Shown: piece by piece, positions 1-44,482 of the stretch
How the letters are laid out: every line of letters starts with the position of its first letter
How positions within the stretch are numbered: position 1 is the stretch's first letter
DNA from: an uncultured Methanosarcinales archaeon
GTDB taxonomy: Archaea; Nanobdellota; Nanobdellia; Woesearchaeales; CAYSVS01
Length of the DNA stretch: 44,482 nucleotides
Reading direction: 5' to 3'
NCBI GenBank assembly: GCA_964479425.1
Contig: CAYZMD010000002.1
Coordinates: forward strand, 1-44,482
Program-made: the position numbers and the translations under genes
Notes under the pieces: model-generated
What the model was told of the DNA's origin: nothing
Database searches by the model: none
Seen by the model: only the letters and a program-made list of their open reading frames with translations

Positions 1-222
1 AATAATTTTGATAAAAATAACTATTTGATTAAAAATTATTCACGCTTATTAAAAATAATAAATAAAGAAGATAAAAACATAATTGACTGGATTCTTAATA
101 ATAATTTTTATTTTGATCAACTAATTGAAATTGAAAGAATAGAAAAAAAGAAGGATGTTTATTCTATAAAAGTCAATAGTGATTGCCATTCTTTTATTGC
201 AAATGGATTTATTAATCACAAT
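1..222 (+). mobile_element. C-terminal part of an intein inserted in gyrA (N-terminal part lies outside the window)
   Basis: The translation ...VYSIKVNSDCHSFIANGFINHN|TEARL... shows intein blocks F/G ending in His-Asn (nt 217-222). The next residue is Thr+1 (223-225), where GyrA extein sequence resumes. The preceding 60 residues have no GyrA character. Confidence 0.75.
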
Positions 223-2454
223 ACTGAAGCAAGACTTAAAAAAATTGCTGAACAATTACTTGTTGATATTGATAAAGATACTATAGATTTTAGACCTAAT
301 TTTGATGGAAGTCTAAAAGAACCAATTGTTTTACCATCTAAATTACCTAATCTGTTAATTAATGGTAGTTCAGGAATTGCAGTCGGTATGGCAACTAATA
401 TTCCACCACATAATGTTGGCGAAATTATTGATGGTACAATTGCATTAATTGAGAATCCTGAGATTGAAATTGAGGGATTAATGGAACATGTTAAAGGTCC
501 GGATTTTCCAACAGGCGGTAAAATATGTGGAAGAATGGGAATTCTTGGTGCATATAATTACGGTAGAGGAAAAATAATAGTTAGAGCAAAAATAGAACAA
601 ATAGAAGAAGGGAATAGGCAAAAATTAATTGTTAAAGAAATTCCATATATGGTAAATAAAACTAATCTTATTAATCAAATTGCAGATTGTGTACGAAATA
701 AAAGAATCACTGGAATCTCTGATTTAAGAGATGAGTCAGACAGAGAAGGAATGAGAATAGTTGTTGAACTAAAGAAAGATTCTAATCCTCAAATAGTTGA
801 AAATCAATTATATAAAATGACAAGTATGCAGACTACTTTTGGAGTTATATTATTAGCGCTTGATAAAAATGTACCAAGAGTAATGAATCTGAAACAAGTA
901 CTTGAAAAATACGTAGAACATAGACAAGAAGTTGTAAGAAGAAGAACTAATTTTGAATTAAATAAAGCACAAAAAAGAGCGCATATTTTGGAAGGACTAA
1001 TTGTTGCATTAGACAATATTGATGAAGCTATAAAGTTAATTAAAGCGTCAAAATCAGCAGAAGTTGCTTTAGGATTATTAACATCAAGATTTGAATTAAG
1101 TAAAGAACAATCACAAGCAATCTTGGATATGAAATTACAAAGATTAACTAATCTTGAACAAAATAAAATAAAAGAAGAGCATGCTAATCTTATGAATATA
1201 ATTGCTGAACTTACTGCAATTTTAGCAGATGAACAAAAAGTATTATCAATAATAAAAGAAGAATTACTTGAACTAAAAGAAAAATATGAAGACGAGAGAA
1301 GAACTGAATTTATTGCAGGAGATGAATCTATTCTTGACATTGAAGATTTAATAAAAGAAGAAAAAATGGTTGTTACTGCAACACACGCAGGATATATCAA
1401 AAGAACTCCTCTAAACATATACAAACAACAAAAAAGAGGAGGAAAAGGAATAATTGCAACTGGCACAAAAGAAGAAGATTTTGTTGAGCATTTATTTGTT
1501 GCAAGTACACATAGCTACGTATTATTCTTTACAGATAAGGGTCAAGTTCATTGGCTTAAAGTATATAGAATGCCAGAGGCATCAAGACAAGCAAAAGGAA
1601 AAGCTGTTGTAAACTTACTCGATATTGCTGCTAACGCAAAAGTAACTGCATTAGTCAAAGTAAAAGATTTTGACGATAAACATAATTTAATAATGGCAAC
1701 GAAAAAAGGAATTGTCAAAAAAGTAAATTTATCTGCTTTTTCAAAACCAAGAAAAGGTGGAATAAGAGCAATTACACTCGATGAAGATGACTATTTAATT
1801 AATGTTGAATTGACTGATGGGGAAAGAGAAATAATTGTTGGTACTAAAAATGGAATGGCAATCAAATTTAAAGAAAAGAATGTCAGAACGATTGGAAGAA
1901 CTGGTAGAGGAGTAAGAGGAATAAGATTAAAACAGGATGATGAAGTTGTTGGAATGGAAATTGCAACAAACAAAAAAACTCTACTAACAATAACAAAAAA
2001 TGGATATGGAAAACAAACACCGTCAACAGACTATAGATTAATAGGAAGAGGCGGAACTGGTGTTATAAACATTAAAACAACAGACAGAAATGGAGAAGTT
2101 GTTGCAATAAAAAGTGTATATCCTGATAATGATATTATGTTTATTAGCCAACAAGGAATTATTATTAGAACACCTGTATCAGGAATAAGCACAATAGGAA
2201 GAAATACGCAAGGAGTAAGATTAATGAGATTAAGCTCAGATGACTACGTCGTTGCGGCTGCAAAAATTATTAATGAGGATAGAGACCCTAGCGATACAGA
2301 TGTTGAAAAAGAAAATGGCGAAAGAGAGCAAGAAAACGAACTTGCTGAAGAAACTATTGAAGAAAAAGAAGAGTTGGGCGACATAGAATTAAAAGATGAA
2401 CTTGAAGAAGAGACGAAGGAATTAGACGATGAAGTGCCTAGCGATATGCAATAA
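1..2454 (+). CDS. gyrA: DNA gyrase subunit A, 5'-partial (frame open to nt 1), interrupted by an intein
   Basis: There is no stop between nt 1 and the track's TTG at 25. From nt 223 the translation reads TEARLKKIAEQLL...PNLLINGSSGIAVGMATNIPPHN, the GyrA segment that follows the catalytic Tyr. A long coiled-coil/tower region and a repetitive beta-pinwheel-like C-terminal domain follow. The protein ends in an acidic D/E-rich tail. Confidence 0.9.
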   Translation, partial: NNFDKNNYLIKNYSRLLKIINKEDKNIIDWILNNNFYFDQLIEIERIEKKKDVYSIKVNSDCHSFIANGFINHNTEARLKKIAEQLLVDIDKDTIDFRPNFDGSLKEPIVLPSKLPNLLINGSSGIAVGMATNIPPHNVGEIIDGTIALIENPEIEIEGLMEHVKGPDFPTGGKICGRMGILGAYNYGRGKIIVRAKIEQIEEGNRQKLIVKEIPYMVNKTNLINQIADCVRNKRITGISDLRDESDREGMRIVVELKKDSNPQIVENQLYKMTSMQTTFGVILLALDKNVPRVMNLKQVLEKYVEHRQEVVRRRTNFELNKAQKRAHILEGLIVALDNIDEAIKLIKASKSAEVALGLLTSRFELSKEQSQAILDMKLQRLTNLEQNKIKEEHANLMNIIAELTAILADEQKVLSIIKEELLELKEKYEDERRTEFIAGDESILDIEDLIKEEKMVVTATHAGYIKRTPLNIYKQQKRGGKGIIATGTKEEDFVEHLFVASTHSYVLFFTDKGQVHWLKVYRMPEASRQAKGKAVVNLLDIAANAKVTALVKVKDFDDKHNLIMATKKGIVKKVNLSAFSKPRKGGIRAITLDEDDYLINVELTDGEREIIVGTKNGMAIKFKEKNVRTIGRTGRGVRGIRLKQDDEVVGMEIATNKKTLLTITKNGYGKQTPSTDYRLIGRGGTGVINIKTTDRNGEVVAIKSVYPDNDIMFISQQGIIIRTPVSGISTIGRNTQGVRLMRLSSDDYVVAAAKIINEDRDPSDTDVEKENGEREQENELAEETIEEKEELGDIELKDELEEETKELDDEVPSDMQ

Positions 2455-3502
2455 AGGATTTGAAGATATTTGTTCTTTAGAAATAAAAGAATTGATTGAA
2501 GTTGAGTGTAAAGAACTTGATTCTTGTGTTGAATTTGAAGCCAATGATGAACAGATGGCAAAGTTGTCTTATTTGAGTCAATCAATTAATAGATTACTAA
2601 TATTATTTGATAAGTTTAAATTTGGAAAAACAGATTTTAACTTTGATATTAAACTATTTAATAAAAAAACATTTTGTGTAAGGCACATTAAACAAGATTC
2701 TGAGATTGATGGATGTAAACTTGAAAGTGAAATAGGCGCAATCATGTTTAAAAAATTAAAAAGTAAAGTTGATTTAGAAAAGCCAGACATAACTGTGATT
2801 GCATTCATTAATGGAAATGACATTTTTTTAGGTGCAGACTTTTGTGGATATGACTTAGGAAAAAGAAGTTATAAAATTTATCTAACACCTAAGTCGCTAA
2901 AAGGAACATTGGCATATAGTTTAATGAGATATAGTGGGTATGACATAAGTAAAGTTTTTTTAGATTGCTTTGCTAATAATGGGATAATTCCTATTGAAAC
3001 AGTATTATTTACATCAGGGTTTTCAGTAAGAAATTTTGATAAAGATAAATTTAAATTTATTTCTGAAGATTTTGATTTGTCTAAATTTGATGTAGAAATA
3101 AAAAAAGATGCCAAAGTTATAGCATTCGATCATCTATTACCAAACATTGAGAAAATGAAAAAAAATGCTAAAATTGCTGGAATTCAAAAATTATTAAAAC
3201 CAAGCAAAGTAGATGTGGAATGGCTTGACACAAAATTAGATGAGAATAGCGTAGATATAATTTGTTCGCAATTTATAGAGTTAAGTAAAAGAACTGCAGA
3301 AAATATTGTAAAAAAAACATATAAAGAATTTTTTTATCAAGCAGAATTCATTCTTAAGAAAAAAGGAATTGTTGTTGCTTTATTACATCATCCTGAATTA
3401 TTAATTGAATTTGCTGAGAAAAGTAAATTTAAAGTCATTGAAAAAAGAGAAATTTATTCAGGGAAGGATAAGCTTGTTGCGGTTAAATTGCAATTGGAAT
3501 AA
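2429..3502 (+). CDS. THUMP-domain / UPF0020-type RNA methyltransferase-like protein with degenerate catalytic motifs
   Basis: The N-terminus MKCLAICNKGFEDICSLEIKELI and ...LKGTLAYSLMRYSGY... follow the THUMP-methylase layout. The expected DPxCGSGT is LDCFANNG and the expected NPPY is CSQF. The gene overlaps the gyrA end by 26 nt. Confidence 0.55.
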   Translation: MKCLAICNKGFEDICSLEIKELIEVECKELDSCVEFEANDEQMAKLSYLSQSINRLLILFDKFKFGKTDFNFDIKLFNKKTFCVRHIKQDSEIDGCKLESEIGAIMFKKLKSKVDLEKPDITVIAFINGNDIFLGADFCGYDLGKRSYKIYLTPKSLKGTLAYSLMRYSGYDISKVFLDCFANNGIIPIETVLFTSGFSVRNFDKDKFKFISEDFDLSKFDVEIKKDAKVIAFDHLLPNIEKMKKNAKIAGIQKLLKPSKVDVEWLDTKLDENSVDIICSQFIELSKRTAENIVKKTYKEFFYQAEFILKKKGIVVALLHHPELLIEFAEKSKFKVIEKREIYSGKDKLVAVKLQLE

Positions 3503-3513
3503 ATGTAATTCTT

Positions 3514-3532
3514 ACCAAAAGCTTTATAAATC
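3514..3532 (+). promoter_or_regulatory. Archaeal BRE/TATA promoter (ACCAAAAGCTTTATAAATC)
   Basis: A TTTATAAA box with an A-rich BRE-like 5' flank lies about 38 nt upstream of the GTG at 3568. Near-identical motifs occur at 11590 (+) and 19908 (-). Confidence 0.55.
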
Positions 3533-3567
3533 AATTTCCAATATATTCTAGAAAAGAGGTAAAATGG

Positions 3568-3825
3568 GTGAAACTAATAAAATTTTTACGTAAACCTAGT
3601 TATTTAGAAAAACTAATAGTTTTTGTAGGGATGTTCATATTAATTTTTGGATATATCCTTATGCATAAAATGCTAGTTGCCCAGAATTACCTACTCTCAT
3701 GGGATTTAATTCAAGCAATGTTCCTATGGATGATAATAGTAATCTTCCTGATTATCTTGGCAGTTGCTGAAAATATCAAAGAAGAACTAAAAAAAGAATT
3801 AAAATTATTAAGAAGGAAGAAGTAA
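3568..3825 (+). CDS. Small two-TM membrane protein (hypothetical), GTG start
   Basis: An 85-aa ORF with two hydrophobic helices and a basic K/E-rich tail. An AGAGGT Shine-Dalgarno-like site lies at 3555-3560. Confidence 0.45.
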   Translation: MKLIKFLRKPSYLEKLIVFVGMFILIFGYILMHKMLVAQNYLLSWDLIQAMFLWMIIVIFLIILAVAENIKEELKKELKLLRRKK

Positions 3826-3837
3826 TATTGAAATTAT

Positions 3838-4140
3838 GGTAGGAAAGTACTTTGCTTTCGGTCCTAGACTGAGGAAAGTCCGCCCACCGCGAAAAGCCAC
3901 TCGTTGAGATCTCGAAAGGGATGGCAACCACTCAGAAACGATACTTCCTGTGAATAATGGAATGATGTGGAGAAGGTTTTGGAGACAAAACTGAGCAACC
4001 CGCTGACGTCTTCATAGGGACAGATGAAACGGTGAGTCCTGGCTGGTGCAATCCAATTTTGGAGCTTAGTATAATGCAAAGACAGTCTGTTTATGCCTAG
4101 CGTAAAGACTGACAGAAGGCGGCTTATGCTTACTCTACCA
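3838..4140 (+). ncRNA. rnpB: RNase P RNA
   Basis: The universal CR-I GAGGAAAGUCCGCC (near 3871-3884) and CR-V ACAGAAGGCGGCUUAU (near 4112-4127) are present and can form P4. The termini GGUAG.../...CUCUACC can pair as P1. The segment is a G+C-rich island in AT-rich DNA. The 113-aa minus-strand ORF here is an artefact. Confidence 0.88.
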
Positions 4141-4176
4141 TAATATTTAAATAATTGATTAGGAAAACGATATAAA

Positions 4177-4365
4177 ATGGCAAAAGATAAAATTTCAATG
4201 CCCATGTCCGGCGGCGGATTAATGAGGTATTTCGACGATTACAAAAGTAAGATAGAATTCTCACCAGGAACTGTAATAATAATGATTCTTGTTGTAATAA
4301 TCATAATGATTATATTACATACATACGGTCCAGCTTTTATTAATACAAGCATAGCTGGTGTATAA
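4177..4365 (+). CDS. secG: Preprotein translocase subunit Sec61beta / archaeal SecG
   Basis: A 62-aa protein with the SGGGLMRYFDD motif followed by a single C-terminal TM helix, which is the typical archaeal Sec61beta layout. Confidence 0.8.
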   Translation: MAKDKISMPMSGGGLMRYFDDYKSKIEFSPGTVIIMILVVIIIMIILHTYGPAFINTSIAGV

Positions 4366-4366
4366 G

Positions 4367-4705
4367 ATGATACCAGGAATGAATCCTAGAAAGATGCAGG
4401 CAGCTATGAGAAAATTAGGCATAGCTCAACAAGAAATTGAGGCAACAGAAGTGATCATTAGATGCCCTGATAGAGATTTAATTATAAGAAATCCACAAGT
4501 TGCTAAAGTTAATATGATGGGACAAGATACTTTGCAAATAAATGGAGAAATTGAAGAGATTGAAAAAGATACAACTCCCGATTTAAATGAAGAAGATATA
4601 AAAACAGTAATGCAGCAAGCTGAAGTTGATAAAGAGACAGCCACAGAAGCCCTTAAACTAACAAAAGGAGATATTGCCGAAGCAATTATGGGTCTAAAAG
4701 AATAA
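4367..4705 (+). CDS. nac: Nascent polypeptide-associated complex protein (archaeal NAC)
   Basis: MIPGMNPRKMQAAMRKLGI... is a NAC domain and the C-terminal UBA-like region reads KETATEALKLTKGDIAEAI. I prefer the ATG at 4367 to the track's GTG at 4358. Confidence 0.88.
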   Translation: MIPGMNPRKMQAAMRKLGIAQQEIEATEVIIRCPDRDLIIRNPQVAKVNMMGQDTLQINGEIEEIEKDTTPDLNEEDIKTVMQQAEVDKETATEALKLTKGDIAEAIMGLKE

Positions 4706-4740
4706 AGTTTATTAACATATAATGTATTCTTTACTATTCT

Positions 4741-5223
4741 ATGGAACAATTTCAGGAATCTAATCTGAAGGCTAAAAAACATTTGCAAACAGCAGACCAC
4801 ATATTGTCTATGACATATCCACTAATAAAGGATCCAAAAATTCTTTTAACGGTGTTAGATAATATAAATAAGTCATTTCAATGCATGATGGATACAGTAC
4901 TCCAATATGATAGACTTTACAAAAGAATTCCAATTTATGCTGATAAATTTGAAGAAAAATATTTAATTTTCAAACAAAAAAGCGGAGCAAGATATAACTT
5001 TGATCCTGATTTTTTGGAAATGGCGCGAGAAATAAAAGAGACAATGCAAGCACACAAAAAAAGTCCTGTGGAATTTGCAAGAAAAAACAAATTTGTGATT
5101 TGCGACGACAAATATCAAACAAAGACAATTGAAGAAACATCTTTAAAAATATATATTGCAAAAGCAAAATTATATCATAAAATAGTACAAAACGTGTTTA
5201 AAAATGACAGAATATTTAATTGA
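4741..5223 (+). CDS. Hypothetical helical protein, paralogue of the next gene
   Basis: A 160-aa ORF and the first gene of an overlapping 4-gene unit. It shares the pattern A..h....DH[IL]..... with the 5204 ORF. Confidence 0.6.
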   Translation: MEQFQESNLKAKKHLQTADHILSMTYPLIKDPKILLTVLDNINKSFQCMMDTVLQYDRLYKRIPIYADKFEEKYLIFKQKSGARYNFDPDFLEMAREIKETMQAHKKSPVEFARKNKFVICDDKYQTKTIEETSLKIYIAKAKLYHKIVQNVFKNDRIFN

Positions 5224-5695
5224 TGCAAACGATGAATTCAAAAGAGTAGATCATTTGATATTTGTAAGTTTGAAATATACTAGGACAGTTGATGTTCTTA
5301 GAAGTGTAATTGAAAGAATGATTAATGGTTGTAGTTTTCTAATCAATGGATACATAAATTTAAAAAATGAAGAAAGAGAAATTGAAGATATTCCAGAAGC
5401 ACCTGGAGCAAAAGCTGAATTAATGAAACACTATTATGGTAATAATAGAGAAATTATCGAATATGTTGATTTTTATTTGTTTCTTAGAAGGTTAATAAGA
5501 GCTAAATTCACAAGAAGTACTGAGTTTAGAAGACATGTAACTATGACAAGTATAATGATTGATCCAGAAAGTGAAAGTGAATATATTGTTAAAGTTGATA
5601 TCGACCTCGTCCAAGAATATTTTATAAAAGTAAAAGGGTTCTTAGCTGATTATAAGAACAGAGTTCTTCCGGAAGAGAGTGATTTATATGACTAA
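5204..5695 (+). CDS. Hypothetical helical protein, paralogue of the previous gene
   Basis: A 163-aa ORF that overlaps its neighbours by 20 nt and 8 nt. Confidence 0.6.
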   Translation: MTEYLIDANDEFKRVDHLIFVSLKYTRTVDVLRSVIERMINGCSFLINGYINLKNEEREIEDIPEAPGAKAELMKHYYGNNREIIEYVDFYLFLRRLIRAKFTRSTEFRRHVTMTSIMIDPESESEYIVKVDIDLVQEYFIKVKGFLADYKNRVLPEESDLYD

Positions 5696-6476
5696 ATTTG
5701 TCGCATTATTAAGTGGAAAAGGTGGAGTTGGAAAAACTACAGCTACATTAAATTTGGGTGTTGCGCTAAAATATTACGGCAGAGATGTTGCAATAGTAGA
5801 CGCTAATATAACAATGCCAAATATAGCTTTACATTTAGGAAGCACTAACTTGCCAGTTTATTTTAATCATGTTTTAAAAAACCAAAAAAATATTCTTGAA
5901 TCAATATATAGACATCCTAGCGGAGTTAAGGTTATTCCAGCTAGTATAAATTATCAAGATGTTGAAGGTTCAAGCCTAAAAAATCTTAAAGCAAAATTAT
6001 CTGATCTAAATAATAATACAGAAATAACACTTATTGATTGTCCTCCTGGAATAGGAAAAGATGTTTTACATGTATTAAAAGCTGTAGACCAAGCAATTGT
6101 TGTTGCTAATCCTGATATTGTTTCTGTTACAGATGCACTAAGAACTGTACATTTTGCAGAAGAAAATGGAGTTACCGTATTAGGTGTATTATTAAATAAA
6201 GTAAGAGGAGATGCTCATGAAATGAGTGTTGATAATATTGAATCAATTATTGAAAAACCTGTCCTTGCTCAAATAAAACATGATGATAAAGTGAGGGAAG
6301 CAATTAATGCAAAACATCCAGTTGTTTTTGCGTTCCCTGATTCTAAAGCTAGTTCTAATTTCAAAGAATTAGCTGCAAAATTAATAGGAACAGTATATGT
6401 TGAACCAATTGAAGAAAAAGAAGAGGTACAACCAACATTTTTTGAAAAAATGCTTTCGATGTTGGGTTTAAAATGA
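5688..6476 (+). CDS. minD: MinD/ParA-family P-loop ATPase (archaeal MinD-like)
   Basis: The deviant Walker A LSGKGGVGKTT, the Walker B region ITLIDCPPG, and the overall length fit the family. ATG at 5688 is the preferred start. Confidence 0.88.
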   Translation: MTKFVALLSGKGGVGKTTATLNLGVALKYYGRDVAIVDANITMPNIALHLGSTNLPVYFNHVLKNQKNILESIYRHPSGVKVIPASINYQDVEGSSLKNLKAKLSDLNNNTEITLIDCPPGIGKDVLHVLKAVDQAIVVANPDIVSVTDALRTVHFAEENGVTVLGVLLNKVRGDAHEMSVDNIESIIEKPVLAQIKHDDKVREAINAKHPVVFAFPDSKASSNFKELAAKLIGTVYVEPIEEKEEVQPTFFEKMLSMLGLK

Positions 6477-6973
6477 AAAAAAAAATAAAAGAAAATCTAA
6501 TAAAAAAAGGTTGGAACCATGCTGAAGTAAGCAGGGTTGAATCAAGTTTTGCAGCACATAAGGTTCATGACAAATCAAATAGCAAAGCAAATCTTAATAG
6601 ACTAGTTTATTGGATGGCTTTACTTATTATCTCTATTTGCAATTTTGGAATTGCATTATTTTTAATCCCTTTCCTTATGGTTTTGGGAAGCGCTTTTTCG
6701 ACTGTAATAGTTTTAACGTTAGGTGCAATTTTTGGAATGCTATTTGCTTTCATTATAAAAGATATTGAAAATCTAGAAAGAAAACATCATATTTTTGCTA
6801 TGATTTTTATCCCGCTAATTGCACTCATAAATATTTTCATAATGGTTGAAGCAGCTAATTTCTTTGACAGATTTATACAAATAAATATGCAGCACAATCC
6901 ATGGATATTAAGTTCGTTGTATGTATTAGCGTTTATTATACCTTATTTCATATACAATATTCTTCAGCGATAG
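6473..6973 (+). CDS. Four-TM membrane protein (hypothetical), translationally coupled to minD
   Basis: It overlaps the minD stop by ATGA. It has a basic N-terminus and four hydrophobic helices. Confidence 0.6.
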   Translation: MKKKIKENLIKKGWNHAEVSRVESSFAAHKVHDKSNSKANLNRLVYWMALLIISICNFGIALFLIPFLMVLGSAFSTVIVLTLGAIFGMLFAFIIKDIENLERKHHIFAMIFIPLIALINIFIMVEAANFFDRFIQINMQHNPWILSSLYVLAFIIPYFIYNILQR

Positions 6974-6974
6974 A

Positions 6975-6982
6975 TTTATAAG
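6975..6982 (+). promoter_or_regulatory. TATA box (TTTATAAG) for tRNA-His
   Basis: It lies 26 nt upstream of the first tRNA nucleotide and sits just after the upstream stop codon. Confidence 0.4.
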
Positions 6983-7007
6983 TAATTTCTTTATGCTTTT
7001 ATGTTAT

Positions 7008-7080
7008 GGCGACTGTAGTGTAACGGTTAGCATTGGAGCCTGTGGAGCTCTAGGAGCGAGTTCGATTCTCGCCAGCCGCC
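7008..7080 (+). tRNA. tRNA-His (anticodon GTG at 7042-7044) with genomically encoded G-1
   Basis: The cloverleaf folds by hand. The acceptor stem is GCGACUG/CAGCCGC (one A:C mismatch), with the extra 5' G at 7008 opposite C73. The anticodon stem is GGAGC/GCUCU with loop CUGUGGA. The T arm is GCGAG-UUCGAUU-CUCGC. CCA is not encoded and a T5 run follows. Confidence 0.85.
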
Positions 7081-7093
7081 CTTTTTATCTAAA

Positions 7094-7477
7094 ATTAAAG
7101 AAATTGAAGCTAAATTTAAAATAAGTAATTCTGATTTTTTAAATAATGAGAAGATTAAAACTATTTCTTCAAATTATGTATATGATATTTATTTTGATTC
7201 TAATTAACTTAATCTAAAAGAAGAGGATAGAGTATTAAGAGTTAGAAAAGAAAATGAAAAGAGTTTTTTAGAATACAAAGGACCAAGAATTAAAGATTCA
7301 ACTTTAATAATAAGAGATGAATATGAACAAGAAATTTCTGATTTTGAAATGCTTTTAAAAATTCTTGAAAATTTAGAATTTGAGCCTATTGCAAAGGTTG
7401 AAAAAAAAAGAACAACAATGAAACATAGTGATTTTAATAATACAAAATTAGAATTACTGACCTTTACCCAAAAATAA
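7094..7477 (+). pseudogene. Decayed CYTH / class IV adenylyl cyclase (CyaB)-like triphosphate tunnel gene
   Basis: In one frame the translation reads IKEIEAKFKI...YVYDIYFDSN*LNLKEEDRVLRVRKENEKSFLEYKGPRIKDSTLIIRDEYEQEISDFEMLLKILENLEFEPIAKVEKKRT... This matches the CYTH pattern (EiE.KF, D.YFD, LRvR, ltyKGp, R.E.E). There is no ATG, an in-frame TAA sits at 7205-7207, and the C-terminal strands are missing. Confidence 0.55.
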
Positions 7478-7478
7478 A

Positions 7479-8858
7479 TTATGCAAACACCTTTTCCTTA
7501 ACCGTCTCATTAATATCATCCATGATTTCTTTGAATGAGTCTTCAAGATTGTTCATTACTATTTGCTCTTTAGCCTTTTGGAACCATTGAACCATTACTG
7601 ACTGTGTAGAGTTTATCCCAGCTATCATGTCTTTCATGTTTATTTTTCTTCGTTTTTTTGTAACCATGCTTTCTCTTAGAGGAATGTCAGTTGCAGATTC
7701 GCAGACTGCTTTAATATCAGCACCCGAAAACCCTTCAGTTAGTGTTGCTAGTTTGTTTAACTCAAGTTCATCAATAGGACGGTTTTTCATTTGAATTCTA
7801 ATTATTTGTTTTCTTGAATTAAAATCTGGTCTTGGCACATAGATTGTTTTTCCAAATCGTCCTTCTCTTCTGAGTGCAGGATCGATTGACCAAGGTTCAT
7901 TGGTCGCTGCCAAAAGCAAAATTTGTTGGTCTTTTGAGTCCATTCCATCTATTTCTGTTAAAAGCTGTGCTACAGCGGATTTTTCGTGAGCAAGACCACT
8001 TGTCCTATCGCCACCAAGCGCTTCAAATTCATCAAAGAAAATTATGCTAGGTTGTTTTTCTCTTGCAGTCTTAAAAAGTTCTGCAATATTTTGTTCTGTT
8101 TCTCCTACATATTTACTTTTTAAATCAGAACATTTTACGTGAATAAATGTTGATTTTACTTCATTTGCTGTTGCTTTTGCAATCAAACTTTTACCACATC
8201 CTGGTGGACCATAAACTAGTATTCCACCACCTATATTTTTTTTATAATATTTAAATAATTCTGGATTTGTCAAAGGTTCTATAATTTTAAAATGTATGTC
8301 TTCTTTTAGAGATTCAAGACCACCAATATCATCAAACTTAATTGTGTTATCTTTTGAAGTTAATATTTTTCCTGCATTTTTTTTAAGTTCTTTTGCTTTT
8401 ACATAAATCCTATTTGCTAGAGCAATACATTCATCTTCTTTCGCAGAATTTTCTTCTGATTGTTCAAGTAACATTTCTGCTGCTTTTAGATAATTATCTG
8501 CAGCTTTCTTTGGAGCTTTTTTTTCTAATTCTTTACCAAGTTTTACTAATGTCATTATACTTTTTTCTTCACACATTTCTTTTTCACCTTTTTTTATCGC
8601 TTCAGTTTCTTTTAGACAATTTCTTGCAAGCTGTTGTTTTGATAGCTCTTGAGTTATTTTATTGCCTATTATATCTTGTGAAATTTTGTAATATTGATTT
8701 GCTATTTTTACAAACTCATCTTTTTTTTGTATTTCTGCTTGTAACAAATAAATGCTTACAGCCTCAAGATAGTTTTCTCTTGCCTCTGTAATTTTGTTTT
8801 TTGCAAGTTTTGCTTTTGCAAGCTCTACGTATTTTTCTGCATCTTTAATTCCGCACAT
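7479..8858 (-). CDS. AAA+ ATPase (Vps4/CdvC/spastin-like clade) with two N-terminal MIT-like helical domains
   Basis: Walker A is GPPGCGKS and Walker B is IIFFDEFEA; there is a single AAA module. Two about 60-aa helical segments (AEKYVELAKAKL...YYKISQDI and LVKLGKELEKK...IYVKAKELKK) resemble MIT domains. Confidence 0.8.
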   Translation of the reverse strand: MCGIKDAEKYVELAKAKLAKNKITEARENYLEAVSIYLLQAEIQKKDEFVKIANQYYKISQDIIGNKITQELSKQQLARNCLKETEAIKKGEKEMCEEKSIMTLVKLGKELEKKAPKKAADNYLKAAEMLLEQSEENSAKEDECIALANRIYVKAKELKKNAGKILTSKDNTIKFDDIGGLESLKEDIHFKIIEPLTNPELFKYYKKNIGGGILVYGPPGCGKSLIAKATANEVKSTFIHVKCSDLKSKYVGETEQNIAELFKTAREKQPSIIFFDEFEALGGDRTSGLAHEKSAVAQLLTEIDGMDSKDQQILLLAATNEPWSIDPALRREGRFGKTIYVPRPDFNSRKQIIRIQMKNRPIDELELNKLATLTEGFSGADIKAVCESATDIPLRESMVTKKRRKINMKDMIAGINSTQSVMVQWFQKAKEQIVMNNLEDSFKEIMDDINETVKEKVFA

Positions 8859-8859
8859 T

Positions 8860-9492
8860 TTAATGAAGTATCCTATTTTGTGAAAGTTCGTTTCTTATTA
8901 AATTCGTAAGTTCAATTCTTGATGGAACCCGTTCTTTTCTTATTAATTTTCTAAGATTATCTTTTGTTGAAGGTAGTGGATTCATATTGATATTGTCTAT
9001 GTTTAAGTATTGTGTTGAAGGTAGATTCATATTGATATTTCCTATGTTTAAATTTTCAGATATTATATTTGGGACGTCATTAGCCACGTAAAGGTTATCT
9101 TGTGCATTATCTTCAATACTTTTGAATGGAATTGAATTGTCTATTGCTGTTACTTTTTCTGTGGATGTTGAATTTGGAATGTATATGCTATTTGAGATGT
9201 CAGACGCTCTGTATACCTGAGAAAATTGACTAGCATCATAAGTTGGCGTATTGATGATAGTAGTATTTGAATTGTCTATTGCGGTTACATTTTCTGTGGA
9301 TGTTGAATTTGGAATGTATATGCTACTTGAGATGTCAGACGCTCTGTATACCTGAGAAAATTGATTCGCATCATAAGTTGGCGTATTGATGATAGCAGTA
9401 TTTGAATTGTATCCAGAATTAACACTATAAATATCATTTAGGTTAACTAAATCATTAACTAACGGACTGTAACCTGCAATTCCTGAAAACAT
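8860..9492 (-). CDS. Asn/Ser/Thr-rich repeat protein (hypothetical), coupled to the AAA ATPase gene
   Basis: The stop lies 1 nt before the AAA start codon. The gene contains two 45-aa tandem repeats (NTPTYDA.QFSQVYRASDIS.SIYIPNSTSTE.VTAIDNS), a short LNI.NINMN repeat and a basic amphipathic C-terminal helix. Confidence 0.6.
   Translation of the reverse strand: MFSGIAGYSPLVNDLVNLNDIYSVNSGYNSNTAIINTPTYDANQFSQVYRASDISSSIYIPNSTSTENVTAIDNSNTTIINTPTYDASQFSQVYRASDISNSIYIPNSTSTEKVTAIDNSIPFKSIEDNAQDNLYVANDVPNIISENLNIGNINMNLPSTQYLNIDNINMNPLPSTKDNLRKLIRKERVPSRIELTNLIRNELSQNRILH
9136..9405. repeat. 2 x 135-nt tandem repeat (about 95% identical) inside the 210-aa gene
   Basis: The copies at 9136-9270 and 9271-9405 differ at about 7 positions. 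A partial third unit starts at 9406. Confidence 0.9.
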
Positions 9493-9502
9493 TGGTATAT
9501 GG

Positions 9503-9790
9503 TTGGAGCATACTATTTTTATCGCCTTGAGACTTTTAAGTTATTGTATAATATATAGGTTAAAGTTATTTATAAAGAAAATCAGGATAAAAGATAGGTA
9601 CGTGAGACATTTATGTCATGATGTTGCTAAACGAATTGTTCCTGACATACTAATTGAAGAGGATTGCGAATCAATTGATGTAAGTAGGCAAATACTTACA
9701 GTAATTGAATGCAAAAGTACAACAACAGACGAAGCAATAAGAGATATGAGAATTGCAATGGAATATGAAAAAATAAAGCAATGCTATTAG
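9503..9790 (+). CDS. Doubtful ORF, possibly a remnant of a PD-(D/E)xK nuclease gene
   Basis: It has only a TTG start. The sequence PDILIEED...ILTVIECKS looks like a D...ExK motif. Downstream, a shifted frame reads LLVIIDINLLLMLM, reminiscent of Mrr-type C-termini. Confidence 0.3.
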   Translation: MEHTIFIALRLLSYCIIYRLKLFIKKIRIKDRYVRHLCHDVAKRIVPDILIEEDCESIDVSRQILTVIECKSTTTDEAIRDMRIAMEYEKIKQCY

Positions 9791-9903
9791 TTATCATAGA
9801 TATCAATTTACTTCTAATGTTGATGGTAAATCAAGATTCAAGGAGTTTTTAAAAAAGAAAAAGGCGGAGGTTTAGAATTAAAAAGACAATTTATTTCATC
9901 GAA

Positions 9904-11549
9904 CAGGCTGTCTCACAATTACCAACTTCCCAGTTTCATCTCTCGACGAGAGATAGAAAAATTTATATACTTCCTCGTCTATAGAATTAGTAAACACGAG
10001 GTGATTCTACATGGTTTACATCAAATCAAACCCAAAACAAACAATGCTTCTCCCAACTAACTTAAGAGATATAATCCCTAAAGATCATATCTGTTATTTA
10101 ATAGAAGATGTAATTAATCAATTAGATTTTAGTAATTATGATAAAAAAGTTGAAGGAGCAGGAAATCCAAGTTATCATCCTAGAATTTGCTTAAAGATAA
10201 TTATAAATGGAATTTGCGAGAGAGTTACTTCAACAAGAAGGCTGGATAAGCTAACATATGAAAACATAGTTTTTAGATATTTAGCTGAAAACCTTAATCC
10301 TGATTTTCACACGATTGCTTTGTTTAGAAAAGAAAATAGACTATTAATAAAACAAAGTTTTTTACAAACAATAGAGGTTGCTAAAAACCTTAACATGATT
10401 AACTTTAATAAGCTTTATCTTGATGGAACTAAGATAAAAGCTAATGCTTCTAAAAGCAAGAGTTTTACTAAAGAAGAGATTGGTTTCTTGTCAGATTTTG
10501 TCGACGAACATCTTAAAGAGATGGATAAAGTCGACAAAGAAGAAAATAAAAAGTATGGTGATTCAAACGGAGAGCCAAAAATACCTGACCATCTTACAAG
10601 CAGAAGAAAATTGAGAGAGAAAATCAAAGAGATTTTGAAGAATACTGATAAAGCAAAGAAGCAAATGGAAAAAGCCAAAACTAAGATTAAAGAAGAAAAA
10701 GTTGACAAAGTCAACTTAACAGATATGGATTCTAAGTTGATGAAAATGAAAAAAGGTCTGCATTATGAGCAAGCTTACAATTGTCAGCTTCTTGTTGAGG
10801 ACAAAAGCGAAATAATTGTTGGAAATTATCTTTCTGATTCTCCTAATGATAGTCATGAAACAATTCCAACAATGGAAAAGTTTAAGCAGGAGCAAAAGGT
10901 TAACTTGAGTGGAGTTGAAGTCTTCCAGGATAATGGATTTTCAGGAAGCAAGACAGCTGAATATTACGAAAAAAAAGGTGCAATTGCTTACATCCCTGAC
11001 AGAGCTACAACAAAAGAATTGCATGGTAAAGCATACCGAATTTCAAAGTTTGATAATGATAATTTTAAACTTGATTTTAAAAAAAATCAAGCTATATGTC
11101 CTGTAGGACATAGGATGAATTTTGCAAGAAAGATAATTCGGAAAAAACAAACAGGCAATTGGACAAATATCTATAGGACAAACAAATGTGATAATTGTAA
11201 ATTCAAAAATGAGTGTGTTGGAACAAAAAAAAGATATCGTGAAGCTATGATAAATCCTTTAATGAGAAAAATAAGGCTTCGTTTTAATACCAAAATGGGT
11301 ATTAAAAAGTATAGCAAAAGATTTCACAAAGGAGAAGTGGCTCAGGCACATATATTTCATAATCTAGGTTATAGGGAATTCAAGTGTAGAGGAGAAAATC
11401 CATGTGAAAGTGAAGTTAATTTGATGTCAATTGCTTATAATTTAAAAAAAATACATAATAAATTGAAAAAAATTGGAGGAAGTTTAGATACGAGTATTAA
11501 AAAAATGTGTTTTCGTTTTTATTATTATTTGGAATCATAAGACAACCTG
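9904..11549 (+). mobile_element. IS1182-family insertion sequence (1,646 bp) with imperfect terminal inverted repeats and a 4-bp target site duplication
   Basis: IRL is CAGGCTGTCTCA (9904-9915). The reverse complement of IRR is CAGGTTGTCTTA (11538-11549). About 15 of 23 terminal nt match. The element is flanked by CGAA at 9900-9903 and 11550-11553. Confidence 0.75.
10011..11540 (+). CDS. IS1182-family (IS5-like) DDE transposase
   Basis: The N-terminal DUF772-type region reads GNPSYHPRICLKIIINGICERVTSTRRLDKL...FRYLAENLNPDFHTIALFRKEN. YLDGTKIKANAS and QDNGFSG carry candidate DDE acidic residues. The C-terminal segment ...YREFKCRG...LMSIAYNLKKI is typical of the family. Confidence 0.88.
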   Translation: MVYIKSNPKQTMLLPTNLRDIIPKDHICYLIEDVINQLDFSNYDKKVEGAGNPSYHPRICLKIIINGICERVTSTRRLDKLTYENIVFRYLAENLNPDFHTIALFRKENRLLIKQSFLQTIEVAKNLNMINFNKLYLDGTKIKANASKSKSFTKEEIGFLSDFVDEHLKEMDKVDKEENKKYGDSNGEPKIPDHLTSRRKLREKIKEILKNTDKAKKQMEKAKTKIKEEKVDKVNLTDMDSKLMKMKKGLHYEQAYNCQLLVEDKSEIIVGNYLSDSPNDSHETIPTMEKFKQEQKVNLSGVEVFQDNGFSGSKTAEYYEKKGAIAYIPDRATTKELHGKAYRISKFDNDNFKLDFKKNQAICPVGHRMNFARKIIRKKQTGNWTNIYRTNKCDNCKFKNECVGTKKRYREAMINPLMRKIRLRFNTKMGIKKYSKRFHKGEVAQAHIFHNLGYREFKCRGENPCESEVNLMSIAYNLKKIHNKLKKIGGSLDTSIKKMCFRFYYYLES

Positions 11550-11589
11550 CGAAGGAAAATCTTTTCAGGAGAACACACTGTCACTTTTT

Positions 11590-11608
11590 ACCAAAACCTT
11601 TATAAACA
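11590..11608 (+). promoter_or_regulatory. Archaeal BRE/TATA promoter (ACCAAAACCTTTATAAACA) of the r-protein/RNAP operon
   Basis: It has the same motif as 3514 and 19908(-). It lies about 140 nt upstream of rps13 and 41 nt beyond the IS right end. Confidence 0.55.
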
Positions 11609-11745
11609 AACTCGATTTTCATCGTATATAACAATGTCGTACTGTCTTAGGATGGTATGATCAAGAATCTCAGCTAAACGCTGTGACATTGTAGAATTCA
11701 CAATTAATAATTCTATAATGAAACTTATACACGGAGGGTGTATTG

Positions 11746-12198
11746 ATGGAAGACAAAAAAGATTTTAAATACATTGTGAGGATAGTCAATTCAGATATTG
11801 ATGGAAAACATCAAATCGCTGTTGGATTAACTAGAATCAAAGGTGTTGGACATGTATTTGCTAATGCAATATGCGATAAAGCAGATATTGATAAACGGAA
11901 AATAACAGGAGAACTTAGCGATGCAGAAGTTGCAAAACTAGAAGAAGTTATTAAAAGCAAAGATTTCCCGACATGGATGTTTAACAGACGAAAAGATCCT
12001 GAGACAGGAGAAGATACTCACTTAATTGGAGCAGACATTAAATTTATTCAAGAAAATGATGTAAAATTAATGAAAAAGTCAAAATCCTATAAAGGTTCAA
12101 GACATCAAGCAGGACTTCCTGCAAGAGGTCAAAGGACTAAAAGTAACTTCAGAAAGAACAAAGGTAAGGCACAAGGTGCCAAGAAAAAGAGAAAGTGA
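11746..12198 (+). CDS. rps13: 30S ribosomal protein S13 (uS13)
   Basis: FKYIVRIVNSDIDGKHQIAVGLTRIKGVGHVFANAIC is followed by a basic tail. A GGAGGGTG Shine-Dalgarno site lies at 11733-11740 and the start is ATG 11746. Confidence 0.93.
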   Translation: MEDKKDFKYIVRIVNSDIDGKHQIAVGLTRIKGVGHVFANAICDKADIDKRKITGELSDAEVAKLEEVIKSKDFPTWMFNRRKDPETGEDTHLIGADIKFIQENDVKLMKKSKSYKGSRHQAGLPARGQRTKSNFRKNKGKAQGAKKKRK

Positions 12199-12210
12199 AG
12201 GTGTAGTAGA

Positions 12211-12894
12211 ATGGGAGATCCAAGAAAACAAAGACCAAAATTTCAGACACCCCAACATCCGTGGAATAAAACAAGGATTGAGGAAGAAAAAGCCCTATTA
12301 AAAGAATATGGATTAAAAAACAAAACTGAAATCTGGAAAATGAATGCAATAGTAAGTAATATTACAGGTCAGGTAAAAAGATTAACAACATTAAAGGGTA
12401 GACAAGCAGATCTAGAAAGAAAACAATTAGTTGATAGATTAAACAGATTAGGTTTATTGCAAGAAAACGCAGCACTTGAAAGTGTTTTAGGTATGCAAGT
12501 AAAAGAAATTATGGAAAGAAGATTACAGACTATAATTTTTAGAAAAAAATTGGCTAAATCAGTTAAACAAGCAAGACAGTTTATTGTTCACGAACATATC
12601 CTTATTAAAGGGATAAAAATGACAATACCTAGCTATATTGTTTCAGCTGAAGAAGAAAACGCAATAGAATTTGCACCTAAATCAGCTTTAGCAGATGAAA
12701 TGCATCCTGAAAGAAAAATTGAAGAAGAAGTTGAAGTAGTAAAAGAAGTAACTACTGAAACAAAAAAGGCTGAAGAAAAACCAAAAACAGAAGATAAGAA
12801 AAAAGCAACTAAAAAAGTTGACAAAAAAGAAACACAGCCCAAAAAGGATGACAAGAAAAAAGCTGAACCCAAAAAAGAAGGTGATAAAAAATGA
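12211..12894 (+). CDS. rps4: 30S ribosomal protein S4 (uS4) with a roughly 55-aa Lys/Glu-rich C-terminal extension
   Basis: [19 protein letters not shown] and an S4 RNA-binding domain ([27 protein letters not shown]) are present. A K/E/T-rich tail follows from about aa 170. Confidence 0.9.
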
Positions 12895-13490
12895 CTGAAG
12901 AAAAATCACCAGTAAAAGAAGAAGCAAAACCAGTAACTAAAGAAGCACCAAAACAAGAAGCAAAACCAGCAATTAAAGTGGCAAGTCCACCTCCAAGGAG
13001 AGATGATAAAAGACCTCCGGTAAGAGATGACAAAAGGCCTCCAAGAAGAGACGATAAAAGACCTCAAAGAACAGATGACAGAAGACCAAGAAGAGATAGA
13101 GGACCTTTAAGATGGGGAATTGCACACATTTATGCTTCATACAACAACACAATAATTCACATTACAGATATAACTGGAACTGAAAGTATTGCAAGAACTT
13201 CTGGAGGAATGGTAGTTAAGCAGGATAGACTAGAAAGTAGTCCAACAGCTGCAATGATGGCTGCCAAAAAAGCTGCAGAAATTGCAAGAGAAAAAGGGAT
13301 AAATGCAATCCACGTTAAAATTAAAGCACCAGGAGGACATAATGGTCCGAATAATCCTGGACCTGGAGCACAAGCTGCAGTAAGAGCTTTATCAAGAATG
13401 GGATTAAGGATAGGAGTCATCGAGGACGTTACGCCAATACCACATGATGGTTGTAGAAAGAAAGGCGGACGAAGAGGACGGAGAGTATAA
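12891..13490 (+). CDS. rps11: 30S ribosomal protein S11 (uS11) with a roughly 55-aa N-terminal low-complexity extension
   Basis: The conserved core [19 protein letters not shown]...[11 protein letters not shown]...[11 protein letters not shown] starts at about aa 75. It is preceded by PPRRDDKR-type octapeptide repeats. The start overlaps the rps4 stop by ATGA. Confidence 0.9.
12990..13106 (+). repeat. 24-nt periodic coding repeat (about 4.8 units; PPRRDDKR / PPVRDDKR / PPRRDDKR / PQRTDDRR / PRRDRGP)
   Basis: The units begin at 12990, 13014, 13038, 13062 and 13086, in frame with rps11. Confidence 0.85.
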
Positions 13491-13491
13491 A

Positions 13492-14274
13492 ATGGAAGTT
13501 GAACAACTAAAATCAAAAAAGGACAAAACTTGTTTTATTTTGAAAAAATCAACACCAGGTTTTGCTAATGCCTTAAGAAGAGCAATGATTGACGAAGTCC
13601 CGACAATGGCAATTGAAACAGTTGAAATTTCTAAAAATTCAGGGATATTGTATGATGAGATATTAGCACACAGATTAGGTTTGCTAATACTTAAAACAGA
13701 TCTTAAATCATATAACTTACCTGATAAATGTACATGCAAAGGTGAAGGTTGTGCTCAATGTCAACTTAAACTAACATTAAAAGCTAAAGGTAATGGATAT
13801 GTTTATGCTGAAGATATAAAATCAACAGATCCTAAAGTTACACCTGTATTTGAAAAAACAATAATTACTAAATTATTGAAAGGTCAGGATTTAGAACTTG
13901 AAGCTACAGCAGTACTTGGGAGAGGAAAACAACATGTAAAATTCAGTCCTGGATTTATATATTACAAACATCCTGTTGAAATCAAAGTAAAAAGTGATTC
14001 AAAAGATGTTGAACAAGTTGTAAAATCTTGTCCTATGAATATTTTTGAAGACAAGAAAGGAAAAATCTCAATTAATAAAGACAAAGTTGCTACTTGTCAT
14101 CTATGCAATGGGTGTGTAGATATAAGTCAAGGCAATGTAACAATAGAAGAACAAGATGACCAATTCCTATTCACAATGGAACCTTGGGGACAATTAGACA
14201 GCAAAACAATTATAAAAAAAAGCGTCGAAATAATCCAAGAGAAATGTGATGAATTCATCAGCAAGTTGAAATAA
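13492..14274 (+). CDS. rpoD: DNA-directed RNA polymerase subunit D (Rpo3) with Cys-rich ferredoxin-like insert
   Basis: GFANALRRAMIDEVPTMAIETVEI, the CTCKGEGCAQC cluster and the SCPMNIF...CHLCNGC cluster are present. ATG 13492 sits directly after the rps11 stop, so the track's 13444 start is rejected. Confidence 0.9.
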   Translation: MEVEQLKSKKDKTCFILKKSTPGFANALRRAMIDEVPTMAIETVEISKNSGILYDEILAHRLGLLILKTDLKSYNLPDKCTCKGEGCAQCQLKLTLKAKGNGYVYAEDIKSTDPKVTPVFEKTIITKLLKGQDLELEATAVLGRGKQHVKFSPGFIYYKHPVEIKVKSDSKDVEQVVKSCPMNIFEDKKGKISINKDKVATCHLCNGCVDISQGNVTIEEQDDQFLFTMEPWGQLDSKTIIKKSVEIIQEKCDEFISKLK

Positions 14275-14314
14275 CTTTGCGAGCACATAAGTGCGATAGT
14301 GGAGGATAAAAAAA

Positions 14315-14656
14315 ATGAATGAAAAACTAACACAATTGGTTTTAAGTCTTAAACAATTGTCAAATGACCAAGAAGTCAGAATTTGGCATAGGATTGCTAA
14401 AGATTTAGGAAAATCAACAAGACAAAGAAGAGAAGTTAATGTTTCAAGAATTAACTCTAATACAAAAGACGGAGACACAATAATTGTTCCTGGTAAAGTA
14501 TTAAGCCTAGGAGAATTAGATCATAAAGTCAATGTCGCTGCATGGAGCTTTTCACAAGCTGCAATGGAAAAAATTAATTCAAAAGGAAAAACAATGAAAA
14601 TTGAAGACCTTATGAAAGAAAATCCTAAAGGCAGCAAAGTGAGAATAATTGGGTGA
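14315..14656 (+). CDS. rpl18e: 50S ribosomal protein L18e (eL18)
   Basis: RIAKDLGKSTRQRREVNVSRIN...IIVPGKVLSLGELDHKVNVAAWSFS is present. A GGAGGA Shine-Dalgarno site lies upstream. Confidence 0.88.
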   Translation: MNEKLTQLVLSLKQLSNDQEVRIWHRIAKDLGKSTRQRREVNVSRINSNTKDGDTIIVPGKVLSLGELDHKVNVAAWSFSQAAMEKINSKGKTMKIEDLMKENPKGSKVRIIG

Positions 14657-14661
14657 GCCAG

Positions 14662-15075
14662 ATGATTATAGATGCTACAAATTTATTATTAGGAAGAATG
14701 GCCACAGTTGTTGCTAAAAAAGCTTTGCTTGGCGAGAAGATAGAAATTATTAATTGCGAAAAAGCAGCAGTTTCAGGGACAAGAAGTCATGTTTTAGATA
14801 AATACAAACATAAAAGAGCAAGAGGAGAACCAGCTCATGGACCTCACTTTCCAAGAAGATCTGATATGATTGTTAGAAGAACTATCAGAGGAATGCTTCC
14901 CTATAAAACTAATAGAGGAGAAATTGCTTTCAAAAAAGTTATGTGTTATTTAGGAGTTCCTACAGACATAAAAGAAAAAGCAGAGACAATTGAAAACGCT
15001 AACGTGGATAAACTTCCAAATTTAAAATATGTTTATGTTGGAGAAATTAGCAAACTAATGGGGTCTAAACAATGA
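14662..15075 (+). CDS. rpl13: 50S ribosomal protein L13 (uL13)
   Basis: MIIDATNLLLGRMATVVAKKALLGEKIEIINCEKAAVSG is present. The alternative GTG start at 14653 overlaps the rpl18e stop. Confidence 0.9.
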   Translation: MIIDATNLLLGRMATVVAKKALLGEKIEIINCEKAAVSGTRSHVLDKYKHKRARGEPAHGPHFPRRSDMIVRRTIRGMLPYKTNRGEIAFKKVMCYLGVPTDIKEKAETIENANVDKLPNLKYVYVGEISKLMGSKQ

Positions 15076-15470
15076 AAGTCGTACATTGCACTGGAAAGAG
15101 AAAAAGAGCTATTGCAAAAGCAACTCTAAAAGAAGGAAAAGGAATTGTTAGATTTAACAACAAGCACATTGATACAATAGAACCGGAAATGTTAAGACTA
15201 AAACTAGCAGAACCATTATTTTTAGCAGAAAAAGTTAAAGATAAAGTAGATATCAATGTCAAAGTAATGGGCGGAGGCGTAATGTCTCAAATTGAAGCTG
15301 GAAGATTAGCAATTGCAAGAGCTTTAATTGAATATACAAAGGACGATGCACTGAAAAATATATTTCTTAATTATGATAGGCACTTATTAGTTGCCGACGT
15401 AAGAAGAAAAGAAATGTATAAGCCAAATGACTCAAAAGCTAGAGCCAAAAGGCAAAAATCATACAGGTGA
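15072..15470 (+). CDS. rps9: 30S ribosomal protein S9 (uS9)
   Basis: GKRKRAIAKATLKEGKG is present and the protein ends in the universal ...RAKRQKSYR. The start overlaps the rpl13 stop by ATGA. Confidence 0.93.
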   Translation: MKVVHCTGKRKRAIAKATLKEGKGIVRFNNKHIDTIEPEMLRLKLAEPLFLAEKVKDKVDINVKVMGGGVMSQIEAGRLAIARALIEYTKDDALKNIFLNYDRHLLVADVRRKEMYKPNDSKARAKRQKSYR

Positions 15471-15536
15471 TTGAAAAATGATAACAATAAAAAATCAAGA
15501 TTTTTTAAGTTACCATTTTTACACTGAGGTGAAAAA

Positions 15537-15734
15537 ATGATAATACCAGTAAGATGTTTTGCATGCGGAAAACCTGTTGCACATCTTTGGGAAGAATTTA
15601 CTCAAAGAAGAGAAAGAGGCGAAAATGCAAAAAAAATCATGGACGACCTTGGCTTAGAGAGATATTGTTGCAGAGCTTTATTTTTAGGACAAGTAGACTT
15701 AATTGATACAGCCGCTAAATTTAAGAAATTTTAA
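15537..15734 (+). CDS. rpoN: DNA-directed RNA polymerase subunit N (Rpo10)
   Basis: MIIPVRCFACGKPVAHLWEEF...ERYCCRALFLGQVDL is the zinc-ribbon signature. Confidence 0.93.
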   Translation: MIIPVRCFACGKPVAHLWEEFTQRRERGENAKKIMDDLGLERYCCRALFLGQVDLIDTAAKFKKF

Positions 15735-15752
15735 TTTCTTTATTTTTTTTTA
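15735..15752 (+). terminator. Oligo-T tract (archaeal-type terminator) after rpoN
   Basis: TTTCTTTATTTTTTTTT lies immediately after the stop codon. Confidence 0.4.
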
Positions 15753-15829
15753 CTTATTCTATTTGTTTTTTCATACATTAGTAAGATTTATATAAAAAAT
15801 ATAGATTTTATTTCTATAGGTGAGTATAG

Positions 15830-18697
15830 ATGGTTGACTTTCAAAAAATCCAAGATAAATGGCAAAAGAAATGGGAAAAAGATAATGTTTTCAAAGTTGA
15901 TATAAAAGATTATTCTAAAAAGAAATATTACTTAACAACCCCTTATGCATATATGTCAGGATTATTACACCTAGGTCATCTATTTAATTATAATTTTGCA
16001 GAAATCACGTCCAGATTTAAGAGAATGCAAGGGCATAATGTCTTATTTAAATGGGGATTTCATTGTACTGGAACACCAATTGTTGCCGCTGCTAAAAGAA
16101 TTGAAGAAAAAGAAGAGAAACAAATTGCAATATTAAAAAAATTAGGAATTGAAGATAAAAATATTTCCAAATTTGCTGATCCTGAATATTGGATAAAATA
16201 TTTTCCTAAAGAAACCTTAAAAGATATCAAAGCGCTTGGTTTTAGTATTGATGAAAGATATACATTCATTACAACTTCTTTGAATAAACCTTATGATTCA
16301 TTTATTAGATGGCAATTTAATAAATTAAAGGCTAAAGGATATGTAAAAAAAGGAAGACACCCAGTTGTTTGGTGTCCTAAAGACAAGACTCCTGTTGGAG
16401 ATCACGCTAGAAATGAAGGAGAAGGCGAAACTCCACAAGAATTTTGTTTATTTAAATTCAAAATGGAAGATGGACGTAACATCGTTACTGCAACTTTACG
16501 ACCAGATACAGTAATGGGGATTACAAATGTTTATACAAACCCTAAAGCGGAATATATTGAAATTGAAGTAAATAAAGAAAGATGGATTGTAGGAGAACCA
16601 ATTATTGAAAAATTAAAAAATCAAGATTTTAATTTGAAAATTATAGGAAAAGTTTCTGGAAAATCATTAGTTGGACAAAAAGTTGAAAGTTATGGAAAGA
16701 AAAAAATATTAGTCTTACCTGCTAGCTTCTTAGATGCTAATTATGGAACAGGAATGGTACATAGCGTTCCTTCAGACAGTGCGGATGATTTAATTGCTTT
16801 ACAAGATTTACAAAAAGATGAGAAAAAAATAAAAGAGTTTGGATTAGATATTAAAGAAGTTCAAGCAATTTCTCCTATTGGTATTTTTGATACTCCCGAG
16901 GTAGGGGGCAATAGTGCTCAGTTCTTTTTGGATAAATATAAAGTTAAAAATCAGAATGAAAGAGATAAGCTAAATAAAATAAAAAAAGAATTGTATAAAT
17001 TAACTTTTGCAAAAGGTAAATTTAATAAATTGTATAAAGAGCTTGGTGTTCAAGGAAAACTTGTAAGTAAAGGACAAAAGATAATTCAAAAAAAATTAGT
17101 TGAAGACAATGCAATACATTTATTCTATGAATTAACAGGAAAAGTTGTATGTAGATGTTTAACTGAGTGCAATGTTAAAATTGTTTCTAATCAATGGTTC
17201 CTTGAGTATAATGATCCTAAATGGAAAGAGATAACACATAAATGTTTAGATAAAATGACTGTTTTTCCAGAACTTGTTAGAAAACAATTTAATTATGTTT
17301 TAGACTGGTTAAATCATTGGGCATGCGCAAGAGAGTTTGGGCTTGGGACAAGATTGCCATGGGATGAAACTTGGGTAATTGAAAGTTTATCAGACTCAAC
17401 ATTACAAATGGCATATAATACAATATCTAAATATTTGGAAAATCCAAAAGAATATGATATTGATGTTAATAAATTAAATGATGACTTTTTTGACTATGTA
17501 TTTTTAGCAAAAGGGAAAGCTGCAGATATAAGTAAAAGTACTGGTGTTTCCCTTGATATGGTTGAAACAATGAAAAAGGATTTTGAATATTGGTATCCTT
17601 TTGACTTTAGAAACAGCGCTAAAGATTTAATACAAAATCATCTTGCTTTTTGTTTGTTTAATCACACAGCAATATGGCCTGAAAAATATTGGCCAAAAGC
17701 ATATTCATTGAATGGAAGAGTTATGGTTAACAACGAAAAAATGAGTAAGAGTAAAGGGAATTTCTTTACTGCTCGTGAATTATACGAAAAATACTCAAGC
17801 GATATCGTAAGAATAACTGCAGCTAATTCGGGAGAAGGAATAGATGATGCAAATTTTGACATGAGCTTTCTTGAAGTTTCAACTAAAAAATTAAACGAAC
17901 TTTATGAATTTGTTAAAGATAATTATAACAAAGGTAGAAGTGAAAGAATTCCTGTTGATGATTGGTTTGAATCTGTCATTAACAATGCAATCAAAGAATC
18001 CACTGAACATATGGAAAGAATTGAATACAAAAGTTCATTATTAAAAGGGTTTTTAGACATGCAAAGACATCTTAAATGGTATACGAGAAGAACTGATGGA
18101 GATTACAATAAAGAATTGATCAACTTATTTATTGAAACTCAAATAAAACTATTGAGTCCATTTACTCCGCACATATGCGAAGAGATGTGGTCAATGATTG
18201 GTGGGAAAGAGTATTGTAGCAATGCTTCTTGGCCTGAATTTGAAAAGAAAAAGATTAATGTTTCTTTTGAGAAAGGTGAAGAATTAATTAGTACAATAAT
18301 GTCAGATGTTCAACAAGTATTAAAATTGGCAAAAATTGACAAACCGTCAAAAATTACATTGATTGTTTCACTTAAATGGAAATATGAATTTATGATTCTA
18401 TTGAAAAAAGTTTTATCTGAAACAAGAGATTTTAAAGAGATAATCTCTAAAGTTATGCAGGGAGAATTAAAAAAGTATGGAAAGGACATTACCAAATTAA
18501 TTCCTAAATTTATAAAGAGTGGAAGTGTTCCTGACGTTATGACTCCTAAATTTGAGCATAAAATAATAGAAGCATCTAGAGATTTTTTATCCAAAGAATA
18601 TAATGGTTGCGAAATTGTTGTTGAAATGGCAGAAGAATCAAAAGAAGGAAAGGCAAAAAATGCTATGCCGGGTAAACCTGCAATACTGGTAGAATGA
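15830..18697 (+). CDS. leuS: Leucyl-tRNA synthetase, archaeal type
   Basis: A class I HIGH variant (LLHLGHLFNY) and KMSKSKGN are present. The 955-aa length, with CP1 editing insert and the archaeal C-terminal domain, fits. A TTTATATAAAAA box lies at 15788-15799. Confidence 0.92.
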   Translation: MVDFQKIQDKWQKKWEKDNVFKVDIKDYSKKKYYLTTPYAYMSGLLHLGHLFNYNFAEITSRFKRMQGHNVLFKWGFHCTGTPIVAAAKRIEEKEEKQIAILKKLGIEDKNISKFADPEYWIKYFPKETLKDIKALGFSIDERYTFITTSLNKPYDSFIRWQFNKLKAKGYVKKGRHPVVWCPKDKTPVGDHARNEGEGETPQEFCLFKFKMEDGRNIVTATLRPDTVMGITNVYTNPKAEYIEIEVNKERWIVGEPIIEKLKNQDFNLKIIGKVSGKSLVGQKVESYGKKKILVLPASFLDANYGTGMVHSVPSDSADDLIALQDLQKDEKKIKEFGLDIKEVQAISPIGIFDTPEVGGNSAQFFLDKYKVKNQNERDKLNKIKKELYKLTFAKGKFNKLYKELGVQGKLVSKGQKIIQKKLVEDNAIHLFYELTGKVVCRCLTECNVKIVSNQWFLEYNDPKWKEITHKCLDKMTVFPELVRKQFNYVLDWLNHWACAREFGLGTRLPWDETWVIESLSDSTLQMAYNTISKYLENPKEYDIDVNKLNDDFFDYVFLAKGKAADISKSTGVSLDMVETMKKDFEYWYPFDFRNSAKDLIQNHLAFCLFNHTAIWPEKYWPKAYSLNGRVMVNNEKMSKSKGNFFTARELYEKYSSDIVRITAANSGEGIDDANFDMSFLEVSTKKLNELYEFVKDNYNKGRSERIPVDDWFESVINNAIKESTEHMERIEYKSSLLKGFLDMQRHLKWYTRRTDGDYNKELINLFIETQIKLLSPFTPHICEEMWSMIGGKEYCSNASWPEFEKKKINVSFEKGEELISTIMSDVQQVLKLAKIDKPSKITLIVSLKWKYEFMILLKKVLSETRDFKEIISKVMQGELKKYGKDITKLIPKFIKSGSVPDVMTPKFEHKIIEASRDFLSKEYNGCEIVVEMAEESKEGKAKNAMPGKPAILVE

Positions 18698-19464
18698 TGA
18701 AAATAATCGTAATTTACATGGATCATCCCACAGAAGAACATAGAAAAACTTTTGAAGAAGTACATAGGGTTCTTAAGCAGAATAAAGTAGATTATAAATT
18801 CTATCATCGAGAGAAATTAAATGAAATTAATTTTGATATCTTTGAGCTAGCTATAATAATTGGCGGAGATGGAACTTTTTTAAGAGCATCACATTTCATT
18901 ACAAATACACTTATTCTCGGTATTAATAGTGATGTGAACAAGAAAGAAGGTTTCTTTATGCAAACAAATAGAAAGAAGTTTGTACGTGATTTTGAATTGA
19001 TTTTGGACGGAAAATATAAAATTAAAAAATCATTAAGATTAGAATGTAAAATTAATGATAAGAAATTGCCTGATTTCTGTTTAAACGAAGTTTATATCGG
19101 CTCAAAACAGCCATACCATATGTCAAGATATAATTTGCGCGTTAAAGGTATTAATGAAAATCAAAAGTCATCCGGACTGTTAATTTCTACTCCTTCCGGA
19201 AGTAATGCATGGGTAAAGAGTGCAGGCGGTAAAGTTATCGATAAAGGTTTTGAATATTTTATAAGAGAACCATACGACGGGAAATTAATGGTACATAAAT
19301 TAAAGCAAGGATTATTAAAAAATGATGAAAAAGTTATTGTAAAGTCAATGATGAAAAATGGAATAATTGTGATAGATTCTCTTTCTGAAGAATATGAATT
19401 TAATCAAGGCGATAAATTGGTTGTAAATGTTGGTAAGCCTTTGAATTATATACTGATCCGTTAA
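18694..19464 (+). CDS. ppnK: NAD(+) kinase
   Basis: IIIGGDGTFLRA (the GGDGT motif) and ISTPSGSNAW (equivalent to STPTGSTAY) are present. The start overlaps the leuS stop by ATGA. Confidence 0.8.
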   Translation: MMKIIVIYMDHPTEEHRKTFEEVHRVLKQNKVDYKFYHREKLNEINFDIFELAIIIGGDGTFLRASHFITNTLILGINSDVNKKEGFFMQTNRKKFVRDFELILDGKYKIKKSLRLECKINDKKLPDFCLNEVYIGSKQPYHMSRYNLRVKGINENQKSSGLLISTPSGSNAWVKSAGGKVIDKGFEYFIREPYDGKLMVHKLKQGLLKNDEKVIVKSMMKNGIIVIDSLSEEYEFNQGDKLVVNVGKPLNYILIR

Positions 19465-19600
19465 TGAAAATTATAATTTTACGGATTAGTATATCCTTAG
19501 AAGCTATAGCTTCTGGGACACCAAAAATTTATAATTTTTGAGTGTACAAACCACAAGAATTTAAAATTTTACTTGTGGTTCAGTATATAGAATTATAAGT

Positions 19601-19868
19601 GAAGGCACGCCAGTAGATGGATACAAAAACCAAACATTAGCTACCTCAAACTTTCCTCCACTCCGCAACCCTTAAAGCACCAACACCATGGATTAAGGCT
19701 GCTTCATTCCTGATCTGACCTGGTTCTCTAAAATGCCAGTCCATAAGGACAGAGCTTCAATGTACGATTCAAGACTAATGTAAAGCTCAAATACCGCTCT
19801 ACTGACTCACTCTACCATATAGCCCGTTTATAGTTACAGGTAGGGGCTAACTACCCAGCTACGCCTTC
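19601..19868 (-). ncRNA. Signal recognition particle (7S) RNA
   Basis: On the minus strand, the Alu-domain motif CCUGUAAC lies near the 5' end. The S-domain helix-8 motif ACCAGGUCAGAUCAGGAAUGAAGCAGCC is present. The termini GAAGGC.../...GCCUUC pair. The segment is a G+C-rich island. Confidence 0.88.
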
Positions 19869-19890
19869 AAGACAATAGATTCTAACATGG

Positions 19891-19908
19891 TTTTTAAAGG
19901 TTTTGGTT
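19891..19908 (-). promoter_or_regulatory. BRE/TATA promoter (minus strand ACCAAAACCTTTAAAAAC) for SRP RNA
   Basis: The proximal TATA edge is about 23 nt from the predicted SRP RNA 5' end. The motif matches those at 3514 and 11590. Confidence 0.5.
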
Positions 19909-20007
19909 AAACAAAAGCTTTGAACAAAGTGAAAAAGGTTTTCCTTTTTTAATACCTTTTTTTCACTATAGAAATCTTTATTAACGTTATTATCTATTTT
20001 TAAAACA

Positions 20008-20844
20008 ATGACAAGCAAAATCACATTTCTAGGAACTGGAGGAGATTCTTACACTTATGCGAAACAATATAGAGGAAGTGGAGGATTTATTCTTAAAATC
20101 GACAATGCACAATTTCATGTTGACCCTGGACCTGGGGCTACTGTTCGTGCTGCAGAAAATGGGATTAATCTTCGAGAGAATACTGCTGTACTTGTTTCAC
20201 ATAATCATCTTGGACATTGTAATGATGTAAATACTGTTATTGATGCAATGACTTATTCGGGTCTAGATAAAAAAGGAGTTCTTATTTGTAATACTACACT
20301 AATGAACGGTACTGAAAAGATGAAAGGGTATTTAACAGATTTTCATAAAGATTGTGTTGAAAAAATAATTGTCTTAGAGCCAGAGAAGAAAATTGGTATT
20401 CAAAATATAGATATTGTTGGAACAAAAGCTAAACATACAGAACATAGTATTGGTTTTAAATTTATAACACCCAATTTTACTTTAGGTTATACTTCTGACA
20501 CAAAAGTAACTAATGAAATTATTGATCAATATGAAGGATGCGATGTTTTAATCATGAATGTTGTTGCGCCTCCGGGTGTGAAGATTGAAGGACAGATGAA
20601 TTGTGATGACGCTGTTAGGATGATTAGTAAAGTAAAACCTAAATTAGCTATAATTACACATTTCGGACTTAAAATGTTAAAAGCAGACCCTATCTATGAA
20701 GCTCGTGAGATACAGAAGAAAACAAATGTGCAGGTGATTGCTGCTAAAGATGGAATGGTTGTTAGTCCAGGAAGTTATGCTGCAAAAGCTAAGCAAAAGA
20801 ATCTATTGAATATGGTTAGAGGAAATCAAAAACTTCACGAATAA
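20008..20844 (+). CDS. Metallo-beta-lactamase-fold hydrolase
   Basis: KITFLGTGG...FHVDPGPG...VLVSHNHLGHCND is an HxHxDH-like motif with Gly in place of Asp. TTTATTAA lies about 24 nt upstream of the ATG, suggesting a leaderless mRNA. Confidence 0.7.
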   Translation: MTSKITFLGTGGDSYTYAKQYRGSGGFILKIDNAQFHVDPGPGATVRAAENGINLRENTAVLVSHNHLGHCNDVNTVIDAMTYSGLDKKGVLICNTTLMNGTEKMKGYLTDFHKDCVEKIIVLEPEKKIGIQNIDIVGTKAKHTEHSIGFKFITPNFTLGYTSDTKVTNEIIDQYEGCDVLIMNVVAPPGVKIEGQMNCDDAVRMISKVKPKLAIITHFGLKMLKADPIYEAREIQKKTNVQVIAAKDGMVVSPGSYAAKAKQKNLLNMVRGNQKLHE

Positions 20845-20873
20845 AGTTTTCTAATATGTTTAAATAAAAAATA

Positions 20874-21473
20874 TTATGTGGTTCTTTTTATTTTAAATAA
20901 AGGTTTTTTATGTTTTAATAACCAATTTTTTCTTAATATGCCCCAATTATATTCATCAACCCATTTTTGTGTCTTTTTATTATAATATTTATCTCTAAAT
21001 ATTCCTTCTAATTTAAAATTTAATTTATACAGGACTTTTTGTGATGCAAAATTACCAGGATCTGTATCTGCTGTAGCTTTATAAAATTTAACTTTTCTAA
21101 ACAAATAGTCTACAAAACATGCTGCAGCCTCGGTAGCATAACCTTTACCTCTATGTTCTTCTAAAAAAGAATATCCTATTTCTCCAATTTTATCATTATA
21201 CCAATCAACATGATCTAAATCAACATAACCTAAAAGTATATTTTCTTTTTTTAGAAATACTGCTAAATAATAACCTTGTTCTTGTGCTAAAATATGATTT
21301 TTAATATAATCTTTTGCTTGCTCAATCGTTTTTAGTGGTTTTTTAGTTCTACGATTAAGCCATCTAGACTCAACTAATAATTTGCTATCCTTTAATACAA
21401 AAGGTCGCAAAAATAATCTTTTAGATTCTAACTTTGATGCTTTACGCACTAATTTATTATTTGTAAGTATCAT
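20874..21473 (-). CDS. GNAT-family N-acetyltransferase (RimJ/RimL-like)
   Basis: RLFLRPFVLKD...EIGYSFLEEHRGKGYATEAAACFVDYLF...ADTDPGNFASQKVLYKLNFKLEG is present. I start the gene at the internal Met (MILTNNK) because the track's longer ORF runs into the duplicated fragment. Confidence 0.8.
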   Translation of the reverse strand: MILTNNKLVRKASKLESKRLFLRPFVLKDSKLLVESRWLNRRTKKPLKTIEQAKDYIKNHILAQEQGYYLAVFLKKENILLGYVDLDHVDWYNDKIGEIGYSFLEEHRGKGYATEAAACFVDYLFRKVKFYKATADTDPGNFASQKVLYKLNFKLEGIFRDKYYNKKTQKWVDEYNWGILRKNWLLKHKKPLFKIKRTT

Positions 21474-21556
21474 CGTAATATTGATTATAAATTCTTTATT
21501 AATAAAATTTTCTATTGTTAGCTTTAATAAAATTAATCTACGTAAATTACTCAAAG

Positions 21557-21737
21557 AATTAAAAGTAAAGCATACCCAATTAAACATCCTGCACTCACAA
21601 AAGGCATTGCTGGATAATACTTATCTTTCTTTGCATAATAGAATAAAAGGAATAATGCTATTGCAGTTGTTACTGGAATAATCATTGTCTTTAGTAATCC
21701 GTATTTTATTAGAAGTGTTCCTGCAAAAATTAAAGGG
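21557..21737. repeat. Copy A of a perfect 181-bp direct repeat: an orphan copy of the last ~61 codons of the presenilin/SPP-like gene
   Basis: It is identical base for base to 24152-24332 (offset 2,595 nt) on my by-hand comparison of all 181 positions. On the minus strand it encodes PLIFAGTLLIKYGLL...YYPAMPFVSAGCLIGYALLLI. Confidence 0.92.
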
Positions 21738-21751
21738 GACCATATATCTTT

Positions 21752-24070
21752 TTATAAAATCTCTTTTAATTTATCTTTATATTTTGTATAAATAAATGAT
21801 ACTAATAATAATATTACACCCAATACAATATATGAAATAGTACGATATATTGTTTCTAAATTTCTTGTATCATATAAGAATACCTTCGCAATTATAATAG
21901 AGAATATCAACATTCCCTGCATTCTTAAATGTTTTTTTCTAAACATAAATCCACTTATCATAATTATTAATGCTAAGATGCTCCACCCTATTGAAATCCA
22001 GAATTCTTCCATTTCAATCATGATTAAAACAAATGAAAGAAATGTTCCTGCGTACGAAAAAATATTAATTAAAATAAATTCAGATTTATCTAAAATTTCT
22101 TTTTTATTATCCAAAAACCAACTTATAATATAAAATGTAAAAATTGGAATTATAAAAGCAAATAAACGTGTACTTAAAAGTAAATTATTAGCATTGAAAT
22201 CGTTTAAATACCATGAATCATAAATAAGGACTTTAAAAAATAATATTATAGATATTGCAATTGATTGATAGAAAATTTCCTTTTTATCTGCATTAGATAC
22301 CATAATATATATTAAAGCAATAATAGATAAAATTATTGATATCCATACAGCAGAATTTTTAATCAATTCTAAGAAAATAATTATGATTAAAAAACTAGAA
22401 GCTGCCCAAGAATATAATAAAGGAATAATAAATTCATCTTCAGGGAGCATTTCCTTATTCTTTTTTAGCAGTTTATAGATTAAATAAAAACAAATAATTG
22501 TTACCAAGAATGAGAACAATCTTGTATCGTTGACTTTATTAACCAAATTAAATTTATCTAGAAAAGTTATATCATAAATAAATGTTTTAAATGCTGCGAC
22601 AAATTTATCCAAATAATTTATGTCATAAGTAAGTGTTTTAAATGCTGTAATAATTCCAACAATATATGAACCAATTTTTAGAGTGTTAATCTTTAATTTT
22701 AAAAACAGAATTGTAAGAATCAATGTTTCTAAGGCCCAAACGATAGTAATCCATTTATTATTAAGTTGAATTGGTATTGTTAAAGTTATATATAATAAAG
22801 CTAAGTATAAATGTGTAATAGCAAATTTATCTTCTTTAAGAAGCTGTGATATAAAGTATGCTATAAAGTAAATTACTGAAAAAATTAATGTAAATAATCC
22901 AGTATAATCAGGATAATATTTCTCAATTTGAAAATAATATAATATAAAAAAGAATGATGAATTTATAAGAATTATTGCAATATTTTGATCAAATATTTCT
23001 TTCTTTTTCACCAAGAAAAAAGATTGTATAGTAAATGCAATAAAAAACGAAATGAGAATAAAAGAAGAGTACATGAATGAATCTGGATTATTCATGGTCC
23101 ATTGCATATACACAAGGTAAGAAATTCCTACTCCACCTAAACCAATGACTGACCATTTTTTATAAGAAACAACAATAACAAGGCCGATTGTAAGAAGTAA
23201 ACTATAGACAATAGCCATAAATCCAAAATGATTATTTAATAACGAAGTAATGTATCCTAAGAAAAAAGATTCAGCAGCTATTATCTGTGAGTTATCTCTC
23301 AGTGAAAATAATATCGCAAAGATAACAATTAAACTCAAAAGAACTATATCAAGAGTCCTACTTATACCAATTGCTGTCTGATATTCTTTGAAATGATATG
23401 CAGCAAATGTAACAAAATAAGTTATAGCAAAACCACCACCTATGAGGGTTTTTGCCCAATTGGCATATTTTTCTTTCTTTGATACGATTTCTCCAAATAC
23501 AATAAGGGCAATACCAAAACTAACACCCATAATAATTCTTGCTAAATGGCTGATCCAATTCATATCAATTGCATATTTAATAAAAAAACCAATACCAACC
23601 ACTAAAGCCAAGATACCAACTCTTGCAAACCATTTCATACCAACATCTTCTTCAAAAGATATTTTTTCCTTTTTTGCTTTTGGTTGAATAACTTTCTCTA
23701 TTTTTACTTGTTTTTTTACTTTTATAGGTTTAGCATTTCCTTTTACTTCAGCCATTGTGCCTTTTGAACTTTTGCTAGCCAAAAATAATCCTAAAATAAA
23801 AAGTGGCACTCCTATAATAGCTCCAATAATAGTTAAACATAAAAGTCCGCCAATTATTATAAAAATAATTCCTCCTAATAGCATTGAATTATCTTGTTTA
23901 TAAATTTCTTTGTTTTTACTTATGACGGGAGTAGAACCTTTTTCAATTGTAAAAATTCGCTTATTTATTCCGTCTTGATTCTTTTGAAGGTAAGTAATCC
24001 ATTCATTTGTTATTTTATTTTGTTCCTTTAATGAATCAATTTCTTTTTTTAAAGATTGAATAGTTGGCAT
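21752..24070 (-). CDS. Large polytopic membrane protein (about 20 or more TM helices) with N-terminal coiled coil; DUF2339-like
   Basis: The 772-aa protein starts with a helical region (SLKKEIDSLKEQNK), followed by a K-rich linker and a long series of hydrophobic helices. It has its own AT-rich TATA region at 24075-24110. Confidence 0.7.
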   Translation of the reverse strand: MPTIQSLKKEIDSLKEQNKITNEWITYLQKNQDGINKRIFTIEKGSTPVISKNKEIYKQDNSMLLGGIIFIIIGGLLCLTIIGAIIGVPLFILGLFLASKSSKGTMAEVKGNAKPIKVKKQVKIEKVIQPKAKKEKISFEEDVGMKWFARVGILALVVGIGFFIKYAIDMNWISHLARIIMGVSFGIALIVFGEIVSKKEKYANWAKTLIGGGFAITYFVTFAAYHFKEYQTAIGISRTLDIVLLSLIVIFAILFSLRDNSQIIAAESFFLGYITSLLNNHFGFMAIVYSLLLTIGLVIVVSYKKWSVIGLGGVGISYLVYMQWTMNNPDSFMYSSFILISFFIAFTIQSFFLVKKKEIFDQNIAIILINSSFFFILYYFQIEKYYPDYTGLFTLIFSVIYFIAYFISQLLKEDKFAITHLYLALLYITLTIPIQLNNKWITIVWALETLILTILFLKLKINTLKIGSYIVGIITAFKTLTYDINYLDKFVAAFKTFIYDITFLDKFNLVNKVNDTRLFSFLVTIICFYLIYKLLKKNKEMLPEDEFIIPLLYSWAASSFLIIIIFLELIKNSAVWISIILSIIALIYIMVSNADKKEIFYQSIAISIILFFKVLIYDSWYLNDFNANNLLLSTRLFAFIIPIFTFYIISWFLDNKKEILDKSEFILINIFSYAGTFLSFVLIMIEMEEFWISIGWSILALIIMISGFMFRKKHLRMQGMLIFSIIIAKVFLYDTRNLETIYRTISYIVLGVILLLVSFIYTKYKDKLKEIL

Positions 24071-24145
24071 TTACTTATATTTTTTATAATATATATTTAA
24101 ATTCTCTTATTTTTATCTCTCAAAATTATTGTGTACGAGAACTCA

Positions 24146-25012
24146 TCAAATAATTAAAAGTAAAGCATACCCAATTAAACATCCTGCACTCACAAAAGGC
24201 ATTGCTGGATAATACTTATCTTTCTTTGCATAATAGAATAAAAGGAATAATGCTATTGCAGTTGTTACTGGAATAATCATTGTCTTTAGTAATCCGTATT
24301 TTATTAGAAGTGTTCCTGCAAAAATTAAAGGGAATCCCATGTCGCCTCCTCCTAAAAGACCAGATTGAACTTTTATTGTCTTTGTTCTCTTAACCTTTCC
24401 TTTGGGTTTTTGTTTTGATATTGGTTTCATAAAAGACTTAAGAGAATAAGGGACATAAAGTCCTGCAAAAACTTTTGATTCTTTTTGAAATTCAGCGAGT
24501 TTTATCATATGCTTGCTTTTCCAAACAGCATACATATCATATAATGAAATTAAAATTAATAAAATTATTGCGGTACGTGTTGTTAGTATGGGTGCAAAAA
24601 CTGCTGCTAATCCTCCATAAATAAATAATTCTGTGAAATTATGAATAAATATATTCGGTCGCCATATTTTAAAATATGCAAATAATATTGCTATAAATAA
24701 TCCTGCCCTTCCCAAAAAAGGAACCCATGCATAAGTTAAAGTAAAAAAAACAGCAATAAAAAACCAAATTTTCCAAAGTCCAAATAATTTGAATTTCATT
24801 AAGAAAAAAAATATTAATGTTCCTACTAAAATTGCAATGAACATATACCATGGTGCTTGCTGCTCTGGTAATACAGGTCTTCCAGGATCTTCAACCCATC
24901 CCCTTACACCAGTATCTGTAGTAATATATTGTTCAACTATCAATAATCCTATTAATTGAGATAATAAAAAAAGTAATACTAAGAAGAATGTAATTCTATG
25001 ACTGTGTTTCAT
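24146..25012 (-). CDS. Presenilin / signal-peptide-peptidase family intramembrane aspartyl protease (A22)
   Basis: A multi-TM protein with LYD (SLYDMYAVW), GxGD (LLGGGDMGFP) and a PAL-like PAMP motif, in the correct order and spacing. Confidence 0.75.
   Translation of the reverse strand: MKHSHRITFFLVLLFLLSQLIGLLIVEQYITTDTGVRGWVEDPGRPVLPEQQAPWYMFIAILVGTLIFFFLMKFKLFGLWKIWFFIAVFFTLTYAWVPFLGRAGLFIAILFAYFKIWRPNIFIHNFTELFIYGGLAAVFAPILTTRTAIILLILISLYDMYAVWKSKHMIKLAEFQKESKVFAGLYVPYSLKSFMKPISKQKPKGKVKRTKTIKVQSGLLGGGDMGFPLIFAGTLLIKYGLLKTMIIPVTTAIALFLLFYYAKKDKYYPAMPFVSAGCLIGYALLLII
24152..24332. repeat. Copy B of the 181-bp direct repeat (functional 3' end of the presenilin/SPP-like gene)
   Basis: See copy A. 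The repeat boundary falls within the Gly-Phe-Pro codons immediately 3' of the GGGD active-site motif. Confidence 0.92.
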
Positions 25013-25584
25013 GTTAATTGTTGAATTCCTGCTATCCTTAATTGTTGAACTATTTCTTTTAAACTACCTTCGCAGTTTTCAATATCTTCTAAAAACCCAA
25101 GTATTTGATTTTCATTAAAATTTCCTTTCGCATATACACATGTCATTTCCTGATTTTTAAATAAATCCTTAACTTCCTGTGGTTCTTCTTCGCCCATTGC
25201 TACTATTTTTTTTGTTAAAATACAATTGTCTGCTGAGTATTCTACTGTAACTGTATCTTCGATTTGTTCAAATGTTGCCTTATCGCAATTATTTGCAACT
25301 TCTAAAAAACAACTGCTAGATTTACAGGTTGATAATGATGTTGATATTGATATTAAACCAAATATTACTAAACTTATTAAAATCATAACTCCAGACACCA
25401 TTATAAATTGTTTATTTCTAATATAGAATGGAGCTTGTTGTTTTTTGTACTTTTTGAATAAATCATCAATCATACTATCAGTGTACTTTGCTTTTTTTAG
25501 CTCTTTTCTTATTTTAGTAAAAGTACTACCTTTTTCAAGACTAATATGTATGATTTTCATCAAATCTGCGATTGGATCTCTCAT
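25009..25584 (-). CDS. Single-pass (N-in) membrane protein with Cys-containing extracytoplasmic domain, coupled to the protease gene
   Basis: A basic cytoplasmic N-domain (KKYKKQQAPFYIRNKQ) is followed by one TM helix and a ~110-aa C-terminal domain with 6 Cys. It overlaps the downstream gene by ATGA. Confidence 0.6.
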   Translation of the reverse strand: MRDPIADLMKIIHISLEKGSTFTKIRKELKKAKYTDSMIDDLFKKYKKQQAPFYIRNKQFIMVSGVMILISLVIFGLISISTSLSTCKSSSCFLEVANNCDKATFEQIEDTVTVEYSADNCILTKKIVAMGEEEPQEVKDLFKNQEMTCVYAKGNFNENQILGFLEDIENCEGSLKEIVQQLRIAGIQQLT

Positions 25585-25719
25585 AATTTGATATTAAATA
25601 TAGTATATATAAATATGTTGTTTTGTCTTTTTAAAGTGGTAATTGGGGTTAGTTTTATAAATGTGGAGAGGCTATTCCAAATCAAAGAGTATCATAATAT
25701 TAAACAAAAAAACAAAAAA

Positions 25720-27174
25720 ATGGCCAACATTGATGAATTAGAAGTGATTTGGAGAAAAGTAAATCAAAGTAAATTTCTGCCCGTATTAGAAATTATAAAA
25801 AAAAATCAATTACAAATAGAAATTGAATCTTCTAAATATACTTTAATAGATACATTCGGAGAAAATCCTAATATTATATTCTTGGGATACTGCCACGGAA
25901 CAAAGCAAAAACATGAAAAAGAGAGAATAAGGAAAATATTAGCTAAAATTGTGAAACCGGGAGATATTATTACAGCCGAAGGCGCAAGTCATGATTGTAG
26001 AGATCAAAAAGATCTTGAATTTATATGTGCTAATGAGATTCCTCACACAAATTTTCGTGCAAGATTTAATGACTCAGTCAGAGATATTGTTTTATCAAGA
26101 ATCAATGAAACCGATTATTTCAAGTCTAAAATAACTAAACAAGAATATATTTCATTTCAACTGAATAATCTTCTAAAACGTGACACTAATTTTTGCAATA
26201 ATGCAGGAAGAGGCCTTATCCAATTGCATGAAAAATTAAAATACCAAAACTACGGAAAGCAAAAAAAGAATAAAATAATCCAATTAATCGGAGCAGGACA
26301 CCTAGCATCAGGAACAATTCGCAATATACTAAGAAGCAAAAATGTTTCATATCAAATGTATGTATCAAACGAAAATATAACTCACAATAAACTTAGAGAA
26401 TTGTCTGACCCAATATATCCTAACAGTATTAAAGAAGATTGGGTATGTTTGCTTGGAGAGCTAGGATACGTAGGGAAAAAAAATATGGCAGCTGAATTGG
26501 ATCAAAAATATGGATTCGATAAATGGGTTAGAGCATTTTTCCATAGAGGAAACATAATTCATAAAGAAGAAGCATTGGTTTTATATGAACAATCATATTA
26601 TGATTTTTTAAAAGATAATGATGGAGTGCGTGAATGGCTAATCAACACGGCCAGTGAAGTATACGACATCCAGCCTTCCAATATAAATTCAGGTTTAGAT
26701 TATTCGATACAGGAATGCTCCGGAGTACATTTCCAAGACATATCAGTAAGAAGGGTGTTAAAACGATTAGGTCTGAAATTCAAAGGCAACCATTTAGTGC
26801 AAATAAGAGGATATGATTCTGAAGGATATGTTCTTAATCCAGGGCAAGTGCCTTTCCATAATCCTGAAGAAATATTGGATAAGGAAACTAAAACATGGTG
26901 GAAACCAAATTCTATTGAAGCTTTCTACCAACATAATAAAGCCCTATTAATTGATCCTAATTCATTGGTTCTTGCGCCAGTCATTGAAGGACCAGAGGGG
27001 ACTTATTTCGCATTAAATAAATCAGTTTATTACCTTCAAGATAAAGAAAATCCAACAATTCTATATAGAAAAAAAGGAAAAAATGTTAGGAGCTTATTAC
27101 ACAAGATTCCACATAATCATCGACAAATAGAAGGAGAAGCTCAACCATATTCTATTTTTCTAAGAAAATCATGA
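25720..27174 (+). CDS. Hypothetical protein with an N-terminal half resembling the TIKI/TraB/GumN superfamily
   Basis: IIFLGYCHGT...IITAEGAS...IIQLIGAGHLASGTIRNIL resembles the GTxH / E / GAGHL signatures of the superfamily. The start is taken at MANIDEL (25720) rather than the track's 25546, which overlaps the divergent gene. Confidence 0.5.
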   Translation: MANIDELEVIWRKVNQSKFLPVLEIIKKNQLQIEIESSKYTLIDTFGENPNIIFLGYCHGTKQKHEKERIRKILAKIVKPGDIITAEGASHDCRDQKDLEFICANEIPHTNFRARFNDSVRDIVLSRINETDYFKSKITKQEYISFQLNNLLKRDTNFCNNAGRGLIQLHEKLKYQNYGKQKKNKIIQLIGAGHLASGTIRNILRSKNVSYQMYVSNENITHNKLRELSDPIYPNSIKEDWVCLLGELGYVGKKNMAAELDQKYGFDKWVRAFFHRGNIIHKEEALVLYEQSYYDFLKDNDGVREWLINTASEVYDIQPSNINSGLDYSIQECSGVHFQDISVRRVLKRLGLKFKGNHLVQIRGYDSEGYVLNPGQVPFHNPEEILDKETKTWWKPNSIEAFYQHNKALLIDPNSLVLAPVIEGPEGTYFALNKSVYYLQDKENPTILYRKKGKNVRSLLHKIPHNHRQIEGEAQPYSIFLRKS

Positions 27175-27249
27175 ACTAACAAAATACATAATTTAATATT
27201 TTCAAAATAGTTAAATAAGACTCGTCAATCAATCTCATTTTAAAACAAC

Positions 27250-30200
27250 CTAATTTAAGAAATTTTCATTAACCATTTCTTTTATTTCATTTTCTGTATA
27301 ACCTTCACTAAATGATTTAATAACAAAATAATCTATTTCATTATTCTTTTTAGATGGCCATCTTTTTCCATGCAATTTTCTCAATTCATTAATTAATTTT
27401 ACTTTAGGCGCTAGGAATTCCACTTCCTGCTCAACAATATTCTTTATAGTCTCAAGATCTTTAATTCCAGAATTAGTATAATATGAAATTCTTTTACCAA
27501 CTTCACCTTTCATTCTTGCAGGATATTCCAACATTGCTAAAACACGAGTTTTTATGCCATTAGGACTTAAAGGAAGCTCAGCTATATCACCACTAATTTG
27601 ATCAAATGCCTCTTCTACACTATTAACGTCATATGAGTTATATAGATTGTAAAGTTTATCCCGTATAAGAATGAATCTATCTAATGATTTTTCTAATTCA
27701 CGTTCTTTTGATTTGAATTCACCTTCAATGATTTCAGCAATCATTGATTGAGATAATCCTTCTTGGCTCAATTCTTGAGATCTCAAAACCTTTTCTTCTC
27801 GAAGGTTAATTAGTCTCTTCTCAACGCCTAAGACATCTTCATAATTATCTTTAAAATCTTTAGTGTCAAAAATAGATTTAATTAAATTTTTGAAAGATGG
27901 CGTAATTTCAAAATCGTCACCCAATAAAAAATCAATAATAAGGTTAATTTTCATAGGTTTTCCTGGATGAAAATGTCCTAAAGTTGAAATAGGGTCTCCG
28001 GAATACGCCACGTCGTCCTGAGCACTCATAATAAATGAAAATGGAGGAGTTTTTTTCCCTTGCCTTTTGGCAGAATCAAGAACCTTTACAAAGAAAGAAC
28101 TTTCCTGATCCACAATACTTGGATTATGATTAATAATAATATTTGTCAAAAGCTCTATATCTTCTAAATTTGCCCCATTTGCAACAATAGCCTTTCCGTC
28201 ATTTTCAATTCTAAACTGGAATCCGTTTTCTAAAGTCTGTAATCCGGGAGTAATATATTGTGAAATAGGATTTTCATGTTCTATTACTTCACCATCCACT
28301 GTCACAAATTGTGTAGGGGTCATCATATCAAAACCAGATATTGATTTAGTTTCAGGTGCTACAGCTATATCATTAATTTTTTGCATTCTTTCTGAAATGG
28401 GACTAATCGCGCCCGCATCTCCGGTGAAAAGTACTTGGAGTTCCTTATCCGTATCTTGATAATAATCAATAATACCTTTAGCATATTCTTCTGCTTCTTC
28501 ACCAAATGGTTGCGTTGTTACCAAAACAGTTTTATATCCTTCAGGAGTCTTGATTTTGAATCGTTCTGCAGTTATTTTACCCTTTAATTCTTCAACGATT
28601 TCAAAATCTGTTGCTGGCAAAACCTTTTTTATTGCACCTATATCGCCTATTATCAAAATATCGGGTTTTATAATATTCAACGCAGATTTAATTTGTTTAT
28701 CAATCCTTGAAATATGTTTTATTCTGATAATCTGATTAGGATTAAATCCTGCTTGATATAGTGCAGCCTGTAATTGCATTTCCTTTTGTGTGCCTTTTTT
28801 AAGAGTGTTGATAATAATTCTTTTTTCTCCAGTTTCATAATTCTCGGCTATTAAAAATTCAAACGCATTCTCAAAGGGAATGGAATATTTCTTTACACTA
28901 TCAAATCCTTGATCTTTTAAAGTCTTTAATACATCTTGACTTTCGCCTTTATGCATATATAGCGTCCATCCTTGGTTCACCATAGCTTTCAGATGGGGAA
29001 TAATCCTTCCTTTGATATATTCATTAATCTCATTAGTTGCCCAAATTACTCGACCATCATTAGTTATTTGTTTGTAAAATATGGATTTATCCATACCAAC
29101 AACATAATACACATCATTTACAACACTAGTTTTTGAATTTCTTACAGCAAATTTTCTAAAAATTATTTGAGATGGTGGTATCAAGGCATCAATTTCTAAT
29201 TCAAATTCTTTATTGTTTGGAGCCTTCAATACGATTTTCTTCATAATTTTTATGTTGCCATTAACATCTCTAAATTCATAAGAATCTGATTCTGACACAA
29301 TTATATCTACTAGATTAAATACTTCCTCGTCAGAATATTTTTCTACTCCCTTACCAATACTAGCTATTTCAGGGCTAAAACCTGTATTCCTGTTCTTAAT
29401 AGAACCACGATCTGCCAAAATGGTTTCCAAGTCTTGAGTTTCTTTTTCCAAAAAGACTTGCACTTTCTGCCCTTCCAGATCATCAGATGTATGAACTACT
29501 TTTTCCTTTTTTACACCATCTTCAAGATACTGCAATAAAATGTTTTCTAACCTATCATCAATAGTACCCTTCAAATAACCATTATTTAGACGTGTATCCG
29601 AAATAATTTGTAAATTTCCATCTATATCATAATAAAAAATATCAAATATACTATCCTCAATGTTATATGCTTCAGCATATTGACCATCAACAATTGTGGG
29701 TACAGGAGTTCCTAGCTCCTCTCTACGTCTGGCATATTCCTCACTTACTTTTTCTTCAAAATCTCCCTTAAGTTCTGGAGTAATTAATAACAATATTTCT
29801 AAACCTACTGTTCCTTTAACAAACTCAGGATCATGATTGAGTAATTTTTTTATCAGATTTGCATCTTCTTTACTTATTATACCCGTCCTCTCGAAGTTTG
29901 CAGTAAGCGTCATAACGAAATTATCAATAATCTCTTTTTTTGCATTATATAATTTAGTTATGAAATCAAACTTCGTATTTTGTTCAGTTATTGTGGATTC
30001 AGCTCTATTAATAATATCATTAATAGATTCTATTTTAGAAGAAATCTCCTTCTTATTCTCACTAGGAGAGAGTATTGATTCAGAATACCCAAAATAAGTA
30101 ATAAAATCTATAAGCGTATCGCGACTATCCCACACACGCTGAATACTAGTTGTGTCGATTTCTTCGTTTAGTCTTTGTAATTCTGCTTCAATTTTTTCAA

Positions 30201-33200
30201 TAGATTCTCGATTACGCCAATTCTGAAAACGATTATACCAATTTTGTAATATTCCAACTCCAAATAATCCTACTTTGGGTGTTGTTGATAATTGTAATTC
30301 ATCTAATTCATTTTCTAAAGTTTTGACAATATTTTCCAAATTTTGGTCATCCTTAGTAGCGGGGATATTGTCTTTAATTGAAGTATCTGAAGGTTCATCT
30401 GGATTCTTTAAATCCGATAATAATTCAACATTCTTTCTTTCTTTATTATTATCCGGAGTTGTATAGTATGTTTCTGAAAACTCTAAAGTTTGTGGAAGCT
30501 CAATTCCTTCTGTAAGACTTGTATCAACTACCTTTGCCTTCCCAAATACATCATTATTTACAAAGCCCAAAGTTAAATGCAAATATTGTCCTTCATCCCC
30601 TTCTTGTTTTGCAGTTTTAAATCCTAACTTTGTTCTGAAAGCCTCTATTTTTGGACTTTCAATAACTAAAAAATATGTTACCTTATCTTTACTTGAATCT
30701 TTTTTATCTTTCTTTATAACCTTTCCAATTCCTTTTACAGAAACATCATCAACAGTACCCATTTCCTGTAAAGCCCTAGTTACAAGATCTGGATTTTCTT
30801 TCATTATTTTAGATTCGGTAGGACTCATTATTGTAATATGACTTCCAGTTCCTCTCCTTGATTCTAATGTTTCCCTTAAACCAGTAACTCCCTCTTTTTC
30901 TTCTATAGCTGCAATTATCCCTTCAAGATTAGTTGAGACTGAAACGCCTAAGTGGTTTACTTTATTTATTTCTGGAACAACTACTTCTTCAACGATTGGT
31001 GCTTCAACAACAACCTCCTTAACTTTCTTAGATTTTTCAACAAGCTCAGATAATTGAACAAGAACTTCATCTGCCTGGTCTTTATATTTAGCAGTAAAAT
31101 CTTTTGAAAATTCATTTGTTATATCATCGAGTGTAACTTCTTTTTTACTATTAATCATTGGACCAAGTTTGGGCATAATATCTTTTGCCTGCAAATTTAA
31201 AGCGACAAGTCCTGAAGATATTTTTCCTGAATCGTATTCAATAGTATCACCAGTAACACCTTCAATCGACAACGCATTCAAATCATTATTCAATGTGTTT
31301 GGTAAATTGCTTTCTCTTAATCTTCTCTTTGTATTGGAAGATGCTAATACGTGAGTTTCATATGCTGGAATATTTTCTTTTTCTAATAAGACTTCATCAA
31401 TTTCATGTTTTAGAATTAATTCAATAGCTTCATTAATTTGTTGTTGCGAATAACCTTTACTTTTCAAGTTTTTTTCTATTTTTGCCTTATCGACTGTAAT
31501 AATCCATTTCCCGTCTATTTCTTCTGATTTTGCAAATTCTGTTGCATCTCCGTCCTTGATTGTAATGCCTTGAACATCCTTCCCTCCTTTGACAATATCG
31601 GCTGCAGTTAGGCCAATCTTATTTGTGTCGTCATAAGCTTGATCTTTTTGTTGTTTGTATTTTTTCAATACTATTTTTGCAACAACCTTCTTTAAGTCGG
31701 CATCCTTTAAGTAAGTGAAGGAGATTGGGGAGAACCAACCCAAGACCCGACCGACTACTTCCTTTGCAACTGATCTTTTTTCTATTTTTACTTTTTCATC
31801 CGAAACATCAAACTGTTTCTTTTCAATCAATTCTTTATCCAAAATATAAAGTTCATCTTCGAAAACAAAGATATTTTCTGCTTTAGGTATCTTAGAAGAG
31901 GAATAATATTCATCACCTCTAGTAATGCTATCAGCAACAAAGTCATTTCTTGCGAATACTTCAATATTATTTGTTTGACTATCTCCTCTAAATATTCGAT
32001 TATAACTTGGGGTTTCCCACGAATCTATTTTTTTAGACATAGGTTTATCTGAATAAGATGGAAAGAATATCCCCTTTCTGAGAAATTCTAATTCTGTAAA
32101 TTCTAATTCTTTTTCCATATGTACTTCTGGATTTCTGTTATTTAATTCATTAGCCTGAACTCCTGTTGAGCCGTCCTCATTTGTAGCATAATAAATCAAT
32201 TTTGATCCATGAGTGTCAAGCAAATAATCAAAACGATATGGGATCCAAGAACCTATTAATGCATCCACATATTTTCCAGTTGATTCTTGTAGCGCTGCAG
32301 TATCTTCTTTAATAAATCGCGCTTTAGCTATATCTAATTCCCTAATATTGTCATACATTGGCTTATATACTCTCTCTATCAAACCTTGCATCTTCTCTCT
32401 GATAGATTCTATTTTTTCTTCATATTGTGGAGTATCTTCATCTAAATTTTCCCTTTCTTCCTCATACTGCCCCATCTCTGCGATAAACTCTTTACGTAAA
32501 AGATCTATCTTTTGTTCTAACTTAGTTATAGTAGAAGGATATTCAATTGTATTAATTCCAAGCTGTTTTATCTGATCCTTGAATGTAACATGATTTCCTT
32601 TGATGAATGTAAATTTAAGTCCAGCATTCTTTCCTTTTGGATTTGGCACCCATACATTCTCGATTGTTTTGTGAGGAATAAGGTCATATTTATCAATCGC
32701 CAATTCAATTTGTTCTTTGTCTGGATCAACACAAATAACCTCAGCACCTTTCTTTGCTAATAAATATTCTACTATTCCTGTACCTGACCCGACACTAACA
32801 AATACAGGAACCTTATTAGTTGAAACAGATTTTGTCTGTTCAAACATCCTTTTTATATCAATTGATCTTGGTATCCAAAAATTATATACGTTTTTCTTCC
32901 AATCGTTAAATGTAGATTTTTCATCAGCTGCTTTTAATTGATATCTTGTATCTTCATCAATTATTTCTGTTTCTGGAGTTTCTATTAGCTCTTTTGGTTT
33001 TCCTTCTTCATATTCATTAACCTCTTTCATCCTATCCAATTCTGCTTCTATTTCTTCAATCTTTTCTCTATTTCGCCAATTCTGAAATCCGTTGTATAAA
33101 TTCTGTAACGTACCAATTCCAAACATTCCTACTTTAGCTGTCGTTGATACTTTTACTTCTGCAAGTTTTGATTCTAAATTATTTATTGTTTTTTCAATAT

Positions 33201-36200
33201 TTTCGGTTGATTCTGTTAAGCTTGGGTCTTCGTCTTGGATCTTTTGGAGTAATGGGTCCTTTGCATCCAACAATAACTTCACATCCTTTCTAACTTTATT
33301 ATCGGCAGGAGTTGTATAATATGTTTCTAAAGAATCCAATGTTTCTGGTATTTCAATCCCGCTTGTTAATCCTTCATCTACGACTTTAGGCTGATTAAAC
33401 ACATCATTGTTAACAAATCCTAAAGTTAAATGTAAGTGAAGAGCTTTAGCTTTTTGCGCATCGGAAAGATCATCGGAATATGTTATAAATTTAGTACTCT
33501 CGGGATTTTCCTTAAGAGTCTCTTGTCTAAGTTTTTCTCTAAACTCTCTGACTTTTTGACTATCTACAACTAAATAATATGAAACTTTATCTTTAGCTGA
33601 ATCTTTTTTATCTTCTTTAATAACTTTGCCAATTCCTTTTACAACCAAATCATTAATTTCACCCATTTCTGCAAGAGCTTGTTTTACAAAATCGGGATTT
33701 TCTTTCATTATTTTTGAGTCTGTTGGAGGCATTATGGATAGATGATGTCCTTCCCCTCTTCTTTGAACTAAAGTATTTTTTAACCCAGTAACTCCCTCTT
33801 TTTCTTCTATAGCTGCAATTACTGAATCAAGATTAGTTGAGACTGAAACACCTAAATGATTTACTCTATTTATTTCTGGGATTACTACCTCTTCAGCTAT
33901 TGTTTCTTTAACAACAGTTTTCTCAACTTTTTTAGAACTTTTAACAAGCCCATATAATTGACCAAGAACTCTATTTGCTTGCCCTTCATACTTTGCAGTA
34001 AAATCTTCTAAGAATTCTGCTCTTATATCATTATTTGTAACTTCTTTTCCTTTAGCAATTATTTCACGTAGTTTATCCATAATAATATTTTTTTCTTCGT
34101 CTTCTTTAAATCCTAAACCTTCAAGCCCTGATGAAATTTTTTCTGAATCGTATTCGATAGAATTGCCCACAACTCCATAATCAAGAAGTGCTTTTCTAAC
34201 ATCATGCGGAATTTCTACTTCTTTCATAAGATTATTTTTCTCAGTAATGATTTTATTTGAATAAGTGCTTTCAAGATAAAGTCCATTAACTCTTGGCCCT
34301 AAATCCCCTTCTCCCAACTTGTGTGCTTCTTCTATAGCACTTGTCCACTCTGAATTATACTCAATTCCCATTTGTGCTACAACAGCTCGTGCTTTTTGCT
34401 CGGTTGATAAGTCGTCCCATTTTTCGTTTGGAATGTAGGATTGGGTGATGCCTATTTTAATTTTATCGAGGAGAGGAGATTGAGAAGATTCTTTAGCAGT
34501 TTCCTGTTCCGCAGGTTCTATATCTCCAAATAAAGATGATTCTGGAACGCCTCTAAGCAAAGAGTTCTTTAACACTACACTTTCAACATCAACACCATTG
34601 TCTTCTAAAATGTTTTTTGCATATGGTAAAGTTTCTGATGGAGGACGAAAATGCCCTGAACCATTATTAATTTCTACAAGCACCCATTTTCCATTTCTTT
34701 TTTCAAAGACAATTTCACCAGCGCCGTAAACATTTCTCCCTTTACTTAATTCTGAATGTGCAGCTCGACCAGTAATTACTCCTTTCAAAACTTCTTCGTC
34801 AAATACCATTTCACCGTCTGCATTGATGATGTAAATAAATTTAATTATATTTTGTTCCTTTTTTTCTACAATTTGCTTTGCATTTTTTTCCCATCCTGAA
34901 TTTAATTGATAATCATATATTTCAACTAATTTAAGAAGCAGTTCTTTTTCTTTTTCATTATATTCATTAGAAAGTTGAGTCTTGGTTTTTATATTGGAAT
35001 CATCGGATTTGATTGGAGCATCCCTTATTGTAATTCCCTTTTGAGCTAATAGTTGTTTTATATCTCCTCTAATAGATTCAATCTTCTTTTTATTTATTTG
35101 ATAACCTTTTTGTAAACTTATTAATTCTTTATATAATAAACTTTGAGGATCTAAACTTGATATAAGATTAGGTAAATTTTGTAAATAATTAGAGAATCTC
35201 TTTTCATTTTGTTTTATCATCTGAAATTCTGCTTTATTATATGCAACATGGTTAGAGAATTCTTTTATTTTTGTTTTTCCTGTCTCTGGATCGTATTCGG
35301 TTACGGAAATTGAAAATCTATCTAGATCTGGATTATTTAAGTATTCTGTTAATTGTTCTAAAGTTTTGAATCTCTCAGGATTATCATAATTTCTTCCTTT
35401 TTTACCTGGTTTTTTATTTGTTTCTTGTATTGCATCCATCATTATATGGTCTAGGTCTAATACAGATCCTTCATCAAAACCAGCATATTCAAGACTACGT
35501 CTTTGCTCAGATTTTACATCAAAATTAGGAGATTCTTGTCTCGAAATTTCATAATCCCTTATTTTAGAAATTCTTTCTTTCATTAAATCAAAAACTTGAA
35601 CTCTTTGTTCTTGAGACAACATATAGGATTTTTTTACTTTTGCTACTTCCGGATTTTGATTAAGATAATCCTGAAAACTATTAATCATATTTTCTAAATA
35701 AGATTCACTAAAGTCGCTTACTGAATTTAATTTATTATTTTTATTTATTATTTGTTTTTTTTCTTTAAACTCTTTCCAAAGAGCTTGGTTTCTAAAATTC
35801 TCATATTCAATAAAAGATTTTGCAGATAATATTTTAAATGGGTCTTTAATAAATTCTGCAGGCATATTTTCAATATTTGGTGAGGTAATAATTCTTATAA
35901 TAGAACCATCAAGTATTGCCTGATGTATCCCATTAACTACTTCCCAATCTTCTTTTGTATACGCTTTATTATCATTATTAAAATCTAGCCCGTTATTTGA
36001 TTCTGAAGATTTGAGAATAAATCTATATTCTGATCCACTCGGTAAAAGCATGCTATATACTATCTCTATATCTTTAATTTGTGCGAATTCTCCAACACTT
36101 TCACCTACAGCCCATTTCATAAAATTAGCGTCAATCCTACCTGATAATTCTATAGATGCACCATCTATTAATCCATCCTCTATTGCTTTTTGATACTTTA

Positions 36201-39200
36201 AGGCCTGGTTCCTATTTGCTTTTGTGGAACCATAAGCCAATCTCGGATATTTTTTAACTTCATATACAAAAGGTTTCCCTTTATCGATTGCAATATCAAA
36301 ACTAATTTTTGATTTAGTTGCTTTATCTGGAGCATTTGAAAAATCGCTTTTTCTAAATGCAAAGTATTCTAATGATATTTCATCAAAATAATCAACATTT
36401 ACTAAATTTTGAGATAACAGTGTTTGGTATCTTGAAATAACAAACAGAACACCATCTAAAGCAGTATATTGTCTTGATTCCTCTTTATTTTTCAATGCAG
36501 AATCTATTAATTTATTATTAGACTCTATTATCTTCTCTATAGATTCTGCCCTTAGCCCCTTTTCCCGAAGTAAAACCTCTAAGTTAACGAGAGCAATTCT
36601 TGTTTCTTTTTCTTTAAATTGAACTATGTCTACTATTTTTGTTAAATCACTTAAATCTGAACTTAAAGATGGATTTATGTTTTCTAACGCTCTAAATCTT
36701 CTTTTGGTGTTTGACGAAGAAAGCACGTGAGTATCATATTCATTAAGACTACTTTCTTCTTGTATAAGTATTTCATCGATTTCGTGTTTTATAACTAATT
36801 CTAATATATCTGTCATATCTGATTCATGATTTTCTTTTAAATTAGAATTCAATTTTATATAATCAATAGTTACTATCCAATTATCTCCTTTTTTACTAAT
36901 TTGAGTAATTGTTGGAAGTCGACCTACTACTATTTCAATATTATTTGTTAATTTTACTTTTCCTTCTTTCAAAAAAGAAGTAGAATCAAAATTATTCATT
37001 AACTCATTAGTTTCATCATGAACTTTGCTTTTCAAATTTTCATTTGTTTTCAAAGCATCTCTGGCAATTTGTAAATTTAAAGCTTCCTCACCTAAATATG
37101 AAAAAGAAAATGTAGTTTGAACTTCAGCGTCAACCGTTGGTGCTGACTCTACAGTAATAGTTTCTGAGGCTATGTCTTTTTCAGAAATTAATTGTTGTTC
37201 ATTTTTAATATTCTTTAATCTCTCGTCGATATTATCAGTTGGTTCAGTGATTTCATACCCTTCTTCTATACCATTAATCACATGTTGATTCTCATCAAAA
37301 TAAGGTACCCAAATTTGACTACCTGCTTCTTTTTTCAATACAAGAATCATAGGCTTACCTAAATTATAAGCAAAGTGCATCATGCCACCTTCTACAGTAA
37401 CCACTTTATCTGAATTTTTTACAAATTGATTTGTATAACCCTTGGAAGGACCTGGAAGAACATGAGCATGTTTTCTTTGTTCAGGTGTTAACATATCATA
37501 AACTTGCGTTGCAATATCTTCTGTTCCCCATATTTTATCATTAGGAGAAATAGCAATAAATTCTCCGCTATCAATTAATTTCCCTATGTCTTTTGATAAT
37601 TGATCTAAGCTAGTATATCCTTTATTATATCTTTGACCACCAAAGCCATTAAACAAAGTAACTTTACGATTTTCATTATTTTTAGATACAACATTTTTAT
37701 CCCAATATTCATTAGCTTCAGCGTCCTCTTTAGCAACAATAAAATTATCAGTAACTGGCTGCTGAGTGCCAACTCTCATTGGTAAGCCTAAATATGCTAG
37801 CATTTTAGAACCTGGTGAATATACATTTGTTTTATCTTCAAATTGAATATCTGCTCCATCAATATCTAAATCTACTGAAAAAGAAACTTGAGCCATATTC
37901 ATTTTTATTGGAGCTTTCTTTTCTTTGACAATCTTATCCATTTCATTCAGACCACCATAGAAACTATCAAATTGAACAGTCATATCATAATCATTATTCT
38001 TAAAATCCTCTTCCATTAAAGAGAGCTCTTTTGTTTCAAATTTTTCTGATTGGCTATATAATTTTGGCCTATTCGTATAAAGAATAATTTTTAAATTTGG
38101 ATACTTATCTTTTAAAGCTTGAATTAAGTTTGCAACCCTGATAAGTTCATCTCCCATACCATCGCGAATTTGATGATATACTGCCACAGTATTACCTTCT
38201 CTAAGAATTCTATCAAAATTATTTACATCATCAAAATATGAGTAAGGAATGTTATGTTTTTTAGCATACTCTTCATTTAATTCCACATTTTCAGATTGTG
38301 CTTTTAAAGATAATGCTGTTACTATATTTTTTTCAGAAATAAAACCAACAGGAATTGACTCCTCTAATAACTTTTGAAGTAATAAATTAGCATTCGAAGA
38401 CGAGTATAAATCAACAATATTATCATATATTAAGTCTAATACTTTTTTCTTAACTTCTTTATAGTCGGGGTTAGACAAAGCATCAACTAATAATTCTGCT
38501 TTATTTGGCATTTTTATTAATATTTTGAATGCTGCATTTGAGAGCTTAGGATCTTTTAAGTTTTTAATCATAGAATTAACTACTCTTTTATTAATAGAAG
38601 GATCAATAGCAGCCCAATGTTCTATAACGCCTTCAAGACTTTCTTGTGATTTTTCATTTTCAAAATCTTCACTTAATCCAATAATTAAATCGCCCAAAAG
38701 CCTGTTGCTCTCTAAAAATTTATAAGTAGTAAAGTAAAGATCTCCTCCCAATGACATTTGAGAAAATCTGCTTATTAACTCATTAATTAACTTCTTATTT
38801 CCTACTCTTGCAATCCCTTTGATAACAGAATCTTGAAATGAACGGCTTGCTTTTTCTTTCATTAATAATTCTTCAAGAAGCGGTGCTGCATTATCTCCAC
38901 CCAAAAAAATAATTTGTTCAATAATTATATCAAGGTAGCTGTACTTAAGAGAGGAGCTAGGTACATTAGGGTTAAGTGTCTTAGCCTGGTCTATTAAAAT
39001 GTCAAGAGATTCTGGAAAATATCCTAAGCCTCTAATAGCTATACGCCTTATATCTTCTGAATCATCATTCAATAATTCTTTATACATTTCAAAATCACGA
39101 TAACCAAGGTTTAGCAAATATCTAGCAGCTGAATCTCTTGTTTCCGGGTCTTTAACAGCATCTACTAATATTTTTAAAGCCAAAGGATCTTTAAATTTTT

Positions 39201-42200
39201 CAAAATATTCAGCAGCAGCATAAACTGCATTATATTTATATTCTGGATTTAACGCTACGTTCTGTAAGATTTCTATAACTCTATCGTCTTGGAATGGGAT
39301 TGAAGACAAGGCCGAAATAATATTTTTATTATCTATCTGATTTTGACCATACATTGAAATTAATATATTCCATTCTTTTACATTTGCATCTTGCTCCATT
39401 GCCAATATTGCTACTTTTCTTATTTCAGGGGAATATGAATCTGATAAAAATTGCTCAAATAGTGGTCTTGCTTTCTTTGAATTCATACGTTTTAAAACAA
39501 TTAATGCTTGTTGCTTTTGTACGTCAGTACCAGTTTTTAAGAATTCTATCATTCTATCTTCAGCGACTGAGCCAAATTCACTTAAAGCCCTTAATGAATC
39601 ATGAGGATAACGTAAATTATCTTCATAAACCTTAGGAAACATTGAGATGATTATGTCAATTGCTACAGGGTCGCCTATTTTTTTAAATATATCAATTAGA
39701 TCAGAATTATCAATAGAATCAATATTTTCAATTAATAAAGAAATAGCTGGTTTTCCAATTAATTCTAAAGCATCCTTAGCTCTCCATGATTTTCTGCCCT
39801 TTGTTTTTAGTACTTCTACAAGTTGTGGAATTAAAGTTTCGTAATTTAATTCGTCAACTTCAATGCCAGCTTCTTTTACCTTCTCTAATATTTGTTCTTC
39901 AAGAGATGGTTTTGATTCTGTTCTTTTATATTCAGCGATTGCTTGATTTCTTTCTTCAATGGTTTTTAAAGAAACAATTTTGTTAATATCATCACCAGAC
40001 ATCCTAGCTAATTGCCAATATATTGCTCTTACTTCTTTAAAATTTCCTTCAAAATTATAAAAATAATCACGTAAAAGAATACGCCTAGTATCTCCTACAC
40101 TTTGTGATGAAATTTCGATTTCAGAACCAGTAAAATATAATTCTGAATACGTTCTTTTTAATACATCAGAAACATAATTATTATTCTTAGGGTCCAATGA
40201 TAAATCTAAGAGAGTTGCATATACTCTTGAAGGATTATCTAATATCCTTAAAGCCTCAATTGCTTTTGTCTTTTCTACGCCGTAAGAAGGTTCAGATAAT
40301 TTATTAAACAATTCATTAATTGTATTTTCATAGCTTTTACTAGTATCGATTCCAGCTTCGTTTGCCAATTTTATTATTTGTGCTTCTTTATCCTGGGAAT
40401 TTATACCTACAATATTTTCAAGTAAACTTTCAGAGGCTTTTCTTTGATTATCAGTTATTATTTTTCTCTCAAGAATGTAAGCTTCTATTTGCTTGTCAGT
40501 TATTATTTCTCTATCAAAAGCGTAAGCTTCTGTTTCAGCTTCTTCAATAATAGCTTTCTGATCTGCAATCTTCTTTTCCAAATCTGAGATTTGTTCTCTA
40601 TTACGCCAATTTTGAAATCCGTTGTATAAATTCTGTAATGTGCCAACTCCAAATAGACCAACTTTTGCTGTTGTTGATACTTTTACTTCTGCAAGTTCTT
40701 TTTCTAATTCATTAATTATTTTTTCGATGTTATCAGTTGATTCTGTTTGTATTAAACGTGAGGCTTCATCTTGGATTTTATATCCTTCTTTCTCTTGTTC
40801 AAGGTTAAATTGTAATTGTTCTAAATATTCTATTGCTTGTTTCGCATCATCTTTAGAATAATATACCAATGATTCTTCTGTTTGTGTTTCACGTAAGTTA
40901 TTAACAGCTCTAATTCGTGAATCGACATTATCTAATGAAGTTTCTAAGCGCCTTTCTAGTGAATTACTACGAATTAATCTATCAGCGCTTTCCTGAACAT
41001 CTTCATTTTCACTTTCTAACATTTTATCAAAAGATTTTACTTCAATATTTTTTCCTTTTTCTTGAGATAATTTTTGAACTAATTCTACTTTATCTCTAGG
41101 AACATATAATACTAAATTATCAGTATCAACGCTTTCTATACCACGTTCACCTGGAATAGTTGATGCAACTTTGACTGTTTCACCTTCATGTCTAATTCCA
41201 TATAATATTGAGAAAGGATTACTTATTAACTCTTTTTCCAAATCACTTAATTCATTCCAGCCTTCTATTCTATTTATTAATAAATTAATTCTTAGTTCTA
41301 AATCCTCTTGAGTATATCGCCATTCTCCCCCTCCAACTCTTTCTCCCCTAGCAAATTTTTCTTTTGTTGCAAGCAAATATGATAACTCAAACTTACCTGA
41401 TTCTGGACTCCATCCTTCTAAACTGTCTGATCTTAAAGCATAATCAGTGCCCCGATCTATAAAACGGGCTTCTACTACTGAAACATAATTTTGACTAACT
41501 CCCGCTATACCCCCAACTAATTCTCCAGTATAGGTTGTAGATGAGTCTTGCTGACCAAATGGTACTAATCCATTATCTATAATATTTAGTAAACTTCCTG
41601 AACCTGAACCATGATAAAAATTAGGTTCATTTTCCTCTTTGACAATATCTTCCAAAGCTTTCTTAACTGGTTCTTCAGCTTTAATCTTTGAATTTAATCC
41701 AGGCAAGACATTATTTTGATAATTGTAACTTGCAATCTCATTTACTTTTTCTAAATAAGGTTGTAATATTTCTAATGGCAAACCATTTGGATATTTTTGT
41801 TTGAATTTTGTAATATCATCATCTGTTAAAATATTTTTAGCATCACGACTTGGCACTTTATATAATACGTTTTCAATGTCTTGAGGATTATCATTTAAGA
41901 ATGCTAATATTAATTTTAATTCTTGATCTTCAAATTGGGATTTCTTATTATCTTCTGTTTGAAGATAGCTCTCATCATTGTCTTGGATATTTTGTTGCTT
42001 TTTATTTTCTAATAATTGATTATTAACTTCTTTAGCAATTGCTTCTTGCTCTGCAATCTGTTTTTCCAAAGCTGCAATTTTATCTCTGTTACGCCAATTT
42101 TGAAATCCGTTGTATAGATTTTGTAATGTGCCAACTCCAATGAATCCTATTTTGGATGTTGTTGAACCTCTTATTCTTCTAAGTTCTTTTTCTAATTCAT

Positions 42201-44482
42201 TAATTTTTTCTTCGATGTTTTCAACATCCTGTTTTGAATCAACAAATACACCAGCGTCTATTAATACTGTAATTTCTTCTTCGGTGAACCCTCTTTTTGT
42301 CAGAATATTTTTTATTTCTTCAATATTTTCTATGTCAGCATCGTAAGCATTCTGAAGGCCTATAGCTTGTAAAGTAGAAACATCTCGTCCAAGAACACTT
42401 TCTGCCCATGCCTTTCGTGATGGATGTCCATTAAATTCATCACTAACTACTTCTGTCTTGGCAATTACTTTATTGACTACTGGACTTGCTCCTGAATCAA
42501 TAATTGGTTTTAATGAAACTATTCCTAATCTTTTCAGACTTCGTTGAGCTGTATCTCGTACTATCAAAACATCATCTGTTAACATTTGTTTAAGATAATC
42601 AACAATATTCAATCCATCAAATTTGCCTAATTCTTCGGCTACTGCTATTCTTATCTTAACAGAATCATGATTTATATTTTTCAATACATTATTAAGAACT
42701 AAAGAACCATATTTAGAACTTGAGAATAAGGCGCTTAATACAACAGCATCGTCTATATCTGTTAAAAGTTTATTCATAAGATCTGGTCTAATTGTAAGTT
42801 TTCCTAAAGCTACAGTAGCTAAAATTCTAAGATTTTTATCATCACTATTTGCAGCATATTCATAAACAGGTTCATATTTACTAGGGGGGATGAAAGTCAT
42901 TACGGTCATAGCTACACGAGAAAATTCAATATTACTTCCATAAATTATATTTGGCAATAGGCTAAGAATATCATCAAGATTACCTAATTCATTTATATCC
43001 CAAAACTTCCTTCTTAATAATTCAAGAGCCCCTTTTACTACCTTAGGATTATCAGATTTTAAAGCTTCAATAAAATGATTTAAATTTGCTTTCTTCAAAT
43101 CAACCAGTAGAGTCAAAGCTGGTATCTGAGTCTCCTTATTTTGTAAGAATGGAATTATATCTTCTTCTATTTTATCGTACTTATTTGATTTAATTACATT
43201 AATTGCTACATCAGACAAATCAGTAGATAACAAAGGAAAAATCAATTCTCTAACCTGATCTGGTTCAATAGATAATTCTGTAAGTGTCTGTAAATTATTT
43301 TTTTGCTTTATTGCTTCTTTTATTAATTCAATATTAGAATCATAATTATTAATCAGTTTTCTCATTTTCTCAAGTGAATTCTTTTTTTGCAACTTATAGA
43401 ATTCGTCTTGAAGGGCTAGTAAAATTGCTCGTTTCTGAAACATTATTTGTTGCGATAATTCAACAGTGCCAAAACCCTCTTTATTTTGTTCTATTGACAA
43501 TGAAGATTCTTTATACCTTTTTTTTGAAGAAGGCTCCTCTTTTCCTACTCCCCATGTACCTGATGCAATTTCTCCTTCATTATCAATAATTAAATTTCCT
43601 TCACTATCTAATTTTACATATCTTGCTTTAGATGTGGGTTTCTCTTTAGTAAAGTCAATATCTAAAAGACTCATTTTTCCGGTATCTAACCCCTTAGCCT
43701 CGGTATCAATTCCAAAAATGGTAACATCAGTTCCATCCTCTGATTTTAGAGAAACTTCTTCAATGCTTGAAACATCTAATCTTGCCCATTTCGAATTATG
43801 TCCAAAAATAAAATTATTTGTTCCTGAAGAATCTACTAATCTTTGAATTTTTTTAGGACTCTTATGAACCTCGTTATCTATAGGAAAATGAGTGATAAAA
43901 ATACCATTAACCTTTGCTCCATAATCTAACGATTCTAAAAATTGATATAATTTAAAAATTTGAGAATCAGGATTTGTTAAATCTTTTGCGACTATTGTTG
44001 CTAATCTACTACCCAGTTCTTCATCTCCAGATCTTCTTCCTGATAATATATTAGATATATCATTTAATCTTTTATAATCTGAAGAACTTTTATCCTTTTT
44101 TTGATCTATTAAATTTTTCTCTTTTAACAAAATCGCATTAAAAACTGCTCTATATGATTCTAAATAGTCATCTGGTGTCAAATATTCTGGATTAAAATAA
44201 GAATCTTCTCTAACTTTTTCAAATTTGCTAAAATCAAAATTGTCTTCTTTATCCATAGCTGCCTTAATTGAACGAAGAGTTCTAAGTGCTTGAACATCGT
44301 GATTTCCAATCAAAAATAAAACTTTAACTCCTGCATTCTCAGCTCTTATTTTAAAGTCGTTTAAAAAATCCAATGCAGTCATTTTATTGCCATCTGCATC
44401 TAGTATGAATTCACCATTTCTTTTAACATCTGAAAAGAAACCAGGTCCGTCGTAATCTCCATTAAAGACTACTGTTGAAACT
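27250..44482 (-). CDS. Giant multi-domain protein, more than 5,743 aa, 5'-partial (frame open to the window edge)
   Basis: The frame is uninterrupted. The 33 codons upstream of the track's Met (…VSTVVFNGDYDGPGFFSDVKRNGEFILDADGNK-M…) contain no stop. See the domain features and findings. Confidence 0.9.
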   Translation of the reverse strand, partial: VSTVVFNGDYDGPGFFSDVKRNGEFILDADGNKMTALDFLNDFKIRAENAGVKVLFLIGNHDVQALRTLRSIKAAMDKEDNFDFSKFEKVREDSYFNPEYLTPDDYLESYRAVFNAILLKEKNLIDQKKDKSSSDYKRLNDISNILSGRRSGDEELGSRLATIVAKDLTNPDSQIFKLYQFLESLDYGAKVNGIFITHFPIDNEVHKSPKKIQRLVDSSGTNNFIFGHNSKWARLDVSSIEEVSLKSEDGTDVTIFGIDTEAKGLDTGKMSLLDIDFTKEKPTSKARYVKLDSEGNLIIDNEGEIASGTWGVGKEEPSSKKRYKESSLSIEQNKEGFGTVELSQQIMFQKRAILLALQDEFYKLQKKNSLEKMRKLINNYDSNIELIKEAIKQKNNLQTLTELSIEPDQVRELIFPLLSTDLSDVAINVIKSNKYDKIEEDIIPFLQNKETQIPALTLLVDLKKANLNHFIEALKSDNPKVVKGALELLRRKFWDINELGNLDDILSLLPNIIYGSNIEFSRVAMTVMTFIPPSKYEPVYEYAANSDDKNLRILATVALGKLTIRPDLMNKLLTDIDDAVVLSALFSSSKYGSLVLNNVLKNINHDSVKIRIAVAEELGKFDGLNIVDYLKQMLTDDVLIVRDTAQRSLKRLGIVSLKPIIDSGASPVVNKVIAKTEVVSDEFNGHPSRKAWAESVLGRDVSTLQAIGLQNAYDADIENIEEIKNILTKRGFTEEEITVLIDAGVFVDSKQDVENIEEKINELEKELRRIRGSTTSKIGFIGVGTLQNLYNGFQNWRNRDKIAALEKQIAEQEAIAKEVNNQLLENKKQQNIQDNDESYLQTEDNKKSQFEDQELKLILAFLNDNPQDIENVLYKVPSRDAKNILTDDDITKFKQKYPNGLPLEILQPYLEKVNEIASYNYQNNVLPGLNSKIKAEEPVKKALEDIVKEENEPNFYHGSGSGSLLNIIDNGLVPFGQQDSSTTYTGELVGGIAGVSQNYVSVVEARFIDRGTDYALRSDSLEGWSPESGKFELSYLLATKEKFARGERVGGGEWRYTQEDLELRINLLINRIEGWNELSDLEKELISNPFSILYGIRHEGETVKVASTIPGERGIESVDTDNLVLYVPRDKVELVQKLSQEKGKNIEVKSFDKMLESENEDVQESADRLIRSNSLERRLETSLDNVDSRIRAVNNLRETQTEESLVYYSKDDAKQAIEYLEQLQFNLEQEKEGYKIQDEASRLIQTESTDNIEKIINELEKELAEVKVSTTAKVGLFGVGTLQNLYNGFQNWRNREQISDLEKKIADQKAIIEEAETEAYAFDREIITDKQIEAYILERKIITDNQRKASESLLENIVGINSQDKEAQIIKLANEAGIDTSKSYENTINELFNKLSEPSYGVEKTKAIEALRILDNPSRVYATLLDLSLDPKNNNYVSDVLKRTYSELYFTGSEIEISSQSVGDTRRILLRDYFYNFEGNFKEVRAIYWQLARMSGDDINKIVSLKTIEERNQAIAEYKRTESKPSLEEQILEKVKEAGIEVDELNYETLIPQLVEVLKTKGRKSWRAKDALELIGKPAISLLIENIDSIDNSDLIDIFKKIGDPVAIDIIISMFPKVYEDNLRYPHDSLRALSEFGSVAEDRMIEFLKTGTDVQKQQALIVLKRMNSKKARPLFEQFLSDSYSPEIRKVAILAMEQDANVKEWNILISMYGQNQIDNKNIISALSSIPFQDDRVIEILQNVALNPEYKYNAVYAAAEYFEKFKDPLALKILVDAVKDPETRDSAARYLLNLGYRDFEMYKELLNDDSEDIRRIAIRGLGYFPESLDILIDQAKTLNPNVPSSSLKYSYLDIIIEQIIFLGGDNAAPLLEELLMKEKASRSFQDSVIKGIARVGNKKLINELISRFSQMSLGGDLYFTTYKFLESNRLLGDLIIGLSEDFENEKSQESLEGVIEHWAAIDPSINKRVVNSMIKNLKDPKLSNAAFKILIKMPNKAELLVDALSNPDYKEVKKKVLDLIYDNIVDLYSSSNANLLLQKLLEESIPVGFISEKNIVTALSLKAQSENVELNEEYAKKHNIPYSYFDDVNNFDRILREGNTVAVYHQIRDGMGDELIRVANLIQALKDKYPNLKIILYTNRPKLYSQSEKFETKELSLMEEDFKNNDYDMTVQFDSFYGGLNEMDKIVKEKKAPIKMNMAQVSFSVDLDIDGADIQFEDKTNVYSPGSKMLAYLGLPMRVGTQQPVTDNFIVAKEDAEANEYWDKNVVSKNNENRKVTLFNGFGGQRYNKGYTSLDQLSKDIGKLIDSGEFIAISPNDKIWGTEDIATQVYDMLTPEQRKHAHVLPGPSKGYTNQFVKNSDKVVTVEGGMMHFAYNLGKPMILVLKKEAGSQIWVPYFDENQHVINGIEEGYEITEPTDNIDERLKNIKNEQQLISEKDIASETITVESAPTVDAEVQTTFSFSYLGEEALNLQIARDALKTNENLKSKVHDETNELMNNFDSTSFLKEGKVKLTNNIEIVVGRLPTITQISKKGDNWIVTIDYIKLNSNLKENHESDMTDILELVIKHEIDEILIQEESSLNEYDTHVLSSSNTKRRFRALENINPSLSSDLSDLTKIVDIVQFKEKETRIALVNLEVLLREKGLRAESIEKIIESNNKLIDSALKNKEESRQYTALDGVLFVISRYQTLLSQNLVNVDYFDEISLEYFAFRKSDFSNAPDKATKSKISFDIAIDKGKPFVYEVKKYPRLAYGSTKANRNQALKYQKAIEDGLIDGASIELSGRIDANFMKWAVGESVGEFAQIKDIEIVYSMLLPSGSEYRFILKSSESNNGLDFNNDNKAYTKEDWEVVNGIHQAILDGSIIRIITSPNIENMPAEFIKDPFKILSAKSFIEYENFRNQALWKEFKEKKQIINKNNKLNSVSDFSESYLENMINSFQDYLNQNPEVAKVKKSYMLSQEQRVQVFDLMKERISKIRDYEISRQESPNFDVKSEQRRSLEYAGFDEGSVLDLDHIMMDAIQETNKKPGKKGRNYDNPERFKTLEQLTEYLNNPDLDRFSISVTEYDPETGKTKIKEFSNHVAYNKAEFQMIKQNEKRFSNYLQNLPNLISSLDPQSLLYKELISLQKGYQINKKKIESIRGDIKQLLAQKGITIRDAPIKSDDSNIKTKTQLSNEYNEKEKELLLKLVEIYDYQLNSGWEKNAKQIVEKKEQNIIKFIYIINADGEMVFDEEVLKGVITGRAAHSELSKGRNVYGAGEIVFEKRNGKWVLVEINNGSGHFRPPSETLPYAKNILEDNGVDVESVVLKNSLLRGVPESSLFGDIEPAEQETAKESSQSPLLDKIKIGITQSYIPNEKWDDLSTEQKARAVVAQMGIEYNSEWTSAIEEAHKLGEGDLGPRVNGLYLESTYSNKIITEKNNLMKEVEIPHDVRKALLDYGVVGNSIEYDSEKISSGLEGLGFKEDEEKNIIMDKLREIIAKGKEVTNNDIRAEFLEDFTAKYEGQANRVLGQLYGLVKSSKKVEKTVVKETIAEEVVIPEINRVNHLGVSVSTNLDSVIAAIEEKEGVTGLKNTLVQRRGEGHHLSIMPPTDSKIMKENPDFVKQALAEMGEINDLVVKGIGKVIKEDKKDSAKDKVSYYLVVDSQKVREFREKLRQETLKENPESTKFITYSDDLSDAQKAKALHLHLTLGFVNNDVFNQPKVVDEGLTSGIEIPETLDSLETYYTTPADNKVRKDVKLLLDAKDPLLQKIQDEDPSLTESTENIEKTINNLESKLAEVKVSTTAKVGMFGIGTLQNLYNGFQNWRNREKIEEIEAELDRMKEVNEYEEGKPKELIETPETEIIDEDTRYQLKAADEKSTFNDWKKNVYNFWIPRSIDIKRMFEQTKSVSTNKVPVFVSVGSGTGIVEYLLAKKGAEVICVDPDKEQIELAIDKYDLIPHKTIENVWVPNPKGKNAGLKFTFIKGNHVTFKDQIKQLGINTIEYPSTITKLEQKIDLLRKEFIAEMGQYEEERENLDEDTPQYEEKIESIREKMQGLIERVYKPMYDNIRELDIAKARFIKEDTAALQESTGKYVDALIGSWIPYRFDYLLDTHGSKLIYYATNEDGSTGVQANELNNRNPEVHMEKELEFTELEFLRKGIFFPSYSDKPMSKKIDSWETPSYNRIFRGDSQTNNIEVFARNDFVADSITRGDEYYSSSKIPKAENIFVFEDELYILDKELIEKKQFDVSDEKVKIEKRSVAKEVVGRVLGWFSPISFTYLKDADLKKVVAKIVLKKYKQQKDQAYDDTNKIGLTAADIVKGGKDVQGITIKDGDATEFAKSEEIDGKWIITVDKAKIEKNLKSKGYSQQQINEAIELILKHEIDEVLLEKENIPAYETHVLASSNTKRRLRESNLPNTLNNDLNALSIEGVTGDTIEYDSGKISSGLVALNLQAKDIMPKLGPMINSKKEVTLDDITNEFSKDFTAKYKDQADEVLVQLSELVEKSKKVKEVVVEAPIVEEVVVPEINKVNHLGVSVSTNLEGIIAAIEEKEGVTGLRETLESRRGTGSHITIMSPTESKIMKENPDLVTRALQEMGTVDDVSVKGIGKVIKKDKKDSSKDKVTYFLVIESPKIEAFRTKLGFKTAKQEGDEGQYLHLTLGFVNNDVFGKAKVVDTSLTEGIELPQTLEFSETYYTTPDNNKERKNVELLSDLKNPDEPSDTSIKDNIPATKDDQNLENIVKTLENELDELQLSTTPKVGLFGVGILQNWYNRFQNWRNRESIEKIEAELQRLNEEIDTTSIQRVWDSRDTLIDFITYFGYSESILSPSENKKEISSKIESINDIINRAESTITEQNTKFDFITKLYNAKKEIIDNFVMTLTANFERTGIISKEDANLIKKLLNHDPEFVKGTVGLEILLLITPELKGDFEEKVSEEYARRREELGTPVPTIVDGQYAEAYNIEDSIFDIFYYDIDGNLQIISDTRLNNGYLKGTIDDRLENILLQYLEDGVKKEKVVHTSDDLEGQKVQVFLEKETQDLETILADRGSIKNRNTGFSPEIASIGKGVEKYSDEEVFNLVDIIVSESDSYEFRDVNGNIKIMKKIVLKAPNNKEFELEIDALIPPSQIIFRKFAVRNSKTSVVNDVYYVVGMDKSIFYKQITNDGRVIWATNEINEYIKGRIIPHLKAMVNQGWTLYMHKGESQDVLKTLKDQGFDSVKKYSIPFENAFEFLIAENYETGEKRIIINTLKKGTQKEMQLQAALYQAGFNPNQIIRIKHISRIDKQIKSALNIIKPDILIIGDIGAIKKVLPATDFEIVEELKGKITAERFKIKTPEGYKTVLVTTQPFGEEAEEYAKGIIDYYQDTDKELQVLFTGDAGAISPISERMQKINDIAVAPETKSISGFDMMTPTQFVTVDGEVIEHENPISQYITPGLQTLENGFQFRIENDGKAIVANGANLEDIELLTNIIINHNPSIVDQESSFFVKVLDSAKRQGKKTPPFSFIMSAQDDVAYSGDPISTLGHFHPGKPMKINLIIDFLLGDDFEITPSFKNLIKSIFDTKDFKDNYEDVLGVEKRLINLREEKVLRSQELSQEGLSQSMIAEIIEGEFKSKERELEKSLDRFILIRDKLYNLYNSYDVNSVEEAFDQISGDIAELPLSPNGIKTRVLAMLEYPARMKGEVGKRISYYTNSGIKDLETIKNIVEQEVEFLAPKVKLINELRKLHGKRWPSKKNNEIDYFVIKSFSEGYTENEIKEMVNENFLN
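27980..28760 (-). other. Giant ORF domain: PNP/UDP-type nucleoside phosphorylase / nucleosidase-like
   Basis: DILIIGDIGAI, VLVTTQPFGEEAEEYAKGII...VLFTGDAGAISP...NDIAVAPE and VDQESSFFVKVL...PPFSFIMSAQDD are present. They follow the MTAN/PNP pattern (GiGkv.AA...G.AGgl...GDivv...EME.aA...pf..iR.iSD). Confidence 0.45.
30165..30345 (-). repeat. Giant ORF linker module L4
   Basis: ENIVKTLENELDELQLSTTPKVGLFGVGILQNWYNRFQNWRNRESIEKIEAELQRLNEE. Confidence 0.9.
30470..30980 (-). other. Giant ORF domain: 2H phosphoesterase-like, copy 2
   Basis: GSHITIM (30826-30849) and YLHLTLGF (30562-30590) are present. It is clearly paralogous to copy 1 along its whole length. Confidence 0.5.
32220..32830 (-). other. 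Giant ORF domain: class I SAM-dependent methyltransferase (with a coiled-coil insertion)
   Basis: Motif I and the post-I acidic residue read VFVSVGSGTGIVEYLLAKKGAEVICVDPDKEQIELA (32771-32799 encodes VSVGSGTGIV). Confidence 0.65.
33020..33215 (-). repeat. Giant ORF linker module L3
   Basis: ENIEKTINNLESKLAEVKVSTTAKVGMFGIGTLQNLYNGFQNWRNREKIEEIEAELDRMKE. It shares exact 25- and 26-nt runs with L2. Confidence 0.9.
33310..33880 (-). other. Giant ORF domain: 2H phosphoesterase-like, copy 1
   Basis: There are two H-h-[ST]-h motifs, GHHLSIM (near 33731-33751) and HLHLTLGF (near 33415-33440). Confidence 0.5.
34560..34800 (-). other. Giant ORF segment: conserved-looking beta-rich module ending in NNGSGHFRPP
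   Basis: GRAAHSELSKGRNVYGAGEIVFEKRNGKWVLVEINNGSGHFRPP is reminiscent of C-terminal modules of polymorphic toxins. I cannot name a family. Confidence 0.2.
36000..36400 (-). other. Giant ORF segment: possible PD-(D/E)xK nuclease-like motif
   Basis: The only evidence is ISFDIAIDKGKPFVYEVKKY (D-x11-E-V-K). Confidence 0.2.
37290..38215 (-). other. Giant ORF domain: GT-B glycosyltransferase, GT9 (heptosyltransferase)-like
   Basis: The N-lobe GMGDELIRVANLIQALKDKYPNLKIILYT resembles iGD..l..P...aLk..yP.a.I. The C-lobe VVTVEGGMMHFAYNLGKPMILV resembles DSGpMHlAaAlG.P.v.l. Confidence 0.5.
38350..39850 (-). other. Giant ORF domain: HEAT-like repeat array 2 (about 500 aa)
   Basis: SWRAKDALELIGKPA, DVQKQQALIVLKRM, SPEIRKVAILAM, DPETRDSAARYLLNLG and SEDIRRIAIRGLG are present, among others. 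Confidence 0.55.
40545..40745 (-). repeat. Giant ORF linker module L2
   Basis: DNIEKIINELEKELAEVKVSTTAKVGLFGVGTLQNLYNGFQNWRNREQISDLEKKIADQKAI. Confidence 0.9.
41050..41640 (-). other. Giant ORF domain: possible ADP-ribosyltransferase-like (PARP/Tpt1-like) fold
   Basis: FYHGSGSGSLLNIIDNGL resembles the [FLW]-[YWH]-HG-[ST]...IL..GL strand-helix of H-Y-E ARTs. SSTTY and HEGE motifs lie downstream. This rests on motifs only. Confidence 0.3.
42030..42230 (-). repeat. Giant ORF linker module L1
   Basis: ENIEEKINELEKELRRIRGSTTSKIGFIGVGTLQNLYNGFQNWRNRDKIAALEKQIAEQEAI. Confidence 0.9.
42520..43200 (-). other. Giant ORF domain: HEAT-like repeat array 1
   Basis: Helical repeats of about 30 aa recur: SDNPKVVKGALELL, SDDKNLRILATVALGKL, HDSVKIRIAVAEELGK, DDVLIVRDTAQRSLKRLG. 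Confidence 0.55.
43780..44482 (-). other. Giant ORF domain: calcineurin-like metallophosphoesterase
   Basis: FNGDYDGPG (GD motif), VLFLIGNHDV (GNHD/E), IFITHFPI and FIFGHNSKW (GH) occur in canonical order. Confidence 0.6.

Follow-up and report, generated by a model that had tools for sequence, protein, structure and literature searches.

The segment that lies behind a presenilin-type protease gene in this DPANN archaeon is probably the scar of a homology-anchored recombinational insertion (a "gene-end displacement"), rather than an autonomous element with att sites and an integrase. The layout of the locus, the conserved genes that flank it, the patchy distribution of its cargo among relatives, the lack of any recombinase or site signature, and the sister scars, whose divergence has been shaped by selection, can all be observed directly in the 44,482 nt of DNA analysed (hereafter the window), in the rest of the MAG and in related genomes. 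From these observations we infer the recombination route, its direction (i.e. which copy was incoming) and its timing. Such a scar is an ordinary outcome of recombination-driven gene insertion.

The locus (Table 1) is built around an exact direct repeat of 181 nt, positions 21557-21737 of the window being identical to positions 24152-24332, with an offset of 2595 nt (865 x 3) between the two copies. Repeat length and offset, as computed, agree with the original prediction, and so does the placement of the orphan copy (copy A), 14 nt past the TAA that ends the DUF2339 gene and in frame with it (...KEIL*KDIWSPLIF...LLLIL*). The other copy (copy B) corresponds, as had been claimed, to the 3' end of the protease gene, although its extent, given as about 61 codons, is more exactly the last 60 codons less the final one. 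Homology had also been described as decaying abruptly at both outer edges. This is true of the 5' edge, beyond which identity is only 30-35%, that is, background: upstream of position 21737, identity to the protease gene drops to this level. It is not true of the 3' edge, where a single mismatch affects the last codon (ATT, Ile, in the protease gene; CTT, Leu, in the orphan), after which TTTGA, including the stop codon, is common to both copies and 36 of the 60 nt past the stop codons are identical in register (tails De and Dc). A match of this level is reached by about 7e-6 of AT-matched 60-nt windows in the same genome, and blastn extends the repeat match to 236 nt (92% identity). The similarity of the two tails is plain in register, unlike in a gapped local alignment against shuffles, where it was not significant (p ~0.06). 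No similarity was found between the De tail, which presumably harbours the DUF2339 promoter, and the corresponding tail of the same-genus relative G002.

Table 1. Features of the protease-MBL interval, with window positions.
Feature	Position	Strand	Match or remark
Presenilin/SPP-type intramembrane aspartyl protease, intact, 288 aa	24146..25012	-	PF06550
Repeat copy B, last 60 protease codons minus the final one	24152..24332	-	exact match to 21557-21737
Tail De, 75 nt, protease stop to DUF2339 start	24071..24145	-	36/60 vs Dc
DUF2339 gene, 772-aa polytopic membrane protein (DUF5362 + DUF2339), full length	21752..24070	-	PF10101
Spacer, 14 nt, DUF2339 TAA to orphan; non-homologous junction	21738..21751	-	
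Orphan copy A of the protease 3' end	21551..21737	-	exact 21557-21737, then CTT TGA
Callable 44-aa ORF inside orphan copy A	21551..21685	-	
Tail Dc, 77 nt, orphan stop to GNAT start	21474..21550	-	in-register likeness to De
GNAT acetyltransferase, 199 aa, second accessory gene of the gap	20874..21473	-	PF13302
MBL-fold hydrolase, far border of the variable gap	20008..20844	+	convergent to protease

The target gene is a predicted presenilin/SPP (A22) intramembrane protease. Its product matches PF06550 (E 5.6e-14; 52.7 bits, against a cut-off of 23.9), and its translation carries the motifs SLYDMY (YD), GGGDMG (GGGD) and YPAMPF (a PAL-like PAM). The gene was found in 37 of the 41 genomes searched (the MAG itself and 40 relatives). 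Copy B begins straight after GGGDMGF and continues through the PAL-like PAM, and the orphan contains neither of the catalytic Asp motifs (YD and GxGD). The orphan is most likely non-functional. A second protease match obtained with tblastn falls on the orphan (21554-21748), and a search with the orphan peptide returned the 44-aa ORF of the same contig as its sole match.

Throughout the order, the protease gene has the convergent MBL-fold gene as its neighbour. In our MAG, the two are 3.3 kb apart, with the DUF2339 gene, the orphan and the GNAT gene between them. In G002, whose MBL protein is 78% identical to that of our MAG, the two genes are 145 nt apart; they abut each other in G003 and G005, are separated by ~0.5-0.6 kb in G004 and G009 and by 1.8 kb holding other ORFs in G007, and lie further apart (6.4 kb, with other genes) in G006. 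The protease gene faces the MBL gene directly, with neither DUF2339 nor GNAT, in one same-genus relative and in several families of the order. As the gap differs in both length and content among relatives, different lineages gather different accessory genes there.

The two cargo genes are accessory ones. DUF2339 (PF10101, E 1.7e-63) is present in five of the 41 genomes, this MAG included, and a GNAT (PF13302, E 2.3e-25) homologue with E <= 1e-10 in four of them, again counting this MAG; neither occurs in the two same-genus genomes. The 199-aa form of GNAT is also called in an ENA contig (L034). Although the GC content of the DUF2339 region is low (25%), its GC3 and tetranucleotides match those of the host, and its composition did not point to a foreign source. 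Identity to the nearest DUF2339 proteins is 58-73%, and these are encoded in unrelated gene contexts: the loci fetched around DUF2339 homologues contained no direct repeats of at least 35 nt, and no protease neighbour was seen in those examined. The closest other proteases are just 55-58% identical, and the putative donor order (protease followed by DUF2339, without an orphan) was not found. Similarly, neither the relatives nor exact-protein look-ups (with the protease, DUF2339, MBL and both GNAT forms) yielded an empty site, in which the protease would be followed directly by GNAT, or a second contig across copy A. A true empty site has remained unseen because no relative has a protein identity above 58%.

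Three further scars of the same type are present in this 1.65-Mb MAG. In the first one (C9), a HAD hydrolase gene has its final 165 nt repeated 1113 nt downstream, behind a nucleotidyltransferase pair, and six of the seven differences between the copies are located at third codon positions. In the second one (C31), two 3' orphans of a single gene, of 265 nt and 787 nt, come one after the other; each of them follows a cargo gene of its own and extends to the stop codon. In the long orphan, 37 of the 45 differences are at third positions, and 36 codons differ synonymously versus five non-synonymously. The last one (C105) is the 5'-end version of the scar. Independent contigs reproduce C9 at 100% and the C31 array at 99.87%, as far as these contigs reach. 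Since sister orphans differ from the corresponding genes mostly at synonymous sites, the copies diverged while they were working genes, in separate lineages. Unlike C9 and C31, the protease-DUF2339 locus carries no signal of synonymous bias, as it shows no difference over 181 nt and one non-synonymous last codon.

The four 3'-end scars (at three loci, C31 having two orphans) all have offsets that are multiples of three (2595, 1113, 879 and 2832). Together with the in-frame position of the orphan past a single TAA, this could be taken to favour a functional fusion, in which read-through of the DUF2339 TAA would extend the membrane protein by the last two presenilin helices, as was originally suggested. 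Such a fusion is extremely unlikely, however. The DUF2339 protein ends in ...KEIL, at the same residue as all six aligned homologues (55-68% identity), which speaks directly against the read-through claim; the cargo genes of C9 are on the strand opposite to the orphan and, in C31, a 150-aa cargo ORF reads the first bases of the orphan in another frame, so that a frame match cannot serve read-through at either locus. In addition, archaea are not known to have a TAA read-through system. Because the DUF2339 protein ends where its homologues end, its frame match with the orphan is most likely coincidental.

Signatures of mobility were also sought. As predicted from the outset, the 2.6-kb unit encodes no integrase: DUF2339 is the only gene between the repeats, and no recombinase gene was detected inside or beside the unit, nor an integrase anywhere on the contig. 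The MAG does contain matches to tyrosine recombinases (PF00589), six above the Pfam cut-off and two weaker ones, but all of them are on other contigs. No tRNA or Rfam match was found in or beside the repeat, no terminal inverted repeats at the ends of the insert, and no recurrence elsewhere of a DUF2339 cassette with such flanks. A transposon or IS insertion was rejected, as the repeat is made of 181 nt of gene sequence, with neither a terminal inverted repeat nor a transposase ORF.

It is very unlikely that the 181 nt represent the attL and attR sites of a small integrative element, or of its remnant, moved in trans by an integrase encoded elsewhere. Direct repeats do flank a discrete 2.6-kb unit and leave the target gene whole, identity stops at the end of the gene as in target-preserving elements, and several of the tyrosine recombinases on other contigs are 430-464 aa long. 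Besides the lack of a recombinase in or next to the unit, however, the cargo consists of a single membrane protein that looks like a housekeeping one and whose gene has a host-like GC3, and DUF2339 homologues elsewhere have neither such flanks nor a protease neighbour. The junctions of the four scars share no common motif (by inspection), and the repeat lengths of the sister scars (165-787 nt), along with their synonymous-site divergence, point to homology-driven events. A parallel among integrating elements is provided by prophage e14 and phage 21 in the Escherichia coli icd gene, where the element brings a substitute icd 3' end and a spare copy remains. There, as here, the target gene remains whole, the insert is flanked by a direct repeat made of its last ~50-60 codons, and identity stops at the end of the gene; but e14 and phage 21 carry integrase and excisionase genes and cross over at a defined site, and no such feature was found here. 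Likewise, integron cassettes resemble this locus in the promoter-proximal addition of single genes that push older ones downstream, but the locus has no IntI integrase and no attC or attI site, its repeats being pieces of a neighbouring gene. Where integration into the 3' part of the gene had been proposed, homologous recombination with a circular or linear fragment agrees with the intact gene and its spare 3' end, whereas an att-like event does not agree with the lack of integrase, tRNA or ncRNA, inverted ends and recurrence.

Under the homology-anchored insertion that we favour, the protease and MBL-fold genes would initially have faced each other across a short gap. The donor may have been a related archaeon carrying DUF2339 just behind an orthologous protease gene, and its DNA would have recombined via the common 3' part of this gene, while the other end would have joined illegitimately at 21737/21738. 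The incoming DNA may have been a circularised fragment, integrated by a single (Campbell-type) crossover, or a linear fragment undergoing homology-facilitated illegitimate recombination, and both routes would lead to the same product, with, in order, an intact protease gene, the incoming tail and DUF2339, the old 3' end, left stranded along with the tail that belongs to it, and GNAT. A Campbell-type single crossover of a non-replicating circle that carries a gene fragment is the laboratory outcome with suicide plasmids. A 3' fragment then gives an intact gene, the insert and a 3' orphan, which is the arrangement of this locus (C2), C9 and C31, while a 5' fragment gives a 5' orphan, the insert and an intact gene, which is that of C105. 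The natural source of such a circle is hypothetical here, and a linear fragment, or unequal crossing-over between two alleles, would lead to the same product.

Homology-facilitated illegitimate recombination is known to leave displaced gene ends, and arrays built by gene-end ("C-terminal") displacement have been described, and attributed to it, in Rhs, CDI and Vibrio cholerae T6SS effector-immunity loci (PMC5361080, citing Jackson et al. 2009, de Vries & Wackernagel 2002, Prudhomme et al. 2002, and Meier & Wackernagel 2003). In these arrays, as in the event proposed for our locus, a conserved gene provides the homology that anchors the incoming DNA, without a recombinase gene taking part, and the old 3' part is displaced downstream, where it persists as an orphan behind a piece of that conserved gene; they are built by repeated events, as is C31. 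There are also differences: the displaced end is here identical to the new one, so that nothing has been diversified, the target and the cargo are a housekeeping protease and a membrane protein, where those arrays have a polymorphic toxin and an immunity gene, respectively, and the host is a DPANN archaeon.

The perfect identity of the repeat was originally read as evidence of a recent event. We do not retain this reading, as the adjoining tail is ~40% diverged, exact patches also occur in another, diverged scar and k=141 contigs behave as if the two copies differed (see below). The lack of any difference over 181 nt beside a ~40% diverged tail runs counter to a single event recorded by one clock, and therefore calls for an extra step, such as gene conversion or a conspecific donor. 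The 181-nt identity is due either to a donor that was almost identical or to later conversion of the orphan by the live gene, and does not date the insertion. Pushed further, the same data could indicate an old duplication whose orphan has repeatedly been overwritten by the live gene, identity being the product of concerted evolution. The post-stop tail, well above chance yet far from identical, is consistent with this, as are C31 copies that are otherwise 6-9% diverged but contain exact patches of 263 nt and ~110 nt (the latter by eye), three C31 sites that co-vary in both copies between two assemblies, and between-sample SNPs that are clustered (four in 64 nt and six in 67 nt), as predicted for short recombination tracts. 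Nevertheless, we consider such an old duplication unlikely: the tail match loses significance in the gapped alignment, and a conversion tract covering precisely the whole orphan would be a special case. Moreover, the same first insertion would still be needed, so that the timing would be altered but not the mechanism.

The repeat also had to be considered in the light of its assembly. The protease gene, copy B and DUF2339 are unbroken in an ENA megahit contig and in a JGI contig. Past DUF2339, the megahit contig (L025) also carries the 14-nt junction and the first 43 nt of the orphan, and a further ENA contig joins the last 30 nt of the orphan to GNAT. In the assemblies searched, no contig other than that of the window runs through the interior of copy A, and a scan of the JGI metagenome with the repeat core matched the protease-DUF2339 contig alone. 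The MAG is a SPAdes-like scaffold set with 100-N gaps, two of which are bordered by exact 55-nt duplicates (an apparent family of 101-nt exact repeats in this MAG actually consists of these gaps). The 181-nt repeat would therefore have been bridged by read pairs only, and a graph loop would look identical. In ERZ27315925, k=141 contigs traverse copy B but enter copy A by no more than 43 nt on one side and 1 nt on the other; k-mer size, bubble popping and deletion-allele models were considered, none of which accounts for all k=141 contig-end facts. Given these ends in copy A and a sole spanning contig that is SPAdes-like, perfect identity, and hence recency, is not secure.

Accordingly, the tandem layout might not exist as one molecule (a graph loop of repeat, DUF2339 and repeat, due to a 2.6-kb circle or to co-occurring strains, would then have been traversed a single time by the paired-read assembler), or copy A might not be truly identical to copy B. 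The resemblance of the MAG to K=55 SPAdes scaffolds and its single contig across copy A are compatible with this, and three independent contigs end at the edge of copy A (21550, 21557 and 21586), while a megahit contig coming from the opposite side ends at 21695. Furthermore, de Bruijn-graph inference indicates that a k=141 unitig cannot cross a perfect 181-nt repeat, yet copy B is crossed; sample ERZ27315937 exhibits CC>TT at 21575-21576, within copy A; and all eight differences between the MAG and the megahit contig at C31 fall in the repeated stretch. On the other hand, both outer junctions of copy A occur in independent assemblies, the protease-DUF2339 link is found in two independent assemblies and a protease-GNAT link in none, and the C9 and C31 scars, whose copies are diverged, were recovered by other assemblers. 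An episome coexisting with an empty site would also branch the k=141 graph, and would still leave the megahit contigs unaccounted for. Overall, such an assembly ambiguity is rather unlikely, and a genuine insertion scar is still the reading that we prefer.

As the four offsets are multiples of three and the orphans are open and patch-wise identical, spare gene ends might be maintained instead of being passive debris. If so, they could act, for instance, as recombination landing pads or encode expressed mini-proteins. It is nevertheless highly improbable that this DPANN lineage regularly gains genes through gene-end-anchored cassette exchange, perhaps with the help of an enzyme. On its own, the protease-DUF2339 locus is ordinary, and supports neither a new element, nor a new recombinase, nor a fusion protein. 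That a single genome of 1.65 Mb contains several scars, including a two-step array, suggests, however, that the process is routine there. The locus would thus show how a symbiotic archaeon with a small genome (DPANN, Woesearchaeota-like) acquires accessory genes with no help from mobile-element machinery: DNA coming from relatives would be inserted behind a conserved gene, the end of this gene serving as the homology anchor and its old end being left as a scar.

Copies A and B form an exact direct repeat of 181 nt at an offset of 2595 nt, in contig C2 of a 1.65-Mb MAG (222 contigs, 30% GC). In similarity searches, relatives of the presenilin/SPP protease whose gene ends in copy B carry the labels Woesearchaeota or Nanoarchaeota. 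All genes from the protease to the GNAT gene lie on the minus strand, and the MBL-fold gene is convergent. The original prediction had correctly described the repeat, its offset and the position of copy A, in frame behind the DUF2339 gene. It also held that homology decays abruptly at both outer edges, which is true of the 5' edge but not of the 3' edge: there, the final codon differs (ATT versus CTT), TTTGA (including the stop) is common to both copies, and the two tails remain identical in register at 36 of the next 60 positions (background of about 20). Such identity is matched by only about 7e-6 of this genome's AT-matched windows.

Features of the protease-GNAT locus and of three further putative scars in the same MAG
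Feature	Position	Strand	Description
Presenilin/SPP protease gene	24146..25012	-	288 aa; PF06550; SLYDMY, GGGDMG, YPAMPF; its end is copy B (24152-24332)
Spacer			75 nt, between protease gene and DUF2339 gene
Membrane-protein gene DUF5362 + DUF2339	21752..24070	-	772 aa (Pfam)
Spacer			14 nt, between DUF2339 gene and copy A
Copy A	21557-21737	-	In frame with DUF2339 gene: ...KEIL*KDIWSPLIF...LLLIL*
Spacer			77 nt, between copy A and GNAT gene
GNAT gene	20874..21473	-	199 aa (Pfam)
MBL-fold gene	20008..20844		Convergent; far boundary of gap (Pfam)
C9 scar	C9:10840-12567		Second copy of the last 165 nt of a HAD hydrolase gene, 1113 nt downstream
C31 two-step array	C31:1685-5442		303-aa HTH + S-layer-like gene, 150-aa gene, 265-nt 3' orphan, 317-aa gene, 787-nt 3' orphan
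C105 scar	C105:382-2327		Mirror case: 5' orphan

The window holds other repeats. The archaeal SRP RNA gene (RF01857; 19599-19870, minus strand) is immediately followed on its 3' side by one copy (19446-19591) of a dispersed repeat of ~146 nt, which looks MITE-like and occurs at least 14 times, on different contigs (80-95% identity). A tandem 144-nt repeat (9132-9410, 95.8% identical) lies inside a 210-aa ORF (8860..9492).

The MAG contains thirteen 100-N gaps and one 10-N gap (in C3, C6, C12, C16, C22, C52 and other contigs). Exact 55-nt duplicates lie on either side of two of these gaps, suggesting that the contigs were scaffolded from paired reads assembled at K=55. As exact repeats longer than 141 nt also occur within contigs, the MAG appears to be a paired-read, SPAdes-like product, in which pairs resolve a 181-nt repeat; we infer that SNPs inside the repeat could have been collapsed. 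Independent assemblies contain both the protease-DUF2339 link and the outer junctions of copy A, and none of them joins the protease to GNAT. Among the assemblies compared, only the window contig spans copy A: contigs coming from the GNAT side stop at 21550, 21557 and 21586 (one of them with CC>TT at 21575-21576), and a megahit contig (ENA assembly ERZ27315925) that begins at a giant gene covers the protease gene, copy B and DUF2339 before stopping 43 nt into copy A. As a k=141 graph cannot cross a perfect 181-nt repeat, copy A probably differs from copy B in that assembly, or its arms were lost.

The arrangement had been proposed to result from att-like integration. ORF and Pfam searches at the locus found neither a recombinase nor a transposase within the repeat-bracketed unit or next to it, and all tyrosine-recombinase matches in the MAG are on other contigs; the repeat contains no tRNA or Rfam family, and there are no terminal inverted repeats. 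In addition, the neighbourhoods of the closest DUF2339 homologues (58-73% identity) are unrelated to the locus and contain neither flanking repeats nor the protease gene. We therefore rejected an att/integrase element. Composition gives no foreign signal, GC3 of the DUF2339 gene (0.18) being the same as in its neighbours. A fusion gene, in which stop read-through would add presenilin helices to the 772-aa protein, was also rejected: the C-terminus of this protein coincides with that of six homologues, leaving the extension without support. The frame match between copy A and the DUF2339 gene is best read as chance. Within the latter gene, a tandem 51-nt duplication (22550-22651, 80% identical) adds 17 residues (AFKTLTYDINYLDKFVA), which are absent from all six aligned homologues.

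The protease gene is near-universal in the order, being present in 37 of 41 searched genomes (this MAG included), and is typically convergent with the same MBL gene in relatives. The gap between them ranges from 0 to 6.4 kb: both genes abut in G003 and G005, and are separated by 145 nt in G002 (same genus, MBL protein 78% identical), about 0.5-0.6 kb in G004 and G009, 1.8 kb with other ORFs in G007, and 6.4 kb with six other genes in G006. DUF2339 is present in five and GNAT in four of the 41 genomes (again including this MAG), and both are absent from the same-genus genomes among them. Conserved neighbours and patchy DUF2339 and GNAT genes thus indicate that 3.3 kb of accessory DNA entered a lineage-variable gap. 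The MBL-fold gene is kept across the order (relatives G002-G009) and, in a precomputed list, also matches PF23023 (Anti-Pycsar Apyc1-like). In G001, of the same genus, the protease gene is missing from the position facing the MBL gene.

Comparing the MAG with itself and inspecting the matches revealed the same architecture (intact gene, cargo gene, stranded spare copy of the gene's end) at three further loci, on contigs C9, C31 and C105. The C9 cargo, ahead of the orphan, consists of a 119-aa ORF and a Polbeta-type nucleotidyltransferase, together resembling a toxin-antitoxin pair; the C9 copies are 95.8% identical, with six of seven differences at third codon positions. Both C31 orphans end at the stop codon and show 90.6% (265-nt) and 93.6% (787-nt) identity; of the 45 differences in the longer one, 37 affect third codon positions, and the altered codons are synonymous in 36 cases and non-synonymous in 5. 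Differences between sister-scar orphans and live genes are thus mostly synonymous, and this selection-shaped divergence implies that the copies evolved apart, as working genes of different lineages, before being brought together, which is a prediction of homology-anchored import from a relative. Independent assemblies reproduce the C9 scar exactly (JGI and Logan contigs) and the C31 array (a megahit contig). All four offsets from gene to 3' orphan (2595 in C2, 1113 in C9, 879 and 2832 in C31) are multiples of three, for which the chance is about 1/81, or 1/27 if the first one found is set aside. This may be coincidence.

The perfect identity had been taken as a sign of recent duplication, which is unproven, as the tails are diverged though related and there are signs of short-tract recombination or conversion. 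Such tails speak for a long separation of the donor and recipient alleles. Within the otherwise diverged C31 copies, patches match exactly over 263 nt and over some 110 nt (the latter judged by eye in the printed alignment), and at three C31 sites both copies change together when the MAG is compared with an independent assembly. All eight differences between the MAG and the corresponding megahit contig (L052) fall inside the repeated stretch (C31:1999-2098, 4810-4930), reflecting either concerted evolution or allele collapse by the assembler. Between samples, SNPs are clustered (4 in 64 nt at 25476-25539, 6 in 67 nt at 20454-20520) in sequence otherwise identical over kilobases between the window contig and other samples' contigs, as short recombination tracts between strains would be expected to produce. 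Patches, co-varying sites and clustered SNPs suggest that short-tract recombination or gene conversion is active, so that the 181-nt identity may be due to homogenisation rather than youth.

Under the proposed mechanism, an incoming fragment from a related genome, carrying the 3' part of the protease gene together with its tail and DUF2339, would recombine through protease homology, and its far end would join illegitimately at 21737/21738. The fragment could be circularised and enter by a single crossover, or be linear and enter by homology-facilitated illegitimate recombination; both models have been put forward for Rhs, CDI and T6SS displacement arrays (PMC5361080). In an equivalent reading, the GNAT side could be the incoming DNA. 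The locus is probably a real, ordinary recombination scar, of a kind already known.

What the first reader, a model, noticed from the sequence alone, without database searches (positions are those of the whole stretch)
30165..42230. Four copies of an unrecognised ~60-aa linker module (…NIEK.IN.LE..L…STT.KVG.FGVGTLQNLYNGFQNWRNRE.I…) delimit the cassettes of the giant protein
Seen directly:
- The modules lie at about 42030-42230, 40545-40745, 33020-33215 and 30165-30345 (about aa 750, 1250, 3760 and 4710).
- Each consists of a predicted helix (ENIEK.INELEKEL), a Gly/aromatic core (STTxK[IV]GxFG[VI]G[TI]LQN[LW]YN[GR]FQNWRNR) and a second heptad-like helix (E.I..LE..I...).
- Conservation extends to the DNA. 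L2 and L3 share exact runs TGAAATCCGTTGTATAAATTCTGTAA and GTTGATACTTTTACTTCTGCAAGTT on the plus strand.
- The antisense strand therefore yields three look-alike artefactual ORFs starting MYKFCNVP or MYRFCNVP.
- Each module sits at a domain boundary: before the ART-like domain, before HEAT2/GT9, after 2H-1 and before the MTase, and after 2H-2.

Inference: the module could be a processing site that releases cassettes from a polyprotein, an oligomerisation hairpin, or a glycine-zipper membrane-interacting element (G-x-F-G-x-G). All three are untested.
Basis: partly seen in the sequence, partly recalled or inferred. Interest (0 to 1): 0.8.

Follow-up and report, generated by a model that had tools for sequence, protein, structure and literature searches.

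The report
Orphan hairpin module repeated in giant protein
A giant multi-enzyme protein of more than 5,700 residues, almost free of cysteine, in a tiny symbiotic (DPANN) archaeon carries four copies of a roughly 60-residue helix-loop-helix module. The module's 28-residue centre is strongly conserved and matches no known family. It probably acts as a docking or junction element between enzyme cassettes, but its function is unproven.

Summary
Exactly four copies of a 59-aa module lie in the giant minus-strand ORF, at window 42046-42222, 40558-40734, 33028-33204 and 30169-30345. Each scores 109-117 bits against the module profile, and there are no degenerate extra copies.

The copies are old intragenic duplicates (dS 0.4-1.3). 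The 28-aa centre, STTxK[VI]Gx[FI]G[VI]GxLQNxYNxFQNWRNR, has dN/dS of 0.06-0.25. The flanking heptad helices have 0.5-1.07 and the neighbouring 2H enzyme cassette 0.38. Conservation is therefore protein-level selection, not recency and not an RNA or DNA signal.

The module is an orphan. It has no Pfam or PDB family and no relative among 1.84 billion protein representatives, GTDB genomes, JGI metagenomes or IMG/VR. The one exception is a short motif repeated three times in a cysteine-free 1,520-aa phage protein that sits where podophages encode ejection proteins.

A low-confidence AlphaFold2 model gives helix, Gly-rich loop, short amphipathic helix, helix. It resembles only helical hairpins.

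The glycine-zipper or membrane reading is rejected: no GxxxG and hydropathy far below transmembrane level. Processing stays possible but unsupported, because no canonical protease was found.

Best guess (about 0.4): a coiled-coil hairpin whose conserved cap is a docking surface.

The parts
27250..44482 (-). Giant ORF that carries the modules. It is at least 5743 codons and open to the window end; the listed ATG at 44382 is internal.
   Evidence: The 33 codons upstream of the ATG are open and encode NGDYDGPG, which resembles metallophosphatase motif II, ahead of GNHD. Profile hits: HEAT_2 at aa 535-617 and about 1768-1842, 2H-SAK (PF22547) twice, and a weak methyltransferase at aa 3856-3932. 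One Cys in 5710 aa.
42046..42222 (-). Module L1 (aa 721-779). Conserved core aa 739-766 = window 42085-42168.
   Evidence: (108.7 bits).
40558..40734 (-). Module L2 (aa 1217-1275). Core aa 1235-1262 = window 40597-40680.
   Evidence: (116.8 bits). This copy was modelled with AF2.
33028..33204 (-). Module L3 (aa 3727-3785). Core aa 3745-3772 = window 33067-33150. It is the C-terminal end of 2H cassette 1.
   Evidence: (117.2 bits).
30169..30345 (-). Module L4 (aa 4680-4738). Core aa 4698-4725 = window 30208-30291. It is the C-terminal end of 2H cassette 2.
   Evidence: (110.9 bits).
33205..34227 (-). 2H phosphoesterase cassette 1 (aa 3386-3726), duplicated together with L3.
   Evidence: Self-comparison, Pfam 2H-SAK, dN/dS 0.38 against cassette 2.
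30346..31320 (-). 2H phosphoesterase cassette 2 (aa 4355-4679), duplicated together with L4.
36640..37116 (-). 'KHEIDE...Y[DE]THVLxSSNTKRR' domain, copy 1 (aa 2423-2581). Candidate variant zincin-like domain; relevant only to the processing hypothesis.
   Evidence: Fold matches are not significant.
31267..31731 (-). 'KHEIDE' domain, copy 2 (aa 4218-4372), directly upstream of 2H cassette 2.
   Evidence: (AF2 pLDDT 72.7, pTM 0.70).

Best explanation
Each module is a small autonomous protein element. Two short amphipathic, heptad-patterned helices of about 20 residues fold back on each other as an antiparallel stalk. At the tip they present a conserved 28-residue cap. The cap consists of an STT turn, a flexible K[VI]GxFG[VI]G loop, and an amphipathic helix, LQNxYNxFQNWRNR. 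The Leu/Tyr/Phe/Trp face of that helix packs on the stalk. Its invariant Gln/Asn face is exposed.

I propose that the cap is a docking surface. It would bind either the other copies, bundling the cassettes of one protein or of several, or one common partner that is thereby recruited at four points along the polypeptide.

Shown: the four copies, their anatomy, purifying selection on the cap, and the absence of any known family. Inferred: the hairpin geometry, from a low-confidence model, and the docking role.
For: - Selection on the core. dN/dS is 0.06-0.25 in all six pairwise comparisons at dS 0.6-1.2. The arms give 0.5-1.07 and the adjacent 2H enzyme cassette 0.38. 19 of 28 core positions are invariant against 7 of 31 in the arms (Fisher p = 6e-4).
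- A conserved tip on fast-evolving arms that keep their heptads is the pattern expected of a coiled-coil apex that makes contacts.
- The invariant residues include the whole polar face of helix B (Q, N, N, Q, N, N). A passive spacer would not preserve this.
- The AF2 model of L2 with flanks gives helix 2-52, loop 53-64, helix 65-79, helix 81-138. Its Foldseek neighbours are all helical hairpins: PspA with 131 aligned columns, FadA, the Rad50 hook and prefoldin.
- The modules are bounded by Pro-rich or acidic, polar sequence. DNA similarity starts and stops sharply at the module edges, so the module is a discrete unit.
- No nucleic-acid-level signal. Core dS is not reduced and RNA fold z-scores run from -0.7 to +1.0.
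Against: - The structural model is weak (mean pLDDT 66, pTM 0.36, four-sequence alignment) and all fold matches have E > 1.
- No oligomer prediction could be run and no partner is identified.
- There are only four sequences, all from one protein, so selection estimates rest on 28 codons and non-independent pairs.
- In the phage protein P0002, the only outside relative, the motif lies in Pro-rich sequence without clear coiled-coil arms. That fits a short linear motif, such as a cleavage or recognition site, at least as well as a hairpin cap.
Confidence: 0.4

Rival explanations
1. Processing site. The giant protein would be a polyprotein, in the manner of phage or plasmid polyvalent proteins or MARTX toxins. 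The module's exposed Gly-rich loop would be the site where a protease releases the cassettes. The protease might be the duplicated 'KHEIDE...TH' domain or a host enzyme.
For: - The same conserved peptide recurs at cassette junctions.
- The loop STTxKVGxFGVG is the least confident, non-helical part of the model, with pLDDT below 50 at residues 60-63.
- The protein carries two copies of an alpha/beta domain with an HExxE...H signature. Its non-significant fold neighbours repeatedly include zincins: YbeY, MATCAP, BlaR1, SprT-like, IrrE and lethal factor.
- Polyvalent proteins are proposed to be cut into units by an internal metallopeptidase (PMC5512222).
- The only outside relative of the motif is in a Cys-free phage protein in the ejection-protein position, where the motif also lies between regions.
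Against: - No HExxH, no Ser- or Cys-protease motif, and only one Cys in the protein.
- All fold matches of the KHEIDE domain have E >= 0.1 and TM <= 0.36. There is no Pfam or PDB sequence hit for it.
- A conserved 28-residue core on a structured stalk is far larger than known protease recognition sites.
- Many domain boundaries have no module.
- There is no experimental evidence of cleavage.
Confidence: 0.22
2. Membrane- or interface-binding element. The Gly/aromatic segment would insert into, or lie on, a membrane. This could be the organism's own membrane or that of the host cell of this DPANN symbiont. It would anchor the protein or help translocate the cassettes.
For: - The best sub-threshold sequence similarities are all to 'hydrophobic helix followed by coiled coil' proteins: DivIC/FtsB (E 0.006), FtsL_2, LapA and XhlA, and NDUFA13 (E 0.26).
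- Helix B is amphipathic with a Trp/Tyr/Phe face.
- Near-total lack of Cys in the giant protein and in phage P0002 is typical of exported or translocated proteins.
- P0002 occupies the position of podophage ejection proteins.
Against: - Maximum Kyte-Doolittle 19-mer mean is 0.36-0.81 in the modules.
- Five Asn/Gln lie within the putative span.
- No [GAS]xxxG in any copy.
- All family hits are well below their gathering scores.
- Four true membrane passes would place the putative SAM-dependent methyltransferase outside the cell (inference).
- muH of 0.43 with mean hydrophobicity of -0.34 is modest for an interfacial helix.
Confidence: 0.1
3. Evolutionary scaffold only. The modules would be structurally inert spacers whose main significance is genetic. 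As in-frame direct repeats of about 180 nt with exact runs of 25-26 nt, they would allow homologous recombination that duplicates, deletes or swaps cassettes.
For: - Similarity begins and ends sharply at the module edges of L1, L2 and L3 while the flanks are unrelated.
- Exact runs of 25-26 nt are shared by L2 and L3, and a 25-nt run by L1 and L2.
- Identical-codon use at identical residues is 0.61-0.82 against about 0.54 expected. This is compatible with occasional gene conversion.
Against: - dS between copies is 0.4-1.3, so homogenisation is not ongoing.
- The strong protein-level constraint on the core, with dS not reduced there, is not explained by a recombination role.
- A second assembly of the same population (99.96% identical) shows no cassette rearrangement over the region it covers.
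- No homologous giant genes exist to show shuffling.
Confidence: 0.1
4. Substrate tether. The Arg/Asn/Gln/Trp-rich helix (FQNWRNR) would bind RNA or nucleotide-derived substrates next to RNA-end-processing cassettes such as 2H phosphoesterase, methyltransferase and phosphoesterase.
For: - The giant protein carries two 2H-SAK domains, a Pfam family named after 'Swiss Army Knife' multi-domain proteins, and a putative methyltransferase.
- The exposed face of helix B is invariant and made of amide and guanidinium side chains.
Against: - Only two Arg and one Lys in the core. There is no similarity to any nucleic-acid-binding family.
- L1 and L2 do not adjoin recognisable RNA enzymes.
- The idea is purely inferential.
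Confidence: 0.06

Closest known systems
Repeated motif in metagenomic phage protein P0002 (1520 aa; IMG/VR UViG 3300020576_001600, a podophage-like genome of about 37.6 kb)
   Same: - This is the only significant hit in 1.84 billion representatives (E 2.8e-4).
- It has three copies of [ST]Px[IV]GMxGxGT[LV]Q[ND]L[YL][DN]RF-like sequence, at aa 179-192, 578-597 and 633-649. These align to core positions 21-42 and are closest to L4 (TPKVGLFGVGILQNWYNRFQ).
- Like the archaeal protein, it is large, lacks Cys (0 of 1520), and carries the motif between regions.
   Different: - Only about 15-20 residues are shared. The WRNR end and the heptad arms are absent, and the surroundings are Pro-rich.
- Each single copy is insignificant on its own (i-Evalue above 100 for the library).
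- P0002 is itself an orphan. Its Pelagibacter-phage homologue lacks the motif.
Rad50 zinc hook and other coiled-coil apex elements (functional analogy only)
   Same: - An antiparallel coiled-coil hairpin with a short, strongly conserved apex on fast-diverging arms, where the apex mediates association.
- The Rad50 hook (1l8d) is among the hairpin structures nearest to the model.
   Different: - No CxxC and no Cys at all in the module.
- The match is not significant (E 2.7).
- The stalk here is about 20 residues per arm, not hundreds.
- The element is repeated within one polypeptide.
DivIC/FtsB/FtsL family (PF04977, PF19579) and NDUFA13: hydrophobic helix followed by a coiled coil
   Same: Best sub-threshold profile matches. 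The G[VI]GTLQNLY...WRNRE + heptad-helix stretch aligns to the transmembrane-to-coiled-coil junction of these proteins.
   Different: - Scores of 12-17 bits against a gathering score of 28.9. PDB E-values are 0.26 or worse.
- The module segment is not hydrophobic enough to span a membrane.
- Those proteins are small single-pass membrane proteins, not internal repeats.
Inter-effector junctions of polyvalent proteins (Iyer et al. 2017, PMC5512222) and MARTX toxins (MARTX from my own knowledge)
   Same: A very large polypeptide stringing unrelated enzymatic cassettes, including a 2H phosphoesterase, with junctions at which units are thought to be separated. Low Cys content fits a delivered protein.
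   Different: - Those systems have a recognisable processing peptidase: a zincin-like MPTase with HExxH, or a cysteine protease domain. Their junctions are short and poorly conserved.
- Here no canonical peptidase is found and the junction element is a conserved, folded 60-aa module.
- The gene is chromosomal in an archaeon, not in a phage or plasmid context.
Docking domains and dimerisation elements of modular polyketide synthases (from my own knowledge)
   Same: Short helical modules of about 30-60 aa placed between catalytic units of megaenzymes. They hold units together through small helical bundles.
   Different: No sequence relation was detected. No carrier-protein logic or assembly-line domains are present. 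This comparison was not tested with profiles.

Membership tests
DivIC/FtsB septum-formation initiator (Pfam PF04977) | Profile score at or above the Pfam gathering score (28.9 bits) | tested here: not met
   Best copy scores 16.9 bits (E 0.0058); the others score 12-13.4 bits.
DivIC/FtsB septum-formation initiator (Pfam PF04977) | N-terminal membrane-spanning helix ahead of the coiled coil | tested here: not met
   Highest Kyte-Doolittle 19-residue mean in the modules is 0.36-0.81.
Glycine-zipper / GxxxG membrane helix motif | (G/A/S)xxxGxxxG, or at least one [GAS]xxxG pair on one helix face | tested here: not met
   A regular-expression scan of all four copies finds none. The glycines are spaced GxxGxG.
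Glycine-zipper / GxxxG membrane helix motif | Hydrophobic membrane-spanning context | tested here: not met
   Hydropathy is far below transmembrane level. Five invariant Asn/Gln lie within the segment.
Rad50-type zinc hook | CxxC at the apex of an antiparallel coiled coil | tested here: not met
   No Cys in any module. The only Cys of the protein is at aa 3884.
Rad50-type zinc hook | Antiparallel coiled-coil hairpin | tested here: inconclusive
   The AF2 model is helix-loop-helix-helix (pLDDT 66). Foldseek neighbours are hairpins, but with E > 1.
Self-processing polyprotein (polyvalent-protein MPTase type or MARTX CPD type) | Recognisable internal peptidase domain (zincin HExxH, or a Cys/Ser protease catalytic motif) | tested here: not met
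   No HExxH, HxxEH, GxSG or GxCG. No peptidase family in Pfam, NCBIfam, PHROGs or PADLOC.
Self-processing polyprotein (polyvalent-protein MPTase type or MARTX CPD type) | A domain with a zincin-like fold that could be a variant peptidase | tested here: inconclusive
   KHEIDE domain model has pTM 0.70. Best PDB and BFVD matches have E of 0.1-4 and TM <= 0.36, but several are zincins.
Self-processing polyprotein (polyvalent-protein MPTase type or MARTX CPD type) | Demonstrated cleavage at the junctions | not testable with these tools
   Needs proteomics or expression of a cassette-module-cassette construct.
Pfam 2H-SAK (PF22547) bearing proteins (applies to the host protein, not the module) | 2H-SAK domain above the gathering score | tested here: met
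   70.2 bits against a cut-off of 27, with two stretches. The two copies lie in the duplicated cassettes.
Any curated protein family or solved structure (module itself) | A significant profile match of the module | tested here: not met
   - Pfam: nothing above cut-off at E <= 10.
- PDB profile search: best E 0.1.
- Word-indexed search of 5.8 billion proteins: none.
- HMM against 1.84 billion representatives: only P0002 and one artefact.

The most novel reading that the evidence does not exclude
The module and the related motif in the phage ejection-position protein define a previously unseen junction element of delivered mega-proteins. On this reading, the cysteine-free archaeal giant is an effector polyprotein that the DPANN symbiont passes into or onto its host cell. 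The four modules would be the points at which it is docked to a translocation apparatus, or cut into separate enzymes after delivery.
Probability: 0.1. Interest if true: 0.8.

Novelty: new variant of a known kind. Interest (0 to 1): 0.45.

Why it matters
Giant multi-enzyme proteins are turning up in symbiotic and predatory microbes with small genomes. How they are organised, exported or processed is not understood.

This case offers a discrete, strongly selected 60-residue element recurring between cassettes. It is a concrete handle: it can be expressed alone, tested for self-association, partner binding, lipid binding or cleavage, and used as a search profile as more long-read metagenomes appear.

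If it proves to be a docking or processing junction shared with phage ejection proteins, it would link archaeal symbiont effectors to the 'polyvalent protein' strategy of mobile elements.

If it is only a lineage-specific structural hairpin, it stays a curiosity of one protein in one uncultured Woesearchaeota-like archaeon.

Tried and rejected
1. Searches for relatives of the module found nothing usable.
   - The word-indexed search found none.
   - The profile search of 1.84 billion representatives found only P0002 and P0001. P0001 is an artefact: tandemly repeated angiotensin-converting-enzyme fragments.
   - Pattern scans of GTDB genomes, JGI metagenomes and IMG/VR found nothing.
   - A degenerate DNA pattern for G[LM]FGxGTxQ[ND] in IMG/VR gave only P0002 and two chance matches.
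2. The 2H cassette plus L3 used as a query found no homologue. Partial genes cut by contig ends seem to be missing from the protein libraries, because the window's own protein was not returned. Absence of relatives is therefore weaker evidence than the database sizes suggest.
3. Orthologue by synteny. Woesearchaeota and Nanoarchaeota relatives (LeuRS 61-78% identical) keep the order LeuRS, metallo-beta-lactamase, presenilin-type peptidase. None has a homologue of the giant gene in the flanks.
4. The neighbouring presenilin-like signal-peptide peptidase as the processing enzyme: rejected. Its position is ancestral synteny, independent of the giant gene.
5. RNA structure or another nucleic-acid signal in the repeats: rejected.
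6. Transmembrane or glycine-zipper reading: rejected.
7. Resemblances to an IQ motif, to a TEV or 3C-like cleavage site (LQ|N, FQ|N), and to the protein-kinase Gly loop were noticed by eye. Pfam lists no such family even at E <= 10, and no 3C-like protease motif exists in the protein. I treat them as coincidences.
8. The adjacent 542-aa ORF (25546-27174) has a GYCHGT...AEGASHD...GAGHL arrangement that recalled TIKI/TraB-type domains from memory. Pfam gives no such hit even at E <= 10.
9. The Burroughs and Aravind 2016 paper that, from memory, defines 'Swiss Army Knife' proteins could not be read.
10. Domain checks on the cassettes after L1 and after L2 found no ART or glycosyltransferase support.
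Full report
**1. What is there**

The window's right third is one minus-strand ORF, 27250-44382 as listed, giving 5710 aa. The heptapeptide FQNWRNR occurs four times in it. The surrounding 59 residues align without gaps.

| Module | Residues | Window coordinates |
|---|---|---|
| L1 | aa 721-779 | 42046-42222 |
| L2 | aa 1217-1275 | 40558-40734 |
| L3 | aa 3727-3785 | 33028-33204 |
| L4 | aa 4680-4738 | 30169-30345 |

26 of 59 columns are invariant. A profile built from the four copies recovers exactly these four in a six-frame translation of the window, at 109-117 bits each and nothing else above 8 bits.

The look-alike antisense ORFs are TTG-started by-products of the repeat.

**2. Anatomy**

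Each module has three parts.
- Arm A, about 18 residues with a heptad pattern (NIEKIINELEKELAEVK).
- A 28-residue core, STTxK[VI]Gx[FI]G[VI]GxLQNxYNxFQNWRNR.
- Arm C, another heptad helix ([ED]xIxxLEKxIAxQ).

AlphaFold2 on L2 with its flanks used the four copies as the only alignment. It gave helix 2-52, a loop at 53-64 (STTAKVGLFGVG, the lowest-confidence part), a short helix at 65-79 (TLQNLYNGFQNWRN) and a helix at 81-138. Mean pLDDT was 66 and pTM 0.36. Foldseek neighbours in the PDB are all helical hairpins: PspA, FadA, the Rad50 hook, prefoldin and PE/PPE. All have E > 1, so this indicates shape only.

On a helical wheel the short helix places L, L, Y, F and W on one face. The invariant Q, N, N, Q, N, N lie on the other face.

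In L3 and L4 prolines limit arm A to about 20 residues. A Gly-Lys-Pro limits arm C of L3 to about 22. The flanks are polar, acidic or Pro-rich. The picture is a short two-helix stalk carrying a conserved cap, set in linker sequence.

**3. Origin and selection**

A self-comparison shows that L3 and L4 are the ends of a duplicated cassette of about 400 aa containing the 2H phosphoesterase domain (aa 3386-3787 versus 4355-4740, about 60% identity). L1 and L2 are isolated copies with unrelated flanks.

Codon identity at identical residues is 0.61-0.82, against about 0.54 expected from the gene's codon usage. The 2H cassette gives 0.66 against 0.50 expected. The DNA similarity is therefore what unsaturated intragenic duplicates show.

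Nei-Gojobori estimates:

| Region | dN/dS | Note |
|---|---|---|
| Module core (28 aa) | 0.06-0.25 | all six pairs; dS between copies 0.4-1.3 |
| Module arms | 0.5-1.07 | |
| 2H cassette | 0.38 | |

Core dS is not lower than arm dS. 19 of 28 core positions are invariant against 7 of 31 arm positions (p = 6e-4). The mRNA of the modules folds no better than shuffles (z from -0.7 to +1.0).

The core is therefore held by protein-level purifying selection. That selection is stronger than on the neighbouring enzyme. Recent copying or an RNA/DNA signal does not explain it. The caveat is that these are four sequences, 28 codons and non-independent pairs.

**4. Relatives**

No curated family matches.
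- Pfam at E <= 10 lists only sub-threshold coiled-coil families and families with a transmembrane helix followed by a coiled coil. The best is DivIC at 16.9 bits against a cut-off of 28.9.
- A PDB profile search gives nothing better than E 0.1. NDUFA13 appears at 0.26.
- The word-indexed search of 5.8 billion proteins found nothing.
- The exhaustive profile search of 1.84 billion representatives found two proteins. One is an artefact of repeated ACE fragments. The other is P0002, a 1520-aa protein (E 2.8e-4).

P0002 has three short copies of the core's first half: IGQGTVTDLLNRFQ, SPLIGMNGIGTVQNLYDRFMN and TPKIGMFGAGTLQDLL. It is an orphan. It lies in a podophage-like contig of about 37.6 kb, at the end of the structural gene block.

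P0002's C-terminal part is distantly related (20.8% identity, E 1e-12) to a 2329-aa protein of Pelagibacter phage Baldr. That protein sits between the genes that follow tail tubular protein B and the tail fibre gene. From my knowledge of T7-like genomes, this is the position of ejection proteins. The Baldr protein lacks the motif.

Pattern scans of GTDB genomes, JGI metagenomes and IMG/VR found no module. The 2H cassette plus L3 found no homologue either.

A caveat applies. The window's own protein was never returned, probably because genes cut by contig ends are not in the libraries. Other fragmented giant genes may therefore be invisible too.

**5. Context**

The neighbours are cellular and archaeal. 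They include an intein-containing GyrA, archaeal-type LeuRS, an AAA ATPase, a presenilin-type peptidase and tRNA-His. LeuRS is 61-78% identical to Woesearchaeota and Nanoarchaeota MAGs.

Those relatives keep the local gene order. They have no homologue of the giant gene, or of the two ORFs next to it, in their flanks. The gene is therefore lineage-specific.

The giant protein has profile support for HEAT repeats, two 2H-SAK domains and a weak methyltransferase.

The protein has one cysteine in 5710 residues, against 1.15% in the 21 neighbouring ORFs (binomial P about 1e-27). The reading frame is open to the window end, and the 33 upstream codons encode a metallophosphatase-like GDYDG motif. 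The true N-terminus is therefore outside the window.

An independent ENA contig, 99.96% identical, ends inside the gene only 11 codons short of the window end.

**6. Testing the proposed roles**

Glycine zipper or membrane. No [GAS]xxxG occurs in any copy. The highest 19-residue hydropathy is 0.81 in the modules and 1.46 anywhere in the protein. I reject this as a membrane span. A weak interfacial role is not excluded.

Processing. There is no HExxH, GxSG or GxCG, and no peptidase family in four libraries. A duplicated domain with the signature KHEIDE...Y[DE]THVLxSSNTKRR models with pTM 0.70 as a beta-sheet followed by helices. Its non-significant neighbours (E 0.1-4) repeatedly include zincins: YbeY, MATCAP, BlaR1, SprT-like, IrrE and lethal factor. 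That is a lead, not a finding. The adjacent presenilin-type peptidase is ancestral synteny and not linked to the giant gene.

Hairpin or docking. This fits the model's shape, the conserved cap on fast-evolving arms, and the invariant polar face. It could not be tested directly because no multimer prediction was available.

Recombination scaffold. The in-frame repeats with exact runs of 25-26 nt could mediate cassette gain or loss. This does not explain the protein-level constraint, and no variants were seen.

**7. Verdict**

The finding is real, and the module is new as a sequence family. I file it as a new variant of a known kind: short helical modules placed between units of very large proteins.

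My confidences are:
- Docking cap on a coiled-coil hairpin: 0.4.
- Protease recognition or cleavage junction: 0.22.
- Membrane or interface element: 0.1.
- Recombination scaffold only: 0.1.
- Substrate tether: 0.06.

The most novel reading still open, at about 0.1, has two parts. The module and the phage motif would mark junctions of delivered mega-proteins, and the Cys-free giant would be a symbiont effector polyprotein.

I score interest at 0.45. The feature is clean, selected and unexplained, and it sits in a remarkable protein. But it is known from a single protein in a single uncultured population, and nothing yet shows what it does.

Noticed in passing
window 27250-44382 (-), whole giant ORF: Near-total absence of cysteine: 1 Cys (aa 3884) in 5710 residues, against 86 Cys in 7470 residues (1.15%) in the 21 neighbouring ORFs (binomial P about 1e-27). 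His is also low (0.9% against 1.8%). The phage protein that shares the motif has 0 Cys in 1520 aa. This suggests an exported or translocated protein.
   Followed up: partly
window 44383-44482 (-): The giant ORF has no stop upstream of its listed ATG. The 33 codons up to the window edge read VSTVVFNGDYDGPGFFSDVKRNGEFILDADGNK. This resembles metallophosphatase motif II ahead of the GNHD motif at aa 26-29. The protein is therefore longer than 5743 aa and its N-terminus, with any signal peptide or further modules, is outside the window. An independent ENA contig (k141_90630, 99.96% identical) ends only 11 codons short of the window end. This may point to a repeat that breaks assemblies.
   Followed up: partly
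window 36640-37116 and 31267-31731 (-): Duplicated domain of about 155 aa (34% identity) with an invariant KHEIDE...Y[DE]THVLxSSNTKRRxR signature. The AF2 model is fairly confident (pLDDT 73, pTM 0.70): a beta-sheet followed by helices. There is no significant match in PDB, BFVD, Pfam or PDB sequences. Weak neighbours include several zincin-type metallopeptidases. It may be a new HExxE...H variant hydrolase domain.
   Followed up: partly
window 21484-21748 and 24079-24343 (+): A direct repeat of about 265 nt (87% identity, with a 187-nt stretch at 99.5%) flanks the DUF2339 membrane-protein gene (21752-24070). One copy covers the 3' end of the presenilin-type peptidase gene. The other overlaps the start of the GNAT acetyltransferase gene. 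Relatives have the peptidase next to the metallo-beta-lactamase gene without DUF2339, so this looks like an insertion bounded by a duplication.
   Followed up: partly
window 25-2454 (+): The GyrA ORF at the left edge begins with the C-terminal splicing region of an intein (Pfam Intein_splicing, aa 8-66). It then continues into the topoisomerase domain at profile position 92. This is an intein-interrupted gyrase A in an archaeon.
   Followed up: no
window 25009-27174: Two ORFs next to the giant gene are absent from the syntenic regions of relatives, like the giant gene itself. They are a 542-aa ORF (+, His- and Cys-rich, no family hit) and a 191-aa ORF (-, one predicted hydrophobic helix, six Cys). 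They may belong to the same inserted island. The 542-aa ORF has a GYCHGT...AEGASHD...GAGHL arrangement that I could not tie to any family.
   Followed up: partly
window 10011-11540 (+): A DDE transposase (DDE_Tnp_1_6 plus DUF772) sits among housekeeping genes. This is a mobile element in a small symbiont genome.
   Followed up: no
L001 10001-14563 (phage contig Ga0364484_10187; also L002, L003, L046): P0002 is an orphan 1520-aa protein with no cysteine. It lies at the end of the structural block of a podophage-like genome of about 37.6 kb that also encodes SU10-type adaptors, a Prim-Pol/D5 primase and a Gad1-like gene. It carries three copies of the G.GT[LV]Q[ND]L[YL][DN]RF motif between an unknown N-terminal region and a C-terminal region shared with a Pelagibacter phage giant protein.
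   Followed up: partly

Follow-up and report, generated by a model that had tools for sequence, protein, structure and literature searches.

The giant open reading frame and its host

The window, that is, the whole analyzed stretch of DNA of 44,482 nt, was derived from an uncultured DPANN archaeon of a salt lake. The host was typed as Nanoarchaeota/Woesearchaeota by its LeuRS, whose relatives belong to these groups; the archaeal RNase P RNA and SRP RNA were both located in the window. Host dependence is generally assumed for this lineage (PMC10066038). More than 17 kb of the window is occupied by a single gene.

27250 to 44482, minus strand: giant ORF, at least 5,743 codons, frame still open at the contig end (44481)

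Since the frame stays open up to the contig end, the true N terminus is missing; in the part of the protein encoded on the contig, no transmembrane segment was predicted and no secretion signal was visible. Counting from the first ATG (position 44382), the ORF contains 5,710 codons, and the resulting 5,710-aa product was used for the self-comparison.

Two paralogous cassettes within one gene

The giant gene harbors two paralogous copies of one cassette. In each copy, a four-helix region is joined through a disordered spacer to a 2H domain, which ends in an ETYYTTP strand and is followed by a linker designated “L.”

32965 to 34227, minus strand: cassette copy A (aa 3386-3806), with helical region, 2H domain, tail, and linker L3
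30163 to 31320, minus strand: cassette copy B (aa 4355-4740), with helical region, 2H domain, tail, and linker L4

The two copies are colinear, with a protein identity of 57 to 60% and a DNA identity of about 70%. When the 5,710-aa product was compared with itself by BLASTP, the segments aa 3386-3588, 3451-3750, and 3601-3787 aligned with aa 4355-4556, 4419-4703, and 4569-4740, respectively, with identities of 49 to 59% and E values from 6e-62 to 2e-87. A pairwise MAFFT alignment gave 57% identity across 438 columns and placed a 17-aa insertion of copy A immediately before motif 2 of the 2H domain. The DNA repeat families D2 to D4 (72 to 77% identity) had a start-to-start spacing of 2853 to 2916 nt. 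Colinear paralogous blocks in one gene, 2.9 kb apart, had been proposed by the first-pass annotation, and self-BLASTP, MAFFT, and the DNA repeats all bear this out. The blocks had been placed at 33020 to 34165 and 30165 to 31245; the similarity reaches about 25 codons beyond the IEYDS start of that annotation in the upstream direction. All peptides quoted at that time were found in both copies, namely, PEIN[RK]VNHLGVSVSTNL, AAIEEKEGVTGL, SKIMKENPD, VKGIGKVIK.DKKDS.KDKV.Y, HLTLGFVNNDVF, and ETYYTTP, and the longest identical ones are positioned around the 2H motifs. The term “tandem” for the two 2H modules was loose: there are two copies, but about 970 aa separate their 2H domains, and this interval contains a methyltransferase-like region as well as another domain.

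The cassette core is a 2H phosphoesterase domain

Each cassette could be subdivided as follows.

33937 to 34158, minus strand: N-terminal helical region of copy A (aa 3409-3482), beginning with IEYDSEKISSGL, assigned by homology to the modeled copy B
33307 to 33861, minus strand: 2H domain A (aa 3508-3692), NHLGVSV to ETYYTTP, with the 17-aa insertion before motif 2
33721 to 33744, minus strand: motif 1 of copy A, HLSIMPPT (H3547), beta-strand in the model
33397 to 33432, minus strand: motif 2 of copy A, HLTLGFVNNDVF (H3651, HLTL)
31018 to 31242, minus strand: N-terminal four-helix region of copy B (aa 4381-4455), model pLDDT 85 to 92
30454 to 30957, minus strand: 2H domain B (aa 4476-4643)
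30817 to 30840, minus strand: motif 1 of copy B, HITIMSPT (H4515), strand E134-139 in the model
30544 to 30579, minus strand: motif 2 of copy B, HLTLGFVNNDVF (H4602, HLTL), strand E221-228 in the model

A search for relatives of the four-helix region of copy B detected none beyond the two copies. The pattern H[ILVM][ST][ILVM] had only four occurrences across all 5,710 residues, every one of them within the cassettes, two per copy. Each domain thus carries two H-x-[T/S]-x motifs roughly 80 to 110 residues apart, the arrangement that defines the 2H superfamily. Both copies scored above the curated Pfam cut-off of 27 bits for PF22547 (2H-SAK), copy A with 28.7 and copy B with 50.4 to 60.5 bits, and copy B gave in addition a weak match to PF13563 (E value of 0.014). 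In the family collected with a profile of the cassette, PF22547 was matched by all 14 members, LigT_PEase by 5, and 2_5_RNA_ligase2 by 3 of the 14; the cross-matches were to PF02834, PF13563, and PF10469. A search with the family profile retrieved only PF22547 or PF13563 proteins, and 59 of the 59 recovered proteins carried PF22547; they were named “2′-5′ RNA ligase” or [quoted passage not shown] The invariant columns of the family alignment were two His, Thr, Gly, Phe, and Asp. Besides the two H-x-T/S motifs, copies A and B retain the family-invariant Pro, Gly-x-Gly, Arg, Gly-Phe, and Asp. As far as can be read from the residues, the complete catalytic signature is kept in both.

The AlphaFold model of copy B reached a pLDDT of 80, with both motifs on beta-strands, and that of copy A a pLDDT of 68, which is low confidence, with the same structural neighbors as copy B. 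In a Foldseek comparison of copy B with predicted viral structures, the best match was a phage SAK 2H protein (E value of 1.6e-4, probability 1.0), followed by multidomain RNA ligases of Gordonia phages, 2′-5′ RNA ligases, and RNA 2′,3′-cyclic phosphodiesterases; six matches had an E value of 1e-3 or below, mostly to 2H proteins. The top PDB matches of both copies were nearly all 2H enzymes (cGAMP PDE, Acb1, drCPDase, Usb1, CNPase, LigT, and TT0787), individually at nonsignificant scores (best E value of 0.017, TM 0.3 to 0.44), and at the sequence level there was no significant similarity of the copies to solved structures. Motifs on strands and 2H enzymes as neighbors agree with the 2H alpha+beta fold, more weakly so in the model of copy A. 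The 2H phosphoesterase domain at the core of each cassette belongs to the “Swiss Army Knife” type, PF22547. The first-pass annotation had made its 2H call dependent on a 2H-family match in a profile or structure comparison. Such matches appeared in both, so that, together with the cassette duplication, the earlier observation and the domain call hold. The PF22547 family itself is already known; the architecture found here is unusual and nearly an orphan.

Other domains, age of the duplications, and growth of the gene

Outside the cassettes, most of the giant protein could not be annotated. The following features were recognized.

43798 to 44475, minus strand: remnant of an N-terminal calcineurin-like metallophosphoesterase, cut by the contig end, with the motifs GDYDGPG and GNHD
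42499 to 42876, minus strand: HEAT repeats (aa ~503-628)
42016 to 42231, minus strand: linker L1 (aa 718-789), no 2H domain before it
40528 to 40743, minus strand: linker L2 (aa 1214-1285), no 2H domain before it
36640 to 37200, minus strand: HE..E-motif domain copy 1 (aa 2395-2581), 33% identical to copy 2
32965 to 33213, minus strand: linker L3 (aa 3724-3806), core sequence STTAKVGMFGIGTLQNLYNGFQNWRNR
32587 to 32817, minus strand: region with a class I SAM-methyltransferase-like motif, VSVGSGTG (aa ~3856-3932), between the cassettes
31267 to 31839, minus strand: HE..E-motif domain copy 2 (aa 4182-4372), KHEIDE, directly upstream of cassette B
30163 to 30366, minus strand: linker L4 (aa 4673-4740)

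The metallophosphoesterase remnant possesses the GD..D..G and GNHD motifs and matched PF00149 with an E value of 0.002 and 19 bits, which is below the cut-off of 21.5 bits. The methyltransferase-like region contains motif I and matched several methyltransferase families at E values of about 1e-3, with all Pfam scores below the curated cut-offs. No kinase, ligase, HAD, or nucleotidyltransferase domain was found in Pfam (whole protein at E values of 0.1 or below, nine segments at 5 or below) or in NCBIfam. A complete RNA-repair “syntax” is therefore absent from the giant protein, which also contains no Walker A motif.

Between the complete cassettes A and B, dN was 0.30 and dS was 0.80; the values for the 2H core were 0.26 and 0.93, which is a dN/dS of about 0.28. 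The duplication is old, and purifying selection has acted on both 2H copies ever since. The most recently duplicated unit comprises the helical region, the 2H domain, the tail, and L, with a dS of about 0.4 to 1.2. The pair of HE..E-motif domains results from a separate and much older duplication, with a saturated dS of about 2.2. The earlier proposal that the gene grows by cassette duplication needs a corresponding nuance: helices, 2H domain, tail, and L were indeed copied as a unit, but the HE..E pair was duplicated separately and far earlier. With its four copies of L (L1 to L4), the giant gene may have been assembled from modules that each terminate in L, a conserved element about 70 aa long. 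Since the helix bundle, 2H domain, and L were copied together, the gene probably grew at least partly by duplication of L-bounded cassettes.

Possible functions of the 2H domains

With both cores under purifying selection, the 2H domains A and B are probably active phosphodiesterases. By analogy to the chemistry usual for the clade, the processing of RNA 2′,3′-cyclic-phosphate or phosphodiester ends would be their most likely role. They may open or trim such termini in a CPDase- or LigT-like end “healing” and may act beside the putative N-terminal metallophosphoesterase and the SAM-methyltransferase-like region of the same polypeptide, with the HEAT repeats as a possible scaffold for these putative nucleic-acid-end enzymes. 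In the genomic contexts inspected, no conserved repair operon surrounded the free-standing 2H family members. Taken as a whole, an explanation by paralogous SAK-type 2H cassettes that are presumably active, most likely process RNA ends, and multiplied by L-bounded growth appears reasonably probable.

This explanation requires that the locus is real. The window is one metagenomic contig, and the searched collections contained no protein identical or closely homologous to the giant one. Such findings could point to a duplication created by misassembly or chimera formation or to a giant ORF that is not a gene at all. Unitigs from four independent salt-lake metagenome runs, however, tiled the region from 29500 to 35000 at about 100% identity with one SNP, zero indels, and zero joints, so that copy A, copy B, and the 1.7 kb between them were all covered. 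With only about 70% DNA identity between the copies, a collapse or misjoin is implausible, a 17-kb open frame cannot arise by chance in a genome with 30% G+C, and purifying selection is visible in the codon-position pattern, leaving an artefact exceedingly improbable. A loss of activity in one or both 2H copies, which would then be RNA- or nucleotide-binding or structural modules that changed their function after the duplication, deserves more consideration but is still improbable. Copy A barely exceeds the Pfam cut-off, has Ser at the Thr position of motif 1, contains the insertion before motif 2, and yielded the low-confidence model; moreover, a giant protein from Omnitrophota (see below) contains a degenerate, motif-less 2H-like module after an active-looking one. 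On the other hand, H-x-S is an accepted variant of the 2H motif, all family-invariant residues are intact in copies A and B, the longest identical peptides surround the motifs, and the 2H core has a dN/dS of about 0.28.

Instead of RNA ends, active 2H domains may degrade nucleotide second messengers, such as cyclic di-, tri-, or oligonucleotides or 2′-5′ oligoadenylates, of a host or partner. In that case, the giant protein would be a factor that the DPANN archaeon, as an episymbiont, delivers for counter-defense or interaction. The first-pass annotation had preferred this reading; its effector status and its host-defense signal as substrate found no support in the analysis. Among the PDB neighbors were the penguinpox cGAMP PDE (probability 0.91), the phage Acb1, the BCSR5 phage PDE, and a viral RNase L antagonist, and Acb1 proteins appeared also in the list of viral structures. 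The lineage of the archaeon is regarded as host dependent, and the nearest 2H sequence from a large protein belongs to the 7,337-aa multi-enzyme protein from Omnitrophota, likewise an ultra-small lineage with host-dependent traits. However, these structural matches were weak (E values of 0.017 to 0.4) and have the generic 2H fold in common, whereas the best-scoring structural and sequence relatives are of the SAK or LigT type and linked to RNA ligases. The searches found no viral relatives, none of the defense-related profiles matched except a HEAT/ARM model, and a secretion signal or transmembrane segment was not visible in the protein lacking its N terminus. Signal degradation is rather unlikely, and RNA-end processing stays the favored reading.

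Comparison with known systems

With the PF22547 2H-SAK family, both copies share scores above the cut-off and the same two H-x-T motifs, the second as H[IL]TLGF...D[VI][HF], and the best structural match of copy B is a phage protein named for this domain. Most recovered family members, however, come from bacteria and are free-standing, with a length of about 200 aa; here, an archaeal protein exceeding 5,700 aa contains the domain twice, fused to a private four-helix region and the L linker. SAK RNA-repair proteins, as reportedly described by Burroughs & Aravind in 2016, unite 2H-SAK in one polypeptide with one or more SAK-type HAD phosphatases, a polynucleotide kinase, and/or an RNA ligase. 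Unlike these systems, the giant protein contains, as judged by the Pfam and NCBIfam scans, no HAD_SAK phosphatase, polynucleotide kinase, or ligase domain, nor does it have a Walker A motif, and it does not qualify as a SAK RNA-repair protein in this sense.

The Pnkp/Hen1 RNA repair system comprises a metallophosphoesterase, a P-loop kinase, an adenylyltransferase ligase, and the Hen1 2′-O-methyltransferase, and Trl1 is a multidomain RNA end-healing and -sealing enzyme with a 2H CPDase domain. As in these enzymes, phosphoesterase activities and possibly a methyltransferase may be combined in one system, but kinase and ligase are not detectable in the giant protein, and its metallophosphoesterase and methyltransferase matches are below threshold. 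LigT/ThpR and the related 2′,3′-cyclic phosphodiesterases or “2′-5′ RNA ligases” of bacteria and archaea (PF02834 and PF13563; PDB 5ldi, 1iuh, 2d4g, and 5h7e) have the 2H fold and the catalytic motifs in common with the cassettes, are among the structural neighbors, and are cross-matched by the family members mentioned above; nevertheless, the sequence similarity to the solved structures is nonsignificant, and the match of copy B to PF13563 is the weak one given above.

The viral signal-destroying 2H proteins (Acb1, 7t26/7t27; penguinpox cGAMP PDE, 9ciw/9bkq; 4ye2, a viral RNase L antagonist with 2′-5′-oligoadenylate binding and enzyme activity) are top-ranked PDB neighbors with the same fold and motif geometry, but they score weakly, the cassettes are encoded on an archaeal chromosome and not by a virus, and the relatedness is that of a superfamily rather than of a family. 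With regard to Acb1, the poxvirus cGAMP PDE, and the NS2/VP3 clade, there was likeness only at the level of the fold (PDB E values of 0.017 to 0.4), and Acb1 ranked 24th or lower when copy B was compared with predicted viral structures.

The most similar 2H domain found inside a large protein is that of HRK61132.1 from Candidatus Omnitrophota (cluster of P0003; “DnaJ domain-containing protein,” 7,337 to 7,346 aa), which is 38% identical to copy B and shares with it IE.(K/I)EGVTGL and H(L/I)TLGFV(N/D)NDVF. Apart from the 2H domain, BLASTP between the two giant proteins revealed no homologous region; the Omnitrophota protein is bacterial, and its linker motif is unrelated to L. It has nevertheless a comparable bead-on-a-string organization, with 11 copies of the short inter-module motif RSE[AI]R and, after its 2H module, the second, degenerate 2H-like module. 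As a speculation of low likelihood, the archaeal protein could be an L-delimited multi-enzyme “polyprotein” of a DPANN episymbiont with L as processing or docking sites, and the released or displayed modules (two 2H phosphodiesterases, metallophosphoesterase, and methyltransferase) could act on the RNA ends or cyclic-oligonucleotide immune signals of the partner. If true, the giant enzyme arrays of Omnitrophota, which are punctuated by RSEAR, would be a parallel case, and the strategy would be a convergent one among ultra-small host-dependent prokaryotes.

Modular organization of the giant gene and its host

The giant gene of this DPANN archaeon is modular and carries an ancient cassette duplication that has been maintained by selection. 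A cassette consists of a four-helix region, a disordered spacer, a 2H domain ending in ETYYTTP, and a linker element, L. The following features of the gene, with amino acid positions counted from the ATG at 44382, are needed here:

27250-44382, minus strand, giant open reading frame (ORF), 5,710 codons from ATG 44382
42016-42231, minus strand, element L1 (aa 718-789)
40528-40743, minus strand, element L2 (aa 1214-1285)
36640-37200, minus strand, HE..E-motif domain, copy 1 (aa 2395-2581)
32965-34227, minus strand, cassette A (aa 3386-3806)
32965-33213, minus strand, element L3 (aa 3724-3806)
31267-31839, minus strand, HE..E-motif domain, copy 2 (aa 4182-4372)
30163-31320, minus strand, cassette B (aa 4355-4740)
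30163-30366, minus strand, element L4 (aa 4673-4740)

No stop codon precedes ATG 44382, and the reading frame continues through 44383-44481 (minus strand, reading VSTVVFNGDYDGPGFF...) as far as the end of the contig. This indicates a protein of more than 5,743 aa with a missing N terminus; the assembly has cut off the 5' end of the gene, and ATG 44382 is probably an internal codon. Motif I of a putative metallophosphoesterase and any signal peptide are expected in the missing part. No hydrophobic segment of transmembrane strength was present in the giant protein (best 19-residue Kyte-Doolittle mean, 1.46), which is predicted to be soluble. The 5,710 residues include a single Cys and 0.9% His, and a Walker A motif is absent.

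About 85% of the giant protein is without a family assignment; the unannotated stretches include aa 880-1200, 2030-2400, 2600-3390, and 4740-5710 as well as the HE..E-motif domains. Outside the cassettes, HEAT repeats were the sole part recognized with confidence. Signals below threshold came from an N-terminal calcineurin-like metallophosphoesterase (PF00149, E = 0.002, with the motifs GDYDGPG and GNHD), from a region with class I SAM-methyltransferase motifs between both cassettes, and, faintly, from a GT9-like segment. NCBIfam gave no match above its cut-offs, and the PADLOC anti-phage defence library gave a HEAT/ARM match only.

The window is a complete metagenomic contig of 44,482 bp with a G+C content of about 30%. 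The archaeal RNase P and SRP RNAs confirm the domain of life, and the leucyl-tRNA synthetase (LeuRS), with 71-78% identity to proteins of Nanoarchaeota-labelled metagenome-assembled genomes (MAGs) and 50-61% to many Woesearchaeota-labelled ones, identifies the organism as a DPANN archaeon. Other genes encode GyrA, an RlmL-like methyltransferase, and a presenilin-type signal-peptide peptidase. At least 14 runs labelled "salt lake metagenome" contained the cassette region.

25-2454, plus strand, gyrA, with the contig beginning inside an intein
3841-4135, plus strand, archaeal RNase P RNA (139 bits)
7009-7080, plus strand, the one tRNA
7479-8858, minus strand, AAA+ ATPase
8860-9492, minus strand, 210-aa ORF
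10011-11540, plus strand, DDE transposase (DUF772 plus DDE_Tnp_1_6)
19599-19870, minus strand, archaeal SRP RNA (122 bits)

The intein matched Intein_splicing at residues 8-66; GyrA of close relatives (loci L004 and L007) had no intein family match. The genes at 7479-11540 interrupt the order gyrA-rlmL-ribosomal protein genes-leuS, otherwise conserved in relatives (loci L004, L006, and L007), and are probably a mobile-element insertion.

Duplication of the cassette and its age

In segment-wise self-BLASTP, aa 3386-3787 matched aa 4355-4740 with an identity of 49-59% (E down to 2e-87), and MAFFT gave 57% identity over 438 columns. On the DNA level, the copies shared 72-77% identity in ungapped stretches with a start-to-start spacing of 2853-2916 nt. 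The duplicated blocks proposed by the first-pass annotation are thereby confirmed, and each of the six peptides it had quoted was found in both copies at the places given there. Logan unitigs of four independent runs tiled 29500-35000 without joints and, apart from one SNP, at about 100% identity, so that the duplication is real and an assembly artefact unlikely.

The 365 aligned codons of the two copies showed 60% amino acid and 70% nucleotide identity, with a dN of 0.30 and a dS of 0.80, and the rates differed along the cassette.

Substitution rates between cassettes A and B
Region; dN; dS; dN/dS
Helix bundle; 0.33; 0.42; ~0.78
2H core; 0.26; 0.93; ~0.28
Tail plus L; 0.34; 1.21; ~0.28

By these rates the duplication dates far back, and purifying selection has preserved the catalytic domain of either copy, which argues for both being functional. 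The 2H copies might instead be inert modules; the purifying selection acting on the catalytic domain of either copy makes this unlikely. Both 2H domains are probably active.

A second internal duplication concerns a domain of about 185 aa with the signature KHEIDE(I/V)L...(D/E)THVL(S/A)SSNTKRR, here named after its HE..E motif, for which no family match was obtained. Its copies are 33-34% identical, and copy 2 directly adjoins cassette B. Duplication of this domain together with the cassette in one event was rejected: the HE..E pair is saturated at synonymous sites (dS of ~2.2; third-position identity of 0.39 versus 0.35 for random) and the cassette pair is not. The saturation indicates an older, separate event. 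Growth of the gene by cassette duplication, as suggested by the first-pass annotation, is thus supported, the most recent unit being helix bundle, 2H domain, tail, and L.

Cassette anatomy and L elements

Copy B was modelled with AlphaFold2 (aa 4381-4650, 61-sequence alignment; pLDDT 80, pTM 0.59). Model residues 5-70 form four helices (pLDDT 85-92), followed by a disordered spacer at residues 77-94 and an alpha+beta domain that extends from NHLGVSV to ETYYTT. Strands 134-139 and 221-228 carry the first and the second HxT motif, respectively. ETYYTTP forms the final strand of this domain rather than an element of its own, and a poorly conserved stretch of about 30 residues separates it from the L element. 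The model of copy A was weak (pLDDT 68).

An L element of about 70 aa consists of a helix, the motif STT.K.G.FG.GTLQN.YN.FQNWRNR, and another helix. The four copies split the giant protein into modules and bound the cassettes. L1 and L2 share 80% DNA identity, and L3 looks mosaic, with an N-terminal half like L2 and a C-terminal half like L4, which is compatible with recombination among the L copies. Processing, docking, and recombination are conceivable roles for the element. Directly after L2, a tandem 45-nt (15-aa) repeat occurs at 40436-40525 (minus strand; two copies, 80% identity; ...YAFDREIITDKQIEAYILERKIITDNQRKA...).

The cassette core is a 2H phosphoesterase

The motif H-[ILVM]-[ST]-[ILVM] occurs exactly four times in the 5,710 residues, as H3547 and H3651 in copy A and H4515 and H4602 in copy B. 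Both copies exceeded the curated cut-off of 27 bits for Pfam PF22547 ("2H-SAK," the Swiss Army Knife 2H phosphoesterase domain), copy A with 28.7 bits and copy B with 50.4-60.5 bits; copy B also matched PF13563 weakly. When 1.84 billion representative proteins were searched exhaustively with HMMER, the two-copy profile returned only 12 at E <= 1e-3 (best, 1.2e-14), all with the two H-motifs. PF22547 was matched by every one of 14 aligned sequences, LigT_PEase by 5, and 2_5_RNA_ligase2 by 3. With the 14-sequence profile, 59 further proteins were obtained, mostly of 137-254 aa and all with a precomputed PF22547 match, which were named "2'-5' RNA ligase" or [quoted passage not shown] in their sources; named organisms include Pseudobacteriovorax, Bdellovibrionales, and a Cloacimonetes MAG. 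Invariant columns comprised both His, the Thr, Gly, and Asp of motif 2, the Pro after motif 1, and an Arg; the motif 1 Thr, the central G-x-G, and the motif 2 Phe were invariant in some alignments and nearly so in others.

Among predicted viral structures, Foldseek placed an uncultured-phage [quoted passage not shown] at the top for copy B (E = 1.6e-4, probability 1.00, TM 0.52 on the target), followed by Gordonia phage multidomain RNA ligases, 2'-5' RNA ligases, and RNA 2',3'-cyclic phosphodiesterases, with Acb1 lower. Against the PDB, the top of the list for both copies consisted almost entirely of 2H enzymes, none at E <= 1e-3: penguinpox cGAMP PDE, Acb1, BCSR5 PDE, drCPDase, Usb1, CNPase, LigT, and TT0787. 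PDB chain sequences were also searched, using as queries the cassette profile, a profile of 61 sequences, and the giant protein in two halves; the only significant matches were HEAT-repeat designs. With PF22547 above its cut-off in both copies and 2H enzymes as structural neighbours, the 2H assignment of the first-pass annotation holds in profile and structure comparison alike. At the core of the cassette lies a 2H phosphoesterase of the SAK type whose catalytic motifs are intact.

Relatives and genomic context

The domain family is already catalogued; the architecture is unusual and nearly an orphan. In a word-index homology search, cassette B by itself drew no match at E <= 1e-3; the window's own protein was missed as well. 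GTDB genomes scanned with the cassette alignment and with the L alignment contained no relatives, and viral contigs scanned with a 3-sequence alignment gave no match. Homologues of the helix bundle or of L were found in none of the GTDB genomes, JGI metagenomes, or IMG/VR, and no counterpart of the four-helix region was detected in other family members. One metagenome match to L was discarded as spurious, being outside any ORF at an unrelated locus with ambiguous residues (X) in the translations.

Four neighbourhoods of free-standing family members revealed no conserved operon; the RlmL-like methyltransferase, BipA GTPase, and beta-CASP RNase encoded there are a weak RNA-related hint. An orthologous giant gene was sought by LeuRS synteny. 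The contig of the closest relative stops right after LeuRS, and a more distant relative had no giant gene within 10 kb of LeuRS. In another relative (locus L007, 22084-22877, plus strand; LeuRS 67% identical), a 12,558-aa protein is encoded about 9 kb downstream of leuS; it is of the surface type with an N-terminal signal anchor and without similarity to the giant protein of the window. This indicates that giant genes of different kinds occupy this neighbourhood across the clade. Ultra-small host-dependent lineages are known to have giant ORFs, which are poorly understood (PMC10066038).

Possible function and comparison with known giant proteins

The most likely task of the 2H domains is the processing of 2',3'-cyclic-phosphate or phosphodiester ends of RNA, because this is the usual chemistry of the clade and, in phages, RNA ligases are fused to relatives by structure. 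The domains may act jointly with the putative metallophosphoesterase and methyltransferase. The first-pass annotation had also considered an "effector" that degrades cyclic or 2'-5' oligonucleotide signals; a fold-level resemblance and the presumed lifestyle of the organism are the basis of this alternative, which is less likely.

HAD, kinase, ligase, and nucleotidyltransferase domains were not found in the giant protein. It therefore does not qualify as a canonical "Swiss Army Knife" repair protein, despite the placement of its 2H domains in that Pfam family. With this protein, the range of the SAK-type 2H family now includes giant proteins of archaea. The modular growth pattern is clear, with cassettes bounded by the L element, and the small domains, which can be expressed and assayed, offer a way into an otherwise opaque 5,700-aa protein.

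The nearest 2H domain within a large protein, with 38% identity to copy B, resides in a 7,337-aa protein of a Candidatus Omnitrophota bacterium, which is not similar to the giant protein in any other region. It contains 11 RSE[AI]R motifs, 63-979 aa apart and apparently at module borders; one pair flanks the 2H module (5149-5312), and the next module is degenerate and 2H-like (5352-5463). By eye, Nudix-like, J-domain, and RelA/SpoT-like segments are among its modules. Possibly it is a polyprotein in which RSE[AI]R recurs as a cleavage site or linker; its likeness to the giant protein goes no further than a parallel in architecture.

In ultra-small host-dependent prokaryotes such as DPANN, Patescibacteria, and Omnitrophota, giant genes mostly lack annotation and are usually taken for adhesin genes. 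In contrast, the giant protein described here is predicted to be soluble and carries two conserved copies of recognizable nucleic-acid phosphoesterase modules.
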